Position numbers and translations under genes: made by a program | Origin: a virus | Direction: 5' to 3' (one strand) | IMG/VR virus record: IMGVR_UViG_3300045988_166693 | Location: 1 to 64,000 of that record | Length of the DNA stretch: 64,000 nt | Notes under the pieces: generated by a model | What the model was told of the DNA's origin: nothing | Database searches by the model: none | The model's input: the letters and a program-made list of their open reading frames with translations, nothing else | Part shown: positions 1-64,000 of the stretch, piece by piece | Layout of the letters: the number at the start of each line of letters is the position of its first letter | Numbering within the stretch: the stretch's first letter is position 1

Positions 1-140
1 CACACCAGCGGGCACACCAGCGCACACCAGCGGGCACCAGCGCACACACCAGCGGGCACACCAGCGGGCACACCAGCGTACACCAGCGGGCACACCAACG
101 CACACACCAGCGGGCACACCAACGCACACCAGGACAACCG
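1..140. repeat. GC-rich degenerate tandem repeat (units CACACCAGCG with or without GG), cut by the window edge
   Basis: About a dozen head-to-tail 8-14 nt units (CACACCAGCGGG / CACACCAGCG / CACACCAACG) read directly. It is much more GC-rich than the rest of the window and all frames are open. Confidence 0.8.
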
Positions 141-299
141 CCGGACGCGGCCGACGCCCGGGCATATATCACCGCCGGACGGGCCCCAGCTGGGACGCGT
201 CCGGCGTAGCGAGGCGCCGGGTTTTCTTCGCGATTCGGGCAAAAATCCTTTATTTCAACTCCGTATTATCAGATTGTTAACCAATTTGGAAAGGAATAC

Positions 300-330
300 A
301 AAAAAGGCAACCGGATTACGTCCGATTGCC
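300..330 (-). terminator. rho-independent terminator after 365..868
   Basis: Minus-strand RNA GGCAAUCGGA-CGUAA-UCCGGUUGCC (10 bp including one G.U, which would be an A.C mismatch on the plus strand), followed by UUUUUU. Confidence 0.7.
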
Positions 331-364
331 TTTAATAAATGATTGTTTTAATATCTTTTGCGAC

Positions 365-868
365 TTAAAATGTTAATTCGATAGAGATAAGTTTATTTGC
401 TATTTCTACGATAGACATATTTATAAGAGTTATTTCTTCATCCTTAAAACGATACTTCTCAGGGCATGACATTCGCTTTTTATACCATGTGATATTTTTA
501 CCAAGTTTGTTGATATAAATATAAGGCATACATACTACTTTGGATAATTCTTTTATTTCTTGTACAATTTTCTGTCTTGTTCCCAAAATATTATCCGGTT
601 CTACATGAGAAATTCTTGTAGATAAAAGTTTCTCACCTATGTCATGAAAAACCATATTTAACAAATCTATATCTGATTGGGAAAATCCCTTAGATGTTGT
701 AGTAGTTGTCTCATGGTTCATCTTATGATATATCCAACTACTTGACTTTCCAATATAGTCTGTTACATATTTAAACTTTATCATCTCCGCTATCATAGGG
801 AGACCTTGCTTCACCGATACCTTAATTTTTTCTGTTTCCATTGTGCTATCTTTCTTTTCCCGATACAA
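365..868 (-). CDS. Hypothetical protein with two tandem DUF5053-like modules (HTH-like)
   Basis: Two copies of the pattern Y-I-G-K-S-S-S-W-I...F-S-Q-S-D-I-D-L-L-N-M-V-F-H-D-I-G-E-K-L-L and I-N-K-L-G-K-N-I-T-W-Y...F-K-D-E-E-I-T-L-I-N-M-S-I-V-E-I-A-N-K-L-I. AT-rich relative to neighbours. Start may be the internal Met at 841. Confidence 0.55.
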   Translation of the reverse strand: MYREKKDSTMETEKIKVSVKQGLPMIAEMIKFKYVTDYIGKSSSWIYHKMNHETTTTTSKGFSQSDIDLLNMVFHDIGEKLLSTRISHVEPDNILGTRQKIVQEIKELSKVVCMPYIYINKLGKNITWYKKRMSCPEKYRFKDEEITLINMSIVEIANKLISIELTF

Positions 869-982
869 AGATAGTACCTTTTTCTTTATTTTACAAATAA
901 GATTGGGGAAACTTTTTGATAAAAATAAGAGGTACCCTCACGGGCACCTCTCACTAATTGATATGGGATTAAACAAAGTCCT

Positions 983-1462
983 TTATGTAAATTGTCCTCC
1001 GCCTTCATCTGGATCACTTCCTCCCTGCTCGGTTCCTCCTCCAGGTTCCGGTTCCTGGTCAGCTGCTTCATCTCCATAATCTTCCATCGTCGTGACTGAA
1101 ATTCCTTCCAGCATCTGTTTGAACCGCTTGCCGGGATAGAAAAGAATTTTCTTCCGGGTCACGTTGTCGGAACTCACATCATCGGCGGTGGCTCCTGTCT
1201 TTGCATTGAAGGTAGGCTTGAAAGAACCGAAGTCTCCCAGCTTTACAGGCATACCGTAGTTCATGAATACAATCATACGGTCGATAAGCGCTTCAAGTAC
1301 CGCTTTTGTCTGCGACCGGTTCACACCGCACGAGTTGCTCACTTCATTAAGAAGGTCGTCGAAGGTGACGGCTTGCTGACGTACCGGTTTGATACGGTAA
1401 ACTTCCGGCTTATCCTTTTTGAAGCCGAGTATGATTTTCTGTTTTTCGTAAACGATTGCCAT
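983..1462 (-). CDS. HU-family (Bacteroidales HU_HIG-like) DNA-binding protein with acidic, Gly-rich C-terminal tail
   Basis: 159 aa. Core VTFDDLLNEVSNSCGVNRSQTKAVLEALIDRM...VKLGDFGSFKPTF...KILFYPGKRFK matches the HU/IHF-like fold pattern. Tail is EDYGDEAADQEPEPGGGTEQGGSDPDEGGGQFT. Preceded by conserved promoter P1. Confidence 0.7.
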   Translation of the reverse strand: MAIVYEKQKIILGFKKDKPEVYRIKPVRQQAVTFDDLLNEVSNSCGVNRSQTKAVLEALIDRMIVFMNYGMPVKLGDFGSFKPTFNAKTGATADDVSSDNVTRKKILFYPGKRFKQMLEGISVTTMEDYGDEAADQEPEPGGGTEQGGSDPDEGGGQFT

Positions 1463-1509
1463 AATCTAATCGTATTTTTAAGGTTTGTAATTTATGTCTT
1501 TCGACGACT

Positions 1510-1550
1510 CTAAATTACTCTTACAACACCCGCTTTTGAAGGACAAAAAA
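1510..1550 (-). promoter_or_regulatory. Conserved phage promoter copy 1 (TTTTTTGTCCTTCA-N19-TAATTTAG)
   Basis: GTCCTTCA at 1537-1544 and the -7-like box at 1510-1517 (minus strand), with exactly 19 nt between them. Lies 48 nt upstream of the ATG at 1462. Confidence 0.6.
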
Positions 1551-1583
1551 CAGCTTTTTTTTGAACTCCTGAAAGGAAGTGCC

Positions 1584-1688
1584 AGCAACCTCTCAAGTGG
1601 TTTGCCGCAAACCTCTTGAGCGATATGCGGCAAACCTCTCGAGAGGTTTGCTGCATTTAGTTTGACAGGCCCTACAAGGTGTTCTGAG
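1584..1688. promoter_or_regulatory. Copy A of a ~105 nt repeated element with multiple GCAAACCTCTC / GAGAGGTTTGC sites
   Basis: Contains the perfect 22 nt palindrome GCAAACCTCTCGAGAGGTTTGC (1630-1651) plus two further direct half-sites. Near-identical copy at 44951-45056. Sits directly upstream (minus sense) of promoter copy 1. Confidence 0.7.
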
Positions 1689-1695
1689 AGGGGTG

Positions 1696-1986
1696 TCAGG
1701 AGGTGTAATTGCTGATCATCATCTGAAGGGTTTTTTCCCCGTTCCGGTCGGACGAAAGGAACCTCATAATTTCGGAATAAAGAGATTCCGAACATTCCCT
1801 TTTCACACTCAGAAAGAAGTCTTCTCCGATGATCCGCCGGACTTCACTTTCCACAACCGGCTCACTGCGGAAATCCTCATATTCTATGTCTACAATCACT
1901 TTCTTCCCTGAACGGAAAAAATTAACGGTGTGTGTCGCCTCGCCAAAATACTCGTTCAGTTTTCGGCGTATTTCTTTTATTTTCAT
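1696..1986 (-). CDS. Hypothetical 96-aa protein, paralog of 4653..4943
   Basis: Shares the blocks YFGE..H.V..F......V.I.DIEYEDFR.E..VE......I.GE......KRECS with the other 96-aa ORF. ATGA start/stop overlap with 1983..3023. Confidence 0.6.
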   Translation of the reverse strand: MKIKEIRRKLNEYFGEATHTVNFFRSGKKVIVDIEYEDFRSEPVVESEVRRIIGEDFFLSVKRECSESLYSEIMRFLSSDRNGEKTLQMMISNYTS

Positions 1987-3023
1987 ATATGCCCTCCTTT
2001 CTGGATGATGATGCGTGAAAAGAAGTCATATCCTTCGCGTGTGATGTAAGGTGTGTAATATTTCACTCCGGAACCGGTGGCACTGGAGTGTGCTGCCAGT
2101 ATCAGTCCTCTTTTTGCGCTTTCCTCTGAAGGGGCATTGTAGCACTCCGGAGCAGACAGAAGCCATCCTTCGCGACGCAGAAACTCAAAAACCCGGGCAG
2201 AGCGGACAACTATGCCATCTTCACGGCTTATCAGTCGGGCCATCTGTCGTACCAGCATCGCATCGCGGTGGTGCATCCTGATTTCGCTCGTAGTCAAACA
2301 GGGGATATCTTTAATAATGGGACGTGGTTTTATGGCCGTTTCCTGATCTGGAGTCATTGATGAAGGAATTATGTTTCCTTTTCTTCTTGAAACAAAAGTC
2401 TGCATCATTTCCTCCAGCCGCGAGATGCGCTGCTCAAACTGGCTTTGTGTAGTGCCTTCGGGCATGGTTTCTTCACGTTCAAGACGATATTTAAGGTAGG
2501 AAATGCGGTCTTTCTTATGCTGAAGCATGGAAATGGATTCGCAAAGCTCTTCTTCTATTTCAGTGAGAAGCCCGGAAAGATTGTCTTTCCTTCCCTGAGT
2601 GTTTTCAGTGCATGTGTAGTCAGTTTTTGTGGTTCCGGTGCTGAAAGACTTGCTAATTTGATAATGGAATACTTGCCGATAAATCTCAAATACAGCTCTT
2701 ACTTTACGCGCAATGAAAAATTCAAGACATGGGACGCTAAGGTAATAGTCGGAAGCAGGACGACCTCTTTTTGAATTTTCCGCATTTCTGCGTAAAATTT
2801 GATAATCAACTCCTTGAATGAATAAATCGCTTGTTGTAAGGGAGCGTACCGCTTCTTCTTTTCTGTTATATACAAGCATCCATACTTCATCAAGGTTTAC
2901 CGGAAATTCCTTGTCAGATTTTGACAATTCCAAAATTGCATTGAAATAGCTGCGAATTTCATTATCGCTGCTTTGCTTTGTAAGAATTTGATTTGTTGCC
3001 ATAATATTGAACGGTTTTGGCAT
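1983..3023 (-). CDS. Antirepressor-like protein (AntA-like N-terminus, KilAC-like C-terminus)
   Basis: N-terminus FPVNLDEVWMLVYNRKEEAVRSL...FIQGVDYQIL. C-terminus MLVRQMARLISREDGIVVRSARVFEFLRREGWLL...YNAPSEESAKRGL...ITREGYDFF resembles the KilAC domain. Confidence 0.6.
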   Translation of the reverse strand: MPKPFNIMATNQILTKQSSDNEIRSYFNAILELSKSDKEFPVNLDEVWMLVYNRKEEAVRSLTTSDLFIQGVDYQILRRNAENSKRGRPASDYYLSVPCLEFFIARKVRAVFEIYRQVFHYQISKSFSTGTTKTDYTCTENTQGRKDNLSGLLTEIEEELCESISMLQHKKDRISYLKYRLEREETMPEGTTQSQFEQRISRLEEMMQTFVSRRKGNIIPSSMTPDQETAIKPRPIIKDIPCLTTSEIRMHHRDAMLVRQMARLISREDGIVVRSARVFEFLRREGWLLSAPECYNAPSEESAKRGLILAAHSSATGSGVKYYTPYITREGYDFFSRIIIQKGGHI

Positions 3024-3155
3024 TATAGAACAGAAAAACGGCTGTTCATGGCCCGTCGTTCAACATACACATAGGCAGTCGGGAGTGCATTAACAGTTCC
3101 CACGGGATTAAACAGCCGATATATCTATATTGTATATATAGCAATGTAAGCAAAC

Positions 3156-3181
3156 AAAAAAAATGCCTGCTTTTGCAGACA
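3156..3181 (-). terminator. rho-independent terminator downstream of the HIRAN gene
   Basis: Minus-strand RNA UGUCUGC-AAAA-GCAGGCA (7 bp, one G.U) followed by U8. Confidence 0.6.
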
Positions 3182-3332
3182 TCCGTCTGCCTATGTATTG
3201 ATGTTGAACATTGCAAATATACAACAAATCTCACAAAAGCAAGCGGAAAGGGAGAAATAATCATTCCTCCCTTTTAATTTCTTGGCAAATGTAACAATTT
3301 TAATTTGATTATCGCATTAAAATCGTACTTTT

Positions 3333-4529
3333 TCATAATCTATTGTTGTCATAAATATAGTGCATCCGCTTCATGATGGTTTCTCCCAGTTCGTTAAGGT
3401 TCATTTCTTCCACAAATTCCTCGGGAGAAAATTTGTATCCCATTCTTCGTGTCCTTACATATATGGCAATCATTTTATTTTCAGCTTCTATTAATGCAAG
3501 CTTAGCTTCATCTCTTAAATTTATTTTCTTCCAGCTTGTTCCATAAACAGAAAGGTCAAGTGGCACGGTCATCCTCAATCCTGGGTTAGTAGGGTTTTCT
3601 ACTGTTGCTCTGGTCATTCTATCAAGCCACTTTTCAGCAAGTCGGTCCTGCTGTCCTATGGTAAGGCTATTGAATTTTTTGAAGTCTATCAATTGCTTTG
3701 ATTTGTCGAACAACTCACTTTCTGTTTTTTCTGTTATACCACCCCATTTACGGTAAACGTAGTTGGCCCGATATACTTCTATCGGAGAATAAAGTTTGAA
3801 AAGTTTTTCTGCAGATAGTGATTTAGTGACCAATGTCTTGATTCGTATATTTATGCTTCCTGCATTGAAATCCATGTAAGACATTTCTACATCCAATTTC
3901 GGATTGTTCCCCATAATAGATTTCACAGATTCTATTTCATCTTTTGGGATATATCCTATTTTCAACCCATCCTGTGTATATGCCGCAATTGCGTTAGGGT
4001 CATATTTGTTTTCGGGTTCTTTTTGAAGAACTGCTGTTTCCAGGCGCATTACTTTTTCGTCAAGCTCTTCATATTGTTTTTCATTCGTGTGATACTTTAC
4101 TCCTACTATCCTGCTTTCATATATAGACAACTCCGGTTCTCCTTCTGATGGAATGTATATCTGCTCTTCATCTGGAATTGATGGCACTTCAGATGAGCTC
4201 CACGGCAAATATAAAACCATTTCCACGCATAGCATACTTCCATTCCGCTGTATATTTGTAATCTCCGGATGCGGAATATACATTTTTTCCTGTTCGAACA
4301 ATTCATGTGAAAAGTGTATCATTCCGTCCCATAGTTCATTGTCGTAGAAATAGGCGTTTACTTCCTGGTCTCCATACCAGTAGGTAGCCGCTATTTTCCC
4401 GTCTTCATCTTCTGCGAACAATGCTATCAGGTCTTCTTCCCCTTCATTGTATTCGTTTATAAGGCACTCCAGTGCATCTTCATTGCTTGTACGAATACGA
4501 TAGTTTACTTTTATTCTCTTCTCTTCCAT
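3333..4529 (-). CDS. HIRAN-domain protein
   Basis: Central segment IVGVKYHTNEKQYEELDEKVMRLETAVLQKEPENKYDPNAIAAYTQDGLKIGYIPKDEIESV fits the HIRAN signature (VG..Y...L..EP.N.YD.NAI....G..IGY.P). The flanking domains are unrecognised. Confidence 0.65.
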   Translation of the reverse strand: MEEKRIKVNYRIRTSNEDALECLINEYNEGEEDLIALFAEDEDGKIAATYWYGDQEVNAYFYDNELWDGMIHFSHELFEQEKMYIPHPEITNIQRNGSMLCVEMVLYLPWSSSEVPSIPDEEQIYIPSEGEPELSIYESRIVGVKYHTNEKQYEELDEKVMRLETAVLQKEPENKYDPNAIAAYTQDGLKIGYIPKDEIESVKSIMGNNPKLDVEMSYMDFNAGSINIRIKTLVTKSLSAEKLFKLYSPIEVYRANYVYRKWGGITEKTESELFDKSKQLIDFKKFNSLTIGQQDRLAEKWLDRMTRATVENPTNPGLRMTVPLDLSVYGTSWKKINLRDEAKLALIEAENKMIAIYVRTRRMGYKFSPEEFVEEMNLNELGETIMKRMHYIYDNNRL

Positions 4530-4652
4530 AACTGTAAAGTTTAAAGTTTTCCCTGCTAATATACTTCTTTTTTATCATTTTCTACATTCCGGAAACAAAA
4601 ATCCCCTGCCGGAAATGTCAGACAGGGGATGAAAGAGGGAATGCGTCACTTT

Positions 4653-4943
4653 TCACTCCTCATACTCCTCGATAAGCTGATGCAGGCGGATCATGCTTAC
4701 CGGTCCGTAAGCATGAAGGATGTGCTGTTCCATCGTATTACTGCATTCCCGTTTCAGACAAACTTGTATTCCCTCTCCCAGAATTTTCTTCAGATCTTCT
4801 TCCACATGCTTTTCATTTCGGAAGTCCTCGTACTCAATATCTGCGATTTTAACCTGATGATAAGTAAAAATATGGACACGATGCTTTACTTCCCCAAAAT
4901 ATTTATGGATTTGATCTTTGATACTTTTTAAATTAGTTTTCAT
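4653..4943 (-). CDS. Hypothetical 96-aa protein, paralog of 1696..1986
   Basis: Start trimmed to the Met at 4943 (MKTNLKSIKDQIHKYFGE...), which gives the same length and block structure as 1696..1986. Confidence 0.6.
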   Translation of the reverse strand: MKTNLKSIKDQIHKYFGEVKHRVHIFTYHQVKIADIEYEDFRNEKHVEEDLKKILGEGIQVCLKRECSNTMEQHILHAYGPVSMIRLHQLIEEYEE

Positions 4944-5085
4944 TTTGCTTTCATTTTGATAATTTATGTTTTCAGTATAAGATAAATTAGTAGGTAGAGC
5001 AACTGACGATTGCAAATTTATCTAAAAAAACGCACCGCTCTTCACAGAGGGGCGCGTCATAAAAAAAGAATCCAAGAAAACAACC

Positions 5086-5526
5086 TTATTCACCTGATAT
5101 TTCCTCATTTTTATACGGAATATATTTTAATTTCCCTTCCTGATAGTAACCGACAATCATCGGAATGTATTCTTTCACCGGAGGATCATACAGCTGTTCA
5201 GTCTCCATGTCCCAGTACTTTTCACGCTTCAGGACGACGGAAAAGTTGATCCTGTCCTGATAACTGATCATACTCAGCCCGTGAAGTCCCCGATGATAGT
5301 TGATGAACCCGCGAAGGGTATCAAAATATGCAGCGTATTCCCTGGGACTGTACATGTGGCGGATATGTTCCTGTACATCCAGTTCCACAAACACATCCTT
5401 GATGTCAATCCCGATCAGTTTGGCCTGTATCAGTTTATCTATCGCGTTGAATCGGGTAAGGTAAACTGAAACGTAATCTTTCTTCCTTCGACGGAACAAA
5501 GCTTTAATCAGTCGTTTTATCCTCAT
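5086..5526 (-). CDS. Hypothetical protein
   Basis: 146-aa ORF co-directional with neighbours. No motif recognised. Confidence 0.5.
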   Translation of the reverse strand: MRIKRLIKALFRRRKKDYVSVYLTRFNAIDKLIQAKLIGIDIKDVFVELDVQEHIRHMYSPREYAAYFDTLRGFINYHRGLHGLSMISYQDRINFSVVLKREKYWDMETEQLYDPPVKEYIPMIVGYYQEGKLKYIPYKNEEISGE

Positions 5527-5627
5527 AGTGTATCATATATGTTATTTTAAATGCAAAAATACATTAAATAAACAAGAAAACCCAATGCTTTCTATTGTAT
5601 TATTAATTTTTTCCTTACCTTTGCAAT

Positions 5628-5703
5628 GTCATTAAAGATGACCACTATAACTCATTGGGCGATCCCCGCTAGCCGTTACGGTTGGTGGGGACCTCTTTTT
5701 TTA
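5628..5703 (+). ncRNA. Candidate ~75 nt plus-strand small RNA (promoter box, 5' hairpin, intrinsic terminator)
   Basis: TACCTTTG (TAnnTTTG -7 box) at 5616-5623. Hairpin GTCAT-TAAAG-ATGAC at 5628-5642. A 13-bp stem at 5663-5691 (three G.U pairs, so specific to the plus strand) followed by CCUCUUUUUUU. Lies in the 190 nt gap between two minus-strand genes. Confidence 0.35.
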
Positions 5704-5717
5704 TCCTGCTCATTGTA

Positions 5718-6152
5718 TTAGTCATCTTCTTCGTCTTCTTCATCGTCGCCATCGTCTGCCGGACGATCCATCATGCGGCGGGCAATGATGGCTTTCATGC
5801 TCACCAGTCCGGTGCGCACTTCGGCTTCCTTGTCGTGCGTTTCTTCAGCAGTGCAGATTTCCTCGTCCACCTGCCAGCGCACGCAGAACAGGGCGGGATG
5901 TCCGTCGTAGGCCGTCTGCATGGCGAAGCCCCGGCGCTCCAGTTCCACCAGATACGGAGGAAGCGGGTCGGGCATCTTCGGGATGGGCCATGCCTGGAAG
6001 TATTCACGGATGCGTCGCACGGTAAACACTTCGTCGGCATACTCCTCCCGCTCCACCGGTTTGTAGGTGTCGGTAAAGGCATCCACCAGCTGCATCAGCG
6101 CCTTGGGCGGCTGCATCGCCGGGTCCTGATATTTCATCTTCTTCCTGCTCAT
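5718..6152 (-). CDS. Hypothetical protein with acidic C-terminal tail
   Basis: 144-aa ORF directly downstream of terL, ending in DDGDDEEDEEDD. Confidence 0.5.
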   Translation of the reverse strand: MSRKKMKYQDPAMQPPKALMQLVDAFTDTYKPVEREEYADEVFTVRRIREYFQAWPIPKMPDPLPPYLVELERRGFAMQTAYDGHPALFCVRWQVDEEICTAEETHDKEAEVRTGLVSMKAIIARRMMDRPADDGDDEEDEEDD

Positions 6153-6186
6153 TCTTCATTTTTCATTATTCATTATTAATTATTCA

Positions 6187-8016
6187 TTAAGACGTCATCG
6201 GCATACCCACGCCTATCATGCGGCCCGATCCGTAATAGCGCACACCGATAACCAGCGTGTCGAATGCGTCGCTCAGGTCGGTACGGATACTTAAAGCGGT
6301 TTCAGGATCAGCCATTTCATCTGCCGTCAACCGTTTCTTTTCATCTCCCTTCTGTTTCTCAAAACCGTTGCGTCCTTCCTTCACACGCGCGTTCTCCATG
6401 GAGGCAATCAGATACTCGTTGTTCTCCTTGTTGATGCGAAGGAACGGGCGCTGCGTGCCGGCAAAACATCCGTTCAGGAACTCATACTTCTTGTTGTGGC
6501 TCATGGGCCGTCCCATGGGTACTTCGATGACGTTCCATCCGTGACTGCGAAGCACTTTCTTCACAATGTTGTAGAAACGGGTTTCTTCGTGGCGCTCACT
6601 GGCATAGGCGGCTCCCTGCTTGGCGGTGTCGTCGTAGTAGAAAATCACGTCGCGGCAGGTCAGGCGGTGCGGCTCGTAATACTTGCAGAACATCTTGCAA
6701 AGTCCCTCGATACGGGTGTTCTTTACGTTGGTCATGCTGTTGAGTATGCGCAGCACGCCGGTGTTGCTCCGGCTGTCGGTCTGCCCTATCACCAGACAGT
6801 TAATGTGTGCGTTGTAGTCGAAAGCGATGCGCAGCGGTTCTCCGGGCTTTATGTCGGTGTCCAGACAGCAGTCCTGTGCCTTGGAAAGCTCGTTCAGGTC
6901 GATGCTTTCCGACTCTACACGCAGGGTACGCCCGCCGTTGTATATCTGCGTAATGGTGCGTTTCTTATATTTCTGTGCGGCTTCCAGCTGCTCTTCGTCG
7001 TTACTGAGATAGCAGTGCACGTCAGGGTCGAAGTTTGCATAATAGCCGTCGTTGATTTCTTCCTTCTCGACGTTACGGATGGATATGTCGAACATGGTGG
7101 GGGTAAGTTCCTTTTGCATGGTGCGGATGAACTGTTCGCCCAGAATGTCGATGTTTTCTATGCTGGAAAAGGAAAAGTAGATGCTGGCCTGGCAGCGCAG
7201 CTTGTTCAGCTCACGCTGGTATTTGGGAGACTGCACGATTTCCGGACAGATTTGCGCCTCACGTATCATCTCCGCAATTTTGCGATTTATTTCCGGTGTC
7301 TGCTCTTCACGGCGCTTGCGAAGCCATGCCTGACGCTTGGTGAGCGGGGCATCGCTCACAAAGAATATACTCTTGTAGTACGGATTCAGGTTTTCATCAA
7401 ATCCGGGATGATTGGTGTTGATACCACGAAGCGTAGGAAGAATTTCGGCCTTAATCAGTCCTTCAGGCATAAAACGGCACTCGTCGCCAATAATGGAGCA
7501 CGAGTCCATACCGTTGGCGGCAGCCTTCACTCCGGTAGAAATCATGTAGTACACGAATCCATTCCAGAAGTGGATGCAGTTTTCCCACACCTTCGGCTTT
7601 ACGATGGGTTCCTTGAAATTGCATTTGGCCGGAGCATGTCCACGAAAGAAATGGACTCCCTCTTTCAGTCCGGTCATTCGCTCCAGCGAGTAAAGCGTTT
7701 TAGGAACGGTCTTCGTGAAAAGCTGCTTGATACTGTTACCTAAGAAAAGTCCGGTTCCGCGAGGCATGGACTGGATGCAACCGGCCATTTCGGGCGTAAT
7801 CAGTCCGTCGGTTTTACCTGTACCACGACCTGCTTCTACGGTGGTATTCCGGCATCGGTAGTTGTACACCGCACGCTGGGCCGGATTCATGTAGATGTAG
7901 TTGGCAGCAGTTTCCTGCTCCTCTGCTTCCTGCAGGCCCGTCAATGCCGAGGCGTGACACTGTGCTCGTCGAAGAGATTCTTCGCGGGCAGATTCATAGT
8001 CGTTTCGTCGTGCCAT
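6187..8016 (-). CDS. terL: Terminase large subunit
   Basis: 609 aa. Walker A VEAGRGTGKTDG, Walker B-like CSIIGDECRF. Size and position fit the packaging/head module. Confidence 0.85.
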   Translation of the reverse strand: MARRNDYESAREESLRRAQCHASALTGLQEAEEQETAANYIYMNPAQRAVYNYRCRNTTVEAGRGTGKTDGLITPEMAGCIQSMPRGTGLFLGNSIKQLFTKTVPKTLYSLERMTGLKEGVHFFRGHAPAKCNFKEPIVKPKVWENCIHFWNGFVYYMISTGVKAAANGMDSCSIIGDECRFMPEGLIKAEILPTLRGINTNHPGFDENLNPYYKSIFFVSDAPLTKRQAWLRKRREEQTPEINRKIAEMIREAQICPEIVQSPKYQRELNKLRCQASIYFSFSSIENIDILGEQFIRTMQKELTPTMFDISIRNVEKEEINDGYYANFDPDVHCYLSNDEEQLEAAQKYKKRTITQIYNGGRTLRVESESIDLNELSKAQDCCLDTDIKPGEPLRIAFDYNAHINCLVIGQTDSRSNTGVLRILNSMTNVKNTRIEGLCKMFCKYYEPHRLTCRDVIFYYDDTAKQGAAYASERHEETRFYNIVKKVLRSHGWNVIEVPMGRPMSHNKKYEFLNGCFAGTQRPFLRINKENNEYLIASMENARVKEGRNGFEKQKGDEKKRLTADEMADPETALSIRTDLSDAFDTLVIGVRYYGSGRMIGVGMPMTS

Positions 8017-8019
8017 GGT

Positions 8020-8679
8020 TTATTCCTCCTCTTCCTGTTGTGTGAAATCGTCCCGGTTTACTTCATCGTATTCCTCGTCCTGAGCGTTTTGTCCCTCGCT
8101 TACATATACGCCTTCGTCGTCTTCCACCATCTCCTGCCACTGGTCGAGCTTCACGCCGTATTTCTTTCTCAGGCGGCGCATTTCCTCGCTGTCGTGCCCG
8201 GTTTTGTTCGGGAATTTCTTCTTTACATCCGATGTAATGACTACCGGCATGCGTATCAGTTCGTCGCCCAGTTCCTCCGGTGTTTCCGGCTGATCCAGAC
8301 GGTCAATCTTGGTGAGCAGGCTGGCACCGTTGTACACCGCTTTCATGTCGCCCGTATCGGCTCCGTTGCGCATCATCAGGTCGGCGGCGTGGCGCACCTT
8401 CATTGAGGAAATGTTTCGCTGTCCCTTGGCGTAGAATGACGAAATGAAGTCTATCACTTTCAGGTCGCCTCCCAACTGACTGTACGTTCGTTTCCACCGG
8501 TTGATGATGTACTGCCGCAGATTCATGAACGGATCCTCCTCAAAGCGCTTGTACGCATCCAGGCAGACTTCCACCCGTTTTTTCTGCTCGTCGGTAAAGG
8601 CCATGTTCTGCCACGGCACACCCGTTTCAAAGTGCTTCCGCAGCAGGTCGTAGAATCGTTGTGCTATTTCGCTTGCCAT
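8020..8679 (-). CDS. Possible terminase small subunit (by position only)
   Basis: 219-aa ORF ending 4 nt before the terL start, with an acidic C-terminus. No diagnostic motif. Confidence 0.3.
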   Translation of the reverse strand: MASEIAQRFYDLLRKHFETGVPWQNMAFTDEQKKRVEVCLDAYKRFEEDPFMNLRQYIINRWKRTYSQLGGDLKVIDFISSFYAKGQRNISSMKVRHAADLMMRNGADTGDMKAVYNGASLLTKIDRLDQPETPEELGDELIRMPVVITSDVKKKFPNKTGHDSEEMRRLRKKYGVKLDQWQEMVEDDEGVYVSEGQNAQDEEYDEVNRDDFTQQEEEE

Positions 8680-8829
8680 AGTTTGTGTTTCCGTGTTGTG
8701 ATCTTATCTTTCTACTATATTCCAATGAAAAACAGATACTTATCGTTTAATGTAAAAATAAGCACATCGAAACATGCTTATTTTTACATCATTCAATGAA
8801 TATGTTCTTATGTACTTCTGTATGAAGAA

Positions 8830-9396
8830 TCATAAAACCTTTTTCGTATGCTCCTTCATCCGAAACATCTCCGCCACATTCTCATACTCTTCCGGAGAAG
8901 TGGTAAGTGTGAACATCTGCATGGCGTTACTGCGCTGGGTGTTCAGGCTTCCCTGAATAACCAGGCTGTGCGATTTGCTTTTCACCGTGACGCAGCGGAA
9001 ACCCACATTGTCCTCACACACCACCAGGCGGCCCGACTGGATAAAATCGCCTAACTGCGTGCGAATCTCCTGACGCTGGTTGAAGGTGGCTCCGGTGGAT
9101 GCCGGCTGCGCCACCAGTATCATTTTGCTGACATCAGCAAAATGGTTCGACGGATTGGTGGGATCGGGCTTCACACGCGAAAGAATGCGCCGGATGGTCT
9201 GTATGAGCTTCACATCGAGGCGCACCATGACAATGCCCATTTCACCGCCGGAACAGTAGCCGGACAGGGTACCCAGCAGATTGCACATGTCCCAGTCGGA
9301 GTAGCTGAAGAAGTTAGCAGCCGTATGCTTCTCGCTGCACTCGTCAATCATTCCTTCCAGCTGCTTGTGATAGCAGCATGGCTCAATTATTCTCAT
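8830..9396 (-). CDS. Hypothetical protein
   Basis: 188-aa ORF. 4-nt start/stop overlap with 9393..10595. Confidence 0.5.
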   Translation of the reverse strand: MRIIEPCCYHKQLEGMIDECSEKHTAANFFSYSDWDMCNLLGTLSGYCSGGEMGIVMVRLDVKLIQTIRRILSRVKPDPTNPSNHFADVSKMILVAQPASTGATFNQRQEIRTQLGDFIQSGRLVVCEDNVGFRCVTVKSKSHSLVIQGSLNTQRSNAMQMFTLTTSPEEYENVAEMFRMKEHTKKVL

Positions 9397-10595
9397 AACA
9401 CACCTCCTTTCATCTGACCTTCGGTCACACTTTCAGTAGGATCTACTTTCTTGCGCGGAGTTTCTGTAGCTTTTTTCGGTTCTTCTGATGCTTTTTGGCG
9501 GTTTTCCGTGGATTCGGCACATTTTTCCTCATTTACGGTACTATTTTCGGCTTTTTCAGCTTTCTTTTCTGGCTTTACTTCCGTTTCTTTCGGTTCCGCT
9601 TTATCGGTGGAAGCTGGCTTTGCTCCTGTCTGTACGGATGCAACCGGAGCGTTTACACCGGGAATGGAGATACCGGCTGCAGTAGCTACTTCTGCCGTTT
9701 TCTTAGGAAGGTTTTCTCCCCACTCCATCAGCTCCTCTATACGAAGGCGAAGCTGTTCCTTGTACTCCTCGGTAATCTTCACGTCGCTGCGGTTAATGTA
9801 TTTCTTGTTTCCCTCCACGCGGGCCTTGCGGCATACTTCCTGCTGGCGTACATCCTTCATGGCCTCTATCTCGGCACGGGTAAAGTCGCCAGGACGTTTC
9901 ATGCTGTCGGCTGTGGAAGTTTCAGGCTCGGTGTAGGTACCGTTAAGGGCTGCATCCACATTGGTCCAGAACGCGCGGATTTTCTGCTCGGAAGCGATTG
10001 CTTTCTGTGCCATGTCGGCACGTGCTTCGTCGCTTACGTTGGGATTTTCGGCCATTACCTCCAGCGTGCCGCGATACTCGGCCAGTTCCAGGTACATGGC
10101 GGAAAGTTCTTTCTCTCCCTTGTCGCGGAGAGATTTCGGCAGCTTATCCTTATAGAGTGCAAATTCTTTCGGTCTGCGTCCGTCCACTTCCTGCTCTTCG
10201 TACTGGCGTGCGGTCATGTTTCCTTCTTCATCGGGCGCACCGTCATCAGGAACAATCGCTTTGTAACGAACGGCGCCAACCGGACCGCGAGTGGCTTTCT
10301 TGGCCAGTCCGGATTTCTTCCGTACTTCCTGCAGGAACAGGTTCATCTTGTTGAGTGCACGGCGGGCTTCATAGCGCTGTACGTCGCGAAGAAAGTCTTT
10401 TGCCTTCACAATGGCCGACACCAGACGGCATCCTTCGTCGAAATCCTTCACGGGCACTTTCATCCAGCATTCGGCCAGCGCCAGCAGTTCCGGAAAAGTT
10501 TCATCTGTCCATCGTTTCACCCGGTCCAGATAATCTTTCTTTTCTTCCTCGTTCATGGTTCTGTAGTCTTTTAAGTATTCTTTTTCTGTAATCAT
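9393..10595 (-). CDS. Hypothetical, highly charged helical protein with low-complexity K/E/T-rich C-terminus
   Basis: 400-aa ORF preceded by promoter copy 2. No portal-like features recognised. Confidence 0.55.
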   Translation of the reverse strand: MITEKEYLKDYRTMNEEEKKDYLDRVKRWTDETFPELLALAECWMKVPVKDFDEGCRLVSAIVKAKDFLRDVQRYEARRALNKMNLFLQEVRKKSGLAKKATRGPVGAVRYKAIVPDDGAPDEEGNMTARQYEEQEVDGRRPKEFALYKDKLPKSLRDKGEKELSAMYLELAEYRGTLEVMAENPNVSDEARADMAQKAIASEQKIRAFWTNVDAALNGTYTEPETSTADSMKRPGDFTRAEIEAMKDVRQQEVCRKARVEGNKKYINRSDVKITEEYKEQLRLRIEELMEWGENLPKKTAEVATAAGISIPGVNAPVASVQTGAKPASTDKAEPKETEVKPEKKAEKAENSTVNEEKCAESTENRQKASEEPKKATETPRKKVDPTESVTEGQMKGGVL

Positions 10596-10622
10596 AACCT
10601 TTGTTTTTCAATTACTTTACCC

Positions 10623-10665
10623 CAAAAGTAGGGAAAACCTATTTGCTGTTGAAGGACACAAAAAA
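10623..10665 (-). promoter_or_regulatory. Conserved phage promoter copy 2 (TTTTTTGTGTCCTTCA-N19-TACTTTTG)
   Basis: GTCCTTCA at 10650-10657, TACTTTTG at 10623-10630 (minus strand), with a 19 nt spacer. Confidence 0.65.
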
Positions 10666-10693
10666 GTCCGGCACCGATTAGCAAGTGCCGGAC
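10660..10693 (-). terminator. rho-independent terminator after 10742..11308, fused to promoter copy 2
   Basis: Perfect 9-bp stem GTCCGGCAC/GTGCCGGAC (10666-10674 / 10685-10693) followed on the minus strand by UUUUUU, which runs into the promoter motif. Confidence 0.75.
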
Positions 10694-10741
10694 TTTTATC
10701 CACATTTTCGTCCGTTTAATATCCTTGAAGCGAACGGGTTA

Positions 10742-11308
10742 TTAACCTCCTCCTTCTTCTTCTTCTTCCTCTGCTTCTGATCTCAGAGTAAGAACTCCTG
10801 CCCAGGTAGTCAGAGAGTAGCGGTTCGGGTTGCTGGTCACTGTTACTGCATGACCGCTGTCTGAATCAGGAGTGGTACCACTGTCGTAGTTGTTGTTCAC
10901 TTCCGTTCCGAAAGTAGGATCGTACACCACATAGTAACCTCCTGCAGGGTTTTCCGCAAAGAAGATAGCGTCACCACGGTTCTTCAGGATGCGGAGCACA
11001 TGGGCTGCGTTTTTAACGTCCTTGTCGATGGTAAACATCAGCTGTACGTTATATCCCTTTGCACCTTCGTTACCTGTTGAAGAAATCTGACCGCTCTGTT
11101 TCTTGATACGGAACTTCCACGCTCCTTTACCAGGAGAAAAAGCAAAAGAAGCTTCAGTAAATGCAGCTTTAGATGCTTCATATTGAGGCTTTGCCGTAAG
11201 GTCTTCCGGATAAGCGACATAAATCTGATTACCGATACCGGCAAACTGTTCTTCACAACCGGCAGCAGCCTGACCAATATCCATTAATTCACATGCCATT
11301 TCTGCCAT
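10742..11308 (-). CDS. Structural-module protein, tandem paralog 2 (188 aa, EAEEEEEEGGG tail)
   Basis: Near-identical to 11340..11882 over most of its length. Differs in residues ~38-60 and at the C-terminus. Confidence 0.7.
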   Translation of the reverse strand: MAEMACELMDIGQAAAGCEEQFAGIGNQIYVAYPEDLTAKPQYEASKAAFTEASFAFSPGKGAWKFRIKKQSGQISSTGNEGAKGYNVQLMFTIDKDVKNAAHVLRILKNRGDAIFFAENPAGGYYVVYDPTFGTEVNNNYDSGTTPDSDSGHAVTVTSNPNRYSLTTWAGVLTLRSEAEEEEEEGGG

Positions 11309-11339
11309 AGTCTCTCATGTTTTATCGTTTGTGTAATAG

Positions 11340-11882
11340 TTATTCCAACTCCGATTTGATAGTCAGAGTTCCGTCCCAGGTAGTCAGGGAGTAGCGGTTC
11401 GGGTTGCTGGTAACAGTTACTGCATGACCGCTATCAGAATCCGGAGTAGTTCCACTGTCGTAGTTGTTGTTCACTTCCGTACCGAAAGTAGGGTCGTAGA
11501 CTACGTAATAACCTCCTGACGGGTTTTCTGCAAAGAAAATAGCGTCACCACGGTTTTTCAGGATGCGGAGCACATGAGCTGCGTTTTTCACGTCCTTGTC
11601 GATGGTAAACATCAGCTGTACGTTGTATCCTTTTGCCCCTTCGTTACCTGTTGAAGAAATCTGACCGCTCTGTTTCTTGATACGGAACTTCCAGGCTCCT
11701 TTTTGGGGCTTGAATGTAAACGCACCTGTAGCAAAAGCAGCTTTATTCTGATCATAAGTAGGCGGAGATGCCAGATCTTCCGGGTAGGCTACATATATCT
11801 GATTACCGATACCGGCAAACTGTTCTTCACAACCGGCAGCAGCCTGACCAATATCCATTAATTCACATGCCATATCTGCCAT
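11340..11882 (-). CDS. Structural-module protein, tandem paralog 1 (180 aa)
   Basis: Directly downstream of the major capsid gene. Shares long identical blocks with 10742..11308 (MACELMDIGQAAAGCEEQFAGIGNQIYVAYPEDL; GAWKFRIKKQSGQISSTGNEGAKGYNVQLMFTIDKDVKNAAHVLRILKNRGDAIFFAENP...). Confidence 0.7.
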   Translation of the reverse strand: MADMACELMDIGQAAAGCEEQFAGIGNQIYVAYPEDLASPPTYDQNKAAFATGAFTFKPQKGAWKFRIKKQSGQISSTGNEGAKGYNVQLMFTIDKDVKNAAHVLRILKNRGDAIFFAENPSGGYYVVYDPTFGTEVNNNYDSGTTPDSDSGHAVTVTSNPNRYSLTTWDGTLTIKSELE

Positions 11883-11964
11883 AATAGTCTGGTTTTAAAA
11901 GTTTGTGTTTGTGTTGTGAAGGCTGCCAAACTTGGCAGCCTGTTTTATCTCAGCGAGCGGGTTA

Positions 11965-13218
11965 TTATTCGCCGTCCGGTTCGAAGATGGCCTGAAGGTA
12001 GGTCGGGTATCCGTTGTAAACGATGTCACGCGGAGAAATTGTTGCACCGTCGCTCCATGCCTTGAAACTGTATCCAGATTCAGCAGCAGGAGTCAGTTTC
12101 ACGGTTTCACCCTTCGTGTAGACATCTTTCTGAGGAGACAGAGTTACCTTACCCCATTCTTCGTTGTTGGAAGTAACGGTCAGGGTATTCTTCTGATAGT
12201 CGCCGTTCAGCTGTTCAATCTGTTCGATAGTACCGTCGCTCACACAGAACTTGGCAGGTGCGATATCCAGAATACGTGCGCCTACGGTTGACTGTACCTG
12301 GAAGATCAGCACGTTCAGATCGTTCGGATCGTGACTCATCATCACCGAGTTCCAGTCGCTTGCACGGTCAAGGCCGAACTGCAGGTTATCAGGAACAGTG
12401 GCAATCATTCGGTTCCCTTTACCGATAATGCCGTGAGTCACAATCTTGATGTTTTCCATTCCCACAAATGAGAATCCGTCACTGCCGGCACTGGTTGTCT
12501 GCAATCCGGTAAACTTACGCATGTAGCTGTGGGTAATGAGTCGTCTTTGCTTGGGAGACATATAGACGATAACTTCTTCTGCATTACGCAGCTGTGGATG
12601 CCATCCTTCCACCCATTCTACAAATGCGTCGAAGTATTCTCCATCCTGAGTTTCGGGGCCGTCATTGATCGGATCACAAGCCACCAGGTTTTTTTCCTTG
12701 CTGGAAATCTTACCCTGATTAATAAGGTTGTTAATGATAGTCCAGTAACCGTTGTACAGACTGAGCGGGTTGTCTTCTCCCAATTCAATGTTACCGAAGA
12801 ACAGGTTGCTCAGGTTATCACCGGCAAACTGCTTACCAATCTGACGAAGGATAAATTCTGTAACCGGTGCATTGTAGGTTCCGTTTGAACCCAGGATGCT
12901 GAACGGCTGCTTTTCGCGGAAGTTCTGCAGGTTTTCATAGTAACGGGCCCAAATCTGGTTCATTACCAGTTTGCTTTCGTCCATGAAACCAAGGGTTGAC
13001 TTCAGCGTAGAACCTTCCTTATAACGGCGGGCTTCACCACCCTTACGACGGAAGATGATCTGAGTCTGTGCGTATTCAATATCCTCAAGAACCTTGATGC
13101 GAAGTTTGTTGAACACTTCCATGTTGTCGAGAACCGGGCTTTCGATGATGTCCGAAGCAAGAATGTCTTTTACATGCGAAACATTCTCTTCACTGAGTGC
13201 GTATAAATTCGTTGCCAT
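11965..13218 (-). CDS. Major capsid protein candidate with a C-terminal Listeria-Bacteroides-repeat-like (Flg_new-like) domain
   Basis: 417 aa, immediately downstream of the protease-scaffold gene, with a CA-rich leader. C-terminal ~65 aa (GKVTLSPQKDVYTKGETVKLTPAAESGYSFKAWSDG...) resemble the GY.F.GW repeat domain. Confidence 0.65.
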   Translation of the reverse strand: MATNLYALSEENVSHVKDILASDIIESPVLDNMEVFNKLRIKVLEDIEYAQTQIIFRRKGGEARRYKEGSTLKSTLGFMDESKLVMNQIWARYYENLQNFREKQPFSILGSNGTYNAPVTEFILRQIGKQFAGDNLSNLFFGNIELGEDNPLSLYNGYWTIINNLINQGKISSKEKNLVACDPINDGPETQDGEYFDAFVEWVEGWHPQLRNAEEVIVYMSPKQRRLITHSYMRKFTGLQTTSAGSDGFSFVGMENIKIVTHGIIGKGNRMIATVPDNLQFGLDRASDWNSVMMSHDPNDLNVLIFQVQSTVGARILDIAPAKFCVSDGTIEQIEQLNGDYQKNTLTVTSNNEEWGKVTLSPQKDVYTKGETVKLTPAAESGYSFKAWSDGATISPRDIVYNGYPTYLQAIFEPDGE

Positions 13219-13261
13219 ATTGTTTGTGTCTGGTTTAGTTTTTGTGTCGTGTTCTTATCTC

Positions 13262-14836
13262 TTATCGTGCTTTGCTGATTTCAGCGTCACGCTTGCGGCG
13301 GGCTTCAGCTTTTTCGGCCCAGCTCATGTTTTCACCGCATACGCTCTGCACATGGAACTGGCCGCTTTCCTGACCTCCGTTGTTGTCTTTCGGCGGGTCC
13401 TGCGGAATAGGTTCAAGCTGTGCCGTTTCGCTCAGTTCCTTGATTTCTGCATCTTTCTGTTCGATGCTCTTCTGAGCATCATTCAGCTTCGCAGTCAGGT
13501 CTTCCGATTCCTTCTTACGAGCGTCCTTCAATGAAGAAACCTCTTTTTCGTGTTCCGCTTTCAGGTTGGCCAGTGCTTCCGCATGGTCTTTCTTCATCTT
13601 TTCAATGGTTGCGTTAAGCTGTTCTACTTCCGTGAGTTTTGCAGCCAGCGTAGATTCCGTCTGTTTGGCTTTCATGACGAACTCTTCTACATTGTCCGCC
13701 ATGCTTTCGTGCATGTAGAAACCGCCGTTTTCTTCGACTACTAGGGAATTAACCTTTGCAGCCGACTGAATAAATGGATAGCTTTTTTCCATAGTTGCTT
13801 GTTTTTGAGTTTGTGATTCTGTTTTATCTGATGCCGGCTGCTCCACAGAAGCCTGTTCCTGTGTTTCCGGCTGCTTCTCTTCCTTGATACCTGCCGATTT
13901 ACTGTCTTCGCGTGATGGCCCGGACGGATTGCCTTGTGGTTTCTGACTCACTCCGGCCAGCTGCTGCACGCGGTTCACACAGAACTTGAAGTCACCCTGA
14001 CCGTCGACCATGGTACCCACCACATCGCCTGCATCGTAGGTTTTTCCGGTCAGCTGGTCGTCCGTCACTCTGGGACGGCGCTCGCGTACCATTTGCTGAA
14101 AATCGGCACAAAGCCGGTTCAGCTCTTCCTTGATGCCTTCGTAGTTTCCCTCGGCCGCGTCGCGGTATTCCTTGTTCTTATAAGGAGATCCGTCGGCGTA
14201 AATCTCAGCGTAGCGCTCCTGGGTCACGGTGTTCACATCGCCGTCCTTGTTGGTAAGCATCGCGCACATGGTACCGATACATCCCACCGTGTCGTGCGGA
14301 TTGGTGAAATACACTTCATCGCACAGGGCCATCAGCGCATAACCGGCACTGCAGGCCATTCCGTCGATGTGACCGACAATCTTCTTTCCTTTTGAGCGGG
14401 CGTAGTTCAGGGCCATCTCGTAATCGTACTTCGCCATGCTGCTTCCGCCCGGGCTGTCCATCTTGATAATAAATCCGATGGTATGCGCATCGTCAGAAGC
14501 ACGCATGATGATGTCCTTGTGCTCCTTGCTTCCGTAGGAACACAGGTCGCCATTACGAAGAATGGGGCCCTGTACGTCGATAACCGAAATGATGCGGTCG
14601 TCTTCTTCCAGATCGTAATAGTAGGTTATCCGGTCGTAATTACCCACGTAGGTTTTCTCCGTAAACCCGTCGCGCGAAGAGAGGAAGTAAGGTCGGTCGG
14701 TCCGCTCGTCCGGTTTCTCGTAAGGACGGTGTGAGGCAATGTTGTCAAGAATCGTTCTCCGGTAAGCATGCAAAGACTCCGGGTAAAAATCCCAGAATCG
14801 CGTAGACATGATTTCGTGAAAAGCTCTCGTTGCCAT
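13262..14836 (-). CDS. S49-family (SppA/ClpP-like) prohead protease fused to a coiled-coil scaffold-like C-terminal half
   Basis: Motifs KMDSPGGS and IDGMACSAGYALMALCDEVY. C-terminal 200 aa are heptad-like and K/E-rich (TLAAKLTEVEQLNATIEKMKKDHAEALANLKAEHEKE...). Confidence 0.85.
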   Translation of the reverse strand: MATRAFHEIMSTRFWDFYPESLHAYRRTILDNIASHRPYEKPDERTDRPYFLSSRDGFTEKTYVGNYDRITYYYDLEEDDRIISVIDVQGPILRNGDLCSYGSKEHKDIIMRASDDAHTIGFIIKMDSPGGSSMAKYDYEMALNYARSKGKKIVGHIDGMACSAGYALMALCDEVYFTNPHDTVGCIGTMCAMLTNKDGDVNTVTQERYAEIYADGSPYKNKEYRDAAEGNYEGIKEELNRLCADFQQMVRERRPRVTDDQLTGKTYDAGDVVGTMVDGQGDFKFCVNRVQQLAGVSQKPQGNPSGPSREDSKSAGIKEEKQPETQEQASVEQPASDKTESQTQKQATMEKSYPFIQSAAKVNSLVVEENGGFYMHESMADNVEEFVMKAKQTESTLAAKLTEVEQLNATIEKMKKDHAEALANLKAEHEKEVSSLKDARKKESEDLTAKLNDAQKSIEQKDAEIKELSETAQLEPIPQDPPKDNNGGQESGQFHVQSVCGENMSWAEKAEARRKRDAEISKAR

Positions 14837-14865
14837 TTTCGTTTGATAATTAATTGATTACATCA

Positions 14866-14906
14866 CGAAATTACGCACGCGCAAAGCGGTAATGAAGGAC
14901 ACAAAA
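14866..14906 (-). promoter_or_regulatory. Conserved phage promoter copy 3 (CTTTTGTGTCCTTCA-N19-TAATTTCG)
   Basis: GTCCTTCA at 14893-14900, the -7-like box at 14866-14873 (minus strand), with a 19 nt spacer. Lies 30 nt upstream of the protease ATG. Confidence 0.6.
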
Positions 14907-15203
14907 GAAAGATTAACCGCGTGAATCACAGATTTATCCGGATGGAAAGCCGGATTTTCTCCGCAAATAAAAACCTGCTAAGAATGAGCATGTTGTAAAA
15001 CACACGGACTTCGCTCGAAAAAAAGAAATTTGCGCCAGACGCAAAGAAATTGACAGATCAGGCCAGCGTGACAATGGAAACGGCCGAAGAAAAATGCGCA
15101 CAAAAAGAAAGGGCCAAAGAAAAAATGCCGCCCCACACACCTTTGCAGGAACGGCATTCCAACGGAAAGAAAAAAAACAATGTATATATATAAGGTGTAT
15201 CAG

Positions 15204-15644
15204 TCAGACCACACGCTGTGCACCGGTCACGTTACGGATGGTGAGTGTGCATGAAATTACGCCGTCGCCTTCTTCATACTGGAACTCATATCCGTCGCTC
15301 ACTGCACGCACAAACATTTCTCCGTCACCGAATGTTCTTACAATCAAATGGTTAGTAGTGTTTTTGAGGGTTTCAAGCTGCAAATAGGTTTCGCGAGTCA
15401 CCCTCTCTATCTCCCAACTCACCGTCACTTCGTAAGAATCGCCGGCCACGCCGGTTTCTGCGCTCTCCTTCAGACTGCCGGATTTCGGTTTCATGTGGAT
15501 GGAAATCTTCCGGTCGCCAGACACGGAAAAATCAGGTTTGTCACTTTTCTTTTCCAGGTTGAACGGGCGGCCAAACGTGATCGCATCGTCCGGATAAGCT
15601 TCAATGACGCCTATCAACTCGTAATAATTCTCGCTGCAATTCAT
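15204..15644 (-). CDS. Hypothetical protein (head module, function unknown)
   Basis: 146-aa ORF upstream of the protease gene. Confidence 0.5.
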   Translation of the reverse strand: MNCSENYYELIGVIEAYPDDAITFGRPFNLEKKSDKPDFSVSGDRKISIHMKPKSGSLKESAETGVAGDSYEVTVSWEIERVTRETYLQLETLKNTTNHLIVRTFGDGEMFVRAVSDGYEFQYEEGDGVISCTLTIRNVTGAQRVV

Positions 15645-15750
15645 AATTTATGTGTTGTTTTGGGGGGTGAAAATGGCGGGGGACAGTCAGGGGGACAAAA
15701 TCCTCCGATTTTTAACTATTATTTAGCGTTATTCATGTATAAATTTTGAC

Positions 15751-16413
15751 CTAAGTGTATGTGAGCGCTGTGTCATTCAGGCTTTCAAGCCATTCTCTTC
15801 GCTTTTCAATATCCGCACTGATACGATTTTTCATACGTTTATAGTAGCGGATCATATTTTCATAATAAAGCATGGGTATATCCATCGCAACCATAAAATC
15901 AGAGATTGCATTTTCACGGGTTGTGCGAATACCTTGAATACGTGCAGAAGTGAAACATTCATCCACAAATTTCATACATTCCACCCAGAACTCCTTTTTT
16001 ACCAGTTTATTGAACTCAACAAATCCGGTATTACTCAACTGCCAGTTGTCAGAAGTATTAACCAATGAGCCTGCACGGAAAATCCTTTCAGGAAGTTGTA
16101 TAGCGATATATTCCTGTTTTTCAGACTGATCCAGTACAAACGACGACGTATGTTCAAACAAATCACACATTTTTTCATTATTGAACATGTGCTGTGAACA
16201 TACATTGGGACTCAACTGAACCATGCTGTAATTGTTTACCAGGTATTGATCAATACAAGTAGAAAGAGGACTCATTAATGGTAAAATGACTACATTTTTC
16301 CCATACCTGCTTCTAAGATATTGTCGCAGATATACACTTAACTTCACATACATGACCGGTGGAGCTATGGACTTTTTATTCGTATTATTCCCTTTCATAG
16401 ACAGATAAATCAA
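15751..16413 (-). CDS. Hypothetical protein (AT-rich)
   Basis: 220-aa ORF, the first gene downstream of the 1 kb control region. No motif recognised. Confidence 0.5.
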   Translation of the reverse strand: MIYLSMKGNNTNKKSIAPPVMYVKLSVYLRQYLRSRYGKNVVILPLMSPLSTCIDQYLVNNYSMVQLSPNVCSQHMFNNEKMCDLFEHTSSFVLDQSEKQEYIAIQLPERIFRAGSLVNTSDNWQLSNTGFVEFNKLVKKEFWVECMKFVDECFTSARIQGIRTTRENAISDFMVAMDIPMLYYENMIRYYKRMKNRISADIEKRREWLESLNDTALTYT

Positions 16414-16576
16414 TTAATCAACAGCAAGTTACGGACTGGGATCAGGAATAATAATTTTCATTATTCAAAAAAAAGTTAACCAAAATGGGGATATTTTGCA
16501 GGAAATTTTAAATCCGGCAATGGCACGCAATTTTTTTGCAAAATTCATATTTAAGCCTATTTATCTGATTATCATA

Positions 16577-16587
16577 TTATTAATAAA
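16577..16587. promoter_or_regulatory. Isolated copy of the TTATTAATAAA palindrome
   Basis: Same palindromic core as the 17232-17332 array, about 165 nt upstream of the 16413 start codon. Confidence 0.4.
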
Positions 16588-16752
16588 GATATAAAACAAT
16601 AAAATATAGATTATTGCCGATTGTTGAACAAATTTGGATTTCATAATTTATATTTTTTCGGAAAGGAATAAACTTCAGGACAGCCAGCTTTTTCTCTTAT
16701 GTCCATTGCGTAGCTCTCTTTGTTATACGGTGAAGTTGGATATAAAGGAAGT

Positions 16753-16823
16753 AGAACGGAAGGGGGAAAAGGAGGCCCAGTCGAACCGCGTTCCGCAGTC
16801 CGACCTTTTCCTCCTTCCGTTCT
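16753..16823 (+). other. Long stem-loop specific to the plus strand (20-bp stem)
   Basis: AGAACGGAAGGGGGAAAAGG (16753-16772) pairs with CCTTTTCCTCCTTCCGTTCT (16804-16823) with one G.U pair, which would be an A.C mismatch on the minus strand. Followed by the direct repeat GGTTTCCTTCC x2. Confidence 0.45.
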
Positions 16824-17009
16824 TTCGGGTTTCCTTCCGGTTTCCTTCCCCATTCGGGCGCTTTTCTGAGGAAATGTTTCGACTGATGACTCCCTCTTTC
16901 CGATGAAAAATAAAAAATTATAGGTTTTTTCAAAAACACGAAAAACAGAAAAGTAAAGCAATTTAACATGATTTTCGATGTAACGTAATGATATACAGAT
17001 GTTTTTAAA

Positions 17010-17026
17010 TTGCAAAAATTTTGCAA
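17010..17026. promoter_or_regulatory. Perfect 17-nt palindrome TTGCAAAA-A-TTTTGCAA
   Basis: Read directly. Further TTGCAAA half-sites occur near 16535 and 17097 in the same ORF-poor region. Confidence 0.4.
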
Positions 17027-17231
17027 ACGGCTGGCAATGCCTGCAATTGGGTGTTTTTGTGGCTTGTAAATGTATGTTATACAGTTGTTTACATCATTGC
17101 AAACGTGTTGTTATGATTGTAAAATATTCTGATTTTAACACCATTTCTGCCATTTGAACCGCGCCGGAATGAAGGCTATGCAGGTCCGAATCAGAGAAAG
17201 GACGGCCAAACACTGGGACAACACACGGGTG

Positions 17232-17332
17232 TTTATTAATAAATTCTGAAAAATCTATTAATAAACGCTTCCTGTACTTATTAATAAACTCCAAAAAATT
17301 TATTCGACGCCACTGAAAAATTTATTAATAAA
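17232..17332. promoter_or_regulatory. Phased array of TTTATTAATAAA palindromes (4 full sites and 1 half-site)
   Basis: Site centres at about 17237.5, 17259.5, 17282.5, 17303.5 (half-site TTTATT) and 17326.5, giving spacings of 22, 23, 21 and 23 bp. Confidence 0.6.
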
Positions 17333-17414
17333 CACTTTTGAGAAAAAGGCAAAAAAAAGAGTGGGGAAATACCATTTCGGGTACTCCCCCACTCCCTGAA
17401 TTGTGTCATTATGA

Positions 17415-17861
17415 TCAGCTGAAAGTTCCGCCACCGCCACCTTCTTCCTCATCGGCATCCGGATCTTCGGGTTCTTCCGGGCCTTGTGACGATGCCGAAA
17501 TGCGGTCGAGGGTCATTCTATCCATCTGTTCCTTGAAGTCCTTGCTGGGGAGGAAAAGAACGCGCTTGCGCACGATTTTCTCTTTGCCTTCTATCTCAGA
17601 ACTCTTGCAGGTGATAGCCGGCTTCAGATAACCGAGGTTACCCAGACTTACGCCATGTCCTTCCAACAGCCAGGTACATGCAGATTCCGCCATAGTTTCC
17701 ACTACGACCTTACAGGTTGCTTTCGGAAGTCCGGACCGCAGGGAGATCTGCTCTACCAGCTTGTTAAAGCTTACTGTCCCGGAACGGACTGCTGAAGCAA
17801 CATACTTCTCGGTTTTCTCCTTGTCGAAACCGAAAGACTTTTTGTTGACATACTCCCACAC
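17415..17861 (-). CDS. HU-family (HU_HIG-like) DNA-binding protein with acidic, Gly-rich tail; its 5' end is supplied by the IS
   Basis: Core TVSFNKLVEQISLRSGLPKATCKVVVETMAES...VSLGNLGYLKPAI...RVLFLPSKDFK. Tail PEEPEDPDADEEEGGGGGTFS. The only available start is GTG at 17861, which lies inside the inferred IS right end. Confidence 0.6.
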   Translation of the reverse strand: MWEYVNKKSFGFDKEKTEKYVASAVRSGTVSFNKLVEQISLRSGLPKATCKVVVETMAESACTWLLEGHGVSLGNLGYLKPAITCKSSEIEGKEKIVRKRVLFLPSKDFKEQMDRMTLDRISASSQGPEEPEDPDADEEEGGGGGTFS

Positions 17862-19022
17862 CTAAAGGAATGGGATTCGGGCGTCATTGGTGGCAACCTG
17901 CATCGCAGGATTTACGCCACCTCTTCCCAGAGTTGATGTCCCAACTCTTAAAATATTTTTTGCCGCATTAATATCACGGTCGTGTTCTCTCCCACATTGC
18001 GGACAAGTCCACTTTCTGATGTTAAGCGGCATTTTTTCTGTCTTATACCCACATGAAGAACAGGTTTTCGATGATGCTTCCCATCTGTCTATCTGTACAA
18101 ATTTCTTCCCGTATTTAGCGCAAAGCCATGAAAGTTTGGACACAAAGGAAGTGAATGAAAGGTCGTTTATCTTTCTTCCCCAAACTTTCTGCATTGCCTT
18201 CATGTTAAGTGTCTCCATACATATTACATCATAGTCTGATACAATACGGATAGCAGTCTTCCACTGAAAATCTTCTCTGATATTAGAAATTTTTCTATGC
18301 AATCTTGCCAGGGATAATCTCGCTTTATTACGTTCATTGCTACCTTTCTTCTTTTTGGAAAGATTCCTGCTTTTTCTTCTTAATTCATCCAGATGATTGA
18401 AGAGTATAAGGGGAGATTCTATTCTTGTTCCATTATCCTGCGTCAGAAAGTGCTTCATTCCAAAGTCAAACCCTGCAGTCTTACCCGTCATGGGTTTGCT
18501 TGTCGATGATTCCTCGTTTCTGCGGACAGACATAATAATCCAATAGTCTCCAACCGCATCACGCTTGACACTTAAAGTCTGAATTCTACCGTCCACAGGT
18601 CTTGACAGGTGGAATTTAAGTCTGAGTTTTAAAGCATTTACTGTGAGAACATTTCCGTTAAGAGTATATCCTGCCTGTTTGAACGTGACTGAGCGATATT
18701 TTCTCCAATTCTTAAATGTTGGAAGATGCTTGGCTGTTCTATTGAAAAAATTCTTATATCCATTATTTATGCGTTCACAAATCTGCTGTACAGACTGGGA
18801 GCCGATAATCTTCCATTGTGAGTATGATGATTTTCTCAATTTGAGAAGATGGGATTGCAGCCTGTACATTGAGAGGGATTTATGATACATGCGATAATAA
18901 CGCTTATGCAGGGAAATAGCATGGTTGTATATCCATGCTGCCGTCCTGAACCATTCCTGCAGCCTTTTCTCATGGTTGCGGTTCTGTTTGTAAACCTTAT
19001 ATTTATAGGTTAGTGTCTGCAT
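17862..19022 (-). CDS. tnpB: TnpB (RuvC-like, RNA-guided nuclease family; IS605 OrfB)
   Basis: 386 aa. RuvC-I AGFDFGMKHF, RuvC-II DVICMETLNMK, zinc finger CSSCGYKTEK...CPQCGREHDRDINAAKNIL (RuvC-III). Confidence 0.9.
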   Translation of the reverse strand: MQTLTYKYKVYKQNRNHEKRLQEWFRTAAWIYNHAISLHKRYYRMYHKSLSMYRLQSHLLKLRKSSYSQWKIIGSQSVQQICERINNGYKNFFNRTAKHLPTFKNWRKYRSVTFKQAGYTLNGNVLTVNALKLRLKFHLSRPVDGRIQTLSVKRDAVGDYWIIMSVRRNEESSTSKPMTGKTAGFDFGMKHFLTQDNGTRIESPLILFNHLDELRRKSRNLSKKKKGSNERNKARLSLARLHRKISNIREDFQWKTAIRIVSDYDVICMETLNMKAMQKVWGRKINDLSFTSFVSKLSWLCAKYGKKFVQIDRWEASSKTCSSCGYKTEKMPLNIRKWTCPQCGREHDRDINAAKNILRVGTSTLGRGGVNPAMQVATNDARIPFL

Positions 19023-19103
19023 GATTAATTATTATCTCTATGTCGCAAATATAATATTTTTTTCTTATATTTGCCAACGTATAACAATATATTTCAAAGG
19101 AAT

Positions 19104-19502
19104 ATGGATGACCGATGGAAAACTAATCCAGGATGCGTTTACAACGTATCGTATCACATAATATGGTGCCCGAAATACAGAAGGAAACTCCTTGTAGGAG
19201 AAGTAGAAAAAAGGCTGCATTCCTTGCTTATAGAAAAAGCAATGAAAAACGGATGGAGCGTATCAAAGCTGGAAATTATGCCAGACCATGTACATATGTT
19301 TATTAAAGCTACGCCTTCTGATTCCATTGCTCATATTGTATCGCAACTGAAAGGATATACATCTTACATTCTCCGGTCGGAATTTCCGCACCTGAAGCAA
19401 AGGGTTCCTACACTATGGACTCGTTCTTATTATGTTGAGACTATTGGACATATTTCTGAAAAGACCATTCTCAAATACATTGAAGACCAAAAGAAAAAAT
19501 AG
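19104..19502 (+). CDS. tnpA: IS200/IS605 Y1 (HUH) transposase TnpA
   Basis: YHIIWCPKYRRK, HUH motif MPDHVHMFIKA, catalytic-Tyr region WTRSYYVETIG. Start trimmed to the ATG at 19104. TATATTTG -7 box at 19066-19073. Confidence 0.9.
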   Translation: MDDRWKTNPGCVYNVSYHIIWCPKYRRKLLVGEVEKRLHSLLIEKAMKNGWSVSKLEIMPDHVHMFIKATPSDSIAHIVSQLKGYTSYILRSEFPHLKQRVPTLWTRSYYVETIGHISEKTILKYIEDQKKK

Positions 19503-19555
19503 TTTTAAGGGAAAACTTTCATCCCATACCTAAAGGAATGGGCTTTCAGTTCACA

Positions 19556-19753
19556 CTAATCGTAATTATCAAATTGAATCCGATCGGCGTGTTTGCCTTT
19601 TCTTTCGGCCTGCACAGCTTCCATCAGCTCGCTAATGACCAGGCAAAGGAAATGTTCGTCGCTTAAATCCTCGTCGTGCCAGCCGTGTTCTACTGCGTTC
19701 TGGTAGGCTTCGTCTCTCAGTCTGTTCAGATCTATTGTTTTAATTGTTTCCAT
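19556..19753 (-). CDS. MazG-like (all-alpha NTP pyrophosphohydrolase-like) N-terminal fragment, probably altered at its 3' end by the IS insertion
   Basis: YQNAVEHGWHDEDLSDEHFLCLVISELMEAVQAERKGK fits the first helix pair and EXXE motif of phage MazG-like proteins. The second metal-binding helix is absent. The last codon and the TAG stop (19556-19561) lie inside the inferred IS left end. Confidence 0.45.
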   Translation of the reverse strand: METIKTIDLNRLRDEAYQNAVEHGWHDEDLSDEHFLCLVISELMEAVQAERKGKHADRIQFDNYD

Positions 19754-19916
19754 CTATTATGTCTCCTTTCTTTAGTTTCTTTGCTTCTTTCTTATTGTCA
19801 TAATACACCGTAACAACACATGGGCGGCCATTCCTATCGGCCACAGCCTGCACCTCGTATTTCTGCATACTGGGACGATATATAATGCTCACTACTCTTT
19901 TAATTGTGGTTGTCAT
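19740..19916 (-). CDS. Possible small ORF (58 aa), below the ORF-track cutoff
   Basis: ATG at 19916. MTTTIKRVVSIIYRPSMQKYEVQAVADRNGRPCVVTVYYDNKKEAKKLKKGDIIDGNN. Fills an otherwise empty gap and overlaps the next start by 14 nt. Confidence 0.3.
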   Translation of the reverse strand: MTTTIKRVVSIIYRPSMQKYEVQAVADRNGRPCVVTVYYDNKKEAKKLKKGDIIDGNN

Positions 19917-19919
19917 AGG

Positions 19920-20366
19920 CTATTCATTTTTAGAATAGTTCAGTCTTTTGATTGCTTCTTCCAGGGTAATCTTTCCTAATTTGTAGTCACAGAGAATTTT
20001 AGTATCACAGTTCATACCATCCATCTCGTCGAATGAAACATTTATCGGATTGGTGACATATCCAAACTGGGAGAAATCGCGTGCGACAGCAGCTATCTCT
20101 TGCCTTTTTATGAGAGTGTAGTTCTCTGATCTCAGCCGTTGAAGTTCGGTTTCTTTATCGGCGAGGAACTTTTCTTCCACCATCCGGATGGCCAAAATCG
20201 CATCCTCCAGGGTAACATAGGCTGTGTGGTGTTCACGCCGGTGCAGTCGGCCTTTGTCATCAGAAAAATCTCCGCTCGGGAGAAGGGAGAGCTTTTCGCT
20301 CTCCCATTTTTCACGGTCGCTGCACCACACTTTCATACGTTCTTCTAAGAATTGTTTTGCGTCCAT
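19920..20366 (-). CDS. Hypothetical early protein
   Basis: 148-aa ORF in a tightly packed co-directional array. Confidence 0.55.
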   Translation of the reverse strand: MDAKQFLEERMKVWCSDREKWESEKLSLLPSGDFSDDKGRLHRREHHTAYVTLEDAILAIRMVEEKFLADKETELQRLRSENYTLIKRQEIAAVARDFSQFGYVTNPINVSFDEMDGMNCDTKILCDYKLGKITLEEAIKRLNYSKNE

Positions 20367-20770
20367 TTTACTCTTTTTTCAATTAGTTCCAACATACGGT
20401 TGATTTTCATCCTTTGGTAGAGCTGCCACCAGTGTAAATCACGTTTTTGATTCTTCAGCTGAAGGTAAATGTCTTTAAACACTCCTTCATTGGTTTTTAA
20501 ACAAAGGATTTCTTCTTCCTTTGCTTTCATTTCTTCTACGATCTTAAAAATATAATCCGTCAATGAATTATGTTTAATCACAATGGATCGTACATTTACA
20601 TGAAAATTTTGCCCAACAGTTTTAGTATATCTCGATTCCCAGGCAGATTCATACTCTTTAAGAATATCCTCTTTTTTTTCTTTATTCTTTTGAGTCAAAT
20701 CTAAAATCTTTTGTTCCATCTTTCTATATTCGGATAGAGGGATGATTATTTGTTTTTTATCTTCTTCCAT
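20345..20770 (-). CDS. Hypothetical early protein (coiled-coil-like)
   Basis: 141-aa K/E-rich ORF. Confidence 0.55.
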   Translation of the reverse strand: MEEDKKQIIIPLSEYRKMEQKILDLTQKNKEKKEDILKEYESAWESRYTKTVGQNFHVNVRSIVIKHNSLTDYIFKIVEEMKAKEEEILCLKTNEGVFKDIYLQLKNQKRDLHWWQLYQRMKINRMLELIEKRVKWTQNNS

Positions 20771-20775
20771 AAGCT

Positions 20776-21258
20776 TTAGTCTTTAGATTTCCAATCATTG
20801 CATAAATAATGGCTGTATGCCCTGTCTGAATAGAGACTGCATTCACCCGAGTCTGAATCTTCCGATGGAAGGTAATGAAGGCACGTGCGGCATTCTCGCT
20901 CTTCCTTTTTGTAGTCCTTGCAACCGGGCAGGAAGAAACCTGTATCTTCCCCATTGTATCCATTTCCTACCCTGAACCTGAGAGGACGGACAAACTCGCA
21001 AAGCTGACTGTTTGGCTTTTGCTTCTCCCCTTCTTTCAGCGGGCGGAAATGGATGCAGTCGTCGCAGAAATTCACGGTGCGTAGTTTTTCTTCCCTCGCA
21101 ATGGGTTTCTTCCGGTTGAGCCAGTTGCTTGTGTCGTTCAACGGGCAGGCTCCGCAGTAGTAATCGTCTTTGTAGTAAAGACAATATCCTTCGCAGAACA
21201 CTCCTTTGATTTCCTTCAGCAGACTGGCCTTTATCTTTTCTACGTTCGCATTTGGCAT
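20776..21258 (-). CDS. Cys-rich hypothetical protein (putative metal-binding)
   Basis: 160 aa with clustered Cys (CEGYCLYY..YYCGACP, FCDDCIHF, CRTC). Confidence 0.55.
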   Translation of the reverse strand: MPNANVEKIKASLLKEIKGVFCEGYCLYYKDDYYCGACPLNDTSNWLNRKKPIAREEKLRTVNFCDDCIHFRPLKEGEKQKPNSQLCEFVRPLRFRVGNGYNGEDTGFFLPGCKDYKKEERECRTCLHYLPSEDSDSGECSLYSDRAYSHYLCNDWKSKD

Positions 21259-21581
21259 GATTCTATCAGGTATTTGTCTATTTCAAACCGGAGATAAAAA
21301 AACACGATACCTTCCAAATGGTCTATATGCTCGAGGTATTTTTCTATCGTAAATCCTTTTATCGTCAGGTATCTTTTGAATATCTGAAATCCGGCTGAAA
21401 TTTCCTTGTATTCAATATTATAGTCATCCGGCCTCCATGGTGAGCATTGTCGTAATATCATAGAACGATCTTCTATAGGACATTTCTTTATCTCCTTTAT
21501 GGCTCCTTCCATAAGGAGCTTTGCCACGATGTTGGTCTTTTTAATGTGGTTAAATTTGAAATCTTCTGGTATGAATATCAT
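21240..21581 (-). CDS. Hypothetical early protein
   Basis: Start trimmed to the ATG at 21581, which forms an ATGA overlap with the stop of 21578..21997. Confidence 0.5.
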   Translation of the reverse strand: MIFIPEDFKFNHIKKTNIVAKLLMEGAIKEIKKCPIEDRSMILRQCSPWRPDDYNIEYKEISAGFQIFKRYLTIKGFTIEKYLEHIDHLEGIVFFYLRFEIDKYLIESCQMRT

Positions 21582-21997
21582 GGCTCTTCCTCCTTTTTGC
21601 TGAAATGTTCGATAATTTCCTGGACGGTGGCTTTGTGGCAATACATGGGCTCTATTTGTGTTCCTATGTGCAGCCCGCCACTTCTGTCCGTCGCTTTAAA
21701 CCATGATCCTTTGTCCATGTTTAAATAGACATCTACATCTAAAATAAACCATTGGTTCCTATCCGTATCGTCACGTAAAGCTGCTATTGCTAGGAACAGC
21801 TCCTCATTAGTACCGCAGTCAATGTCGTTCGGATGAAGACGCTGAAATCCATCTTGAACGGAAATATACATTCCGTAATTGGCTGCCAGCCATTCTTCCT
21901 TGAAATCGTCAAGGGTATTGGCTCTTTGCCCCAGCTTCTGAAGCTTTTCCAGCAGTTCCGGTGTATTCTTCCGAATAAAACAAGGTTGTGTAAACAT
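21578..21997 (-). CDS. Hypothetical early protein
   Basis: 139-aa ORF. Confidence 0.55.
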   Translation of the reverse strand: MFTQPCFIRKNTPELLEKLQKLGQRANTLDDFKEEWLAANYGMYISVQDGFQRLHPNDIDCGTNEELFLAIAALRDDTDRNQWFILDVDVYLNMDKGSWFKATDRSGGLHIGTQIEPMYCHKATVQEIIEHFSKKEEEP

Positions 21998-22007
21998 AAG
22001 CTGATTC

Positions 22008-22412
22008 TTATAAGTAAGTTAATGACTCTTTTATCCCATCGTTCAAAGCTTTCTCGAATGTATCGGTATATCCGTCCATCTGCGATATGAGAGAAAAATC
22101 CTCCATGTCGTACAGACGGTAGTACCATCCATGTTTGTTTAGGTCGACAACGATGTGGATCTTTCCTTTTGTGCGGACCCATTTTTGAGCGGCGTATAGT
22201 GTGGGAGCCAGGTATTCGTTCAGGTATTCTTTATATCTTAACAGCTCCCGGAACTTCCTCACGTTGAACATTAGTACGCTTAGCACCGGCCGTCCTGTTT
22301 CATCTGTTATGTAACTGGCACGACAGTCTTCTATATATCCTTTGTCCTGAAGAAGCTTAGCTACTTCAAAAGTGACAAAATCTTCGTTTATCTTATTATA
22401 TTCTGCTGACAT
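22008..22412 (-). CDS. Hypothetical early protein
   Basis: 134-aa ORF. Confidence 0.55.
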   Translation of the reverse strand: MSAEYNKINEDFVTFEVAKLLQDKGYIEDCRASYITDETGRPVLSVLMFNVRKFRELLRYKEYLNEYLAPTLYAAQKWVRTKGKIHIVVDLNKHGWYYRLYDMEDFSLISQMDGYTDTFEKALNDGIKESLTYL

Positions 22413-22416
22413 GGTG

Positions 22417-22749
22417 CTATGCTTTTAATGGTTTTAAAAAGTTTCTTGTAAAGCCTAAATCAAGTCCTCTATCGTGGTAGAATTTCAATACTGCATCGTG
22501 GCTGTGCCGTGTATAGAAACCTATATTGACGAGGATATTGAATATCTCCAAAGCTGTATATCTCCGGTAATCTTCAATCGTAAAGTAAGTGTTTGGAGAG
22601 TATTTGGAGCCACCGGAAAACTTAAAGTGAAGGCTACCTTCATACTCCTGTACCTGAACTACAGGCCAACGGTAACTGTCCTTAAATTTAGGAATATCCT
22701 TCCATTTAAGTTTTGACTTCCGGCTTTCGTGGATTCGTATCTCAGCCAT
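22417..22749 (-). CDS. Hypothetical early protein
   Basis: 110-aa ORF. Confidence 0.55.
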   Translation of the reverse strand: MAEIRIHESRKSKLKWKDIPKFKDSYRWPVVQVQEYEGSLHFKFSGGSKYSPNTYFTIEDYRRYTALEIFNILVNIGFYTRHSHDAVLKFYHDRGLDLGFTRNFLKPLKA

Positions 22750-22763
22750 TGCTATAACTTGCT

Positions 22764-23243
22764 TTAATTGATTTTACACAGTAAAACCCATATTAAGCAA
22801 ACAAACATGATGAAGGCGACAATCCCTGCACAAATGGCCGGTATTAGCATTCTCTTCCACAGTATATCTGCCTTGTGGCATCGTTCGTTGATATAATTGA
22901 TTTTCGTCATGTGCTCGCCAAACTGAATCTCCATCATGTGACGTGCCCAGTCTTTCACCAATTTCCCAAATCTTTCTCTTGCCTCTTGTTTGATAGTAAA
23001 CTTCCCTGCCGGATCAAGAAGCAATGAATCGGTTCTGAACTGGAACTGCTCACTATCCAGAATATCACGACCATCGCTGCTCCGTATCTCCATGGAAACT
23101 TTAAGCCATGGAATTGCTTTTGTTTCCCACATTTCGAGTGCACGTTTCTCTATCTCTTCTGCGTTGGCGTTGGCCAGCTCTTTCATCTTTTCGTACTCGT
23201 CTTTCTGAACGAAGACGACTGCTTTCTTATCGTCGATATACAT
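22764..23243 (-). CDS. Hypothetical protein with a C-terminal transmembrane helix
   Basis: 159 aa. C-terminus LIPAICAGIVAFIMFVCLIWVLL. Confidence 0.55.
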   Translation of the reverse strand: MYIDDKKAVVFVQKDEYEKMKELANANAEEIEKRALEMWETKAIPWLKVSMEIRSSDGRDILDSEQFQFRTDSLLLDPAGKFTIKQEARERFGKLVKDWARHMMEIQFGEHMTKINYINERCHKADILWKRMLIPAICAGIVAFIMFVCLIWVLLCKIN

Positions 23244-23259
23244 AGTTCCTGGTTTTAGA

Positions 23260-23889
23260 TTATTCTTTACTTTCCTGACTTTCTTCGATCATCCTTTCCA
23301 CTTCCTGAATGTCGCAGGTGAATTTGTTTTCCAAGCTATCATACTGGGAACATTCTTCGTCGACATACTCTATCCATGCCGTTTTGGTCTCAAGGTTGAT
23401 AATTATCATCGGCCTGTTGCAGGAATCGTCTTTCCCTAGCACTCTGTTTTTCAGCTGCTGAATGTCGAAGTCGCAAAATATACGATGTAACTCCCCGTTA
23501 TAATAATCGAATATCGGACCGGTGTAGATAATGTTTTTCGTTTTCATACCTGGGTATTTAAGTTCAATCATTGGTTTATGGTGGAATATCGGCCGTTTTA
23601 TTTCGCTCCATGCGATTGGCCTTACATTGTAGGCCCATGTCCCGTCTGACATGATGAAGGAATTGGTGTATCTTCCGTCTCCCAGCATGACGTTCACGCA
23701 TTGTCCTTTCGGAGGGAGTGAAGCTTGTACGCTTTTCCATTGATATAAGTATGACGCATCCCATGAAGTCCACATTGCTTTTATTATATCGTCAATGGAG
23801 AAGTGTATATTTTCTTTGCTTCCTGAGACCCTAATACGGTCGTTAAACAGGTTTGTGACGTATTGGTGTATATATTCTTCCTTATCCAT
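23260..23889 (-). CDS. Hypothetical early protein
   Basis: 209-aa ORF. Confidence 0.55.
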   Translation of the reverse strand: MDKEEYIHQYVTNLFNDRIRVSGSKENIHFSIDDIIKAMWTSWDASYLYQWKSVQASLPPKGQCVNVMLGDGRYTNSFIMSDGTWAYNVRPIAWSEIKRPIFHHKPMIELKYPGMKTKNIIYTGPIFDYYNGELHRIFCDFDIQQLKNRVLGKDDSCNRPMIIINLETKTAWIEYVDEECSQYDSLENKFTCDIQEVERMIEESQESKE

Positions 23890-24268
23890 GGTTTACTTCA
23901 TTTAGTTTTGGTTTCGGGAACCAGTAGTCACATTCATAATCTCCGTAGTCCTCAAAATGAAAATCGGGAGAAGTCGCTACTTTATATTTCCCGTCTTCCT
24001 GGTAGATGTATCCGCTTACGAATGCTCCGTTTGACACCATACGGCAGACAACCTCCTCGTTCGGGTCAGGTTGCCGTTCTTTTACGTTTGTCAGAAGGCC
24101 GCCGAGCATGGCATCCCATCCGTCCTCGTATGCCTGTTCAACATAGTATATATCAAAATCGGACATTCGTTTTGCTCGTTCCATCCCGTATTTCTCCACA
24201 TAATACGATTTAACTGAGTTCATAAGCCCATCGGCGTATTCTCTTGCTTTTTCTTCTTTCTTATTCAT
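23882..24268 (-). CDS. Hypothetical early protein
   Basis: 128-aa ORF overlapping the next start by 8 nt. Confidence 0.55.
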   Translation of the reverse strand: MNKKEEKAREYADGLMNSVKSYYVEKYGMERAKRMSDFDIYYVEQAYEDGWDAMLGGLLTNVKERQPDPNEEVVCRMVSNGAFVSGYIYQEDGKYKVATSPDFHFEDYGDYECDYWFPKPKLNEVNHG

Positions 24269-24271
24269 GGC

Positions 24272-24622
24272 TTACTTCAATTCTATATGTAATTCCTTAT
24301 CTATCATCTTTGCGAGCTCTGGTATGCTCTTGTTTTGCCATTCCACGCATATATCATCTATTTCATCGTCATAGTGATTGTCGTGAACGTATTCGTTTAT
24401 CCAGGTAGCAAAATCATCTTCTGATATGCCTTCTTCATCATAGTCATCTATTTCGGATGCTATATTCAGACAGTGCAAATGCGATTTCCAGGTGTAAACT
24501 GTGCCGTCAAATTCCAAGGTGGCATTGTCGTACTTTTCTCCTTTCTCTATTATCCCTCCGCAGAAATTACACTTGTGCTGTTTTCTTGCTATGGGGTTTC
24601 TTCTGTTTATTTCTTTTGGCAT
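24272..24622 (-). CDS. Hypothetical protein with CxxC...HxxC motif and acidic C-terminal half
   Basis: 116 aa. KCNFCGG ... SHLHC. Confidence 0.55.
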   Translation of the reverse strand: MPKEINRRNPIARKQHKCNFCGGIIEKGEKYDNATLEFDGTVYTWKSHLHCLNIASEIDDYDEEGISEDDFATWINEYVHDNHYDDEIDDICVEWQNKSIPELAKMIDKELHIELK

Positions 24623-24625
24623 AAG

Positions 24626-24892
24626 TTATTCGTTTTTAGTTAAACATGCTCCTTTCAGAGCGGCTTCTATTGCTTCTTCTATATTGTTGAAGTCGTCGTA
24701 ATAGTCCACATCATATATCCCGTCATCACCCATTACGCTCAGGTAGAAGCGGGTTTTACCGGGCTCCTTTGCTTTACCATAACCTTGATTTGATGTTATG
24801 TAAAACTCACGCTTTTTGTAGTGAGCAACAAAGGAAGTCTTTGTGTATTCCCGTATTTCCGATTTGCGGAATATGCAGCCTGCTATTTTCAT
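24626..24892 (-). CDS. Hypothetical early protein
   Basis: 88-aa ORF. Confidence 0.5.
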   Translation of the reverse strand: MKIAGCIFRKSEIREYTKTSFVAHYKKREFYITSNQGYGKAKEPGKTRFYLSVMGDDGIYDVDYYDDFNNIEEAIEAALKGACLTKNE

Positions 24893-24898
24893 ATCCTG

Positions 24899-25228
24899 CT
24901 ATTTTACGGATACTACATTCGGGTAAAATTCTACAAAAGGAATTTCAACCCCCATGGTACGAAATGTATAAGTACTGTCTATCTTAATTCTTCCCAGCAG
25001 CTCCGGATGTGCAAGGAAACCATGTATGCTGAGTCTCATGGTCCCTTTGGAGGTGAAAAGTAGATAATAAACTTCGGTACTTACATAACCTTCTCTTGTG
25101 TTTACATTCTCTATTTTCTCTATCCGGTTTACAGTAGCTATTACTTCAGTTCGGTTAGAGAATGTAGTTATCGCAGCTAGGATAGATATAACAATAGCAA
25201 TAGCTATCATAAATGGTATTTTTTTCAT
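24899..25228 (-). CDS. Hypothetical protein with an N-terminal signal anchor
   Basis: 109 aa. N-terminus MKKIPFMIAIAIVISILAAITTF. Confidence 0.55.
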   Translation of the reverse strand: MKKIPFMIAIAIVISILAAITTFSNRTEVIATVNRIEKIENVNTREGYVSTEVYYLLFTSKGTMRLSIHGFLAHPELLGRIKIDSTYTFRTMGVEIPFVEFYPNVVSVK

Positions 25229-25235
25229 GGCTATT

Positions 25236-25772
25236 TTATTTATAAGGGTTATTATCCAAAACTAAAGCTGAAACGGCCAGTCCTTGTCTGATCAGGTTGC
25301 GATAGTCGATGTGGCACTGGTTCAGTACGTGAAAAACTTGCTGGAAATGGCGAAGGCCCAATTGAGTGCTGTTATGCTTCCCTTCTTCTGGAGTGATAAA
25401 GAATGTCTGTATGTTCATTTCGCACACCTTACATCCCCAGGCAAAGAACTCCACGCATTCTCTTTCTTGGTCGAATTTCCAGGTGGTATAAAAGCCCATA
25501 TACCCGTCGAAGTCGAATGCTCCTACCAGATAATTCATCGGGCAGATTTCCGAGCCGTTCACAAATATTTCTTCTGTGATTGAAGACAGCGGATAGAGTA
25601 TCGGTTTTATCTTACCTTCAGATGCCAATAGTCCTTCAATGCTAACGGATGGAACGGTTTCCTGCTTTAGCAACACGTCATATACTGTATTCCCGTCTGT
25701 GGCTTTAAATCCATACGGAAGACGGCTGCATGCGTCAATCTCTAACAATGTTATTTCTTCTTCTTTCATCAT
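25236..25772 (-). CDS. Hypothetical early protein
   Basis: 178-aa ORF. Confidence 0.55.
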   Translation of the reverse strand: MMKEEEITLLEIDACSRLPYGFKATDGNTVYDVLLKQETVPSVSIEGLLASEGKIKPILYPLSSITEEIFVNGSEICPMNYLVGAFDFDGYMGFYTTWKFDQERECVEFFAWGCKVCEMNIQTFFITPEEGKHNSTQLGLRHFQQVFHVLNQCHIDYRNLIRQGLAVSALVLDNNPYK

Positions 25773-25773
25773 A

Positions 25774-26478
25774 TTATTCCTCTTTTAGTGTGTCACTCAT
25801 TAATTTTTCTGTCAATCCATATAGTTGGCCTGCAATAAATGATCTGGTTTGGGGAGAAGCTGTACTGATAAACTCCGCCATGTCTTTATACATTGTTTTC
25901 CATTTTACCAGCCCGTTATTTGAAGATTCACTTTTCTCCGGTTCTTTTTTACGAAAAGCAACCCTGATATTGTAAGGGTTAGGCCATTGATATGGATCAC
26001 AGTCTGCTTCCTGCAATATTGCCTTTTCTGGAATTTTGACATAAACGTCTCGCTCTACTTCTGCTTCATAAACATTCTGGTCACAAAACCAATAGGAACG
26101 ATTTATTTGTAATACTCTCAATGATATAGGCAGAAGGTCTTTTAACCACCATTGTTCGCTCGAAAATGTTTCACGCAAATCTTTCTCTCCTTTAATAACT
26201 ACATTATCACCTACAATGTATTTGGGATTCTGAGGGTGAGAAAAATCTCCGTATCTGTAATCAATTAAGCACTCATGTACGCTGACATCAGTTCTTTCTT
26301 TCAAGAAATAATAGAATTTCCCATCTACTTTCCTCATACCTGTTACAACAAAGTTTTTTCCTAAGTATTTCATCAAAGCTTTATTACTTTCTACATTGTA
26401 ACTGATTTTATTTGCTTCTTCAAGGGTTTTTACTCTTACCCTGTCTCCTATTTTAAATTTTGGCTTCTTGCTTCTCAT
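25774..26478 (-). CDS. Hypothetical early protein
   Basis: 234-aa ORF. Confidence 0.55.
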   Translation of the reverse strand: MRSKKPKFKIGDRVRVKTLEEANKISYNVESNKALMKYLGKNFVVTGMRKVDGKFYYFLKERTDVSVHECLIDYRYGDFSHPQNPKYIVGDNVVIKGEKDLRETFSSEQWWLKDLLPISLRVLQINRSYWFCDQNVYEAEVERDVYVKIPEKAILQEADCDPYQWPNPYNIRVAFRKKEPEKSESSNNGLVKWKTMYKDMAEFISTASPQTRSFIAGQLYGLTEKLMSDTLKEE

Positions 26479-26493
26479 GATATTATTTTTATT

Positions 26494-26790
26494 TCATTCT
26501 CCTTCTAATTTAGTGATAACATAATCGGCTTTATTCCATCCTGTATAAAAGGAAACGGCTGCAATCCTGGCTTTTAAAACCTTTTCCGGGAAATCTTCAT
26601 TTAACAGTTTTCCTTTCCGGTAGTGTGCAACGAGTGAAGTTGCATCTACGACGAAGGAACCGCTAATAGCAGGGTACTTTTTCAGGGTTTCTTCGATAAA
26701 CTCTCCGACAGTATATTGCCTGTCAAAATCCACATATCCTCCAACATAGGGAGAAGCATGAGTGGGAAAGACTCTAATTAGTTCAAACAT
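26494..26790 (-). CDS. Hypothetical early protein
   Basis: 98-aa ORF. Confidence 0.5.
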   Translation of the reverse strand: MFELIRVFPTHASPYVGGYVDFDRQYTVGEFIEETLKKYPAISGSFVVDATSLVAHYRKGKLLNEDFPEKVLKARIAAVSFYTGWNKADYVITKLEGE

Positions 26791-26815
26791 AGGCTATGTA
26801 CTTCGATTTATGGTT

Positions 26816-27040
26816 TTATTCAACTATCAAGTGATTATGAATTTCCATAATTTTCAGAATCCGAACTTCACATCTCATAATCCCTAAATCTTTTGCTATG
26901 GCTCCTTTTGCCGCCTGATGAAGGGTTGAATGATCCGTCTGCTCTTCTTCTGTACGGGCCGGAAGAAGGTATTCTTCACGGAATCTAACCGGAGGTGTAC
27001 CGGCTTCAAAAACCACGGAAAAGTTCTTTTTTATTAGCAT
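26816..27040 (-). CDS. Hypothetical early protein
   Basis: 74-aa ORF. Confidence 0.45.
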   Translation of the reverse strand: MLIKKNFSVVFEAGTPPVRFREEYLLPARTEEEQTDHSTLHQAAKGAIAKDLGIMRCEVRILKIMEIHNHLIVE

Positions 27041-27043
27041 TTG

Positions 27044-27358
27044 TCATTCTCCTCTCAACTTCTTATCCAGCATGATCTGCAGTGCTTCATCGCCGCGTCC
27101 CATCTTATTCATCATTTCACCGACCTGCTTATCGAAATCGCTGCTTTGCAGGCTTACAAGGGCTATCATGGCGAGTGCCTGTATCTGGCTTGGCTGAATG
27201 GCTGTTACTTCTATTACTTTTTCAAGCATACCGGCATCCGAGAATCCTCTTTCTTTCATGGAAAGAAGACCTTTTGCATTTTTCGTGCTGGACTCTATTG
27301 TCTGAAGTATGTATTTCAATACTCCTCTTTTATCTTTCAATAAATCTGCAATATCCAT
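27044..27358 (-). CDS. Hypothetical early protein
   Basis: 104-aa ORF. Confidence 0.5.
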   Translation of the reverse strand: MDIADLLKDKRGVLKYILQTIESSTKNAKGLLSMKERGFSDAGMLEKVIEVTAIQPSQIQALAMIALVSLQSSDFDKQVGEMMNKMGRGDEALQIMLDKKLRGE

Positions 27359-27380
27359 AAGCTTATTAAATTAGTATAGG

Positions 27381-27575
27381 TTAATCTACCTTCTCCTGTT
27401 CCACTTCCTTTGCAAGTTCATGACCGATAATCTCTCCACAAATTGGGCATTTCACATTTTCATGACCTGTAAAGACGTTAGTTCTAATATCTTCATGTCC
27501 GTATCTAAGTAGAGACTTACATTTAGGACACTCGACCTCCCATTCTTTTATTTCACCTTCTCTTACGACTCTCAT
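27381..27575 (-). CDS. Small zinc-ribbon protein
   Basis: 64 aa with CPKC...CPIC. Confidence 0.5.
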   Translation of the reverse strand: MRVVREGEIKEWEVECPKCKSLLRYGHEDIRTNVFTGHENVKCPICGEIIGHELAKEVEQEKVD

Positions 27576-27600
27576 GACTCATATCTTTCAATTATAATTA

Positions 27601-28089
27601 TTAGCTTTTCGGCATTTTCATAAAACACATCCAGATAGTCGTACCGTTATTCTTTGTAGTATGGCCAAACAAAGGTTTGTAATCCGTAATAGCATTGATT
27701 ACTTCCTTTACTTTTATCTGGTCCTGATTCCACTTGAAGATAAGTACGCCGTAATCATCCAGCACTCGCATACATTCATGTATGGAGTCATTAATAAAGC
27801 TTTTCCAGTCTTTTGGAAGTTTTCCATACTTTTTGGCCAACCAACTGTTTTCACCGGCTCTTACCAAATGTGGCGGGTCAAACACGACCAACTTAAACGT
27901 GTTATCAGCAAATGAAAGGTTTGTGCAATCCTCTATTTTATCAGGCTTCACAGATATTTTGCGACCATCACAAAGTGTATCTTCAAAATCGCGTATGTCA
28001 GTAAATAAAGCAAGCGTATTCTCTTTATCGAACCAGAACATCCTGCTTCCACAACATACATCAAGTATTGGTTTATTTTGCTTTCCCAT
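27601..28089 (-). CDS. Orphan SAM-dependent DNA methyltransferase (amino-MTase type, DPPH motif)
   Basis: Motif I-like LDVCCGSRMFWF and motif IV VVFDPPH. Only 162 aa, and no adjacent restriction gene was recognised. Confidence 0.65.
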   Translation of the reverse strand: MGKQNKPILDVCCGSRMFWFDKENTLALFTDIRDFEDTLCDGRKISVKPDKIEDCTNLSFADNTFKLVVFDPPHLVRAGENSWLAKKYGKLPKDWKSFINDSIHECMRVLDDYGVLIFKWNQDQIKVKEVINAITDYKPLFGHTTKNNGTTIWMCFMKMPKS

Positions 28090-28423
28090 CCTTCTTCAAT
28101 TTCTTCACTTCCTTCACCATCAGCAATGCTTCTCCCAGAGTCTTTCCAGATTTCACAATTTCAAAGGTTTTCTTTCTGCCTAATGCCTTGTAGACTGGAA
28201 TCCACTCATTCTGTATCATATCGGCCGGCTCACCAGGAGGTATTGCTATCAAATCGTTTGCAAAGTGAGGGCTGGTCGGATCACTCAGTTCGAGTAAAGT
28301 AATTCCGTCTTTATTTACTATTGAATACTCTTTCTTATTGATAGTCACAGCCCCATAATAGCGGACAACAGAGAGATAGCTATTCCTCCAATAGGCTTCT
28401 TCCATGATTATAGGAACTTCCAT
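28073..28423 (-). CDS. Hypothetical early protein
   Basis: 116-aa ORF. Confidence 0.5.
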   Translation of the reverse strand: MEVPIIMEEAYWRNSYLSVVRYYGAVTINKKEYSIVNKDGITLLELSDPTSPHFANDLIAIPPGEPADMIQNEWIPVYKALGRKKTFEIVKSGKTLGEALLMVKEVKKLKKDGKAK

Positions 28424-28425
28424 TA

Positions 28426-28791
28426 TTAATACTCCTCCTTTCCTAACCTTTTCCCTTCCTCTTTCAAGGCTTGAAGCTTCGCAAAAAGTCCGCTTGGCTT
28501 ATTCTGCATTTCTTTCGCTGTGATTTTCTTGAACGCCATACCGATGGCAATCATTGAAAGAGCGGTTTTTATCTGCTGAATGTCGCTGATTGGTGTATTA
28601 GTGTCCTGTAGCGTATCTTCATTAATTGCCACATTCTCTAATTCGTTCATTGCTTCTTCAGCATCCTTTGTGCTAAATCCTGATATCTGCATCACGGCTT
28701 TGATAAAATCCTTTTCCACTTCAAACGTGATACTTACTTTTTCATTCTGATTGTTTTCCATAATTATCAATTTAAATATCTTTTGTACCAA
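28426..28791 (-). CDS. Hypothetical early protein
   Basis: 121-aa ORF. The alternative start at Met-11 (28761) would remove the overlap with the upstream gene. Confidence 0.5.
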   Translation of the reverse strand: MVQKIFKLIIMENNQNEKVSITFEVEKDFIKAVMQISGFSTKDAEEAMNELENVAINEDTLQDTNTPISDIQQIKTALSMIAIGMAFKKITAKEMQNKPSGLFAKLQALKEEGKRLGKEEY

Positions 28792-29227
28792 CTAAATTTT
28801 CATTTCCATTAAAAGGGACGATCTTCTTGTAACTGCGTCCTGAACACACATAGTAAGTTGTTCCACGAGTGGTTGAACGTATGTGACTGAAAATGTCGTA
28901 TCGCCATTCGCCCCGGCCATCGAAGCCTAAAACCGGCATGCCAGGAGTAAAGGTGTTCACTTCCGGTATCTCAAGCATAAGGTCAAAATCGCTTTCCGGA
29001 TTGAACTTTTTAAAATGTGCTCCGTTTGCAGCAAAATGATAGCAATCTTCCGATACCCCCGGAATAAGCACTGTTGCACATATAGGATAGTCTATATTAG
29101 CCATATCGAACATAAGGATTTTGGATGGATAGCCTTTTCTCGTCACAATCTTTCCTTCCATTTCTCCTGAAGTGATCTTCTTCGCCATTTCCAGATCGAA
29201 CGGTACTTTCATAAATTTATTTTCCAT
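28772..29227 (-). CDS. Hypothetical early protein
   Basis: 151-aa ORF. Confidence 0.55.
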   Translation of the reverse strand: MENKFMKVPFDLEMAKKITSGEMEGKIVTRKGYPSKILMFDMANIDYPICATVLIPGVSEDCYHFAANGAHFKKFNPESDFDLMLEIPEVNTFTPGMPVLGFDGRGEWRYDIFSHIRSTTRGTTYYVCSGRSYKKIVPFNGNENLVGTKDI

Positions 29228-29233
29228 AACTCA

Positions 29234-29527
29234 TTAATTAAAAATCTTTTCCAATTCTTCTTTTGTGTACCAGCTTTGAATGTTCAGCGGTTTTATACTA
29301 TATAGCATATCCCGATAGGTATATTTATCATAAAACCACTTTATTGCATCCGTATAATTAGGGTCTCCTCTTTTCTCGTGACGATCGTTATAACATTCAG
29401 CAACTTCAGCCAACAAACATCTGAATTTATGCACTTTCCTGTTCCTGTAAAGAATATGTACACAGAATATCAGTGCTATCCATGAAATTATTTTTAATAA
29501 AATCATTATACTTTCCATATCTCCCAC
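29234..29527 (-). CDS. Hypothetical membrane-anchored protein
   Basis: 97 aa. N-terminal helix IMILLKIISWIALIFCVHILY. Confidence 0.5.
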   Translation of the reverse strand: MGDMESIMILLKIISWIALIFCVHILYRNRKVHKFRCLLAEVAECYNDRHEKRGDPNYTDAIKWFYDKYTYRDMLYSIKPLNIQSWYTKEELEKIFN

Positions 29528-29531
29528 TATT

Positions 29532-29828
29532 TTAATGTCCTATACCCAGCTTAATCGGAACAGAAGTGTCCACAAACAAATGACCTACAAACGAGCCGTT
29601 GAAAAGTATAAAAGTTCCTATATACACCATGTAAGGATCAATATTTATCTCTTCACCGGTCATGATCATACGGAACTTTACTCCCCGTTGTGGCATTGAT
29701 TCATCTTCTACCGCCCAGATATATGCTTTCTCGTTTACAACTGCTAGTTTCAGTAGTATGCAATCTTCATGTAGCGGAAGCTTGAACTCTGACGCTGCCG
29801 GGATTTCATGTTTTAAGATTCTTGCCAT
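29532..29828 (-). CDS. Hypothetical early protein
   Basis: 98-aa ORF. Confidence 0.5.
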   Translation of the reverse strand: MARILKHEIPAASEFKLPLHEDCILLKLAVVNEKAYIWAVEDESMPQRGVKFRMIMTGEEINIDPYMVYIGTFILFNGSFVGHLFVDTSVPIKLGIGH

Positions 29829-29849
29829 ATTCTTTTCTTTTTAAGGTTA

Positions 29850-32800
29850 TTAATCATCTTCAAAACGCTTCTTTTCCTCCCACTCTTCATCGGTTTCCGG
29901 GCAGGAAAGTATCTCCTTGGAGTCTTTGGGTTCCTCACCCAGCTTGTAGAAAAAGCACACACGGGTAAATTTTCGGGTGCGTTCCTCACGGCGGATCGTG
30001 TCGTTCAAGAACTCCTGCTCCCAGGCGTAGTGACGGGGGTATTTGGAGCCTTTGTCCGAGCGGTAGACGATGGAAGGGTTCATGGTGTACTGCATATTGA
30101 AGCAGTAAGCCTGCATCTTTTCTATCATTTCATTCTTCACGGATTTCACACTCTGCATCGTCACCGCGTCGCCCCGGTGTTCCAGGTAGCTGATGGCCAT
30201 TTCACTGATGGACACCGGCCTTTTCCAGTGCCACTGGTTTGCAAAGAAATGGTTGGCCCAGTCAATGAATACCTGATCCTTGATGGCGGAGTAAAGGATT
30301 CGCATCTGTCCGTCCTGTGACATGGGAGGTATCAGGCTTTCCTGCAGGCCGAGGTAGAACTGGCAGCTTTGCAGCATCATGTACACCGCTTCGTCGCGTT
30401 CCTCTTCGGTGGCTTCCAGGAAGATGTCTTTCCCGAACTTCGTCTGCGGCGTGCGTTTCTTGAACTGGCCGGCGTAGTCCTCGTCGTGATAGTAATCGCT
30501 CTGCATGGCCAGGAAGATACGGCGTGAGGTGCTTCCTTCGGTCATGTCGAACGGCATCTTGTTCATGGTAATGAATATCTTCGGGGTTGCCTCGCGCGGC
30601 AGTGTCATTTCATCGTGATACAGGGTCTTTACCGTAATGTTGTCCGTAATGTTATAGAACTCGCTGCCCATCATGTCGGGACGAAGGTCGTCTATCAGAC
30701 ACATGCTGTCTACGGTATAATGGAACTTATCGAAGTTCTTGGCCATGTTCTCTTTCTTCTTCAAGGTCTGACCGGGGATGTAGCACACCTTCCGTACCAG
30801 CTCGAAGAAGGAACGGAAGAAACTTTTTCCGGTACCTCCGCTGTTCTTTCCTTCGTCGGCCACGGTGTACTCCGTCACGACTCCCATCTTCTGCATGGTG
30901 CCTGTACGGTATCGCGAAAGCATGTAACCCATCAGGGCAACCTTGCAAATGAAGTGCATGTCCTGTCGCTGCTTTTCCAGCTCGGTAAGCGGATAGCCTT
31001 CGGCTTCCTTTCGCCAGTGTATGCGGCTGGTGTCGTACAGCCACTGCACGCAGACAGGCATCTGGTCAATGTCTTTCGGCATTTTCAGCAAAAAGCGGTA
31101 CAGACGCTGGTAGGCGATGAACTCCGCATCCTCACGGCGGCGCTCGTTCTCGTTCATCCGCTTGTCGGCCATTCGCTGATCGTTCAGCTCCTTACGTGCG
31201 GCGTATTCCGGATTCTCCTCGATGGTGAACAGCGGGGACTTGAGCGGATGGTAATCAGCGTCGATGATGGCCTTGCGGTTTACATGGAAAGGCAGGTCCA
31301 CGTAGTCCACCGGCTCAATGCTGTCGGCCGTCACCTTCACGGCGCAGTTGCGGAAGAAGAAATAATCAAAATCTTTTCCCCACGACATGAAGTTCAGGTC
31401 TACTTTCTTAATGCCGGACATGGTGTCGCGTCCGATTTTCTTCTGGGTACTGATGGCGTTGCTCAGTTCCTCGGAGTAATACTGTGAGTTGTATATCAGG
31501 AAGTCTTTCATGATTTCCTTGGCTTCGCTCAGTGCCTGGCTCTCTTCCACCACATCGACTATGTTATTGCTGATATGCACGAACTTGGTGGTATCCGCTT
31601 CGTCGGTGTATTTGTAGAATCCGTTGGCCGAAAGGAACTGGGCCATGTTGTCGAAGTTCAGGGTGTATTTTCGCACCACCACCTTGCTCTCGTCTTCCTG
31701 CTTTTTGGTCTGGTACTGCACATCCCAGAAGCGCATACGGCGGGCGGTCTTGAGCAGGTCGTCGAAGTAGCGGTTTACGTTGGTGTGCATGAGCTTTTCA
31801 TTGCGGCGCATCACTGCCGGGTAGAAATTGAAGAACTCTTCGGCATCCTTGCATGCTTTCCCGCTGCGGGGATTGTACTGGGTGGAGAGGTCTTCGGGAA
31901 GGTAGAGCACTTTCAGTTCCACGTGTTTCAGGGCCATCCTGTTCATGGCGCGGATTCCGGTGCGGTCGATGTCATACAGCACAAACACTTCCATGGAGAT
32001 GTTCAGCAGGCGACGGATGGTTTCCGACGAAATCTCCACACTCTCGGAGTGGGGAAACACCACATGAGCGTCGCTATGGAAGTACACATTGATGGCATCG
32101 CGCGGGCCGGAACAGATTACGATACGGCAGAATACGTCGGCAAAAGCGCGGGTGCGCCGTCCTTGCTCGTCCACACGGGTTTTGTCTATGTTGATAATGG
32201 GATGTCCTTCCTTGTCGGAGGTCTCCACACGTCCGGTCTGCAGGGCACGCATCACGTCTGCATCGCCGTAGATTTCCTTGTGGAATCCTTCCGGGCGGCT
32301 TCCTCCCTGGTACCACCATGTAAACTTGTAGTTGGGCTGTCGGCGGCCGTCCGCATCGGTCGTCTCGCGGAAATAGGGCTCGTACTTCCGTGCCCACCAG
32401 CCGTTCTCGTCTTCGTAGCGGAAAAGGAATACCGGGTAAGAAGGTGTGGACTTCACTTCGTAGCTGGTCAGCACGCCGTCGGAATCGGCCTTTTCGGGGG
32501 TAACGTAGCTTTCCAGCGGATAGAGGTTGAAAATGGTGCTTAGCTGGGTGCTGTCGAAGGGAGCGGGCATGTCGCCACGGTAAAAATCGGGATTGAACGA
32601 ACAGCGCAACAGGTTGTTTCCGTCGGCATCGGTCACGGCTGTCTGCTCGGTGCCTTCGCTTGTGTTTTTCCCGGTGCGGAACACGGGGAGCACCTGACAG
32701 CCCAGCGCACGGAGCTCAGCGGGTGTAAACTCGCCCTTACGGATGCGGAAATCCACTTCCGGCTGCGGGGCGGTCTTGCGTGCCCGGTGGAAGAACCCGT

Positions 32801-33161
32801 TCTTGTAATCTCCTTCAATAATCAGGTTAAAGTCTTTGGCCAGCCGGTTCACCGCGTCCGGAAAGTCGTGTTTCTCTCCTGCGCGTTCCAGAAGGCGCTG
32901 CTGCAGCATGATGGCCCCTACCCCTTTGCTACGGTTCTGCTCGCCGCATACGAAGCAATTGAAGGCGGCATAGCGTTCTCCCTTTGGCGGGAACTTGCTC
33001 ACACAGAAACTCCCGTTCTTCTCCTGATGGAACGGACAGCGGTAGAATACGCTGCGTGCGGTCTGCGAAGCCGGCAGATATCCGTTGTTGCGCATCACGT
33101 CTGCCAGCGGAAGCGCATTGAGCTTATCTATTGTTTTATCCGAGAACATGATGATTTTCAA
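29850..33161 (-). CDS. DNA primase-helicase (CHC2 zinc finger/primase N-terminus, P-loop helicase-like C-terminal half)
   Basis: 1103 aa. CPFHQEKNGSFCVSKF is a CHC2-type zinc finger. Walker A EGKNSGGTGKSFF and Walker B-like MCLIDDL lie in the C-terminal half. Confidence 0.8.
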   Translation of the reverse strand: MKIIMFSDKTIDKLNALPLADVMRNNGYLPASQTARSVFYRCPFHQEKNGSFCVSKFPPKGERYAAFNCFVCGEQNRSKGVGAIMLQQRLLERAGEKHDFPDAVNRLAKDFNLIIEGDYKNGFFHRARKTAPQPEVDFRIRKGEFTPAELRALGCQVLPVFRTGKNTSEGTEQTAVTDADGNNLLRCSFNPDFYRGDMPAPFDSTQLSTIFNLYPLESYVTPEKADSDGVLTSYEVKSTPSYPVFLFRYEDENGWWARKYEPYFRETTDADGRRQPNYKFTWWYQGGSRPEGFHKEIYGDADVMRALQTGRVETSDKEGHPIINIDKTRVDEQGRRTRAFADVFCRIVICSGPRDAINVYFHSDAHVVFPHSESVEISSETIRRLLNISMEVFVLYDIDRTGIRAMNRMALKHVELKVLYLPEDLSTQYNPRSGKACKDAEEFFNFYPAVMRRNEKLMHTNVNRYFDDLLKTARRMRFWDVQYQTKKQEDESKVVVRKYTLNFDNMAQFLSANGFYKYTDEADTTKFVHISNNIVDVVEESQALSEAKEIMKDFLIYNSQYYSEELSNAISTQKKIGRDTMSGIKKVDLNFMSWGKDFDYFFFRNCAVKVTADSIEPVDYVDLPFHVNRKAIIDADYHPLKSPLFTIEENPEYAARKELNDQRMADKRMNENERRREDAEFIAYQRLYRFLLKMPKDIDQMPVCVQWLYDTSRIHWRKEAEGYPLTELEKQRQDMHFICKVALMGYMLSRYRTGTMQKMGVVTEYTVADEGKNSGGTGKSFFRSFFELVRKVCYIPGQTLKKKENMAKNFDKFHYTVDSMCLIDDLRPDMMGSEFYNITDNITVKTLYHDEMTLPREATPKIFITMNKMPFDMTEGSTSRRIFLAMQSDYYHDEDYAGQFKKRTPQTKFGKDIFLEATEEERDEAVYMMLQSCQFYLGLQESLIPPMSQDGQMRILYSAIKDQVFIDWANHFFANQWHWKRPVSISEMAISYLEHRGDAVTMQSVKSVKNEMIEKMQAYCFNMQYTMNPSIVYRSDKGSKYPRHYAWEQEFLNDTIRREERTRKFTRVCFFYKLGEEPKDSKEILSCPETDEEWEEKKRFEDD

Positions 33162-33451
33162 GAAAGAAATGTTATTTCAAAATTCATGCCTTCCATTACC
33201 GAACTGATCATCGACTTGAGGTCATCTTCGCCGCACATCCATGGATCAGGATTCCCGAGCAGGATGCCTTCATCGGTCACCTGACCGCTTTCGGCATATC
33301 CGTCGTGTACCAGTTCGTCACACAGGGTTCGCATGCGGGCCTGTGAGAGTCCGTCCATTTCCAGACGGATATCTTCTTCCTGTCCGATGATCCTGCAGGT
33401 AGCATGATGCTGCTCGAACTTGCGTTCGTATAGTCCTTTGTAGTGCATCAT
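33158..33451 (-). CDS. Hypothetical early protein
   Basis: 97-aa ORF with 4-nt overlaps on both sides. Confidence 0.5.
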   Translation of the reverse strand: MMHYKGLYERKFEQHHATCRIIGQEEDIRLEMDGLSQARMRTLCDELVHDGYAESGQVTDEGILLGNPDPWMCGEDDLKSMISSVMEGMNFEITFLS

Positions 33452-34074
33452 CTTAACCGTTTGCCTTCGAGCATCTTCATCAGCTCCGGGCGGGTGGATA
33501 CGCCCAGTTCCGCAAAGATGCGCTTCCGGATGTTGTCAATATTGGAATAACTGCATCCCAGTCTGTCTGCGATCTCTTCGTATGAAAGTCCGGTGTTGAC
33601 CATCAGATCGGCCACTTCAGCCTGCGTGTTGGTCAGCCCGCATTCATATATCGGGTTGCAGCACACCTGTTTCTTGTCGCGGTATGCAGGATTGAATCCG
33701 TTGAGCGGACAGTTGTAGCGCTCCGGACAGAGAGTAAATTCCGAGTTGAAATCGTCCGGTCCCTCGTGGTCGGGAATGTTGTCCTCCCGGCCGAAACAGC
33801 AGTTCAGACTGATCAGGGCCAGTTCAGCCATGTATCTTCGCTTGATCTCGCGAATGGTCTTGTAAGAACGTCCCAGACGCATGCGCAGCTTGATGTCGCA
33901 CGCCTCCAGGTGTGACGGATAATTTTTCCGCATTTCCTCCAGATATTCCTCAACAAAGGCAAATCCTGTCACTCCGTCGTTTTTGACCGTCAGTTCCTCC
34001 CCGTCCTCGAAAACAATTCTCGATAACCCGTCTCTCAAATTTGTATGTGCTTCCCACTTTCTGTTCATTCTCAA
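33448..34074 (-). CDS. LuxR-type (sigma-70 region 4-like) HTH transcriptional regulator with a Cys-rich middle region
   Basis: C-terminus LTNTQAEVADLMVNTGLSYEEIADRLGCSYSNIDNIRKRIFAELGVSTRPELMKM fits the LuxR_C HTH. It is the second gene of the early leftward operon. Confidence 0.7.
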   Translation of the reverse strand: MRMNRKWEAHTNLRDGLSRIVFEDGEELTVKNDGVTGFAFVEEYLEEMRKNYPSHLEACDIKLRMRLGRSYKTIREIKRRYMAELALISLNCCFGREDNIPDHEGPDDFNSEFTLCPERYNCPLNGFNPAYRDKKQVCCNPIYECGLTNTQAEVADLMVNTGLSYEEIADRLGCSYSNIDNIRKRIFAELGVSTRPELMKMLEGKRLR

Positions 34075-34451
34075 TCCTCCAGCTGTTCCATGTATTCCTT
34101 ATAAATATTATCCAGTCCTTTCAGCTCCACGTCCGAAAAGTCGAAGGCACGGAAGCGGATACTGACTGTCCGTCCGCCCATACCCATCTTTTCACTCATA
34201 AACTTCCGGAAACTTCCCTTATCCGGAAGAGATTCGTAGAAATCTTTCGCATCACCGCTGTATTCGGGTGAGAAAAGCGCGATGCAGCCTGATATCCCCA
34301 CCAATTCCCATTTGCGGAAACGGGACGTGCGGATCTTGGGATAAGCCGTCGATGCGGACATGCCATACTGCTCCACCAGGTACCGCGTAAAGCCCAGTCT
34401 GAACGGCTTGTGTTTCTGATCAACTAACCGGCTAATAGTGCTTTTTTTCAT
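34071..34451 (-). CDS. First early-operon gene, possible Cro-like/HTH protein
   Basis: 126 aa. Segment FTRYLVEQYGMSASTAYPKIRTSRF looks like an HTH. Divergent from the repressor-like gene. Confidence 0.4.
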   Translation of the reverse strand: MKKSTISRLVDQKHKPFRLGFTRYLVEQYGMSASTAYPKIRTSRFRKWELVGISGCIALFSPEYSGDAKDFYESLPDKGSFRKFMSEKMGMGGRTVSIRFRAFDFSDVELKGLDNIYKEYMEQLED

Positions 34452-34521
34452 ACTCTTTTCCTTTTTCTCAACTTTTTAGAAATGCGTTTTTGAATGTTTT
34501 TTGTTATATTTACCATCCAAA

Positions 34522-34537
34522 GTAACGAAAAAGTTAC
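34522..34537. promoter_or_regulatory. Inverted repeat GTAAC-N6-GTTAC in the divergent switch region
   Basis: Read directly in the 138-nt gap between the divergent genes 34071..34451 (-) and 34590..35900 (+). Confidence 0.35.
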
Positions 34538-34589
34538 GATAAAACTCACTTTTTTGAAATGTTTATAACAATTTTTAAACTATCACTCT

Positions 34590-35900
34590 ATGTACTATTT
34601 TAATTCATACCTTTTCTCAAAGCTCCCGAAGCTCCTGAACATGCTCCAGAAGGAAGTTTCGGAAGTCGTCTACGGAAATGATTTCATTTACGCCAGAAGA
34701 ATTGGGAATCAGGATAGTATAAAAGTCAACGAAATTATAAATATCTGTAACAGATTCCATATCAGCACACGTCATTTCTTCCTTACCCAGCCTGCTCCCA
34801 TGGAATTGGAGCCTCGTTCATCTTACATCATTTCGGATGACTATTTTGAAACGGTCAGATTTTATCCTGAGCATATCAAATGGATCTACGGGAAAAACGG
34901 AATGGCCAAAGGGCTGACACGCGACAAACTGGTGGAAAGCCTGCACATCAGTCCCGCTACCCTGCTGCGGTGGGCCAACCCGTCGCTGGGCGGAGAAGTC
35001 CCGGTGAAAGCCATGCTGGATATGTGCAACCTCTATAATCTGGATCTGTATGCGTTCATCGAAGACAAAAACGTGCAGGCGGACCAGCCCTGCGAGGAAA
35101 AAGAACCTGATCCCGATCCCATGGTACTTACTACCCGCACCTGGCAGGAACTCACCGAACTGCGGAAAATGCTGGTGGAAAGCCAGCGGAAAATCAATCT
35201 GCTGACCGAGGAAAACGAACGCCTGAAAATGCAGGGCAGCCAGTACGCCAGCGCACTCTCGGAAGACGAGACCTACGACTATGACAAGTCAAAGCCGAGA
35301 GGATGGACGGCCAACTGGGAGCTGCTGAAGAATCTGACTTATGTGACGGGAGCGAGCAGAAGGGAACTCATGCGAATTGCGCAGATCGGCACATACAGCG
35401 GTTCACTGAACGACGGAAACCTGAACATCCCTTCGCTGGTCAGGATCTGCAATGCCTTCCAGATCAGCAGCCGGCATTTCTTCATGCGTGACACCGGGGA
35501 AAAGATTGCGCTGCGGGCGTTCAGCCAGTACCGGTCGGACAACTGGAAAAAGGTCAGCTTTCATCCGGAATACCTGAACGATCTGTTCGGGAGGGAGAGT
35601 CTGACCGGACTGAGCCGGAAAGAAGTTGCAGCGATGGCCGGCGTATCGGAAAACACCATCCGCTCCTGGAAGATGGAATACAGCACCATGCGCGTAAAGG
35701 ATCTGGTGAATATCTGCAATGCCCTGTCACTAAGTCCCTGGTGCTTCATCAGCGACGGCAACCGGCCGGACCTGCAATACGGAGTGACGCATACGGAATT
35801 TCTGCTGGAAGAGAATCTTCTGCTCCGCCAGCAGATCATCCGGCTGCATGAACAGATTTTCCGCATGAAGGAAAGATACGGAATCTCAGCGGACAAATGA
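34590..35900 (+). CDS. Repressor-like protein with an internal duplication giving four XRE-type HTH modules separated by a coiled coil
   Basis: Four recurrences of the helix pattern (IKVNEIINICNRFHISTRHFF; VPVKAMLDMCNLYNLDLYAFI; LNIPSLVRICNAFQISSRHFF; MRVKDLVNICNALSLSPWCFI). GLSRKEVAAMAGVSENTIRSW is a classic HTH_3. It is one of only four plus-strand coding genes recognised in the window (the others are tnpA and the two lipoprotein genes). Confidence 0.7.
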   Translation: MYYFNSYLFSKLPKLLNMLQKEVSEVVYGNDFIYARRIGNQDSIKVNEIINICNRFHISTRHFFLTQPAPMELEPRSSYIISDDYFETVRFYPEHIKWIYGKNGMAKGLTRDKLVESLHISPATLLRWANPSLGGEVPVKAMLDMCNLYNLDLYAFIEDKNVQADQPCEEKEPDPDPMVLTTRTWQELTELRKMLVESQRKINLLTEENERLKMQGSQYASALSEDETYDYDKSKPRGWTANWELLKNLTYVTGASRRELMRIAQIGTYSGSLNDGNLNIPSLVRICNAFQISSRHFFMRDTGEKIALRAFSQYRSDNWKKVSFHPEYLNDLFGRESLTGLSRKEVAAMAGVSENTIRSWKMEYSTMRVKDLVNICNALSLSPWCFISDGNRPDLQYGVTHTEFLLEENLLLRQQIIRLHEQIFRMKERYGISADK

Positions 35901-37007
35901 ATTGTATGTTCCGCCGGTGAAGGAATAGCGCACGTCGAAGTTGACTGCCAGCAGAGACGGTTTGGAGCGGTCGAGCACATCCACCGTGTCGTCCGGAAGA
36001 ATGGCTACGGGCAGGAACCGGCCGCCGACCAGCATCCAGGCGCGGCGGGTCATCAGGAACTCGTTGATCCACCATTCGGCCCACTCCCTGCTGACATATC
36101 CGCTGCTCATTGCAAAGGTGGCTACCGGATCGGCCGCATAGTTGACCACGCGGGTGGTGCCCCGGAAGTCAATGTCCTGCGGTACGGAATAGGTGTTGCT
36201 TTCAATGTCATACGACAGGGACTCGCGCATGACGGCTGTCACGCTCTCGATCAGTCCGAAGGTGTTCTGAAACAGGAAATGCCGCATTCCGGGGGATGAC
36301 TCCACCACATAGCGCTCCACTCCTCCCTCGTCGGAAGTGCTGACAACCGTTTTTCCGGCGGCGAGCGACGACGTATCAATCCGCAGGGATGCGGGAACCA
36401 GCGCTCCGCCGGTGTACTGAGAATAATCACTCTTCTGCCCGGCATTGGTCACGCTGAAAGAAATCGTGTCGCTGCCCGTGCTCACAGCCGGGACGTAGAG
36501 GTCAATTCCCTTCACCAGCGGCTCGCCGGCCGGCTTCCGGCTCAGGATACGTCCGCTGCCCAGCTGTACGGACGTATCGGCATTGGGGGCTGTGAGCCGT
36601 TCAAACTCGGTGTAACGACCCAGTATAGCCTTGTACTCTTCCGATGTGACCTCCCCTTCTTCTATCTCTACGTTGTCGTACAGATAGACTTCCTTGTAGG
36701 TCAGCGTATAGCTGGCCGCATACATCGTCTGCGTGAGTGTGGTTCCGCTCACCTCCTGCACGATGCAGCGCTCCAGGGCCGTGCGCACCGTGTCACTCAC
36801 GTTGAAGGTTGCAAGGCCGTCGGAACCGACCTCATACACATATTTTTCCGAATAACTGATTTCCTCTCCGCTTCGGGTGGCCTTGACGTCGCACGACATC
36901 CGGATGCGGAGAAAGGTTTTTCCCGTCAGGGTCGTCTTTGCCTTGACGATGATCGGATTTCCTGCCAGCGAGACAGACGCGGGCTGCTGTAATACCTGTA
37001 TTGCCAT
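35886..37007 (-). CDS. Tail/baseplate protein (by position)
   Basis: 373-aa ORF, the last gene of the tape-measure operon. Its 3' end overlaps the convergent repressor gene by 15 nt. Confidence 0.45.
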   Translation of the reverse strand: MAIQVLQQPASVSLAGNPIIVKAKTTLTGKTFLRIRMSCDVKATRSGEEISYSEKYVYEVGSDGLATFNVSDTVRTALERCIVQEVSGTTLTQTMYAASYTLTYKEVYLYDNVEIEEGEVTSEEYKAILGRYTEFERLTAPNADTSVQLGSGRILSRKPAGEPLVKGIDLYVPAVSTGSDTISFSVTNAGQKSDYSQYTGGALVPASLRIDTSSLAAGKTVVSTSDEGGVERYVVESSPGMRHFLFQNTFGLIESVTAVMRESLSYDIESNTYSVPQDIDFRGTTRVVNYAADPVATFAMSSGYVSREWAEWWINEFLMTRRAWMLVGGRFLPVAILPDDTVDVLDRSKPSLLAVNFDVRYSFTGGTYNSFVR

Positions 37008-37020
37008 GTTCTTTTTGTCT

Positions 37021-39138
37021 TTAAAGTGTGTATAGTTCGATTTTCACGTCCGCTACTCCCGTGACACCGAGCGTATAGGAAATTCTGTTGATAAAACCCG
37101 TGAACCGGCCGATCCGGTAACGGCGGAAAAAGTCAATGTTCACAATCTGCATGATATCCATGCGCACCTGGAGTGTGACGGTTTTCTTGTTGGACATGAA
37201 GTAGAGATATTCCGACAGGAACTTCGCCACAAATCCGCGGCCCTTGTACTTCTCCCCGATGGGATAACCGTCTTTTTCGGCCACCGGCTTCAGGGAAAAG
37301 CGGTTGGTCTGATCTGCGCCGCCGGCTTCCGTCCCGTTGTAGTCAAAGAAACGGCCGAAGTTGTCACAGCTGTCCGAAGTGAAAGCGTAACTGCCCACGG
37401 TCTGAATCCAGGAGTCGTTGTTTTCTCCGTCGTAATTGGCATTGATAATCTCCACGCCGGAGTCATTACCCGGGCCTCGCATGATTCCCAGGGTATAACC
37501 TGCATCGTAGGTGGCGAGCGGGGATTCCGTGGTTTCTTCGCGGTCAAAATTTTCTCCGGTGTCGAAGGTGACATCAGCGGTAATATCCTTGATGTTCTGA
37601 AGGAACAGGAAGTTCCCCATGAGCGGAAGGACAGAAACCGTAGTCCTGGTGTCCGAAAGCAGGCTCACATCGGCAAATACGGCCAGTCCCTGCTGGGCTT
37701 CCTTGCCTTCGGAAGCCATCTGGCTGGTAGATGCCCCGGAAATGTCGTTCACAATGACCGGCGAGAAAGACAGCTTGATCTCTTCCGCTTCTTCCGGATC
37801 AGCGCCTTCGGTCTCGTAGTCGCGGAAACCGCCCACCTCGAACAGTGACGGATCACCGCCCGTATCCTTGTTGACCTTGATGCGGTAAGCATTTCCGGTG
37901 ATCCGGTCGATGTAGCAGGTCGTATCGTAGGCCGACTGCCCCATTTTCAGGATTTCCAGATAGCCGTCTTTCTCCGACACGTTTGTATAGTCGGTGTAGT
38001 TGAACGTCGTATCGTCATCCTGCCCGTATGTGATGCGGTAACCCTTGTTCTTCTCCTTGGTAACAGCATACGAAAGAATATCCACATCGAGCGTATTGGT
38101 TTCCCGGTTCTGGAAAATGTTTCTCAGCAGGTAGATCCGCATCAGCCGGTCGCGCTCGTCGTACACAAAACGCACCCCGAACGCATTCTGAAGGTCTTCG
38201 ATCACGTCCTTCACTTCCAGATCCGGAAAATTCGCATTGGTGGCATACACATCACGCACGGAATAGGTGAAATCGCTGTTTCTGAAGGTTCCCATAATAG
38301 GCACAATTCCTTTCCCGCCGGTCACTTTTACTTCCAGCGAGAAGGAAGGTCCGATGAACGACTCACTGATCACGTCCGTATACTGGATGGTCCGGCTTTC
38401 ACCGCTCTTCACCTCGCAACGGGTAGAGAAGAAAGCCAGACGGCAAAGGTCTTCCACATCGAGCATTTCGTTCTTGTCGACACCTATGTCCAGTTTCTTC
38501 ATCACCAGGTCAATGAGATACATCACGTAGAAGCATACGCCGCTGTACGAGCGCTTTGCTTCGAGAGCTGGAGCATATTTCCCGTTCTCGTCGGATGCAC
38601 ACACCCGGACGTTGCAGAAGGTCTTGACGGGATACGGATCAGATACATTGAACTCGGTGAAATTCATCAGGTTCCTGTACGGGAGATAAACATACATGGG
38701 ATAGACGGAGCCCTGTATTTCGGGTGCCGTGTCTGCCCGGTAAAGCTCATATCCCAGCTTCAGCTCGCGGTCGAGCGGGATCTCGTTGGCCTTCATGCCC
38801 TCCAGCTTGTCCATAAAGTTACCAGTCCCGGAAGAAAAGGTAACCGGCAGGCTGTCCTCAAATTCAATCTCGTCGTCGGTAGCGATGGTTCCGCGGTAGA
38901 TCATTACGCCGTTGAACCAGATCTCCGTATCACTCTTGTCGATCTCCCGGAGCGGACGGTCCCCGAAGGGATCGTCCACATTCTTGAACACCTCGCGGTT
39001 GGGAGCGAGCGGGATCTCAAAGGGGAACGAAAATGTTCCCTGATCATTGAATACCGGGCTGGTCTGTTCCAGGTCGATGGAGAAATCATCCGGAAGGCAG
39101 ATCCACTGCCCGCCTATCTTAATCTGTAGTCCTTTCAT
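37021..39138 (-). CDS. Large distal-tail/baseplate protein (by position)
   Basis: 705-aa ORF starting 7 nt after the tape measure stop. Confidence 0.5.
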   Translation of the reverse strand: MKGLQIKIGGQWICLPDDFSIDLEQTSPVFNDQGTFSFPFEIPLAPNREVFKNVDDPFGDRPLREIDKSDTEIWFNGVMIYRGTIATDDEIEFEDSLPVTFSSGTGNFMDKLEGMKANEIPLDRELKLGYELYRADTAPEIQGSVYPMYVYLPYRNLMNFTEFNVSDPYPVKTFCNVRVCASDENGKYAPALEAKRSYSGVCFYVMYLIDLVMKKLDIGVDKNEMLDVEDLCRLAFFSTRCEVKSGESRTIQYTDVISESFIGPSFSLEVKVTGGKGIVPIMGTFRNSDFTYSVRDVYATNANFPDLEVKDVIEDLQNAFGVRFVYDERDRLMRIYLLRNIFQNRETNTLDVDILSYAVTKEKNKGYRITYGQDDDTTFNYTDYTNVSEKDGYLEILKMGQSAYDTTCYIDRITGNAYRIKVNKDTGGDPSLFEVGGFRDYETEGADPEEAEEIKLSFSPVIVNDISGASTSQMASEGKEAQQGLAVFADVSLLSDTRTTVSVLPLMGNFLFLQNIKDITADVTFDTGENFDREETTESPLATYDAGYTLGIMRGPGNDSGVEIINANYDGENNDSWIQTVGSYAFTSDSCDNFGRFFDYNGTEAGGADQTNRFSLKPVAEKDGYPIGEKYKGRGFVAKFLSEYLYFMSNKKTVTLQVRMDIMQIVNIDFFRRYRIGRFTGFINRISYTLGVTGVADVKIELYTL

Positions 39139-39144
39139 CGTTTT

Positions 39145-42100
39145 TTATTTTGTGAGTCCGTTTTTGTTCATAAACTTGCTGGCCTTGCTGAGCTGGTTCA
39201 CCGCGCCCTTGCGCCCGTAAGGATCTACCGTCGCACTGATGGGCTGGTTCAGTCTTTGAGTCAGGGCATTCACGGCATCGGTCACTCCGGTAAGCACCTG
39301 CGACATTTCGGCAGCCGACATGCCTGATCCTCCTGCCTGCTGCGCAGCCTGTGAAGCCTGTGCCGGCATGGACGGATAACTTCCGCTGGCAAAGGTCGGC
39401 ATGGCCGCCGATTTGAGCTGGCCATGACGGGCAATGGTAAGAATGCTGTCGTAGATGTGCGGATAGTTCAGAATAAGCTTCTGAGTGGTGTCACCGTCCA
39501 CAATCATTTCAGGCTTCTTTTCAGAGAAAATGCCGAAATGCGCACCTCCGCCGTACACGCCCGTCTTCAGTTCCTTCTGGTAGCGTGCGTTGTATATCTG
39601 TCCGTCGTTTCCCAGTACCGGATAGTCACCCTCTGCGTAGGTAAGCATTCCGGCTGCTACACGGCCCTTGCTGCTGCTTACTCCGGTAGCAGCTGCCACA
39701 TCCTGCTTTGCTTTGTTTAACTTACCCATTGCAAGGCCCATCAGGGCGGAAAGCGCCGCACTGATAACTGCAATCAATGGGATACCCCACCAGCCTAGTT
39801 CTCCGATTATCTTTGCAGCTCCGGAAGCCGTACCTGTCGAAACATCTGCCGTGGTTTTAGCTCCCTGTACTGTCAGATCCGTAATGGCCTGCGAACCATG
39901 AACGGCGGTGATTGTAGCACTTGTAGCCGATTCCTGTGCCACTTCCTGAGCGTTCAGGGCCTTCTTCATTACCAGTTCCTGAACTTTCTGCATGATCAGA
40001 TCCTTGGTAAGTTTCATCATCGTCTGAAGCAACTGCTTTGCCGCTTCCTTGCGGTCGGATACTTCAGAGAACGCAGCCTCTCCCATCTGCTCACTGAAAT
40101 CCACGACTGCATCGGTGTAGTTCTTTAGCGTGCTCAGCTTGCTCTCGGTTATTTCAAGTTTTTTGCTCTGCTGTTCCTCCCGGGCCTGAGTCAGTGCGTC
40201 CAGCGCTTCCTTTTCGGCCATACGATAGGATTCTTCAGCCTGCTGTTCGGTTGCACCGGAAGCAATGGCCTGCTGTATCAGTTCTTCTTTGCGGGCATAA
40301 AACTCTTCATAATACTGACGGGCAGCTTCCAGCCGGATGCGCAGCGCTTCCAGCTCGGCATTGTCCGTGTCGGAAGTACCAAGGAAGGAACTTTGAGTAG
40401 ATGCCAGTCCCAGATTACCGGCTGCACCCATCAGCTCACTCTGATCGTCGGAACCTTTTATCCGATCCTCCCAAAGTTTCTGGTTTCCGCTGGTCTCCCA
40501 CTGCACGTCGATCATTTCCTTGATATCCTTGGCATACTTCTCGGCAGCTGCCTTGGAGTCCTGGTAGAAGTCACGCAGCTTTTTCAGCATGAGCGACATC
40601 TGTTCGGGGCTCATGCTTTCGGCCCATATTTTATCTATTCCTAACAATCGGCCTCGGAGTTGTATCTCATTCATATTGTAAGCATCTTCCGACAGAGAAA
40701 CAAGCGCATCCATTCTTTCCTTGACCGCACTCTCGTCGATGACTCCGCTAAATCCCAGACTCATGCGGAACTCTTTCTCCGCGTCGGTATTCAGCAGACG
40801 GAGCTTGTCGAGCGACTCCTCAAACTGGTTAACCAGACTTTCAAACGGGTTGTATTTGAGAAGCTCCTTCTCGATCGTCTGACGGTATTTCACTGCCATG
40901 TTCTGTACTTCAAGAAGGTCTTTTTCCAGATTTTTCCGCACACCGTCAGTTTCCTTCTCTCCCATTTTCTTGAGAAGGGCAGCAGTAGATTCCAGATTCT
41001 TTCCTTCCATTCCGTAAAGCTTCTGGTTGAACGTATTCGATTCTCCCAACAGCTTTTTCCGCAGTTCCACACGTGCGAGCAGGTGCTCTTCTTCCATCGC
41101 ATCAATCTGCCGGTTCATTTCCTCGGTCGTGATTTCCTCATTCAGATACGCCTGACGGATGGCCTGCTGGCGACGAAGGAAATATGCTTCCAGTGCGGCC
41201 ATGGCTGCACTCACCTGGTCATTCAGTTCTTTCTGCTCTCCGCGGGTACCGGACTTCCGGACTTTGAGCCAGTTTCCGCTGGTGTCGCGTCCCCATTTCT
41301 CAGCCAGCACCTTTGCCACATCCTGCTCCATCTTTTTCAGTGCCTCGTATTCTTCCTTGGCCGACTTGAATCCGCGGGCAGCGAAGGTGTCTGCATAGTC
41401 CTTGTCCTCATTAATGCTCTTCATCATGGCCTCCAGCTTTTTGTAGGTAGCTACCAGTTTGTCTACGCCAGCCGTTTCCAGCGATACGCCTTGTCCCCAG
41501 ACAGATTCCAGTCCGATGGCCTTGATCCGTTTCTCTACCTGACTGATGTTGTTCTGGTAGACTCCGAGCTGGCGGTTCTTTTCAGCAAGTTCGTCTGTCT
41601 CCGCCTTCGTGAGCTTTTCTCCTTTCTCTCGCTTTGCGTTCAGGTCATCCACATCCTCACGCAGGCGCTGGACATAGGTAGTGGCCTGCTGCAGGTAAGT
41701 ATTCAGTTCCGAAAGGTCGGAGGAAGAAAGAATACCCTGGTTGGACTTCCGTAGGTCTTGCAGCATAAGTTCTTCGGTCTTGCTCTCGGCAGCACGCTGT
41801 GTACTTTCCAGGAAAGTCTGAGTCTGCCCGGCTTCCTTCCGGATGTTTTTCAGAATGTTCATCAGCTTCAAAGCGTCGGAACTGAACGGGAGCTGCTTTA
41901 TGTTCTTGTTGTATTTCTCCATAAAGTCATCCAGCGCGTCGTACAGATTGCCGCCTTCTTCCACCACCTTGTTCATCCCGTCCATAATACGGGCCATGGC
42001 ATCGCCGGCGTTGGTCTCTCCCACATTCTGCATTTTGTTCAGCGAAGCAATGATCTTCGACTGAAGTTCCTGAATCTGGTCGGTATATTTGTCGGCAATG

Positions 42101-44889
42101 TTTTCCATCATTTTGTCGCGCATCTTCAGCGCAAGCGTTTCGCGAAGGCGGGCATTGATCAGGCTGTAGATGTATTCCTGCTTCTCGGCATAGTTGTTTT
42201 CAGTGACCATAAATCCCAGGTAGGCCCCGTACTTGTCATTCAGCTGCTTAATCAATGCCGCACGCTCGCCGTTTGATACATTTGCCTTGTCAATGGCATA
42301 TTTCAAGTTGTTCAGTTCAAATGTCTCCTTCTGTATGGATGATTCAAATTCCGACTGTGCCTTTGCTGCCTGATCTACTGTTTTCTTAAACATAGTAACA
42401 GCCGAAGTCAGCGCAGTAAAGCCCAAAACAGCCCATCCGATCGGATTCTTGCTCATGGCAAATGTAAGGGCCTGCCATGCCGTCTTGAATACATTCAGTG
42501 ATACGGTGCCGGCCTTCATCATCTTACCGAAAAGCAGGATGTTTGCACTGGCCTTCTGCACCGCCGAAGAAGTGGCTATCATTACTCCCACCAGCACCTG
42601 AAGCGCAACTGCCATCAGACGTATGGAAGTTTCCCCGCGTTCAAACCGGTTCGGAATGCTCGCTATATAGCGAAGTACATCCGTGAGCCATTCCACAAAA
42701 CCGCTATTGATAAACGATTCCTTGATGGCGTTACCCATACGCAGCATGATGGCCATGGCGTTTTCGTTCTTGATGTTGTATTCATCTGTCACGCTGGTCG
42801 CTTCCTTAAACGCACGAGAAGAAGTAAATACCTGTGCCTTGAGCTCGTCCACTCCGGAAGAAAGGGTAACGAGCACCTGCTTGATACGCTCGCCATCGCT
42901 ACCGAGGTCTTTCATAATCGGAGCCAGCACATCCAGTCCGCCCATGGCATTCATCTTCTCAAACACGGCGATAATCGCTTCCATGGTTCTGCCCTGCTCG
43001 ATCAGGTTTTTCAAATATTCATCACTCAGCCCAACAGCCTGCGCCACTTCGGTGGTGTTGCTGGTCAGTGTAGAAATAAAGGTATTCAATGCCGTACCAC
43101 CCATTTCGGCGTGCTGACCGAGGGCATCGAGGGTACCGGCCAGCGCAATCAGGTCGGACATGGAAAGTCCTGCCGCTTCTCCGATAGCTCCGATACGGTT
43201 TACTACATCGACAATCGGGCCGGCGGAAGCACGGCTGGTCTGGGATATTTCGTTGATAGCAGAACCGGTAGCGAGCAAGGCTTTTTCCACACCGAGTTTC
43301 TGTGTCTCTCCCAGAATGGCATTTACCTTCATCAGCTGACGTACCGCTTCGGCACCGCCCAGATCCTCACCCAGCGCCACGAGCAACTGGTTACCTGCCT
43401 TCACGAATCCCAATACATCTTCTTTAGCAGAGATACCCAGCTTACCGGCTTCGTATGCCAGGTCGTGAAGTTCCTGCTGTGCGGTACGGGTGTCGATACT
43501 GTCAATTTCACGGCTTAACTCGGCTACTGACTCAGTGGAAAGCCCGGTGGTCTTCTCGATGTCGGCCAGACTGTCGCTCAGCTGCAAGTTAGCCTGATAC
43601 AACTGCTTGATACGTCCTACCACCTCATTGAATCCGGCATATACCAGCACATAACTTGTCAAACGCTTGATGGTAGCTACAATCTGGTTATCGTGTTCCT
43701 GCCAGCTTCGCTTCACTTCATTAATCTGCTCGTTTACCCGACGCAGATTCATTGAAGTTTCCATGTATTCGCGCGTGTCACGCTCAGCTTCCGAAAGTTC
43801 TTGCTGAAGCTGTGACGCGGCCTTTTGCAAATCTTCCAGTGGAGCGGCTTTCAGGTTAAGAATTATATCATCTAGCTCTTTCGCACTCAGTAAAGCTCCC
43901 TTCTGCTTCTTATCAATGACCTCAAGCGCAACCTGGATTTTTTTCAAGCCTTTTGTATCGCTCACTTCAAGCGACTTCTTATACTCTTCAAGCGATTTTT
44001 TCAGCTTTTCAAGGTCTTCGTATGTACCGTCAAACGTACCCATACCAACTTCTTCCGCCTTGAGTAGTGCTTCGTCCATCGTAGAAAATTGGACAGATGA
44101 TTGTTTCAGCTTCTCATTGAGAGAATTAATGGCTGACTCCACATCCTTGATACCCTTCGTGTCGCTGGTCTTGAGTTGCTGCTTGTACTGTTCAAGCAAC
44201 TTGATAGCTTCCTTTGTCTGGGATATTGTCCCGTCGAATGTACCTGTCTGGACTTTCCCAAGTGTGGTTTGCGCACGCTGGGAGACACGGCGGGTTTCTT
44301 CCGCTTCCACCTGAGCAAGCTGGTCACGGTATTTTTGAATTTCCTGTGTGTTAAGTTCTGTGGATTTAATAAGGTCTTGCAACCGTTCCTTTGCCTTTCC
44401 CAGAGATTTGTCGCTCACATTGCCAATATCTCCGATGATGTCAGAAAATTCTACGATGTTCCCTTTACGACGCTGGATTTCATCGGCAATCTGCTTGATA
44501 TACTCACGAACTGTTTGTAGCGTTTCAGCATTTTTAGGATTTATACCAAGAAGCATCTGGTTTAATCCCTTACGAGCCTCTCCTAGATTTCTCAAGGTCT
44601 GACCTGATATGTCATTTAGGTACTTGTTGACCGTGTTGACATTTCTCTGATTTTCCCTGATTAGTTTAGTCAGTCTCTCAAGCTGTTTTACTTTTTCATT
44701 ATAAATTTTCTTGTTGTCATCGTATAGCGTGGTATTAGTAGTCGCATTCATCTGTTCTTGCGCATTTTCCACTTCTTTACGCAACTTTTTCCATTCATCA
44801 CGCATCTTGTCAACCTGCTTCTGCGCCTGTTCCGCCCCTCCGATAAGCACGTCGATTCTAGCCAGTCTGGTACCTAAACTATTTGCCAT
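39145..44889 (-). CDS. Tail tape measure protein
   Basis: 1914 aa from the Met at 44889 (MANSLGTRLARID...). Very long, coiled-coil-rich, with central hydrophobic segments. Preceded by promoter copy 4. Confidence 0.85.
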   Translation of the reverse strand: MANSLGTRLARIDVLIGGAEQAQKQVDKMRDEWKKLRKEVENAQEQMNATTNTTLYDDNKKIYNEKVKQLERLTKLIRENQRNVNTVNKYLNDISGQTLRNLGEARKGLNQMLLGINPKNAETLQTVREYIKQIADEIQRRKGNIVEFSDIIGDIGNVSDKSLGKAKERLQDLIKSTELNTQEIQKYRDQLAQVEAEETRRVSQRAQTTLGKVQTGTFDGTISQTKEAIKLLEQYKQQLKTSDTKGIKDVESAINSLNEKLKQSSVQFSTMDEALLKAEEVGMGTFDGTYEDLEKLKKSLEEYKKSLEVSDTKGLKKIQVALEVIDKKQKGALLSAKELDDIILNLKAAPLEDLQKAASQLQQELSEAERDTREYMETSMNLRRVNEQINEVKRSWQEHDNQIVATIKRLTSYVLVYAGFNEVVGRIKQLYQANLQLSDSLADIEKTTGLSTESVAELSREIDSIDTRTAQQELHDLAYEAGKLGISAKEDVLGFVKAGNQLLVALGEDLGGAEAVRQLMKVNAILGETQKLGVEKALLATGSAINEISQTSRASAGPIVDVVNRIGAIGEAAGLSMSDLIALAGTLDALGQHAEMGGTALNTFISTLTSNTTEVAQAVGLSDEYLKNLIEQGRTMEAIIAVFEKMNAMGGLDVLAPIMKDLGSDGERIKQVLVTLSSGVDELKAQVFTSSRAFKEATSVTDEYNIKNENAMAIMLRMGNAIKESFINSGFVEWLTDVLRYIASIPNRFERGETSIRLMAVALQVLVGVMIATSSAVQKASANILLFGKMMKAGTVSLNVFKTAWQALTFAMSKNPIGWAVLGFTALTSAVTMFKKTVDQAAKAQSEFESSIQKETFELNNLKYAIDKANVSNGERAALIKQLNDKYGAYLGFMVTENNYAEKQEYIYSLINARLRETLALKMRDKMMENIADKYTDQIQELQSKIIASLNKMQNVGETNAGDAMARIMDGMNKVVEEGGNLYDALDDFMEKYNKNIKQLPFSSDALKLMNILKNIRKEAGQTQTFLESTQRAAESKTEELMLQDLRKSNQGILSSSDLSELNTYLQQATTYVQRLREDVDDLNAKREKGEKLTKAETDELAEKNRQLGVYQNNISQVEKRIKAIGLESVWGQGVSLETAGVDKLVATYKKLEAMMKSINEDKDYADTFAARGFKSAKEEYEALKKMEQDVAKVLAEKWGRDTSGNWLKVRKSGTRGEQKELNDQVSAAMAALEAYFLRRQQAIRQAYLNEEITTEEMNRQIDAMEEEHLLARVELRKKLLGESNTFNQKLYGMEGKNLESTAALLKKMGEKETDGVRKNLEKDLLEVQNMAVKYRQTIEKELLKYNPFESLVNQFEESLDKLRLLNTDAEKEFRMSLGFSGVIDESAVKERMDALVSLSEDAYNMNEIQLRGRLLGIDKIWAESMSPEQMSLMLKKLRDFYQDSKAAAEKYAKDIKEMIDVQWETSGNQKLWEDRIKGSDDQSELMGAAGNLGLASTQSSFLGTSDTDNAELEALRIRLEAARQYYEEFYARKEELIQQAIASGATEQQAEESYRMAEKEALDALTQAREEQQSKKLEITESKLSTLKNYTDAVVDFSEQMGEAAFSEVSDRKEAAKQLLQTMMKLTKDLIMQKVQELVMKKALNAQEVAQESATSATITAVHGSQAITDLTVQGAKTTADVSTGTASGAAKIIGELGWWGIPLIAVISAALSALMGLAMGKLNKAKQDVAAATGVSSSKGRVAAGMLTYAEGDYPVLGNDGQIYNARYQKELKTGVYGGGAHFGIFSEKKPEMIVDGDTTQKLILNYPHIYDSILTIARHGQLKSAAMPTFASGSYPSMPAQASQAAQQAGGSGMSAAEMSQVLTGVTDAVNALTQRLNQPISATVDPYGRKGAVNQLSKASKFMNKNGLTK

Positions 44890-44909
44890 GTCTTTGTGTT
44901 TGTTTTCCT

Positions 44910-44951
44910 CAAAGTTAGGCAGCCGGAAGGTGGAAATGAAGGACAAAAAAA
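44910..44951 (-). promoter_or_regulatory. Conserved phage promoter copy 4 (TTTTTTTGTCCTTCA-N19-TAACTTTG)
   Basis: GTCCTTCA at 44937-44944, TAACTTTG at 44910-44917 (minus strand), with a 19 nt spacer. Lies 21 nt upstream of the tape measure ATG. Confidence 0.65.
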
Positions 44952-45056
44952 GCAACCTCTCAAGTGGTTTGCCGCAAACCTCTCGAGAGGTTTGCAGGGA
45001 ATCGCGTGAGAGGTTTGCTGCATATCGCTTGACAGCCCCTACAAGGTGATCTGAAA
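44951..45056. promoter_or_regulatory. Copy B of the ~105 nt element with GCAAACCTCTC / GAGAGGTTTGC sites
   Basis: Perfect palindrome GCAAACCTCTCGAGAGGTTTGC at 44974-44995 plus two further half-sites. Abuts promoter copy 4. Confidence 0.7.
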
Positions 45057-45186
45057 GGGCCGGAATGTATGTTTCATTTTTATTATGTCACGTTTAATTT
45101 TAGTCAACAATATGGCTTTTTGTTACTAAAATAAGCACTATTTTGAATTAGTTTATAAATAATTTTCGGGTTGAAATGCGAAACCA

Positions 45187-45194
45187 TACTTTTG
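45187..45194 (+). promoter_or_regulatory. Bacteroides-type -7 box TACTTTTG for the lipoprotein moron
   Basis: Exact TAnnTTTG, 22 nt upstream of the ATG at 45216. Confidence 0.5.
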
Positions 45195-45215
45195 CATGAA
45201 ACCAAAACATTATTT

Positions 45216-46106
45216 ATGAAAAAATCATTTACATTACTTTTGTTATTGAGTCTCTTCACATGGGGATGTTCCAACTCAGACGATCCCACAGAAAAACCGG
45301 AACAGGAAGAAACAGGAGACGGAGAAAAAGAGGAAAATTCTGTTGATATCAGTAAAGATTTATGCGATGGGAAAAGATTTATAGACCGGACATATAAAGA
45401 TTTCAGTTCTCCGGAACTCGGAGTCTATAAAGCTGTAATGACACAACGAGAATATCTTTTTGGAGAAGAAGGGAACGGAACATTAACAACCTATGTTGCA
45501 GACAATAAATATATAGGTTATTCGCAAGATGTTACCGATTTTACCTGGAGTGCAACAGATAAAAATCCAGTCTCTTTGAAAATTTTTCTTTCAGACGGAG
45601 AGAAAATTATACTAAACGATGTTGAAATTAAAGACAATGAGCTATATTCCTCTGAACACATTTGGGATAAAGAATTATGTGTAAAATCCGCATGGTCTTC
45701 GAGTGATATTTCATCATACTCAATTGATATGTCTACAACAGACACAACTTATCCAGAACCACCATACATGATTTGTCTTAAAGTGTCACCATCTCGCCTT
45801 ACCGTTAAGACAGAAGGCGGTGAAGTTACGTTTATTTCATTACAATCCGGATACAACCCGACACTGATTGGGATGCAGTGTTTCAGCAAGGATAATGGAC
45901 CACTACAATATTATGGAAGTTATATTTATGCCTGTGTAGATACGAAAAATCCATATTACCCATATAGTTTCTTTGATATAATTGCGGAAAAAGAACAGAA
46001 GCCATTTGAAGAAGATGGGAAAATGTATTTTTATCTAGGGAAATTTAATAAAGATACACATGAGTTCAGTTTGATAGAAAGTAATAAAGACTATAATGTA
46101 AATTGA
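45216..46106 (+). CDS. Lipoprotein, likely surface-exposed (moron)
   Basis: MKKSFTLLLLLSLFTWGC followed by SNSDDPTEKPEQEE. Acidic residues just after the lipid-modified Cys resemble the Bacteroidetes lipoprotein export signal. AT-rich, and on the opposite strand to the surrounding tail genes. Confidence 0.7.
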   Translation: MKKSFTLLLLLSLFTWGCSNSDDPTEKPEQEETGDGEKEENSVDISKDLCDGKRFIDRTYKDFSSPELGVYKAVMTQREYLFGEEGNGTLTTYVADNKYIGYSQDVTDFTWSATDKNPVSLKIFLSDGEKIILNDVEIKDNELYSSEHIWDKELCVKSAWSSSDISSYSIDMSTTDTTYPEPPYMICLKVSPSRLTVKTEGGEVTFISLQSGYNPTLIGMQCFSKDNGPLQYYGSYIYACVDTKNPYYPYSFFDIIAEKEQKPFEEDGKMYFYLGKFNKDTHEFSLIESNKDYNVN

Positions 46107-46111
46107 TGCAC

Positions 46112-46603
46112 ATGAAAAAATTATTTGTTATATCCGTACTTATAAGCTTATTCTCCTGTCTGAATGCACAGGTAGCTTTTTCTAAATTCACATTTAAAAA
46201 AGACTCTCCGTTCGGATGCTGCCCGGGAAGAAAAATGACAGATACCAAATTTAAGGTAACCGGCGAAAAGGATATCAAGTATATACGGGTTCATTATTAT
46301 GGAGTCAACCAGGTTGGAGATGCAGTATCCAGCGACATCGTTGGCGGTGTAAATGCAAATGTAAAGCACACCAAATATTATATACTGGATCTAACAGGAC
46401 CTTTTGTAAGCGGTAAAAGTTATTCCCGGTGGGCCAGCGGAACATTTATATATCCCATGAAAGTAACAGCCTTCCCTTATCTTATCAAGATCATATACAT
46501 GGATGGAGAAGAACAGGAAATACAAATAACAGAAGAAAATCTGAAAACTTATTTCCCGGGGATCAAAAAATGGATTAATGTAAATTTGAAAGACGGATTC
46601 TAA
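46112..46603 (+). CDS. Secreted protein or lipoprotein (moron)
   Basis: MKKLFVISVLISLFSCLNAQ signal peptide. Start/stop region overlaps the upstream lipoprotein gene. Confidence 0.65.
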   Translation: MKKLFVISVLISLFSCLNAQVAFSKFTFKKDSPFGCCPGRKMTDTKFKVTGEKDIKYIRVHYYGVNQVGDAVSSDIVGGVNANVKHTKYYILDLTGPFVSGKSYSRWASGTFIYPMKVTAFPYLIKIIYMDGEEQEIQITEENLKTYFPGIKKWINVNLKDGF

Positions 46604-46629
46604 TCTACTTACTACTCTATATATAAACA

Positions 46630-46672
46630 ATGCAGCCGTGGAAGAAACGACAAAACCACGACTGCATTTTCA
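46630..46672. terminator. Bidirectional stem-loop between convergent genes
   Basis: 12-bp stem ATGCAGCCGTGG/CCACGACTGCAT (one position is C.A on the plus strand and G.U on the minus strand), followed by TTTT on the plus strand. Confidence 0.5.
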
Positions 46673-46818
46673 TTATGTGGAAAGACAAGCTACATTATCT
46701 TTTTCTCATTAAGATATCGCCCACCACATTTGCCAGCACATTCGATCCGAATCCTCTGATGCCGTCCAGTTCGGAAACCATCCGGATCAGCAGATCCAGC
46801 TTCTCTTCTATGCGGCTG

Positions 46819-47367
46819 TTACATGACGGAAGTCTCTCCGTACATGCGTTTCTTGAAGTAATGGCGTACATGAAAGTTCATGTCCTTATCCTTCAGGTAG
46901 GCCACTGCCTTTCGGTAGCAGGACAACGCCATGCGTTCGTTGGGCACCTCGGCAGGAGTCTTGTAACCCATGTCTTCGGCGATGCTGTATGCCATATCGC
47001 TGTAGATCATGTTCGCCGTTACGCACAGGGCGTATGAATTGTAATAGGGCTTTTCCTCGGGGATTCCTCCCAGCTGCTTGACAGCTGAAACAAATGTGTC
47101 GTGTCCCCAGTGAAATCCTTTTACTCCGTCTTCGTTGATCATCGTTTTACCGATGTTAACGGCTTCTGTTTCAGACAAAAAATTATTCCAGCACATAGCT
47201 TCGAGGTGGCTCAGCCAGCTCATTGCCATTTCCGGGTGCATTTTGGCCATTTCCTTGAAATAATAGGTAGCAGCTTCGCCGAATATTTTCATATTCTTGA
47301 CGTCCTTGCTCTCCTTCATTTTATCGTATAGCTCCTCGTAACGGGCTATCAGTTGTTCTCTGTCCAT
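46819..47367 (-). CDS. Hypothetical protein; tail assembly chaperone candidate by position only
   Basis: 182-aa ORF between the putative tail tube gene and the tape measure gene (with the moron in between). Confidence 0.4.
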   Translation of the reverse strand: MDREQLIARYEELYDKMKESKDVKNMKIFGEAATYYFKEMAKMHPEMAMSWLSHLEAMCWNNFLSETEAVNIGKTMINEDGVKGFHWGHDTFVSAVKQLGGIPEEKPYYNSYALCVTANMIYSDMAYSIAEDMGYKTPAEVPNERMALSCYRKAVAYLKDKDMNFHVRHYFKKRMYGETSVM

Positions 47368-47396
47368 ATTTCAATGTTTTTATTGGTTATTGTTCC

Positions 47397-47427
47397 TTCA
47401 AAACTCCCCGCCCTCGCGGGCAGGGAG
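47397..47427 (-). terminator. GC-rich stem-loop terminator after 47517..47933
   Basis: Minus-strand RNA CUCCCUGCCC-GCGA-GGGCGGGGAG (10 bp, one G.U), followed by UUUUG. Confidence 0.55.
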
Positions 47428-47516
47428 CAACTCAAACTTTCCTTTTCCTACGCTTTTTTACGGGTTCGGCGGCAGGCTCAAGGCTCAAAGCGCTGAATGA
47501 GGCTGCCTGAACTTCG

Positions 47517-47933
47517 TCAGGCGGGAAAGGTAGCAGTAATCGTAACCGGGACTGCAATCAGTGCGCCGCAGGCAGAGCAACCGCATCCGTTTTCGTTGTA
47601 GGGGAATACTTGCGGAACAAGTGGAGTGACTACCACGCTGGTCGGTGCTGTGTTGGCTGCTCCGATGAAAGTTACCGGAAACTGTTCGGTCCACTGGATA
47701 GTCTTTGCCGCACATCCGTTTTTCGGAGTGTAGGTCAGAGTTACAGCTGCGTTGATAAGCGCAATGTTCTGCGTGTTGTTGTTTGTCACGCTGGCTACAC
47801 TGAATACGACGGTAGCAGTGGGCTGAACGCCGTTGTTCACGCAATAAGCCTGACGCAGTTTCTTAGTGATGTTTACCGTCAGTGGCAGGACGGTAGCTGT
47901 CGGAACTCCCGACAAAGTAATTGACTGAATCAT
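47517..47933 (-). CDS. Small beta-rich structural protein; tail tube candidate by position
   Basis: 138 aa, T/V-rich. Has a CA-rich leader and its own terminator, which suggests high expression. Confidence 0.4.
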   Translation of the reverse strand: MIQSITLSGVPTATVLPLTVNITKKLRQAYCVNNGVQPTATVVFSVASVTNNNTQNIALINAAVTLTYTPKNGCAAKTIQWTEQFPVTFIGAANTAPTSVVVTPLVPQVFPYNENGCGCSACGALIAVPVTITATFPA

Positions 47934-47994
47934 AGTTGTGTTGTGTTTGTGTTATATATCTTTTACAGGACACCAGGCCGCCTGTATTCGGCAC

Positions 47995-48492
47995 TTATTT
48001 CTCTTCTTTTTCTCGTGTTTCATTCTTTGGTGCAGGCTGCGGTTGTGGGTGCGACGGCTGTGCGGGCTGCTGCGGAACCTTCACCACATATTCCTCGGGT
48101 TTCTGATACGGAAGGTTGCAGTCCAGATATTTCTTCAGTTCCACCAGGTCATTGCGGTCGAAGGTGAAAAATCCGTCGATTATGGATAGCTTTCCCTGCT
48201 GGATGGCAGAGTCAACATATCCGTGAGCCAGTTCCGGGATCATGTCGTCCGGAATGCGGGACACAAATTTTTCGAGGAACGGGCGGATCAGCTTTGTGCC
48301 GCCTACGGCTGCCAGCGAATTGATTTCATTGGAAATCTGCCATCCGGGGCCTGCGAGTCCGATTGACTTGAATAACTTTTCTACCGGAAGCATGCCGGCG
48401 GAGATACCGTTGAGCGTATTGCCCATCATAACCGGAATGACCGGCTCACCCCATTTCAGGATGACAGCGGTCAGAATCTGTGCGTTTGTCAT
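47995..48492 (-). CDS. Hypothetical structural-module protein with a P/Q-rich tail
   Basis: 165-aa ORF with a CA-rich leader. Confidence 0.5.
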   Translation of the reverse strand: MTNAQILTAVILKWGEPVIPVMMGNTLNGISAGMLPVEKLFKSIGLAGPGWQISNEINSLAAVGGTKLIRPFLEKFVSRIPDDMIPELAHGYVDSAIQQGKLSIIDGFFTFDRNDLVELKKYLDCNLPYQKPEEYVVKVPQQPAQPSHPQPQPAPKNETREKEEK

Positions 48493-48582
48493 TGTGCTGC
48501 GTGTTTGAGTTGTTTGTGTAGAGTATGAAAATCATAAGGGAAAGGGGAAGGCCGATGCCCTCCCCCGGATTTCAGCAGTTGA

Positions 48583-49074
48583 TTACTGGGCAGACGGACA
48601 TCCGCAGCATCCATCCTGACATACGTTGCTTGACGGAATGTATGTCTTGGTGATAGCCTGCAATGCGGCGATGCTGTTCTGCATGCACTGCAGAGTAGCG
48701 GTGTTGGTACCGTTGTAAACGGCCTGTTGCATGTTGACAGCGGTCTGAGCGTCCTTGTTGGAGCGAACTTCCCCTGCAAGTTCCTTGATCTGACCCTGCA
48801 AGTCCTTGTAGGCTTCCACAATCTTCTGATCAGTGTACTTGTCAGCCTTCAGTAAAGCGTTTTCTGCTTTCAGAGAATCGTTTTCGCGAGCCATGCCAAG
48901 CTCATAACGGCTCACCGGCATGTTGTCTGAACATACGCCTTCTGCGTTCCATCCCCAGCCATTGCGACCCAGGATGTTACCACCGTTGATACCCAAAAAT
49001 GATGCAATACCTGCTGCTGCCATCCATTCAGTCAAGTTCGTTACTCTTGACCCGTCTGCGGAAGACTGCTGCAT
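48583..49074 (-). CDS. Hypothetical protein
   Basis: 163-aa ORF with a central coiled coil and a Cys-rich C-terminus (CQDGCCGCPSAQ). Confidence 0.5.
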   Translation of the reverse strand: MQQSSADGSRVTNLTEWMAAAGIASFLGINGGNILGRNGWGWNAEGVCSDNMPVSRYELGMARENDSLKAENALLKADKYTDQKIVEAYKDLQGQIKELAGEVRSNKDAQTAVNMQQAVYNGTNTATLQCMQNSIAALQAITKTYIPSSNVCQDGCCGCPSAQ

Positions 49075-49145
49075 ATTACTATGCAGATTTGACTATATCT
49101 TCATCCCTTTCGGGAGCCTCCCATTTCCACTCACTTGAGTGTACT

Positions 49146-49988
49146 CTACTTGCTTTCGCTTTCGATAGTCGATGAACCTTCAGTTTGATGCTGATTATAC
49201 CATTCCCATCTGTAACCTCGTGCCGACTTTATCTTTACACCATTTGAATTTACATATCCCTTACAGCATTTGGATATGTCGACAGAAGCCTTGATATTTC
49301 CGCAGACGCTTAATGCAGCTTCGTTAAGAGACTGATATACTGCTATTATACGGCCTGTGTTTTTATCTATCTGGGCAACAGGTTTTCCGAATTTTTCACG
49401 AAATATGTTTTTCACTTCTTCTGTGTGGTGACGGCCGTAGAAAGGATTCTTTTCTCCGGTGCGCTGTCTGGATAGAACCGCCAGCCTTTCTATAAGTTCG
49501 CGGGAAGGTTTCCATCCGTAATTAGGATTTTCCTCTCCGAACTTCTTTCTGGTGTTCATTTTCATTTTCTTTATGCTTTCAGGAGTATGTCCTTTACCCA
49601 AAAGCGGATGACCTTTTTCCCTTATCCACTCTTTTGTGTTTCTGGAAATAATCATTCTTGACTCTTCCGGCATAAAGAATCCCACATTGCCTGCACCACC
49701 TTCATTCATGTTGTAACCATTCCGGAATGAATCAAAGTATGCGATAAAATACCTCTCCTTCTCATTGAGAACACGTTCCATTTCTTTTTCGTCCTGGAAT
49801 GTGCCTCTGAAAAGAACTTCATACGAAAAGTTTTCCGGTCCGTACTTCAATCTAGCCATATCCATACGATGACCTCCATAAGACTGTGACAATCTTCCGA
49901 ACTCCATTCTTCTTCTGTGCTCGTTGGATGTCTGTCCTATATAAACCTTTCCACCTGGAGACGTGTATTTGTAAACAATTCCTTCCAT
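49146..49988 (-). CDS. GIY-YIG homing endonuclease with NUMOD3-like repeats
   Basis: GIVYKYTSPGGKVYIGQT (GIY...YIG), the catalytic Arg/Glu/Asn region (YNMNEGG), and three H/G-rich repeats (GKGHTPESIKKM, NPNYGWKPS, GEKNPFYGRHHTEE). AT-rich relative to its flanks. Confidence 0.8.
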   Translation of the reverse strand: MEGIVYKYTSPGGKVYIGQTSNEHRRRMEFGRLSQSYGGHRMDMARLKYGPENFSYEVLFRGTFQDEKEMERVLNEKERYFIAYFDSFRNGYNMNEGGAGNVGFFMPEESRMIISRNTKEWIREKGHPLLGKGHTPESIKKMKMNTRKKFGEENPNYGWKPSRELIERLAVLSRQRTGEKNPFYGRHHTEEVKNIFREKFGKPVAQIDKNTGRIIAVYQSLNEAALSVCGNIKASVDISKCCKGYVNSNGVKIKSARGYRWEWYNQHQTEGSSTIESESK

Positions 49989-50120
49989 TCAAACCGATAT
50001 GTATCTCATGCAAATATCGGAATTATAATCAACATTTCAAAGAGCTTGGCTGCTGATTGTCCTTAGCATTACCTATTAGGAGTTCCCAGCAATTAAAGAG
50101 GTTTTAAGTGAGCACAATTT

Positions 50121-50204
50121 TTAAGGTTTACCCACCGTGTTAAAATTACCTTGTCCCTGGCCGGTTACATTGTAACTCTGACCATCCATACCTTTGATTG
50201 TCAT
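50121..50204 (-). CDS. Possible 27-aa micro-ORF (MTIKGMDGQSYNVTGQGQGNFNTVGKP)
   Basis: Its ATG is preceded by the same CACAAACACAA-type leader seen upstream of the abundant late genes. Confidence 0.25.
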   Translation of the reverse strand: MTIKGMDGQSYNVTGQGQGNFNTVGKP

Positions 50205-50271
50205 ACTGTTTTGTGTTTGTGTTGTCGTGACAGGAACTATTTCCTGACACGACAAAGGTACACAAGGCCAG

Positions 50272-50577
50272 TCAGAGGGGGAAAGGTTTGTTTCCGAGCC
50301 ATTTCCGCATATTTTCGCATTGTATTCGCAACATTTTCTGCGTAGAGAGGCGGGCGTCAAAGTTCGTGAGGATATGTGTCACGGTACGCTCCCTGACACC
50401 TATTTTGGCAGCTATATAAGAAGGTGAGAAACCGGTCTCCGAGAGGAAATGCACAAGAAGGTAGCGTGCGTCGACCGTCTCCATGTCTTTGCGCCGCGAG
50501 AGAATCTGCGGGCACGAGATTTCTGTTTCCTCCGACACCTTGCGGAGGATATCATTAAATATGTCACTTTTACTCAT
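50272..50577 (-). CDS. Small HTH protein resembling DnaA domain IV
   Basis: 101 aa from the Met at 50577. ILSRRKDMETVDARYLLVHFLSETGFSPSYIAAKIGVRERTVTHIL fits the Bac_DnaA_C pattern. Confidence 0.5.
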   Translation of the reverse strand: MSKSDIFNDILRKVSEETEISCPQILSRRKDMETVDARYLLVHFLSETGFSPSYIAAKIGVRERTVTHILTNFDARLSTQKMLRIQCENMRKWLGNKPFPL

Positions 50578-50648
50578 CGTTTCTTTTATTTGGTTGGGAC
50601 TTGCGCCCCGTGTTTTTCGTATCTTCCTTTGCAGACAGCCTGCTGCCG

Positions 50649-51227
50649 TTACCATTGCAGCAGGTTGTAGTTGAGAGTCACCGCCACGACAGCGCCCATC
50701 TTTCCGTCCGGTCCGACGCCGTAACCGACACTCAGTCCGATGCCCCACCGCTTCCTTTTCGGAGCAGGAGGCGTCACAACGCCGGTCTGAGTCTGCCGGT
50801 AGAACTCGGCCGAAACCAGCCGGGGACGGTAGCCGGAAACCACGATCCGGTAGTCGTCGGTGCGGTATTCCTTTTCGGTGATGGGGATCAGTACGTCGGC
50901 ACTGTCCGCCGCGATGGAGTCCTTCCGGACAGGGAACCGGCCTGTCTCCAGCGTATCGGGCCGGGAGACGGCAGCCGAATCTTCCGCACCGGAAGCCGGT
51001 ACGGAAGGTTTCTGCGGCCGCAATACGGGCAGTCGTGCGGTGTCGGTACCCGCCGGACGTTCGGACACGGGCGGAGCAACAGCCGTGTCGCGCAGTGTGT
51101 CCACCCTGACGGGCAGCCACACCGTGTCTGCGGTTCCCGAACCTGGGTCAGCGCATCCCCGGAAGAAAAGCGAGAAGAGGAGCGCCGCCGTCAGAACGCC
51201 TGCCAGTATCCACGGAAGCTGCTTCAT
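50649..51227 (-). CDS. Lipoprotein or secreted protein downstream of the endolysin (spanin-like by position)
   Basis: MKQLPWILAGVLTAALLFSLFFRGC signal/lipobox. 4-nt overlap with the amidase gene. Pro/Arg-rich middle and beta-like C-terminus. Confidence 0.5.
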   Translation of the reverse strand: MKQLPWILAGVLTAALLFSLFFRGCADPGSGTADTVWLPVRVDTLRDTAVAPPVSERPAGTDTARLPVLRPQKPSVPASGAEDSAAVSRPDTLETGRFPVRKDSIAADSADVLIPITEKEYRTDDYRIVVSGYRPRLVSAEFYRQTQTGVVTPPAPKRKRWGIGLSVGYGVGPDGKMGAVVAVTLNYNLLQW

Positions 51228-51796
51228 ACGCCCAGGTATTTGCAGATACCGTCCACATGGATGGCGGTAATCTTCTGTTTGCCTTCTTCAGACAGCAGGA
51301 AGTCCACGTCTTCCCGGTTGTCCTGAAACAGGTTCTCCGTGAGCACGGCCGGGCATGCGGTGTGCCTGAGGATGTAGAAACCGCTTTCCTTGTCGCTGTC
51401 GCCGTCGGAAGTGTCCTTGCGGATCTTCATACCCTTGAGCACCTGCGAAGCCTGCTCATACAGGCACTCGGCCAGGGTGTCGGCCCTGGTCTGACCTACA
51501 CTGGTCCATGCTTCCCAGCCGCGTCCGGTCATCCACTGCGAGCCGTTTCCGGCTGCATTCAGGTGGATGGAAACCAGAATGCTGTCCTTCACGCGGTTGG
51601 CGCGTGCGCAACGCTCCTGCAGGGAGATGTCTTTCTCTTCGGGGACGAGCAGCTGTGCGTCCAGACCTTTGGCCTTGAGCGCACTGACCACTCTTGCGGC
51701 TATTTCTCGGGCGTAGGCATACTCCCTCACCCGTCCGTCGGGAGACCGCTTCCCGGCGGTATCCGATCCGTGCCCGTTGTCAATCCAGATTTTCAT
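51224..51796 (-). CDS. N-acetylmuramoyl-L-alanine amidase (Amidase_3) endolysin
   Basis: IWIDNGHGSDTAGK, VSIHLNA and LTENLFQDN match the zinc-amidase motifs. Confidence 0.85.
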   Translation of the reverse strand: MKIWIDNGHGSDTAGKRSPDGRVREYAYAREIAARVVSALKAKGLDAQLLVPEEKDISLQERCARANRVKDSILVSIHLNAAGNGSQWMTGRGWEAWTSVGQTRADTLAECLYEQASQVLKGMKIRKDTSDGDSDKESGFYILRHTACPAVLTENLFQDNREDVDFLLSEEGKQKITAIHVDGICKYLGV

Positions 51797-51862
51797 TTCG
51801 GGAAAAGTTTAGTGTCAGTTTAGTTTTTGTGTTGTGCTTGTTTCTTTGTGTTGTGGCTGTTC

Positions 51863-52438
51863 TTATGCAGAAGCCAGGACTCCGGCTTTTTCCAGCTCGT
51901 CAATAAGCTTGTTCAACACCGTGTGGGCATCAGCCTGTCCGGTTGCGTCAGTCACGTGAGCGCCCTGTTTCACCAGACCTGCCTTACCCGACGTAGCATT
52001 GGTGTAAGTCGTATCGGTCCAGTTTACCGTTACATAGGCTTTCCCGCTTCCGTCTACCTTTACAGCATAGTTCTTGCTGTTTTCGGAATAGCCGGTCTGG
52101 ATACCTCCCAGCGCAGAATCAGTGGCTTTCGGAAGCACATAGCTTTCACCACCGCCGCCACCGCCGGCTGCTGCGGAATCCTTGATGACCAATGCCTTGA
52201 CTTTTTTCACCTCTACATCGCTCAGCAGACGCACCTTCATGCCGGCAGGTACGTTGATTTCGATGACGGTATTGGTGAAATTCACCGTCTCCATCGTGAC
52301 AGGTTCCATGGTGTCAATAAACTGGGAGATTGTAAGTCTTCCGGATTTCACACCCTGAATCTGCACCATTGTACGTCCTTCGGAAGTATATTCGGCCATA
52401 TAGCCTTCTGCTCCCTTCTTAAAACTGATTTCGTCCAT
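51863..52438 (-). CDS. Fibre- or decoration-like protein
   Basis: 191 aa with an AAAGGGGGGE linker and a fibre-like C-terminus (SALGGIQTGY..., ATSGKAGLVKQGAHVTDATG). Confidence 0.45.
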   Translation of the reverse strand: MDEISFKKGAEGYMAEYTSEGRTMVQIQGVKSGRLTISQFIDTMEPVTMETVNFTNTVIEINVPAGMKVRLLSDVEVKKVKALVIKDSAAAGGGGGGESYVLPKATDSALGGIQTGYSENSKNYAVKVDGSGKAYVTVNWTDTTYTNATSGKAGLVKQGAHVTDATGQADAHTVLNKLIDELEKAGVLASA

Positions 52439-52467
52439 TGTTTGTGTTGTGTTTATGGTTTGTAACT

Positions 52468-53100
52468 TTATTTATACGGATTCTCCCGGTACTCCGGAAG
52501 AATGAACTGTATGTTCACCGCCGCTTCATGCAGCACCTTGTGTACCTGCTCCTCGCTCACCTCCATTTCGTCGGTAAATTCGGTGAAGATGTTTCCTACC
52601 CAGTCGGACGCGCTGTTGAGTCTCTTGATGGCTACGGCCTTGCATCCGTTTGTGACGAAAAGCGATTTCGCCATCTTGTCCTTCACCTGCGTGTCGATGT
52701 CGGTGAAGCAGAGATACAGGTTCTCCGCCAGTCCCTGACTGAACACCGCCATCTCGCTCATGGGCAGACGCTGTACATTGTCCTTCATGCCCGAAACCCC
52801 CTTGCGCTTTACCTCGAAATAGATGGAAAGAAAGGCTGCGTTCCCCAACGGGTGTGGCTGCACGATGTAAACCCTGTCGGCTTTTGTTTCGTAGAGCACT
52901 TTCCACAACTCGCCGAACACCTTTGCCGTGTTCTCGCTCCGTTTGAATCCCAACCGTTCGGTCTCCTGTTTGTATCGCTCCAGCTTGAGATCATTCATTT
53001 TGTCGCGAAACTTCCGGTTCCTTTTGTCAATCCAGTTGAGAACAAAGGTTATGATAGAAAGTGCACCTGCAAAAATAGCCGCTACCATTTCTGCACCCAT
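52468..53100 (-). CDS. Membrane-anchored hypothetical protein
   Basis: 210 aa with an N-terminal TM helix (VAAIFAGALSIITFVLNWI). Confidence 0.5.
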   Translation of the reverse strand: MGAEMVAAIFAGALSIITFVLNWIDKRNRKFRDKMNDLKLERYKQETERLGFKRSENTAKVFGELWKVLYETKADRVYIVQPHPLGNAAFLSIYFEVKRKGVSGMKDNVQRLPMSEMAVFSQGLAENLYLCFTDIDTQVKDKMAKSLFVTNGCKAVAIKRLNSASDWVGNIFTEFTDEMEVSEEQVHKVLHEAAVNIQFILPEYRENPYK

Positions 53101-53118
53101 TCCGTCTGCTCCTTTCTG

Positions 53119-53520
53119 TTATTCCTTCTTAGGTAGTGTCTGATCTTTTTTAAAAAGTTCCCCGATGGCTTTCACCAGATTATAGAACCCGCATCCGGAC
53201 AGTCCGGCAGCCACTCCGTAGATCAGCGCACCCCACCACGCATAAACCGACAGCAGCGGAGACACCTGAAGCGCCCATGCCACCATGCAGACTACAATAC
53301 CCACGGCACACGACATACCGATCTTTGCCAGACGGTTGCCGGCCACGGCAGGGATCAGCTTCGCGATCTGCGTCACGATGGCCGAAATAAGTGCTACGAT
53401 ACCGGTAAACGTACCCAGGTCGATTGCGAAATCACCTCCGGCGGTTTCAGTTCCGGAAACTTCCTGTGCGAAGAGTGCACAGGGCATCAGCATTGCAAAG
53501 AGTAAAATCATCTTTTTCAT
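53119..53520 (-). CDS. Multi-pass membrane protein, holin candidate
   Basis: 133 aa. Signal-like N-terminus plus three hydrophobic helices and a charged C-terminus (KKDQTLPKKE). Preceded by promoter copy 5. Confidence 0.5.
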   Translation of the reverse strand: MKKMILLFAMLMPCALFAQEVSGTETAGGDFAIDLGTFTGIVALISAIVTQIAKLIPAVAGNRLAKIGMSCAVGIVVCMVAWALQVSPLLSVYAWWGALIYGVAAGLSGCGFYNLVKAIGELFKKDQTLPKKE

Positions 53521-53563
53521 TTTGTCGTCTTTTTTTAGTTAAACATCTGTTTTTCTTGCAATA

Positions 53564-53606
53564 CAAAGTTAGGAATTGGGCATTTCAGAATGAAGGACAA
53601 AAAAAA
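53564..53606 (-). promoter_or_regulatory. Conserved phage promoter copy 5 (T8-GTCCTTCA-N19-TAACTTTG)
   Basis: GTCCTTCA at 53591-53598, TAACTTTG at 53564-53571 (minus strand), with a 19 nt spacer. Confidence 0.65.
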
Positions 53607-53630
53607 TAGCCCGATCTCACGACCAGGCTA
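53599..53630 (-). terminator. rho-independent terminator after 53661..53894, fused to promoter copy 5
   Basis: Minus-strand RNA UAGCCUGGUC-GUGA-GAUCGGGCUA (10 bp, two G.U), followed by U8. Confidence 0.75.
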
Positions 53631-53660
53631 ACGATATAATAATTATATCCTATTTTTTCT

Positions 53661-53894
53661 TTACAAACACCCGATAATAATACCTACCGCATCAGCTATA
53701 AGGCCTTTCTTGTCGAATGTGCCTTTCTTCATCAGTTTATCCCAAACAACTTCCTTCCCCACTCCGGCCAATGCGGCAACTAATACCGCTACCCACAGAG
53801 GAAGGATCAGGTTAAGGACAACTACCATCACATTGCTCGCAATGACGTGCTTTAGTCCGTCATGTCCGAAATAATTGAATACTTTGCTTATCAT
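53661..53894 (-). CDS. Small membrane protein (holin/antiholin-like)
   Basis: 77 aa with two or three hydrophobic helices. Confidence 0.5.
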   Translation of the reverse strand: MISKVFNYFGHDGLKHVIASNVMVVVLNLILPLWVAVLVAALAGVGKEVVWDKLMKKGTFDKKGLIADAVGIIIGCL

Positions 53895-54601
53895 GCTTCT
53901 ACTTTTTGAACAAATCCACCACTTACAAGGTCTGCAAGGTTATGAGTTACCTTGTTGCCTGTATTTCTGATACACTTATATACTACTCCGCTTTGGGTGT
54001 AATACTTGCCTTCTTCCAGTATCATTCCCTGCCACATCGGATTTAACTCTTCGTTGTAAGGTATCGGGTCTTCCAATGTTCCTTCGTGATCTTCTACTAC
54101 TTCAACCCATAAAGACGACTGGTTCCCCGGAGACCAGTTAGATTGCGTAGTGTGATCCTGCATTACTTCGTAAAGTTTCCCGTTGTACTTATACTTTTCT
54201 CCCTGTTTTACCTGCACGCTGTCTGCCGACCATTCGGGATAAAACTCTTTAACCGACAATGCTTCCTTGTTGGTAAGATTGAGTGTGCCGATAATCTCAT
54301 TAACCATAGCGACATCTTTTTTCAACCGTTCCAAATCTGAATACTTCGGCATTACTCCACTTTCAGCAGTCCAAATCTCATCTTCCTGCACTTCTTCGCC
54401 TGTTCGTTTCCATATCTGCACGAAGCATACATCATACTCCCTGTAAACACAAAACTCCGCATCGGACGGCTGTTCCACTTCGCAAACAGGTTTATATCCT
54501 TGTGCGATAATTTCCTCTTCGGTAAGCTTTCCGCCCACCTGCACTCCTTTTTCCACTTCAAGCGTCTGAAGTGTTCCTTCTGTAATTTTTCCGTACTTCA
54601 T
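53891..54601 (-). CDS. Carbohydrate-binding-like protein, paralog of 59706..60350
   Basis: Start trimmed to the Met at 54601. Shares EDPIPYN...GKYY.Q.G..YKC.RNTG and LT..EAL..K..YP.W blocks with 59706..60350. Confidence 0.55.
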   Translation of the reverse strand: MKYGKITEGTLQTLEVEKGVQVGGKLTEEEIIAQGYKPVCEVEQPSDAEFCVYREYDVCFVQIWKRTGEEVQEDEIWTAESGVMPKYSDLERLKKDVAMVNEIIGTLNLTNKEALSVKEFYPEWSADSVQVKQGEKYKYNGKLYEVMQDHTTQSNWSPGNQSSLWVEVVEDHEGTLEDPIPYNEELNPMWQGMILEEGKYYTQSGVVYKCIRNTGNKVTHNLADLVSGGFVQKVEA

Positions 54602-54638
54602 ATTATTAATGTTTTTAAATATTGCTATCAATTGTCCG

Positions 54639-56111
54639 TTATGCTCGCATATATGCAGGCTCGCGGAGCTGTAGGGGGAACCTCCTTTTCGGATAGTACC
54701 TTGTCGGCGGTTTGAATATGGAAGCATAGTCGTTCAGGTTTAGATATGATGTCTTGTTTGGTTTATACTTGTCTTTCAGCACACAGACGAACCTGCCGTT
54801 CTTGTTGCGGAAATACAGCCATTCGGAGAATGTTTCCAGAGCTTTCTTTGCTATGCGCTTTTTGATGTTGAAGGACGCTGTTCCTTTCATCAGACCGAAA
54901 TAGCTGTTTATGCTTTGCATGACGTGTACGGCGTTATCGTACGACGGCATCCGGCTGTATTCTTCTATCGCTGTATGGAGGGCATGTACTGTACGGTTGG
55001 ATATGTAAATACGGTTCAGCTTTACTACCTTTCCGCAGAACTTTACTCCGTGTAAGGCCGGCTGTATGTAGAATTTATCGGGATGGACTTTGAGTTTCAA
55101 CCGCTCGGCTACTTTGATGAATACTTTCCGGGCATGGATTATTTCGGATGCGGTTTCTGCCACCACGCATATATCATCTACAAACCGTGTGTATCTAACT
55201 CCGGTTTTTATCATTTCCGCATCGGCTTCGGCCATGACGAGGTTTGCCAACAATTGGGAATAGAAGTTTCCAATCGGGAGTCCTTTTTCGGGCGGGAGTC
55301 CGAAAAGGCTTTTGTTGGGCGGTACTTTATCCCACATTTTTATATCGGAACGTCGCTCGCAGTCTGTGGCCGGATTATGCTGTATCAGGGTGTGAAGCAG
55401 GAGGAGTTTTTCCTCCTTATCGGGCTTGTCGTAGTACATATCGGCGTATTTCCGCAAGATACGGTATGCTGTTTCCTTGTCTATCGACATAAAGAAGCCT
55501 GATATGTCCATTGTGGCTACGAAGGCTTTCTTTGTGTAGCCGTCCGTTATATCACGGATGTTCCGCTGTATCTGCTCGATGGCTGTAGATGCGGAATGTC
55601 CGATACGGTTGCCGTGGCTTACATCACCATTGGCTTCATGGACTTTCTCGCATATCTCTCCAAGCATCGGGGCAACGTAGTGGTGCACGATGCGGTCGGT
55701 GTAGTTTGCTGCGAAAACTTCTCTATACACAGGGTAGTCGAGGACAAAGCAGATGCTTGTCTGTGGCTGGTATCCGTTGTCTATCCTGTTTATCAATTCA
55801 TAAATACGCGACAGGTTGAAATGGAACGATGCTGCTTCGAGCGATGCGTGCTTGTTTTTGTAACAGTCGCTTTCGGCAGCTATCCAGGCGGACACTTTTT
55901 CTGATAAATCGGAGGCGGGCACCACACTATAGGTGTTGTTCGTGTTGTTGTTGTTCAAGTTGCCATTGCCCATGTTCACATACCAGGCATTGTTGCCATT
56001 GTTGCGGACACAGCTCCAGACGTTGCCGCCCAGGACTTCTGCCCTGTTAATCGAAATAGCTTGCTCACTGCAAGCACAGGGACCTTTATCATTAAACAGT
56101 TCTGCCGACAT
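54639..56111 (-). CDS. DGR reverse transcriptase (the ORF as drawn includes the TR at its 5' end)
   Basis: DRIVHHYV, ATMDISGFFMSI, LPIGNFYSQLLANL (the DGR-typical SQ motif) and RFVDDICVV catalytic box. There is no ATG between the TR and the RT domain. Confidence 0.9.
   Translation of the reverse strand: MSAELFNDKGPCACSEQAISINRAEVLGGNVWSCVRNNGNNAWYVNMGNGNLNNNNTNNTYSVVPASDLSEKVSAWIAAESDCYKNKHASLEAASFHFNLSRIYELINRIDNGYQPQTSICFVLDYPVYREVFAANYTDRIVHHYVAPMLGEICEKVHEANGDVSHGNRIGHSASTAIEQIQRNIRDITDGYTKKAFVATMDISGFFMSIDKETAYRILRKYADMYYDKPDKEEKLLLLHTLIQHNPATDCERRSDIKMWDKVPPNKSLFGLPPEKGLPIGNFYSQLLANLVMAEADAEMIKTGVRYTRFVDDICVVAETASEIIHARKVFIKVAERLKLKVHPDKFYIQPALHGVKFCGKVVKLNRIYISNRTVHALHTAIEEYSRMPSYDNAVHVMQSINSYFGLMKGTASFNIKKRIAKKALETFSEWLYFRNKNGRFVCVLKDKYKPNKTSYLNLNDYASIFKPPTRYYPKRRFPLQLREPAYMRA
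55910..56037 (-). repeat. DGR template repeat (TR)
   Basis: 128 nt homologous to 56554-56681. It is rich in AAC codons on the coding (minus) strand. Confidence 0.9.
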
Positions 56112-56114
56112 AGT

Positions 56115-56468
56115 TCAAGACTTTTCGGTTCTGACATTCTTTATCCTCGCAAGCGAAGATAAAATGTTATCGCACAAAACGTCTATTACAGACGCTTTCT
56201 CTTTGCTGCATCCTCCAAGAGCCACTATCAAGTATATCCCAAACTGCAATTCGTATGTCAGTTCTGTAGCTCTTTTATAATAGTCCATTCCGCGGACCTG
56301 ACGCATAGCGTAACTGAAAAGCAATGCGCCTTGCTTCAGCATTGGGTCTATATATGTTCTGCTTATGACCTTATAAGCTTTGCTGTTGATTTCTATGAGA
56401 CAATTATTCAGGCGTATAACGTCCTGAATAATTGGTGCATCCAAATGTTTCCTCCCGGATCTGTTCAT
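56115..56468 (-). CDS. avd: DGR accessory variability determinant (Avd-like)
   Basis: 117-aa helical ORF in the canonical position between the target gene and TR-RT. Confidence 0.7.
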   Translation of the reverse strand: MNRSGRKHLDAPIIQDVIRLNNCLIEINSKAYKVISRTYIDPMLKQGALLFSYAMRQVRGMDYYKRATELTYELQFGIYLIVALGGCSKEKASVIDVLCDNILSSLARIKNVRTEKS

Positions 56469-56518
56469 TTCTATTGTCGCGTATTAAATGTTAATATATT
56501 TTAATGCAAAAGTTGATG

Positions 56519-56537
56519 AGCCGTGCTCCGCACGGCT
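56519..56537 (-). other. GC-rich hairpin just 3' of the VR and target stop codon
   Basis: AGCCGTG(C)-TCC-(G)CACGGCT, 7-8 bp, 9 nt past the stop codon and 17 nt past the VR end. Confidence 0.6.
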
Positions 56538-56545
56538 GAGATAAA

Positions 56546-57964
56546 TCAAAAAGCGGAGGCGGGCACCACACTATAGGTGCTGCCCGTGCTGCTGCTGGTC
56601 AAGGTGCCACCGCCCATGCCCACACACCAGGCACTGCCGCCACCGTTGCGGACACAGCTCCAGACGTTGCCGCCCAGGACTGCAGGAACTCCCCATTTCT
56701 CATAACTGTTAAGATAGTTTATTAATCCTGAAATTATGCTTTTGTTTGTCCAGTATGGATATAATTCTTTCTCTCCGGCCATATATTTATTTTCAAGAGA
56801 TTTAATGTAATACACAGCATGAGAGTCCGCCATATTCCAGTCATAATTTGTACTGGAATTGCCGGGTCTGCTTATGTATGGGGTAATGATATACCAATAA
56901 CCGTCAACGGTAATTGCTTCTGCTCCTTTTGCTCCCGGAGAAAGAAGAGGTCGTTCGGCAGAATTTACTCCGGTGTCGTTCATGTTTACACCGTTTGTTT
57001 TCTGCTGTTCGTACAGCCATTCAGCATATTCAGGTTTGAAATAGTATGCGTTGTTTACCGAATGCCTGTTATTTGTATTGTACATTGCTTTCAAGCCTGT
57101 ATTCTGGCCGTTTACGAAGAAAAACATATCTTCGCCTGCCTGAGCCTGTGTACCTGACGAATTCAGGATTTCCAGATCGGTTATTGTGCCTTCTGCTTCA
57201 GAAGATGTTATGCCGCTACAGATAGCAAACCTGTGGCGAAGCCATTCATTCTGTACATACATGGCTTCAAGACGTTCGGCGTAATTATCCGCTATCATAG
57301 CATTTACATTGCCGCAATTCTTTTCCATTATCCAGCGTTGCCTGGTATTGCCGCTGTAAAGTTCAAGCTTATCGTCTTCAGTTACGGTTACGCTCCAGTC
57401 GGCTGCAAAGTGACTTCCTACGGTATGTGTGCCAAGGTTTTCATCTACTGTCCCATGATAGTCAGTACCTTCGCGTACGCCGGTCATCTGGTCGTATTCA
57501 TAAATTGAGTGTTGCATAGCGTTTGATGCTTTGTTTGTGGTACCGGATGTGGCGTAATATTCTCCCTTCCACGGCCAATAAAGAATGGCTCTGATACCGT
57601 TACATTCCAAAGAAAAACCTACAGGAGGAGCAATGAGTTCATTGTCAAAGCCATTTGCCATGCTTCGGTCGTTCCATTCTTTTACTGTGTAATGTTTCAG
57701 GTCTGCATCTACAATCTTGATATGGTCGTTTGTGGCTATCGCTGCAGTCTTTCCTTCACTCGTGGTGATAATGGTCGAACGTACCGGCAGTATCAGCATT
57801 TGCGATTCAAGGGCGTATTCATCCACTGTCGGAATGGCTGCTATTTTAGCCGGGTATTCGGAAAGGATTTCTCCGACATTTTCCACTCCTTTTGCCTCAA
57901 TAGCTGCCTTAATCGCAGCTTTACTGGCTAATATCTTGTTTAGTTTGTCTGCTGTTGTTCCCAT
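56546..57964 (-). CDS. DGR target protein (tail-fibre-associated, C-type-lectin-like variable C-terminus)
   Basis: 472 aa. C-terminus VLGGNVWSCVRNGGGSAWCVGMGGGTLTSSSTGSTYSVVPASAF is the VR counterpart of the TR-encoded VLGGNVWSCVRNNGNNAWYVNMGNGNLNNNNTNNTYSVVPAS. Confidence 0.85.
   Translation of the reverse strand: MGTTADKLNKILASKAAIKAAIEAKGVENVGEILSEYPAKIAAIPTVDEYALESQMLILPVRSTIITTSEGKTAAIATNDHIKIVDADLKHYTVKEWNDRSMANGFDNELIAPPVGFSLECNGIRAILYWPWKGEYYATSGTTNKASNAMQHSIYEYDQMTGVREGTDYHGTVDENLGTHTVGSHFAADWSVTVTEDDKLELYSGNTRQRWIMEKNCGNVNAMIADNYAERLEAMYVQNEWLRHRFAICSGITSSEAEGTITDLEILNSSGTQAQAGEDMFFFVNGQNTGLKAMYNTNNRHSVNNAYYFKPEYAEWLYEQQKTNGVNMNDTGVNSAERPLLSPGAKGAEAITVDGYWYIITPYISRPGNSSTNYDWNMADSHAVYYIKSLENKYMAGEKELYPYWTNKSIISGLINYLNSYEKWGVPAVLGGNVWSCVRNGGGSAWCVGMGGGTLTSSSTGSTYSVVPASAF
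56554..56681 (-). repeat. DGR variable repeat (VR)
   Basis: 18 mismatches to the TR, confined to 56580-56644, all at TR adenines on the coding strand. Confidence 0.9.
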
Positions 57965-58215
57965 TATATAACTTCTCCGTTTATATTGTCAAGGATTGAG
58001 TTGATATCTCCTATCTGGTCGATTGTCGCATACTTTTTATCTGCTTGTAAACCCGTGATAAAGCCGCTTACATCGGGAATATCACTGGGTTTGGCCAGCT
58101 GATCTGTCTGTATATATTTTTGCGTACCATTATCGGAAACATAAATTCGCTCCGTGCCTTTTATATCTTCCAGTTTAGTCTGTACCTGACTTAATTTTGT
58201 TCCTGTAATTGCCAT
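57964..58215 (-). CDS. Small tail-fibre-associated protein
   Basis: 83 aa. 1-nt start/stop overlap with the DGR target gene. Confidence 0.5.
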   Translation of the reverse strand: MAITGTKLSQVQTKLEDIKGTERIYVSDNGTQKYIQTDQLAKPSDIPDVSGFITGLQADKKYATIDQIGDINSILDNINGEVI

Positions 58216-58269
58216 AATATTATCCTATTTTATATATCTCCAATACTTTTCATATCCAGGCATGGATTT

Positions 58270-58476
58270 CTACAGCTCTGACTCCAGCCTAAAGTACGTG
58301 CCGTCCTCCATCAGAAATAGACTGCCATCCTCCATAAGAAGCGCGTCCGAAATCTGAGGGATATCTTCTCCTCCAGAATCTTCACACAAATTACATGTGC
58401 AAATGTCTTCAGGTATTCTTATTTCAGCAATGCGTATGGCTCCTATATCAGTTTGCGCCAAATGGATTCCTTTCAT
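58270..58476 (-). CDS. Hypothetical small protein
   Basis: 68-aa ORF with a 4-nt overlap with the upstream gene. Confidence 0.45.
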   Translation of the reverse strand: MKGIHLAQTDIGAIRIAEIRIPEDICTCNLCEDSGGEDIPQISDALLMEDGSLFLMEDGTYFRLESEL

Positions 58477-58754
58477 TGACCAGCCTCCCTTATAGTCGCC
58501 CTAACAGGCTTGTTTGTCACTGAAATCTTTATATTTTTGGGATATACTGCATGACAGAAATCAGCATCAATCACTTCTCCCCAGCTTGACTGCTGGTAGC
58601 ATTTCTTGTACCTTCCCTCGTTACTTCCACGCTGGTATAAGATAAAAGAACCAACCTCTTCCATTTCAATATGCAGATTATAATCTGCATTTACCTGAAC
58701 TTCCGCCGAAAACATATTTTCATCGGGATTGAACACTAATTGTTTTTCTTCCAT
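58473..58754 (-). CDS. Hypothetical protein
   Basis: Start trimmed to the Met at 58754 (MEEKQLVF...), because the longer ORF would run through promoter copy 6. Confidence 0.5.
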   Translation of the reverse strand: MEEKQLVFNPDENMFSAEVQVNADYNLHIEMEEVGSFILYQRGSNEGRYKKCYQQSSWGEVIDADFCHAVYPKNIKISVTNKPVRATIREAGQ

Positions 58755-58768
58755 ATCTTTTTTTATTG

Positions 58769-58811
58769 TAAAGATAAAGATTAACGGAACATATTTGAAG
58801 GACAAAAAAAA
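58769..58811 (-). promoter_or_regulatory. Conserved phage promoter copy 6 (T8-GTCCTTCA-N19-TATCTTTA)
   Basis: GTCCTTCA at 58796-58803, the -7-like box at 58769-58776 (minus strand), with a 19 nt spacer. Confidence 0.6.
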
Positions 58812-58835
58812 TAGCCCGGTCTCACAACCAGGCTA
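58804..58835 (-). terminator. rho-independent terminator fused to promoter copy 6 (sequence twin of 53599-53630)
   Basis: Minus-strand RNA UAGCCUGGUU-GUGA-GACCGGGCUA followed by U8. Confidence 0.7.
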
Positions 58836-58879
58836 GCCTATGGATATTATAAACAAATTGAAGTATTGATCATCCTTTG

Positions 58880-58909
58880 AAAAAAGAAGGAGACGATTTC
58901 TCGTCTCCT
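58880..58909 (-). terminator. rho-independent terminator in an ORF-free region
   Basis: Minus-strand RNA AGGAGACGA-GAAA-UCGUCUCCU followed by UCUUUUUUC. Confidence 0.65.
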
Positions 58910-59225
58910 CCCCACATTCTATCACTCATTGAGCACTACCTCATTATAGAATGTCGTTTAATTCTCACTCTTCGGAATAGATCGCGTTCTCGGTTTACAC
59001 GTGCGAAATGTTTTCGATGCAAAGGTATAGAAAAGATTATTTGCAGCAAACATTTCTGCGGATATTTGTTTGAATTATGTTAGTTTTAACTTATTTTTAA
59101 CCTATTATTATCCATTTTCGCCATCCGGCGACAAAAAAGGCGGTTTTTTAAGCCCGCCCATGATCTGATCATTCGTCTTTGAGGTAGTCCAACGTATTTT
59201 ATTTATATCTAATCGAAAATATAAT

Positions 59226-59251
59226 AAAAAACCTGCCATTTTAAGGCAGGT
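59226..59251 (-). terminator. rho-independent terminator after 59279..59692
   Basis: Minus-strand RNA ACCUGCC-UUAAAAU-GGCAGGU followed by UUUUUU. Confidence 0.65.
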
Positions 59252-59278
59252 TAATTAAATAGAGATAAAAAGTATCTG

Positions 59279-59692
59279 TTAATCAAGCATGATTTTCAGA
59301 AGATCCAGTTTGGACATAGGCCACTTGTTTTCCTTTGCCAGTTGGATTGCTCCTTCATCGGAAATCTTTTCAAGAGTTACTTCTACTTCCTTTTCAAGTT
59401 CCGGTTCACAGGCTGCATCTACTTTCTTCTGGTATGGCGCAAAGAAATTGTTAAGTTCTTCCTTTTCACTCTCCGGAAGTTCATTCCACTTGCGGGCCTT
59501 TTCCTGCATTTCGTCAAAGTTCTTAGGCTTGAACTTTTCCTGTGCATCCTTCAGAAGTGCATCATAGGCTTCCACATGCTTGCGCATTTCCTTCCGGTTC
59601 TTAATAATACTGACTGCATCTTTGTCGTTTACACTTGTGATCACTGCATCATCCAGCATTTTGTATGCTATAACTACTGTTTTAAGTTTCAT
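59279..59692 (-). CDS. Hypothetical helical protein
   Basis: 137-aa K/E-rich ORF within the fibre cluster. Confidence 0.5.
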   Translation of the reverse strand: MKLKTVVIAYKMLDDAVITSVNDKDAVSIIKNRKEMRKHVEAYDALLKDAQEKFKPKNFDEMQEKARKWNELPESEKEELNNFFAPYQKKVDAACEPELEKEVEVTLEKISDEGAIQLAKENKWPMSKLDLLKIMLD

Positions 59693-59705
59693 AGAGATAT
59701 AATTT

Positions 59706-60350
59706 TTAGTTTGCTACTTCTACATAAATTCCTACAAGTCCGGACAAGTCCTGATATACGGCCTGTCCGGTGTTTCTGGTACATTTGTACGTGATACCAT
59801 TCTGGGAGTAATACTTTCCTTCAAATAACTCCATGTTGTTATTGTACGGAATAGGATCTTCTTTTGTCCCGGCATTGGTTTCGTTGATTTCTTCGTACAA
59901 TGCTGCCGTATCAACGCTAGGCGGTTGGTTTTCCAGTACATTTTCAATAGTCTGTTTCACTTTATAAAGCCTGTCCTGATAAAGCACCTTGTAATCTTTT
60001 TCAAGTTTCTGACTGATGAAATTTTCCCAGGCTGGGTACAGGTTCTTAAACTGCAATGCCTGTTCGTCCGTAAGGTTCATGGCGTTGATCTGTGAAGCAA
60101 ACAGACCGATCATCTGATTTACCTGTTCTTCCGGATAGACTACCTGACCCCTTGCAGCTTTCTTTGCCTTGAAGATACGTTCCGCATCTTCTTTGGTGAT
60201 TTCAGTCCATTCATCGTTACTTTCATCCAAAGGGATATATACCTGTTTCGCTACTACCCGATCTTCATCTTTTGTTGCGGAAGATTGCGTAAGAAACTTC
60301 CCATACATCGGGGATATCCACTTTCCTTCTTGTTCTGTTCTTATTTCCAT
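59706..60350 (-). CDS. Carbohydrate-binding-like protein, paralog of 53891..54601
   Basis: Shared C-terminal blocks (EDPIPYNNNMELFEGKYYSQNGITYKCTRNTGQ). Confidence 0.55.
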   Translation of the reverse strand: MEIRTEQEGKWISPMYGKFLTQSSATKDEDRVVAKQVYIPLDESNDEWTEITKEDAERIFKAKKAARGQVVYPEEQVNQMIGLFASQINAMNLTDEQALQFKNLYPAWENFISQKLEKDYKVLYQDRLYKVKQTIENVLENQPPSVDTAALYEEINETNAGTKEDPIPYNNNMELFEGKYYSQNGITYKCTRNTGQAVYQDLSGLVGIYVEVAN

Positions 60351-60352
60351 AA

Positions 60353-61516
60353 TTAAAAATCTGTTTTTCTTATTGTAACTTCAAGTCTTGATAATTCTAT
60401 ATAACTGGAATTCCACCATATAACGACAGCTTTAGTTACACTTTCGTCTATGTCGTTTGTGGTAAAATCGAAGCTGTCTACTATCGGATAATACCTGATT
60501 TCACCGGCTGCTACCGTTAATTCTCCAGCAGGGCCAGTTTCGTACCACGGCTGCTCATACTTATAATTGACATTGCCCGACTTGTATCTGTACACTGCAA
60601 TCTTACTACCAGCTTCCAGCGTACCTCCTGAAAATCCAACGGCTGTAATACCAAACGTAATGTTGTACAGGCGCAATCTCTTAATATCGGAATTGCTTTG
60701 CAGAACCTCACCACGCGGAGTAACAAAGTCGTATGGCTTGGTAGAAAATACTTTAACTTTATACAAGGTTGTTGTATCTTCCGTTGCCTTCATGTTTCTG
60801 TACCTTCCTTTTACATCTTTTGCCATCAGGTGCATACATACGGTATCTTTAGGAGACATTCCGATAAACTCCAGATCTTCCGCGCTTATCTCCAGCATTG
60901 TCTGATGTTTGGGCTGAAACTCTACCAGTTTGTAATATCCAGTTTTACCTTGCACCCAAATTCGGAATACTAGAGTAACACCACCTGTCACATCGTATAT
61001 GTCGTTAAGAGTAAGTTCAGTTTCTCTCTTTTCCGGCATATATATCGGCACTCTCAAACTTTGTCCTATTACAACATATTCCGGCACTACCAATGTGATC
61101 ATATCACTTGTCGCTTTTGCATCATACCCGGCAAAGTCCCCTAACCGGTAAGGTGCATTTTGGCCACCCGGAACTGGTATATAAGACCATGGAACGTCAT
61201 TTGGAGAATTGTTTTCCAAATTATCAATAATAGGAATGTTTATATTACATGTTCCATTCTTTCCGATCCACCATTTATCTTTGATAGTAACCAGTTGACC
61301 GTCCCAGGAATCAACGACAAATGCTCCGGGGTTATCTCTCGTAAAGTTTACAGCACCAATATCAGAAGGCTTATATTTTGCAAACATATTAATGTTTGCT
61401 CCGCTTTGAAATGCTGTAATAGCATTGTTGTTTACAACACCACCATTGGCATTAAGTGTATCTCTCACATCATCCCATTTCAGGTTTTCGGTTGGTAAAA
61501 TATCGTAAACTGCCAT
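60353..61516 (-). CDS. Tail fibre/baseplate-associated protein
   Basis: 387-aa ORF directly downstream of the fibre genes. Confidence 0.5.
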   Translation of the reverse strand: MAVYDILPTENLKWDDVRDTLNANGGVVNNNAITAFQSGANINMFAKYKPSDIGAVNFTRDNPGAFVVDSWDGQLVTIKDKWWIGKNGTCNINIPIIDNLENNSPNDVPWSYIPVPGGQNAPYRLGDFAGYDAKATSDMITLVVPEYVVIGQSLRVPIYMPEKRETELTLNDIYDVTGGVTLVFRIWVQGKTGYYKLVEFQPKHQTMLEISAEDLEFIGMSPKDTVCMHLMAKDVKGRYRNMKATEDTTTLYKVKVFSTKPYDFVTPRGEVLQSNSDIKRLRLYNITFGITAVGFSGGTLEAGSKIAVYRYKSGNVNYKYEQPWYETGPAGELTVAAGEIRYYPIVDSFDFTTNDIDESVTKAVVIWWNSSYIELSRLEVTIRKTDF

Positions 61517-61518
61517 AG

Positions 61519-61746
61519 TTATTCCTCCTTACTATTAAATTTGCATGTAGCGTCTTTATACACTACAAGATTCCCTTCTACGTCAAGAGATCCCTTTACA
61601 GTAACATGACCTTTGACAAGTAAATCTCCTTCAATAACTCCTTTTTCCGGGATCAATACTTGTTTCTCCACTACTTTTGTTACAATCTTCTCGGTCGGAA
61701 TGTCTAACTTAAACACTCTGATCATCCAAAGTACGAACTTCTTCAT
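61519..61746 (-). CDS. Small protein with beta-helix-like repeats
   Basis: 75 aa. GDLLVKGHVTVKGSLDVEGNLVV. Overlaps the 3' end of the fibre gene. Confidence 0.45.
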   Translation of the reverse strand: MKKFVLWMIRVFKLDIPTEKIVTKVVEKQVLIPEKGVIEGDLLVKGHVTVKGSLDVEGNLVVYKDATCKFNSKEE

Positions 61747-64000
61747 AGCCTAGCTTTTTAAGTTGTTTTTTTAATATGACTATTTCTCTCTCAAGTTTCT
61801 TGATTTTCTTATCGGTTCTTGTTTCATAAGTTAGCAAGTGTCTAGCGGTATGAACCGCAAACGTATACGCTACTGTTGCATAGTCCATAGACAGGAAGTT
61901 ATCATTCTCTTCCACGGCCCACGGAAGGATTGACTGAGTATATTGGGCCGATCCTCCCAAGTTCAGCCTATTTTGATTCATATTAGGTCTATTCCACCGA
62001 TACACAAATGAAGGTGCTTTTGCTATGTCCATAAGAGACAAATTTACCTGCTGCATTATTGACTTGTATCGTATATCAGAACTATAAAATGTGGCACCGC
62101 CAGATACAAGCAAGTTACCTACTATTTCAACGTAACCGCCTCCATATATAGAAAATGAGCATCCTGCACTTGTACCTGCGTCATTATTACTTACAGCCAT
62201 AAAAATGCGCCCCCAGTCATTCGCATCATCACGTACAGATCCAAAAACATATCTAGTTTGGTACCCTCTACCATTCACAATATCTCCCCATCTTATGATT
62301 GGCCTAAAAGTACCACCATTTACATATATCCCATCGCTGGAATATCTTATAGACGAAAGGTTAGAAGTAAACATTTCTGATGATTCCAAACCTGTTAAAG
62401 TATTATCTTCTAATATATATCTTGCTCCTCTAATATCACTTGACCCGTAAATACCTCCATTTACATGCAACTTATAACTGGGAGATGTAGTTCCTATACC
62501 AACATATCCGCTGGGATTTATTCCTAGATTTGAACCAAGATTTTGGATAATTCTTGCACCGGCATATCCTATAATATCATTGTTGCCTATATCAATGTTG
62601 CCTGTGACATTACTTGTTCCGTCAAAGGATTGTCCCCAAATAGTTCGTGCTGTCTGTAACTTAGTAGCTGATGCAACATTATCACTTAATAAAGCCAAAT
62701 TTCCGTTTCTTGTTGGCAAAATCAATGTGTTACTATGATCCCCGTCGCATTGCAGTCTAGTTGAATAATCAATGGCTCCAGTTGATGAATTATGAAAATC
62801 AATATATTTTCCGACTTCAAATGTTCCATCAGTTTCTACAAAAGGAATAACTCCCCAATATGTACTTCCGGATCTCTTGTGTGTTCCATCTAACTTGTCG
62901 GCATTGCTGGCATTTCCACTAATATTAATACCCCATGTTCCACTTGCTCCGCTTCCCGTTTTAGTAGGGTACTTGCTGTCGCTTTCACTTTTTGTATATG
63001 CACCGATTCCAGCCGGAGTTATATTGATAGTCTTAGCCCCGGTTGCGTTGTAAGTAAATTGGTTCGTTCCCTCTGTTGTTCCTCCGTTCAGTTTTACAAT
63101 TAAATTCTGCTTCCCTGTGACTTCTGAAATAGTCGGCCAGCGAGTAACGTATGCAGACGGAGCAGCCTTTAACAACGCATCCCAATTAGCGTGCAGATCC
63201 GAGATCGTAGCAATGCTTACAGCCGTTAGCCATGCAGGTTTTTGCGCTGCTAGTACAGAATCCCAGCTAGAATGCAGGTCAGTAATATTTGCAATATTAG
63301 TCGCAAACACAGAAGGCTTTCCGGAAATATTGCCCCATGCAACGCTACCAGCTTCTCCACCTCCTACTGCTACTAATTTCCCGTTTTCCTTCTTTATAGT
63401 AGTACCATCCACTACTACCCCATCCATGACTGTAGACACGGAAACCGGATCTATTGCATACATTGTAACACCGCCTGTAACAGCTAGATTTCCCTCTAGG
63501 GTAATTACTCCGTCTGCGGTTTTGTGCAAGCGAATACCGCCTATATAAAAATCTCCAGTTTTAGTAACTCCGTCTATATTTGCATTTCCACCTAAATATA
63601 AATCTTTCCATTTCGCATCAGACAAGCCTAAATTAATGCTGTTGCTTGCTGCGCCAAAAGGTCTAAAAGATTTAAGTTCTAACAAGACAGATAAAGTATC
63701 ATCATTGTTGATTTTAAATCTTATGTTTTGGTTATTTTTAGTAATTACATCAATAGTTCCACTTCCTGTTATATTTCCAACATTATCTAAATTTCCGCTT
63801 ACATTCTCAGTTCCGTCAAAGCTACGTCCCCATAACGTGCGAGCAGTTTCCAACTTAGTGGAAGCGTAAGCATACAGGTCGGTTATTGTTTTTGTCGTTC
63901 CACCGACAGTTATGGAAAGGTTAGTTGCTGATGAAGTTGATAATGCAGTAAGAAGTCCTGTTTTGTGAGTTCCGTCCAAAAGATCAGCGTCTAGACCGCT
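61709..64000 (-). CDS. Tail fibre with a C-terminal intramolecular chaperone (Peptidase_S74-like) domain; 5' end lies outside the window
   Basis: The frame stays open to the window edge. Internal repeats TART(L/I)WG(R/Q)SFDGT.NV(S/T)GN. C-terminus SSDIRYKSIMQQVNLSLMDIAKAPSFVYRW...GGSAQYTQSILPWAV...MDYATVAYTFAVHTARHLL...KKLEREIVILKKQLKKLG matches the endosialidase chaperone pattern. Confidence 0.75.
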   Translation of the reverse strand, partial: SGLDADLLDGTHKTGLLTALSTSSATNLSITVGGTTKTITDLYAYASTKLETARTLWGRSFDGTENVSGNLDNVGNITGSGTIDVITKNNQNIRFKINNDDTLSVLLELKSFRPFGAASNSINLGLSDAKWKDLYLGGNANIDGVTKTGDFYIGGIRLHKTADGVITLEGNLAVTGGVTMYAIDPVSVSTVMDGVVVDGTTIKKENGKLVAVGGGEAGSVAWGNISGKPSVFATNIANITDLHSSWDSVLAAQKPAWLTAVSIATISDLHANWDALLKAAPSAYVTRWPTISEVTGKQNLIVKLNGGTTEGTNQFTYNATGAKTINITPAGIGAYTKSESDSKYPTKTGSGASGTWGINISGNASNADKLDGTHKRSGSTYWGVIPFVETDGTFEVGKYIDFHNSSTGAIDYSTRLQCDGDHSNTLILPTRNGNLALLSDNVASATKLQTARTIWGQSFDGTSNVTGNIDIGNNDIIGYAGARIIQNLGSNLGINPSGYVGIGTTSPSYKLHVNGGIYGSSDIRGARYILEDNTLTGLESSEMFTSNLSSIRYSSDGIYVNGGTFRPIIRWGDIVNGRGYQTRYVFGSVRDDANDWGRIFMAVSNNDAGTSAGCSFSIYGGGYVEIVGNLLVSGGATFYSSDIRYKSIMQQVNLSLMDIAKAPSFVYRWNRPNMNQNRLNLGGSAQYTQSILPWAVEENDNFLSMDYATVAYTFAVHTARHLLTYETRTDKKIKKLEREIVILKKQLKKLGYEEVRTLDDQSV

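Follow-up and report, generated by a model that had tools for sequence, protein, structure and literature searches.

A phage-specific promoter-like element with a fixed 19-nt spacing precedes late-type operons of an uncultured gut phage

Six operons in the phage DNA analysed here (a stretch of 64,000 nt, called the window in the following) are each headed by the same bipartite element, in which GTCCTTCA is followed after exactly 19 nt by a box of the type TAnnTT. We put the probability at roughly 0.55 that these elements are late promoters of a gut Bacteroidota phage, served by the host sigma-A together with a factor that reads the box and is most likely phage-encoded.

The window is part of a genome of roughly 100 kb, about 40% of which lies outside it. 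The source is an uncultured tailed phage of the gut, the host of which is probably a member of the Bacteroidota. A megablast search of GenBank with 40 kb of the window matched no close relative; the best match of TerL showed 30% identity, and the majority of its matches were phages of Bacteroidota. Rfam and tRNA scans of the window returned nothing. In literature searches, nothing was found on promoter classes of Bacteroides phages, and no description of a temporal promoter class or a phage transcription factor in tailed Bacteroides phages; among the papers listed for the 8-mer, all were unrelated and of primer type, and promoters are not mentioned in the description of new gut phage families by Benler 2021.

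Results

The 8-mer GTCCTTCA occurs 14 times in the window, compared with 2.3 expected copies, and seven of these lie on the minus strand. TAnnTT stands exactly 19 nt downstream in six of the seven, a combination restricted to the minus strand and expected 0.00 times according to 100 shuffles. When TAnnTT was sought 10-30 nt after any copy of GTCCTTCA in the window, 19 nt was the sole spacing found. Chance or a composition artefact is ruled out by the copy counts, the shuffles and this single spacing; the random spacing that the first-pass annotation had named as contrary evidence was not seen in the window. The six copies are exact and discrete, because a relaxed search of the window (up to two mismatches in the box, spacing of 17-21 nt) added no further convincing ones. 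The seventh minus-strand copy (54869-54876) is located within the reverse-transcriptase ORF and lacks a -7 box. All seven plus-strand copies lie within minus-strand genes; the sequence xTG-AAG-GAC, present in five cases, is a codon effect.

All six sites are intergenic, on the coding strand, and 14-47 nt before an ATG (counted, here and below, from the -7 box to the start codon); they were present where the first-pass annotation had placed them, with the -7 boxes as it had written them. Copy 1 (58769-58811, minus strand like all others) consists of T8, GTCCTTCA (58796-58803), 19 nt and the -7 box TATCTTTA (58769-58776), 14 nt before the first gene (58473-58755) of the DGR cassette. Copy 2 (53564-53606) combines T8, GTCCTTCA (53591-53598) and, 19 nt further on, TAACTTTG (53564-53571), and lies 43 nt ahead of the lysis cassette, composed of genes for a 133-aa membrane protein (53119-53520), proteins of 210 aa and 191 aa, and an amidase (51224-51796). 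The same -7 box (44910-44917) recurs in copy 3 (44910-44951), 19 nt after T7 and GTCCTTCA (44937-44944) and 20 nt upstream of the tape measure gene (39145-44889) with its tail genes. Copy 4 (14866-14907) reads CTTTTGT, GTCCTTCA (14893-14900), 19 nt, TAATTTCG (14866-14873), and stands 29 nt before the genes for the protease (13262-14836) and a 417-aa presumed major capsid protein (11965-13218), an assignment made from gene order, as the sole Pfam match is Flg_new_2. In copy 5 (10623-10665), TTTTTTGT and GTCCTTCA (10650-10657) are followed after 19 nt by TACTTTTG (10623-10630), 27 nt before the 400-aa gene (9393-10595) of the head/terminase operon, the downstream genes of which include TerL (6187-8016). 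Copy 6 (1510-1550), with T6, GTCCTTCA (1537-1544), 19 nt and TAATTTAG (1510-1517), precedes by 47 nt the gene for an HU-HIG DNA-binding protein (983-1462).

The -7 box equals TAnnTTTG at three of the six sites and deviates by one mismatch, at position 7 or 8, at the other three. At none of them does TTTG, the -33 element, occur 18-21 nt upstream of the -7 box; the nearest TTTG, formed by the T-run and the G that follows it, is 26 nt away. According to the Bacteroides numbering, GTCCTTCA extends from about -41 to -34 with its centre near -37, and its last four bases (TTCA) stand at the place expected for the -33 TTTG, or for the first bases of a canonical -35 hexamer with a 17-bp spacer. The box is non-palindromic, single and asymmetric, and the leaders behind it are A-rich and carry no Shine-Dalgarno sequence.

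A T-tract precedes the box at all six sites and, as described before, is interrupted in two copies, namely by GT at the 14900 and 10657 sites. At four sites this T-run is the tail of an intrinsic (hairpin) terminator; no such hairpin was seen at the 14900 and 1544 sites. The hairpin TAGCCTGGTTGTGAGACCGGGCTA (58812-58835, minus strand, as are the following three) has a T8 tail that is the T-run of copy 1, another (53607-53630) abuts copy 2, a long hairpin of -29.9 kcal/mol (44955-45014) is followed by the T-run of copy 3, and the T-tail of GTCCGGCAC...GTGCCGGAC (10664-10697, -22.8 kcal/mol) abuts copy 5. Copies 1 and 2 have a 40-nt module of terminator, T-run and box in common at 95% identity (the second at 53591-53630). 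The DGR cassette lies between these two modules and is found at a different position in relatives. A 109-nt repeat, spanning 44951-45059 and including the long hairpin at copy 3, precedes copies 3 and 6. The other four copies have only the box and the -7 element in common, their spacers and flanks being unrelated.

For the comparison with related phages, 49 relatives were fetched by the protease protein, not by the motif, and the upstream region was then checked. TTTT(G/A)T-GTCCTTCA-N19-TAATTTCG was kept in all 49, so that the non-consensus -7 box of copy 4 is itself conserved. In L123-125, phages with a protease of about 37-42% amino acid identity, both boxes persist and spacer and flanks have diverged, and the promoters of the 400-aa and HU-HIG genes likewise keep their boxes while the surroundings diverge. 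Copy 2 is conserved in 19 IMG/VR loci upstream of an orthologous 132-aa gene, and copy 3 in 25 IMG/VR loci as well as in a Bacteroidaceae MAG contig, the TMP of which matched only over a 144-aa segment with 25.7% identity. Copy 1 has its counterpart in the homologous DGR cassette of L067 (GTCCTTCT-N19-TATTTTTG), copy 5 in orthologous sites of L123 (GTCCTTCG), L124 and L125 (GTCCTTTC), and copy 6 before the orthologous HU-HIG gene of L124 (GTCCTTCA-N19-TATCTTTG). In those parts of the genome that the window does not cover, relatives possess at least four additional classes of sites, located before 87/577-aa, 341-aa, 333/1346-aa and 104-aa genes; they flank a block of small genes that has the opposite orientation and lacks the box. 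Since relatives keep both the box and the -7 box, we regard the element as a real promoter class. This corroborates the view in the first-pass annotation of a bipartite, promoter-like element in which the -7 box is of the Bacteroidota host type and the 8-mer at the -33 position is far more conserved than a housekeeping -33 element.

In a sister clade with a homologous head module, the box reads [G/T]CCCTTGA with the same 19-nt spacing; a -7-like box follows 16 of 18 such boxes, in 15 cases at exactly 19 nt. The sister-clade box GCCCTTGAC carries TTG/TTGAC at the normal -33 position. This variant box had escaped the first-pass annotation, as had the nature of the T-run as a terminator tail and the extension of the regulon beyond the window.

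A looser form of the motif was found at >117 loci in IMG/VR, compared with five matches of a stricter form (T-run, box and TAACTTTG) in 185,579 bacterial species genomes (596 Gb), a scan that speaks for the strict form and not for sites lacking a T-run. Three of the five matches look like phage DNA, namely those located on a pair of contigs from a single Bacteroidaceae MAG and on a 4.6-kb contig binned to Ruminococcus (L122). The motif had been proposed to be phage-specific, and these numbers agree with that.

The box is absent from the early region (34451-19900, roughly 15 kb), the plus-strand moron island, the IS element and an sRNA-like unit. TAnnTTTG does occur in the moron island and the sRNA-like unit, where no box accompanies it and TTTG is sometimes present at -33, and two promoter classes therefore coexist in this genome; the early operon shows only near-matches to TAnnTTTG. 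TTTG-N18-21-TAnnTTTG is present at three places in the window only, none of them at the six box sites. As a contrast case, an ordinary Bacteroides-type promoter, TTTG-N19-TACCTTTG (59020-59050, minus strand), stands at the head of a unit of about 125 nt that is bounded by terminators and situated just upstream of copy 1, and TTTG-N20-TATCTTTG (866-897, minus strand) precedes a DUF5053 gene (365-868). The operons behind the box are of late type (head, terminase, tail, lysis, DGR/fibre), and the early operon, the morons and the sRNA-like unit lack it, as expected for the membership in a late regulon that had been suggested.

Domains of sigma-70 region 2, MotA or AsiA were detected neither in the ~74 ORFs of the window nor in 34 further families of relatives. 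This search relied on Pfam and PHROG, and ORFans and the genome part outside the window leave room for a non-homologous analogue; the Pfam scan of the 34 families outside the window yielded only Cro/CI HTH, ParA, integrase, methylase, Tad2 and DnaA_N. A candidate regulator cassette of three conserved genes is situated at the head of the early operon (33158-34451, minus strand) and encodes proteins of 126 aa (34071-34451), 206 aa (Cys-rich, LuxR/GerE-type, 33448-34068) and 97 aa (33158-33451). The 206-aa gene recurs together with a ~125-137-aa gene directly upstream in L123-125 and L232, and a ~92-105-aa ORF is adjacent downstream of it in L123, L124, L126, L232 and L233. L232 and L233, short contigs with distant regulator homologues, contain no late promoters.

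The 206-aa protein is the only conserved activator-like protein found and is confined in IMG/VR to this clade and one uninformative distant match (L231). It gave only sub-threshold matches to Sigma70_r4 and none to Sigma70_r2, and its AlphaFold model (pLDDT 90) matched only DNA-binding domains of NarL/GerE/DosR, with no sigma-2 domain. Its recognition helix varies completely (SNIDNIRKR / GTVKKQREQ / RTTEKLGSE) among the window and the homologues P0050, P0055 and P0057, the phages of which all share GTCCTTC(A/G) with the window. Reading of the box by this LuxR-type HTH was rejected because the helix varies while the box does not; the invariant Cys-rich segment might offer another surface for reading DNA. 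The early proteins of 97 aa and 126 aa are conserved, lack annotation and do not match AsiA; for the 126-aa protein, the homologue search retrieved one sequence and the AlphaFold model reached a pLDDT of 51, too low for use. Divergent from the early operon, a 436-aa protein (34590-35900, plus strand) is a repressor-like candidate with one Cro/CI-type HTH in Pfam (residues 340-382), and four repeats of CN.F.IS...F suggest up to four HTH domains. It shows ~25% identity between phages sharing the box. The 436-aa and 126-aa proteins were both rejected as readers, being poorly conserved (about 25-33% identity) and having no PDB relatives. Of the earlier proposal, the late regulon is supported by the late-type operons. 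Its control by a dedicated phage regulator or modified polymerase is a hypothesis only: these searches gave no sigma, MotA or AsiA homologue, the LuxR-type recognition helix varies, and host RNA polymerase alone may recognise the box.

Discussion

Each of the proposed late promoters is built from a T-rich tract, GTCCTTC(A) as the invariant box, a free stretch of exactly 19 nt and a sigma-A-type -7 element TAnnTT(T)(G). The -7 element would be recognised by host RNA polymerase with its primary sigma, and the box by a factor replacing or redirecting the contact of sigma region 4. That factor, most likely phage-encoded, would be made from the early operon, so that the head, terminase, tail, lysis, DGR and HU-like operons would switch on together late in infection. 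The terminators directly before four of the six boxes may insulate the late operons, in which case each would depend on its own box promoter. That the box is non-palindromic and keeps a constant distance to the -7 element points to recognition within one polymerase complex. As relatives keep this promoter, it probably marks the late-gene switch. A slowly evolving host reader would also fit the conservation of the box at about 37-43% protein identity, and because the sister-clade box has TTG at -33, host sigma-A could contribute.

Middle promoters of T4 combine the host -10 element with a phage MotA box that replaces the -35 element; the MotA box, www-TGCTTtA, stands 12 +/- 1 nt from the -10 element and is centred at -30 (PMC2988021). 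Similarities to the promoters described here include a retained host downstream element, a non-palindromic phage box in place of -35/-33 at a fixed distance (19 nt at all six sites and at 15 of the 18 sister-clade boxes), an A/T-rich 5' side with a CTT core (here TTTT-GTCCTTCA), and many copies per genome that define a temporal class, the timing presumably being late in our case. In contrast to T4, no MotA or AsiA homologue was detected here, the box ends 19 nt before the downstream element with its centre near -37, the host sigma is the atypical sigma-A of Bacteroidota, the box is far more invariant than MotA boxes, and the operons are of late type (structural, lysis) rather than middle. Housekeeping promoters of Bacteroidota (sigma-ABfr) consist of TTTG at -33 and TAnnTTTG at -7 (consensus as cited in PMC7366714). 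The -7 element, its distance to the start codon and the A-rich leaders without a Shine-Dalgarno sequence are common to both, whereas the -33 TTTG is replaced here by an invariant 7-8-mer after a T-tract, and one exact spacing stands against a variable one of 19-21 nt. As in our phage, several late operons share one common site in the temperate-phage systems Mu C/Mor and P2 Ogr/P4 Delta, where a single small, earlier-made phage activator acts at a site upstream of or overlapping the -35 element. Those sites are dyad-symmetric and bound by dimers, whereas the box described here is asymmetric, and no homologue of the activators was found.

A further reading, which we advance tentatively and at somewhat below even odds, is that the box, which differs by clade (GTCCTTCA, GCCCTTGA or TCCCTTGA) and stands where sigma region 4 would bind, is read by a phage protein that has no relationship to MotA/AsiA, an undescribed redirection of the Bacteroidota sigma-A polymerase used by this clade and at least one sister clade. 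The reader could then be found in the 126/206/97-aa cassette, either as the invariant Cys-rich module of the 206-aa protein or as one of the other members. If true, sigma appropriation would have a functional analogue in another phylum.

It is unlikely, in our estimation, that the six sites are simply strong host promoters at which the sigma-A polymerase, with no phage factor, takes the T-tract for an UP-like element and GTCCTTCA for an extended -33 region, the phage retaining an optimal sequence much as T4 early promoters retain an extended consensus. Such promoters would explain the canonical host -7 element (exact at three of six sites) and the position of the box exactly where sigma region 4 binds and where GCCCTTGAC of the sister clade has TTG/TTGAC; however, the box has a C at the consensus G of -33, and TTTG is missing 18-21 nt upstream of all six -7 boxes. 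A conserved host reader would suit the deep conservation of the box, and no phage sigma or activator was identified in the window or the relatives' families, but the same genome has box-less TAnnTTTG promoters and hence two classes, the box is confined to late-type operons, and bacterial genomes are essentially devoid of the strict motif. Moreover, the global TSS map of B. thetaiotaomicron gave only TTTG/TAnnTTTG and the near-palindromic PM2 (PMC7366714), and conserved -7 deviations at positions 7-8, such as TAATTTCG, are expected for assisted promoters.

An alternative sigma encoded by the phage, either outside the window or in a form too diverged to be detected, could read both the box and the -7-like element, which we consider improbable. 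A bipartite motif with fixed spacing is a signature of sigma recognition, variation of the box between clades would be expected if a phage protein co-evolved with it, the last two -7 positions are relaxed relative to the host consensus, and many unannotated ORFs and the remaining 40% of the genome could harbour the gene. Yet Sigma70_r2 was matched nowhere in the searches, the protein with the sub-threshold Sigma70_r4 match models as NarL/GerE only and has no sigma-2 domain, and the downstream element is of the host sigma-A type and not a new -10.

That the element is mainly a recombination boundary, a terminator-promoter cassette spread by duplication whose sequence identity reflects recent copying and not selection for a reader, is very improbable: the 40-nt modules around the relocated DGR cassette and the 109-nt repeat speak for it, but the other four copies share only box and -7 element, orthologous sites keep both at about 40% protein identity in diverged surroundings, and a shuffling of modules does not conflict with promoter function, which it probably exploits. 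In T4-type phages, PeSL modules likewise place a stem-loop and a promoter at cassette borders and are tied to cassette mobility, as the 40-nt repeat of terminator and box brackets a DGR cassette that lies elsewhere in relatives; PeSLs, however, carry early host-type promoters, whereas the promoter here is of a phage-specific late type and the stem-loop is common to only two of six copies. Equally hard to credit is the box as an operator through which a repressor such as the 436-aa HTH protein silences late operons in a lysogen or plasmid-prophage. Relatives do encode an integrase and ParA, and the early operon has this HTH protein as a conserved neighbour. Yet an operator would not have to stand exactly 19 nt from the -7 box, the box is a single site without symmetry, the HTH proteins of phages that share it have only about 25% identity, and once the box was occupied, no other -33 element would be available.

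The preferred reading, late promoters with a box-reading factor, narrows the search for this factor to a handful of conserved early genes and offers a short, testable DNA element with clade variants as natural specificity swaps. Should the promoters be infection-dependent, they would provide tightly off, phage-inducible parts for Bacteroides engineering, and the annotation of operons and timing in gut phage genomes would improve. For a group of uncultured phages, a candidate late regulon can be delimited by the motif, which over 100 loci in IMG/VR carry. Phage takeover of transcription is barely studied in the Bacteroidota, a phylum in which the primary sigma factor and its promoters differ from the E. 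coli paradigm.

Six exact copies of a probable promoter in the window

The 8-mer GTCCTTCA (the box) occurs 14 times in the window compared with 2.3 expected, and GTCCTTCA-N19-TAnnTT was found six times, always on the minus strand, and in none of 100 shuffles. The first-pass annotation had reported six sites and their -7 boxes, and both the coordinates and the -7 sequences were confirmed as given there. Its fixed spacing was also borne out: among all window copies of GTCCTTCA, a TAnnTT within 10-30 nt downstream was present only at 19 nt. A search allowing up to two mismatches and spacings of 17-21 yielded no credible degenerate copy in the window, so that the six copies are exact and discrete. 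All six are intergenic, on the coding strand, with an ATG 14-47 nt downstream. They precede the first gene of the DGR cassette (58769-58811), the gene of a 133-aa membrane protein heading the lysis cassette (53564-53606), the tape measure gene (44910-44951), the protease gene (14866-14907), a 400-aa gene heading the terminase operon (10623-10665) and the HU-HIG gene (1510-1550). A seventh minus-strand GTCCTTCA is located within the reverse-transcriptase ORF and has no -7 box. The seven plus-strand copies all lie within minus-strand genes, and a codon effect accounts for five of these, which read xTG-AAG-GAC.

The element is a tailed phage with almost all window genes on the minus strand, including those for the tape measure protein (39145-44889), an S49-type head maturation protease (13262-14836), the large terminase (6187-8016), an amidase (51224-51796), the HU-HIG protein (983-1462) and a primase-like protein of 1103 aa. 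An early-looking operon starts at 34451 and runs via the primase through approximately 30 small genes to ~19900; no box was found in it. TAnnTTTG elements lacking the box are present at 866-897 before a DUF5053 gene, at 59020-59050 before an sRNA-like unit of ~125 nt, near 45187 before a plus-strand lipoprotein island, and before the insertion element and a few other genes, and two of these sites carry a proper TTTG at -33. Together with the box promoters, they define two promoter classes in this genome, split by gene function.

Several further features of the window were recorded. Between the fibre genes and the DGR cassette (58885-59050, minus strand), the hairpin terminator GGAGGAGACGAGAAATCGTCTCC and a T-run lie ~125 nt downstream of an ordinary TTTG-N19-TACCTTTG promoter; no ORF is present, which makes the unit a candidate small RNA. 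The island at 45171-47037 (plus strand), which looks like a moron, comprises three ORFs whose N-termini are lipoprotein-like, and has a TACTTTTG promoter of its own near 45187; it lies between the tail-side genes and the tape-measure promoter, where relatives carry the DGR cassette. Two selfish insertions are likely, namely 17862-19022, encoding a 386-aa transposase (phrog_506) that is weakly similar to an IS605 OrfB/TnpB-like gene of the distant relative L123 and has back-to-back TATATTTG promoters of its own, and 49146-49988, encoding a NUMOD3 protein of 280 aa that resembles a homing endonuclease. A 12-nt tandem repeat of ~11 GCACACCAGCGG-like units is present at the window edge (10-147). 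Adjacent paralogous genes of 188 and 180 aa (10742-11308 and 11340-11882) downstream of the presumed capsid gene have a 300-nt repeat of 89% identity in common; only one copy of the pair is present in the distant subclade L123-125 and in the sister clade.

Conservation among related phages

No close GenBank phage was found for the window; its terminase is at most 30% identical to GenBank entries, the matches being mostly Bacteroidota phages. A scan of IMG/VR for TTTTGTCCTTCA-N19-TAnnTTT returned at least 117 loci, many of them on 55-120 kb contigs with several loci apiece, and most of those listed were 70-95% identical to parts of the window. Among the listed loci, at least 25 belong to the tape measure and at least 19 to a 132-aa lysis gene, while the sites of families absent from the window precede an 87-aa followed by a 577-aa gene (at least 18), a 341-aa gene (at least 20), a 333-aa followed by a 1346-aa gene (at least 21) and a 104-aa gene (at least 4). 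Relatives with these outside families have box operons on either side of an oppositely oriented, box-less block of ~20 small genes. Two contigs of 99 and 109 kb each carry a 99% identical regulator gene, and from their lengths the window is estimated to cover ~60% of the genome. The regulon has at least ten members. In relatives L104, L106, L089 and others, a ParA-type ATPase, a tyrosine integrase, a Tad2-like anti-Thoeris protein and a DNA methylase are encoded outside the window-homologous region, which hints at a temperate or plasmid-prophage lifestyle.

Conservation was assessed on loci retrieved via the protease protein, i.e. not chosen by the motif. TTTT(G/A)T-GTCCTTCA-N19-TAATTTCG was present upstream of the protease in all 49 related loci with upstream sequence (protease 65-96% identical). 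In L123-125, three phages found via distant homologues of a 206-aa protein, the proteases are only ~37-42% identical to that of the window; their protease promoters have kept the box and the same non-consensus -7 box, with spacer and flanks unalignable, and the promoters of the 400-aa and HU-HIG genes have likewise kept both boxes in diverged surroundings. Box position 8 is variable (G at both L123 sites, T in the DGR promoter of relative L067, C at one L125 site), which leaves GTCCTTC as the constrained core. The 19-nt spacer of the protease promoter in L123:5992, L124:3959 and L125:6032 holds the perfect palindrome AACCGCGAAGCGGTT, of which the window has a looser form, CCGCTTTGCGCG; it may be an extra operator in this promoter alone.

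The box types across the phage groups were GTCCTTCA, GTCCTTCG, GCCCTTGA and TCCCTTGA. The sister clade comprises IMG/VR contigs 3300031998_000346, 3300021431_000086, 3300021254_000029 and 3300038345_000118 (L178-L181); relative to the window, their proteases reach 36-44% identity and their homologue of its 417-aa presumed capsid protein ~30%. GTCCTTCA promoters are absent from these four contigs, and the box is instead [G/T]CCCTTGA (GCCCTTGA in L179-181, TCCCTTGA in L178). A -7-like box of the form TAnnTT(T/G)(G/C) lies downstream of 16 of the 18 boxes, in 15 cases at exactly 19 nt; there are 3-5 sites per 9-14 kb locus, preceding the protease, the presumed capsid gene and other genes. The same architecture with a variant box implies that the architecture predates the box sequence. 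Common to the boxes of both clades are CCTT and A at position 8.

Proposed mechanism and recognition by the host polymerase

The exact register of the asymmetric box with the -7 element implies that both are bound in one polymerase complex, and the box sites very probably function as promoters. The box is located where sigma region 4 would touch DNA, does not match the host -33 element and is confined to late-type, terminator-insulated operons. In the model with the best support, the host polymerase with sigma-A would bind the -7 element, and a factor made earlier would recognise the box, replacing or joining sigma region 4. To this full model with a phage-encoded reader we assign a probability of roughly 0.55.

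That the host polymerase recognises the box promoters alone appears unlikely to us. In terms of geometry, the box ends with four bases that fall on positions 1-4 of a canonical -35 hexamer with a 17-bp spacer; at this position, the sister box reads TTGAC and the window clade TTCA, with C replacing G of the Bacteroides -33 TTTG. The sister-clade sequence GCCCTTGAC includes this sigma-70-like TTGAC. Global start-site mapping in B. thetaiotaomicron described only TTTG/TAnnTTTG and a near-palindromic second motif (PMC7366714). Among 185,579 bacterial species, each represented by one genome, the strict form TTTTGTCCTTCA-N19-TAACTTTG, T-run included, matched only five times. Two matches lie in one Bacteroidaceae MAG and one in a 4.6-kb contig (L122) binned to a Ruminococcus MAG; all three sites have a short A-rich leader downstream, and a distant tape measure match adjoins the site in the Bacteroidaceae contig L118. 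The remaining matches, in Faucicola and Pirellulales, look like chance. In this strict form the motif is phage-specific; rare host sites that have no T-run would escape the scan.

Search for the reader

No match to sigma region 2, MotA or AsiA was obtained with Pfam and PHROG among ~74 window ORFs, nor in 34 further gene families of relatives; that a phage sigma factor escaped detection and directs these promoters is quite improbable. At the head of the early operon, a conserved cassette of three genes (126, 206 and 97 aa) is divergent from the gene of a 436-aa protein. The 206-aa protein (33448-34068, minus strand) belongs to a family of 63 clusters, and all members with examined context are from the phage group of the window; a gene of ~125-137 aa is directly 5' wherever upstream sequence is present, and an ORF of ~92-105 aa is usually 3'-adjacent. 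Its N-terminal domain is novel and its C-terminal HTH is of the LuxR/GerE type; it also has an invariant Cys-rich segment (C-x5-C ... CC-N-P), and its structure model (pLDDT 90) matches exclusively the DNA-binding domains of NarL, DosR and GerE. The recognition helix as box reader is argued against by its being wholly different among phages with the same box. The Cys-rich segment, with invariant C114, R117, C120, N123, G124, C137, N138 and P139, is a possible DNA-reading surface, and zinc or an iron-sulfur cluster is a possible ligand of the protein.

Between subclades, identity is only 25-33% for the 126-aa and 436-aa proteins. The latter (34590-35900, plus strand) has one Pfam Cro/CI-type HTH (residues 340-382); the motif CN.F.IS...F occurs four times, which suggests four HTH units in tandem. 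Judged from the sequence, coiled-coil segments appear to lie between and after these units. Beside the homologous gene in L123 and L124, an intergenic region of ~800 bp contains many TTGCGG(A/G)A(A/T)TT repeats that may serve as operators or iterons.

Terminators and possible module exchange

Strong hairpin terminators (58812-58835, 53607-53630, 44955-45014 and 10664-10697) have the T-run as their tail at four of the six sites, so that the late operons would be shielded from upstream read-through and each would depend on its own box promoter. A T-run is also present at 14900 and 1544, where a good hairpin is lacking, and L118 and L122 contain a back-to-back divergent box pair with one T-run per box; the T-run is therefore more than a terminator tail. 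Just upstream of the HU-HIG and tape-measure promoters (1584-1692 and 44951-45059, minus strand), a non-coding stretch of 109 nt is directly repeated at 84% identity. It includes the perfect palindrome GCAAACCTCTCGAGAGGTTTGC along with another hairpin, and more than 20 IMG/VR loci conserve it at ~88%. Rfam gave no match; the repeat could act as a terminator cluster or an operator, or specify a small RNA.

The DGR and lysis promoters have a 40-nt module of terminator, T-run and box in common (58796-58835 and 53591-53630, 95% identity), and these modules flank the DGR cassette (53891-58755) on both sides. The cassette comprises a 94-aa gene, an 83-aa gene, a 472-aa target with VR 56550-56681, a 117-aa gene, the reverse transcriptase (54639-56111) with TR 55906-56037 and a 278-aa CBM_5_12 protein. 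L067 and other relatives carry it at another place, with the tape-measure promoter on one side and the 46.8-49 kb block on the other, and there it has a box promoter of its own, GTCCTTCT-N19-TATTTTTG; the cassette therefore looks like a mobile module. T4-type phages carry promoter-stem-loops, which the terminator-promoter modules resemble. These modules appear to double as recombination joints; that the box element is purely a recombination module is very improbable. Equally slight is the chance that the box is a repressor operator.

Implications

Devices that pair a phage-specific box with a downstream element of the host are already known. In the middle promoters of T4, the MotA box substitutes for the -35 element and the host -10 is retained (PMC2988021), and the same logic is proposed here, with the box in place of -33 beside a host-type -7. 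No description of the box promoter was found in the searched literature. In this instance the known factors have no detectable homologue, and the phylum has an atypical sigma. Conservation of the box promoters extends over a clade of uncultured, gut-associated phages for which IMG/VR has more than 100 motif loci, and a sister clade uses a variant box.

Follow-up and report, generated by a model that had tools for sequence, protein, structure and literature searches.

Does the repeat pair lying next to a reverse transcriptase (RT) gene within the tail-fibre cluster of this phage belong to a diversity-generating retroelement (DGR), is the element active in nature, and what does it diversify? DGRs are very common in gut phages. 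To our knowledge, no other natural system hypermutates proteins in a targeted way in prokaryotes or their viruses. In the window, i.e. the whole 64-kb stretch of DNA analysed here, the minus-strand order target(VR)-avd-TR-RT described by the sequence-only reading was found again, with avd assigned by fold and context (Table 1). We conclude that this is almost certainly a canonical Avd-type DGR (target-avd-TR-RT) of an uncultured tailed phage of ~100 kb. The TR/VR differences are confined to adenines, the RT groups with the DGR clade, the target gene ends in an AAY-rich and stop-proof VR and, at the population level, contig comparison reveals directional transfer from TR to VR.

Table 1. Coordinates of the DGR cassette and neighbouring genes in the window.
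Feature	Position	Strand	Remarks
Holin	53119-53520		Lysis genes downstream
RT ORF, 490 aa	54639..56111	(-)	Pfam RVT_1 1e-15; phrog_1423 5e-51, residues 77-440
TR	55910-56037	(-)	36 adenines, 14 AAY codons
Hairpin GCTTGC-AGTGA-GCAAGC	56059..56075	(-)	In 77-nt avd-TR spacer, 21 nt 5' of TR
Avd-like gene, 117 aa, pI 9.5	56115..56468	(-)	Assigned by fold and synteny
Target-site hairpin AGCCGTGC-GGA-GCACGGCT	56519..56537	(-)	16 nt past end of TR/VR homology
IMH	56546..56571	(-)	Shared 18-nt segment plus VR-specific end
VR	56554-56681	(-)	Changes in window at 56580-56644
DGR target gene, 472 aa	56546..57964	(-)	ORF; VR in C-terminal domain
Tail-fibre gene	61709-63979		Upstream of target

Differences between TR and VR

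Scripted re-alignment of TR and VR reproduced the gapless match over 128 nt that had been proposed from the letters alone, together with its 18 mismatches, all of which have A in the TR on the coding strand (16 A>G and 2 A>C) and span TR 55936-56000 / VR 56580-56644. Half of the 36 TR adenines are altered and none of the 92 non-A positions, the probability of all 18 mismatches falling on A by chance being 2.4e-12 (hypergeometric). The homology ends abruptly at both flanks, and no extra VR-like copy is present in the 64-kb window. In the target ORF, all 18 changes affect the first or second position of a codon, and the Asn-rich TR peptide and the VR peptide quoted earlier were both recovered. 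A stop codon is unreachable by adenine change in any of the 21 A-containing codons of the TR, and mutagenesis of its adenines makes ~10^20.6 peptides possible. Taken alone, the window VR, with A>G and A>C only, has a less random spectrum than expected; its relatives show all three substitutions.

Variation among close relatives

The close-relative set comprised 27 metagenomic phage contigs with 94-99% RT identity which, together with the window, gave 28 cassettes. These carried 28 distinct VRs as against 10 TR variants, and 422 of the 427 TR/VR differences fell on TR adenines, with changes to G, T and C; variable adenine-templated sites occupied 56572-56668 plus 56681, the first base of the repeat. 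Values of pi peaked at 0.22 in the VR core compared with 0.009-0.015 in the TR, where the cassette varies least among the relatives. Minority alleles of the TR were matched by the cognate VR in 26 of 27 cells, and a 3-nt TR deletion was mirrored in its own VR. A separate TR/VR pair was present in each of five divergent lineages that share the Avd-like family, the differences being adenine-specific except at the IMH/IMH* ends. No third repeat copy was found, a 20-mer of the constant 5' part of the repeat occurring twice per related contig (a count that is blind to a VR mutated at the 20-mer's two adenines).

Since every VR is different and both TR alleles and an indel have been copied to the cognate VR, the element is evidently active in nature, with TR-to-VR transfer appearing to be ongoing in this contig-level population comparison. 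The occurrence of distinct VRs and copied TR alleles at 94-99% RT identity further suggests that turnover is faster than background divergence. The alternative that the cassette is the relic of a formerly active DGR, with a VR that is now frozen, would accommodate the skewed spectrum of the window VR (16 A>G and 2 A>C) and the state of one relative, L032, in which VR/TR recombination removed avd along with the TR and the greater part of the RT and the VR has non-adenine changes, so that decay does occur in this lineage. We nevertheless regard a fossil as highly improbable here: the RT, Avd-like gene, TR, IMH and hairpin of the window are all intact, it contains zero non-adenine TR/VR differences, and its closest relatives all differ in VR and have TR alleles copied into it.

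The reverse transcriptase

The RT proper starts near residue 77 (~55883) of the ORF. In a profile search against the PDB its best match was the Bordetella DGR RT (bRT, 8ub7_A; E 3.6e-40), the next class following at 1.3e-20. Both of the motifs claimed for it, IGNFYSQ and FVDD, were located, the catalytic residues (D132 and FVDD) are intact, and the catalytic D, FVDD and DGR-type IGNxxSQ are conserved. On this sequence evidence, the RT is a member of the DGR clade.

A single-sequence search gave a weak match to bRT (E 2.5e-4) and also scored against group II, retron and DRT models. The latter result would suit a reading in which ordinary duplication and gene conversion, with positive selection on the target, produced the repeats, and the RT comes from an unrelated retron, Abi or group II system. 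Selection, however, cannot confine 422 of 427 differences to sites with A in the other copy, and the RT profile is ~20 orders of magnitude better on DGR RT than on any other RT class. Moreover, the RT has IGNxxSQ and not the group II QGxxxSP (as seen in the aligned GsI-IIC RT), and no intron RNA or retron msr/msd match was returned by Rfam over 53000-59000. The adenine confinement and the RT profile match effectively refute ordinary duplication, to which we give next to no credence.

The Avd-like accessory protein

The 117-aa protein had no match in Pfam, NCBIfam, PHROG or PDB sequences (phmmer for the PDB), the profile of its family did not match Avd in the PDB, and PF05635 (23S_rRNA_IVP) recognized one of 20 family members, faintly (E 0.023). 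As the sequence routes to Avd all fail, its assignment draws on fold and context alone. AF2 predicts a four-helix bundle (pLDDT 80), for which Foldseek returned 2gsc and 2rld as the best matches, followed by 4dwl (Avd) and the Avd chains of 8ub7 (TM 0.67-0.77), with weak E-values of 0.01-0.3. The gene sits between the VR-bearing gene and the RT in every lineage carrying it (10 lineages). Membership of the Avd family was not found by sequence; a small (~110-130 aa), basic four-helix bundle beside TR and RT was. Avd itself acts as a homopentamer, to which both RT and DGR RNA bind. Predicted fold, pI and synteny together support calling the protein Avd-like.

IMH and hairpins

The VR ends in an IMH, as defined by Wu et al. 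(2018), and the TR in a non-identical IMH*. Common to both is an adenine-free, GC-rich segment of 18 nt, GTGTGGTGCCCGCCTCCG (56554-56571), after which the VR goes on with CTTTTTGA, the end of the gene, and the TR with ATTTATCA, which constitutes IMH*. About one-third of DGRs, including most phage DGRs, have a GC-rich inverted repeat beyond the IMH. Such a repeat is found here as the target-site hairpin, which is absent after the TR, shows no change in the 28 close relatives and, in nine divergent lineages, retains a conserved core GTGC-GG(N)A-GCAC with a covarying lower stem (88.9% of cells paired; covariation score reached by 0 of 500 shuffles). It matches the element of Guo et al. (2011), with its 7-10 bp stem and GRNA loop; compared with the GRNA consensus, the loop reads GG(N)A, and GGA (3 nt) in the window lineage.

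The hairpin in the avd-TR spacer recurred in each of 10 lineages, at ~20 nt on the 5' side of the TR, with 95.8% of cells paired and five of eight pairs changed on both sides, a result obtained in none of 500 shuffles, while slid controls were 21-46% paired. This structure probably belongs to the DGR RNA. No such hairpin (RCTTG...CAAGY) precedes the TR in BS-TP1, L031 and L034. On the other side of the TR, the RT core begins after ~27 nt, leaving no non-coding spacer. RNAalifold on the 210 nt that begin at the 3' end of the TR and reach into the RT gave no conserved structure across nine lineages (-0.8 kcal/mol), and neither a BPP-1-like Avd-binding stem-loop nor a cPRT-stop duplex was found in those 210 nt. 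At a permissive threshold, Rfam placed no known RNA family over either hairpin (53000-59000); its lone sub-threshold match in this interval was a Bacteroides sRNA outside the cassette.

An RT frame running through the TR

The RT ATG lies 3 nt past the avd stop, and the N-terminal ~75 RT codons are the spacer and the TR read in the same frame. Between the avd stop and the RT core, this frame is unbroken in nine of nine lineages (30-50% Avd identity), in which the remaining two frames contain 2-11 stops. The conservation in all nine of an open frame with a start abutting the avd stop suggests that it is really read; the alternative would be an RT start beyond the TR, e.g. at the GTG at 55895-55897. 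Spacer polymorphism in the close clade amounts to four sites, at codon positions 1, 1, 3 and 2, which are too few to decide on coding and, if anything, unlike purifying selection on a peptide.

It is possible, if rather doubtful, that the TR is part of the RT coding sequence and not a separate non-coding template, with (coupled) translation starting at the avd stop and passing through a spacer of ~25 codons and then the TR, and that the RNA elements 3' of the TR in BPP-1 are replaced by one covarying 5' hairpin serving as a cDNA-synthesis stop or an Avd/RT docking site. The RT would then carry an Asn-rich copy of the target C-terminus at its N-terminus, and template RNA and RT mRNA would be one molecule, from which cis-preference could follow.

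The target protein and its C-terminal domain

The target consists of a helical N-terminal segment, a beta-rich middle lacking known relatives and a putative C-terminal lectin-like domain of ~90-100 aa that contains the VR. Its homologues number more than 360, none with a Pfam domain or name, and tblastn of the protein against 50,697 GenBank phage records gave 0 matches. The AF2 model has a pLDDT of 79 overall, rising to 88-94 at the C-terminus (~90 aa), for which Foldseek ranked 8q4e, the C-terminal domain of Lcl, first in the PDB (E 0.01) and snake C-type lectins next. In BFVD, the matches were DUF1566 phage proteins (rmsd 2.4-3.4 Å, probability 1.0), and phage tail-fibre proteins are among the best structural neighbours. 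PF07603 gave a weak, sub-threshold match in 21 of 69 homologues and none in the window protein itself. These local structural matches of modest E-value and the sub-threshold Pfam matches point to a lectin-like fold of the DUF1566/Lcl_C type. Among CLec-type DGR variable proteins, the DUF1566/Lcl_C class forms category 'd' (Wu et al., 2018).

The target gene lies in the neighbourhood of the tail-fibre gene, further fibre-cluster ORFs and the lysis genes, and translationally abuts an upstream 83-aa ORF through an ATGA overlap at 57964. From this position it is reasonable to infer, as the sequence-only reading did, that hypervariation of the VR may act on a receptor-binding tip. The DGR might also be a working one with a different kind of target, either a decoration or adhesin for non-host ligands (mucus, immune molecules) or a non-virion protein. 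Residues 1-380 had no credible full-length Foldseek match, no fibre, spike or baseplate protein similar to this N-terminal part was detected, and non-structural or unusual phage DGR targets are documented, e.g. Quimbyvirus and tentaclins. We consider a target other than the tip unlikely, though far from negligible, given the placement among fibre-cluster and lysis genes, the ATGA overlap and the phage tail-fibre and DUF1566 proteins among the C-terminal structural neighbours.

Proposed mechanism

Following the BPP-1 paradigm, from which we infer RNA-templated cis-primed cDNA synthesis, the roles of the Avd-like protein and of the hairpins, and the target as a receptor-binding protein, the canonical DGR proposed here would operate as follows. 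A transcript comprising the avd 3' end, spacer, TR and RT would be bound by the RT and the Avd-like protein. The TR would be reverse-transcribed with random misincorporation opposite adenines, and the cDNA, guided to its site by the GC-rich IMH together with the hairpin lying 16 nt farther downstream, would overwrite the VR in the 3'-terminal part of the target gene. A maximum of 21 codons, of which 14 are AAY, could thereby be recoded on the surface of the putative lectin-like C-terminal domain, with no stop codons ever arising. Specific to this clade would be translation of the RT from the avd stop through spacer and TR, and a 5' hairpin acting as an RNA element, e.g. a cDNA-synthesis stop or protein-binding site, in place of the elements 3' of the TR in BPP-1.

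Phage lineage and novelty

A nucleotide search against the 50,697 GenBank phage records gave 0 matches, and the TerL of the phage shares at most 30% identity with any deposited phage. Scanning GTDB species-representative genomes with the RT recovered distant DGR RTs only (30-31%), from a Sphingomonadales and a Saccharibacteria MAG, and no prophage copy was found in these genomes. The host phylum is probably Bacteroidota. As far as sequence searches go, neither GenBank phages nor Pfam include this phage lineage or the families of the target and of the Avd-like protein. The DGR system itself is already well known, and the understanding of what a DGR is remains unchanged. What the locus contributes is a well-documented example of a DGR, evidently active, from an uncultured and deep-branching lineage of ~100-kb phages, along with three things that go unrecognized in current databases: a target scaffold, an Avd-like family missed by sequence profiles and a series of 28 naturally occurring VR variants.

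Comparison with known DGRs

The cassette has the gene order of the DGR prototype BPP-1 (mtd-avd-TR-brt), i.e. architecture B1 of Wu et al. (2018), and shares with it the adenine-specific TR-to-VR differences, a GC-rich IMH, a VR at the 3' terminus of a fibre-cluster gene whose product has a lectin-type fold (here putative), a GC-rich hairpin with a GRNA-like loop a few nt after the VR, bRT as the best PDB match of the RT, and an accessory protein with an Avd fold (here predicted) and basic pI. It differs from BPP-1 in that the two RTs align weakly in single-sequence search, the Avd-like protein lacks detectable sequence similarity to Avd and the target hairpin loop is reduced to GGA in the window lineage. 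The catalytic box is FVDD here, compared with Y-x-DD in bRT and the two aligned DGR RTs of non-gut origin. Furthermore, the essential Avd-/RT-binding elements of BPP-1 lie 3' of the TR, whereas here the RT frame crosses the TR from the avd stop with no non-coding spacer 3' of it, and a covarying hairpin is situated 5' of the TR.

The Bacteroides phage DGRs (Bacuni_F1/F2/F4, BS-TP1, Hankyphage, Quimbyvirus) likewise have a gut/Bacteroidota phage setting, and the nearest GenBank phage RTs are those of Bacteroides uniformis phages F1/F2/F4 and BS-TP1 (30-34% identity). BS-TP1 resembles the present element in having a target, a four-helix-bundle protein and an RT, with the TR within the annotated RT ORF, but its four-helix protein could not be aligned to the Avd-like family by hhalign and it has no comparable hairpin upstream of the TR. 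For Quimbyvirus, the same population signature was used for its DGR. A TR inside the 5' end of the RT ORF, as seen here, is also the hallmark of the 'Group 3' cassettes of Schillinger et al. (2012), a class set by annotation only, whereas in the present clade the open frame and the avd-abutting start are kept across nine lineages. The missing non-coding spacer 3' of the TR, the RT frame through the TR and the small 5' hairpin together offer a compact contrast to BPP-1, and with it testable clues to the essential DGR RNA elements.

Cassette organization

The order of the minus-strand ORFs listed for 54400-58200, namely a target gene (472 aa), a 117-aa ORF, a 128-nt repeat and a reverse transcriptase (RT) domain, bore out the target(VR)-avd-TR-RT arrangement of a diversity-generating retroelement (DGR) claimed by the sequence-only reading. 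Scripted re-alignment of the template repeat (TR) and variable repeat (VR) reproduced exactly the 128-nt gap-free alignment and its 18 mismatches (16 A->G and 2 A->C), confined to TR 55936-56000 / VR 56580-56644. The TR base was adenine in all 18, and none (0/18) fell at a non-adenine position, where mismatches would by that reading have counted against a DGR. With 36 adenines among the 128 positions, the probability of 18 random mismatches all falling on A is 2.4e-12. Read in the target frame, every mismatch sits in a first or second codon position, the TR/VR likeness breaks off sharply at both ends, and no further VR-like copy was found on either strand of the 64-kb window. Some 10^20.6 peptides can arise from the TR, with stop codons out of reach of any adenine change. 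The earlier finding is real and was rightly interpreted; the element is a textbook Avd-type DGR, carried by a new phage lineage.

Features of the DGR cassette and its surroundings
Feature	Positions	Strand	Remarks
Transposase-like ORF, 386 aa	17862-19022	-	phrog_506, E 6e-99
Holin	53119-53520		
Paralogous ORF, downstream	53891-54727	-	phrog_30034, phrog_27545, CBM_5_12
490-aa ORF	54639-56111	-	encloses both TR and RT domain
TR, 128-nt repeat	55910-56037	-	inside 490-aa ORF
TR-upstream hairpin, GCTTGC-AGTGA-GCAAGC	56059-56075		21 nt 5' of TR
Avd-like ORF, 117 aa	56115-56468	-	
Target-site hairpin, AGCCGTGC-GGA-GCACGGCT	56519-56537		VR side only
Target ORF, 472 aa	56546-57964	-	
VR	56554-56681		
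Sigma-70 consensus	57963-57992	-	TTGACA-18-TATAAT
BTnc231-like stretch	58808-58941	-	intergenic, fibre cluster
Paralogous ORF, upstream	59706-60350	-	phrog_30034, phrog_27545
Tail-fibre protein	61709-63979		fibre cluster

Activity in natural populations

Scanning IMG/VR with the RT gave 30 contigs (55-120 kb; RT identity 94-99%), of which 27 had an ungapped TR/VR pair and, together with the window, formed the 28 cassettes used for population counts. These carried 28 distinct VRs as against 10 TR variants, and of the 427 TR/VR differences 422 lay at TR adenines, which were replaced by G in 235 cases, by T in 118 and by C in 69; 35 of the 36 adenine columns varied. TR minority alleles at non-adenine columns were present in the cognate VR in 26/27 cells; in one relative (L013:5215-6005) the TR lacked an AAC codon and its VR had the identical deletion, a template indel copied to the target. 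Nucleotide diversity peaked in the VR (0.22), and its minimum (0.009-0.017) extended from the 3' half of avd across the TR. The adenine rule also held in five divergent lineages, each with its own TR/VR pair. Such a pattern is what ongoing mutagenic retrohoming leaves in a population, and it constitutes strong natural-population evidence that the DGR is active.

One relative, IMGVR_UViG_3300030077_000008 (L032:4580-6160), has no functional DGR and retains a single repeat copy, VR-type on its 5' side with a TR-type 3' flank; avd was therefore deleted by VR/TR recombination. Its RT is cut after ~43 codons and reads directly into the downstream gene, and the frozen VR shows nine non-adenine differences from the window TR.

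Reverse transcriptase

The RT matched Pfam RVT_1 (E 1e-15) and, over ORF residues 77-440, PHROG 1423 'reverse transcriptase' (E 5e-51); single-sequence searches did not tell RT classes apart. A profile built from the window RT and four distant relatives, run against the PDB, best matched the Bordetella phage DGR RT (8ub7_A, E 3.6e-40), the next RT class being the group II intron protein LtrA (E 1.3e-20). In agreement with the DGR-type motif previously proposed, GLPIGNFYSQLLANL of the window RT aligned opposite GIPIGSLTSQLFANV of the Bordetella phage BPP-1 RT as I-G-x-x-x-S-Q, whereas the one group II RT aligned, GsI-IIC, has QGGPLSP at this position. The motif-A aspartate (MDISGFF) and FVDD box, catalytic residues whose absence was to have told against a DGR, are both present and invariant across this alignment.

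Accessory protein

The 117-aa ORF had no sequence match in Pfam, NCBIfam, PHROGs or PDB. A word-indexed search recovered four close copies only, and an exhaustive HMMER search 32 relatives (lowest identity 28%). A profile of 20 relatives did not match Avd in the PDB, and PF05635 matched faintly (E 0.023) in one family member only. The AlphaFold2 model is a four-helix bundle (pLDDT 80), for which Foldseek ranked 2gsc and 2rld best in the PDB, followed, at TM 0.67-0.77, by BPP-1 Avd (4dwl) and by Avd as seen in cryo-EM structures of the DGR RNP (8ub7, 8ub8 and 8ubb). The depositors label 2rld a 'S23 ribosomal protein family' protein, which we take to be the Pfam family that includes Avd. On the contigs of family members that were examined (L069-L080) a DGR partner adjoined the gene in every case: where the contig was long enough, a VR-bearing gene lay upstream and an RT gene downstream, and short contigs had at least one of the two. 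The predicted pI is 9.5, and Avd proteins average 9.5 (Wu et al., 2018). The original 'avd' assignment thus stands as to four-helix fold, pI and gene neighbours, but not as to sequence membership of the Avd family; because modelled fold and context support Avd, we call the protein Avd-like.

Target protein and fibre cluster

More than 360 metagenomic homologues of the target (~472 aa) were found, none with a Pfam domain or name, and tblastn gave no match in GenBank phages. The AlphaFold2 model (69 homologues in the alignment) had a pLDDT of 79, rising to 88-94 over the final ~90 residues. This C-terminal part best matched the Legionella Lcl C-terminal domain (8q4e) in the PDB, then snake-venom C-type lectin-like proteins, and in BFVD it matched DUF1566 phage proteins and a tail-fibre protein (2.4-3.4 A across 78-100 columns). 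PF07603 (Lcl_C, formerly DUF1566) matched below threshold in 21 of the 69 homologues; DUF1566-type VRs are a recognised lectin-fold class of DGR targets (Wu et al., 2018). Nothing matched residues 1-380. The tail-fibre protein, the holin and the two CBM5/12-related ORFs on either side of the cassette bear out the fibre-cluster setting; we infer that the target is a receptor-binding protein.

These flanking ORFs are paralogous; the listed ATG of the downstream one falls within the RT 3' end, and its true start is probably the ATG at 54601 (MKYGKITEG...). Outside the VR, the target body (56682-57964) had about twice the diversity of the RT (pi 0.05) or avd (0.035) among close relatives, its pi being 0.09 and reaching 0.20 at 57365-57604; this variation is independent of the DGR and may stem from recombination or from selection acting on the body of the protein. 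The sigma-70 consensus ending at the target start codon is perfect (12/12), although its relevance is in doubt should the host belong to the Bacteroidota and follow other promoter rules. The Rfam match to the Bacteroides sRNA BTnc231 is sub-threshold, scoring 24.8 bits (E 0.067) where the gathering score is 80.4.

Phage lineage

The window encodes a large terminase, prohead protease, 1936-aa tape-measure protein, fibre genes and a holin. TerL shared at most 30% identity with GenBank phages, most relatives infecting Bacteroidota, and the closest phage RTs belong to Bacteroides phages (30-34%). No prophage copy was found in GTDB representative genomes. The strong transposase match of a 386-aa ORF suggests a possible insertion sequence. 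Discovery value is modest because DGRs are catalogued in tens of thousands (about 31,000; Handa et al., preprint, introduction) and gut-phage DGRs are already well described; a specialist might pursue only the placement of the TR in the RT frame and the hairpin 5' of the TR.

RT frame through the TR

The 490-aa ORF starts 3 nt past the avd stop, crosses a 77-nt spacer and then the TR, which it reads in the frame used for the VR, and continues into the RT. Between avd stop and RT core (203-263 nt) this frame was stop-free in 9/9 testable lineages (30-50% Avd identity), against 2-11 stops in each of the other two, and in 8/9 a start codon lay within ~9 nt of the avd stop; no start codon after the TR was conserved. 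In the non-TR parts of five lineages, the three frames held 0, 8 and 13 stops. Since the spacer peptide is poorly conserved and its few polymorphisms do not favour codon position 3, open reading through the region, rather than the peptide, appears to be maintained. TRs that overlap annotated RT ORFs make up the 'group 3' of Schillinger et al. (2012); according to Wu et al. (2018), the TR is untranslated.

In the isolated Bacteroides phage BS-TP1 (PQ571274.1, 112 kb; L033:5103-7086), the DGR comprises a target CDS of about 2,190 aa, an RT and a protein annotated as a four-helix bundle; again the TR lies within the annotated RT ORF, which also overlaps the accessory gene. A same-clade DGR from Logan SRR27987836 (L070:155-1751; RT 43% identical) has in-frame TAG codons in the RT (nine, two coinciding with Q positions of the window) and Avd-like gene (four), a pattern consistent with TAG being read as Gln by that phage; the window keeps to the standard code.

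Conserved hairpins and comparison with known DGRs

Beyond the last variable adenine column, TR and VR share 18 GC-rich nt free of adenine and then diverge (IMH in the VR, IMH* in the TR). The target-site hairpin, 16 nt further on, was invariant in 28 close relatives; in nine divergent lineages a hairpin at this site conserves its GTGC-GG(N)A-GCAC top, and its lower stem covaries (pairing in 88.9% of cells, both-side changes in 14; 0/500 shuffles attained the score, slid controls 12-54%). It agrees with the element required for retrohoming, a GC-rich 7-10 bp stem that is capped by a GRNA loop and located 4-34 bp past the VR (Guo et al., 2011).

The TR-upstream hairpin occurred in 10/10 lineages, with 95.8% of cells paired, both-side changes in 5/8 pairs and a closing pair of G-C or A-U (five sequences each); 0/500 shuffles attained its score (slid controls 21-46%). 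It was not found in three DGRs of other clades, nor in Rfam. BPP-1 has Avd-binding and RT-binding stem-loops and the priming site 3' of its TR, whereas no conserved structure was detected there in the window clade. In BPP-1, cDNA synthesis is stopped by pairing between the spacer and the 20 nt that precede the TR (Handa et al., preprint); the TR-upstream hairpin may be the functional counterpart in the window clade.
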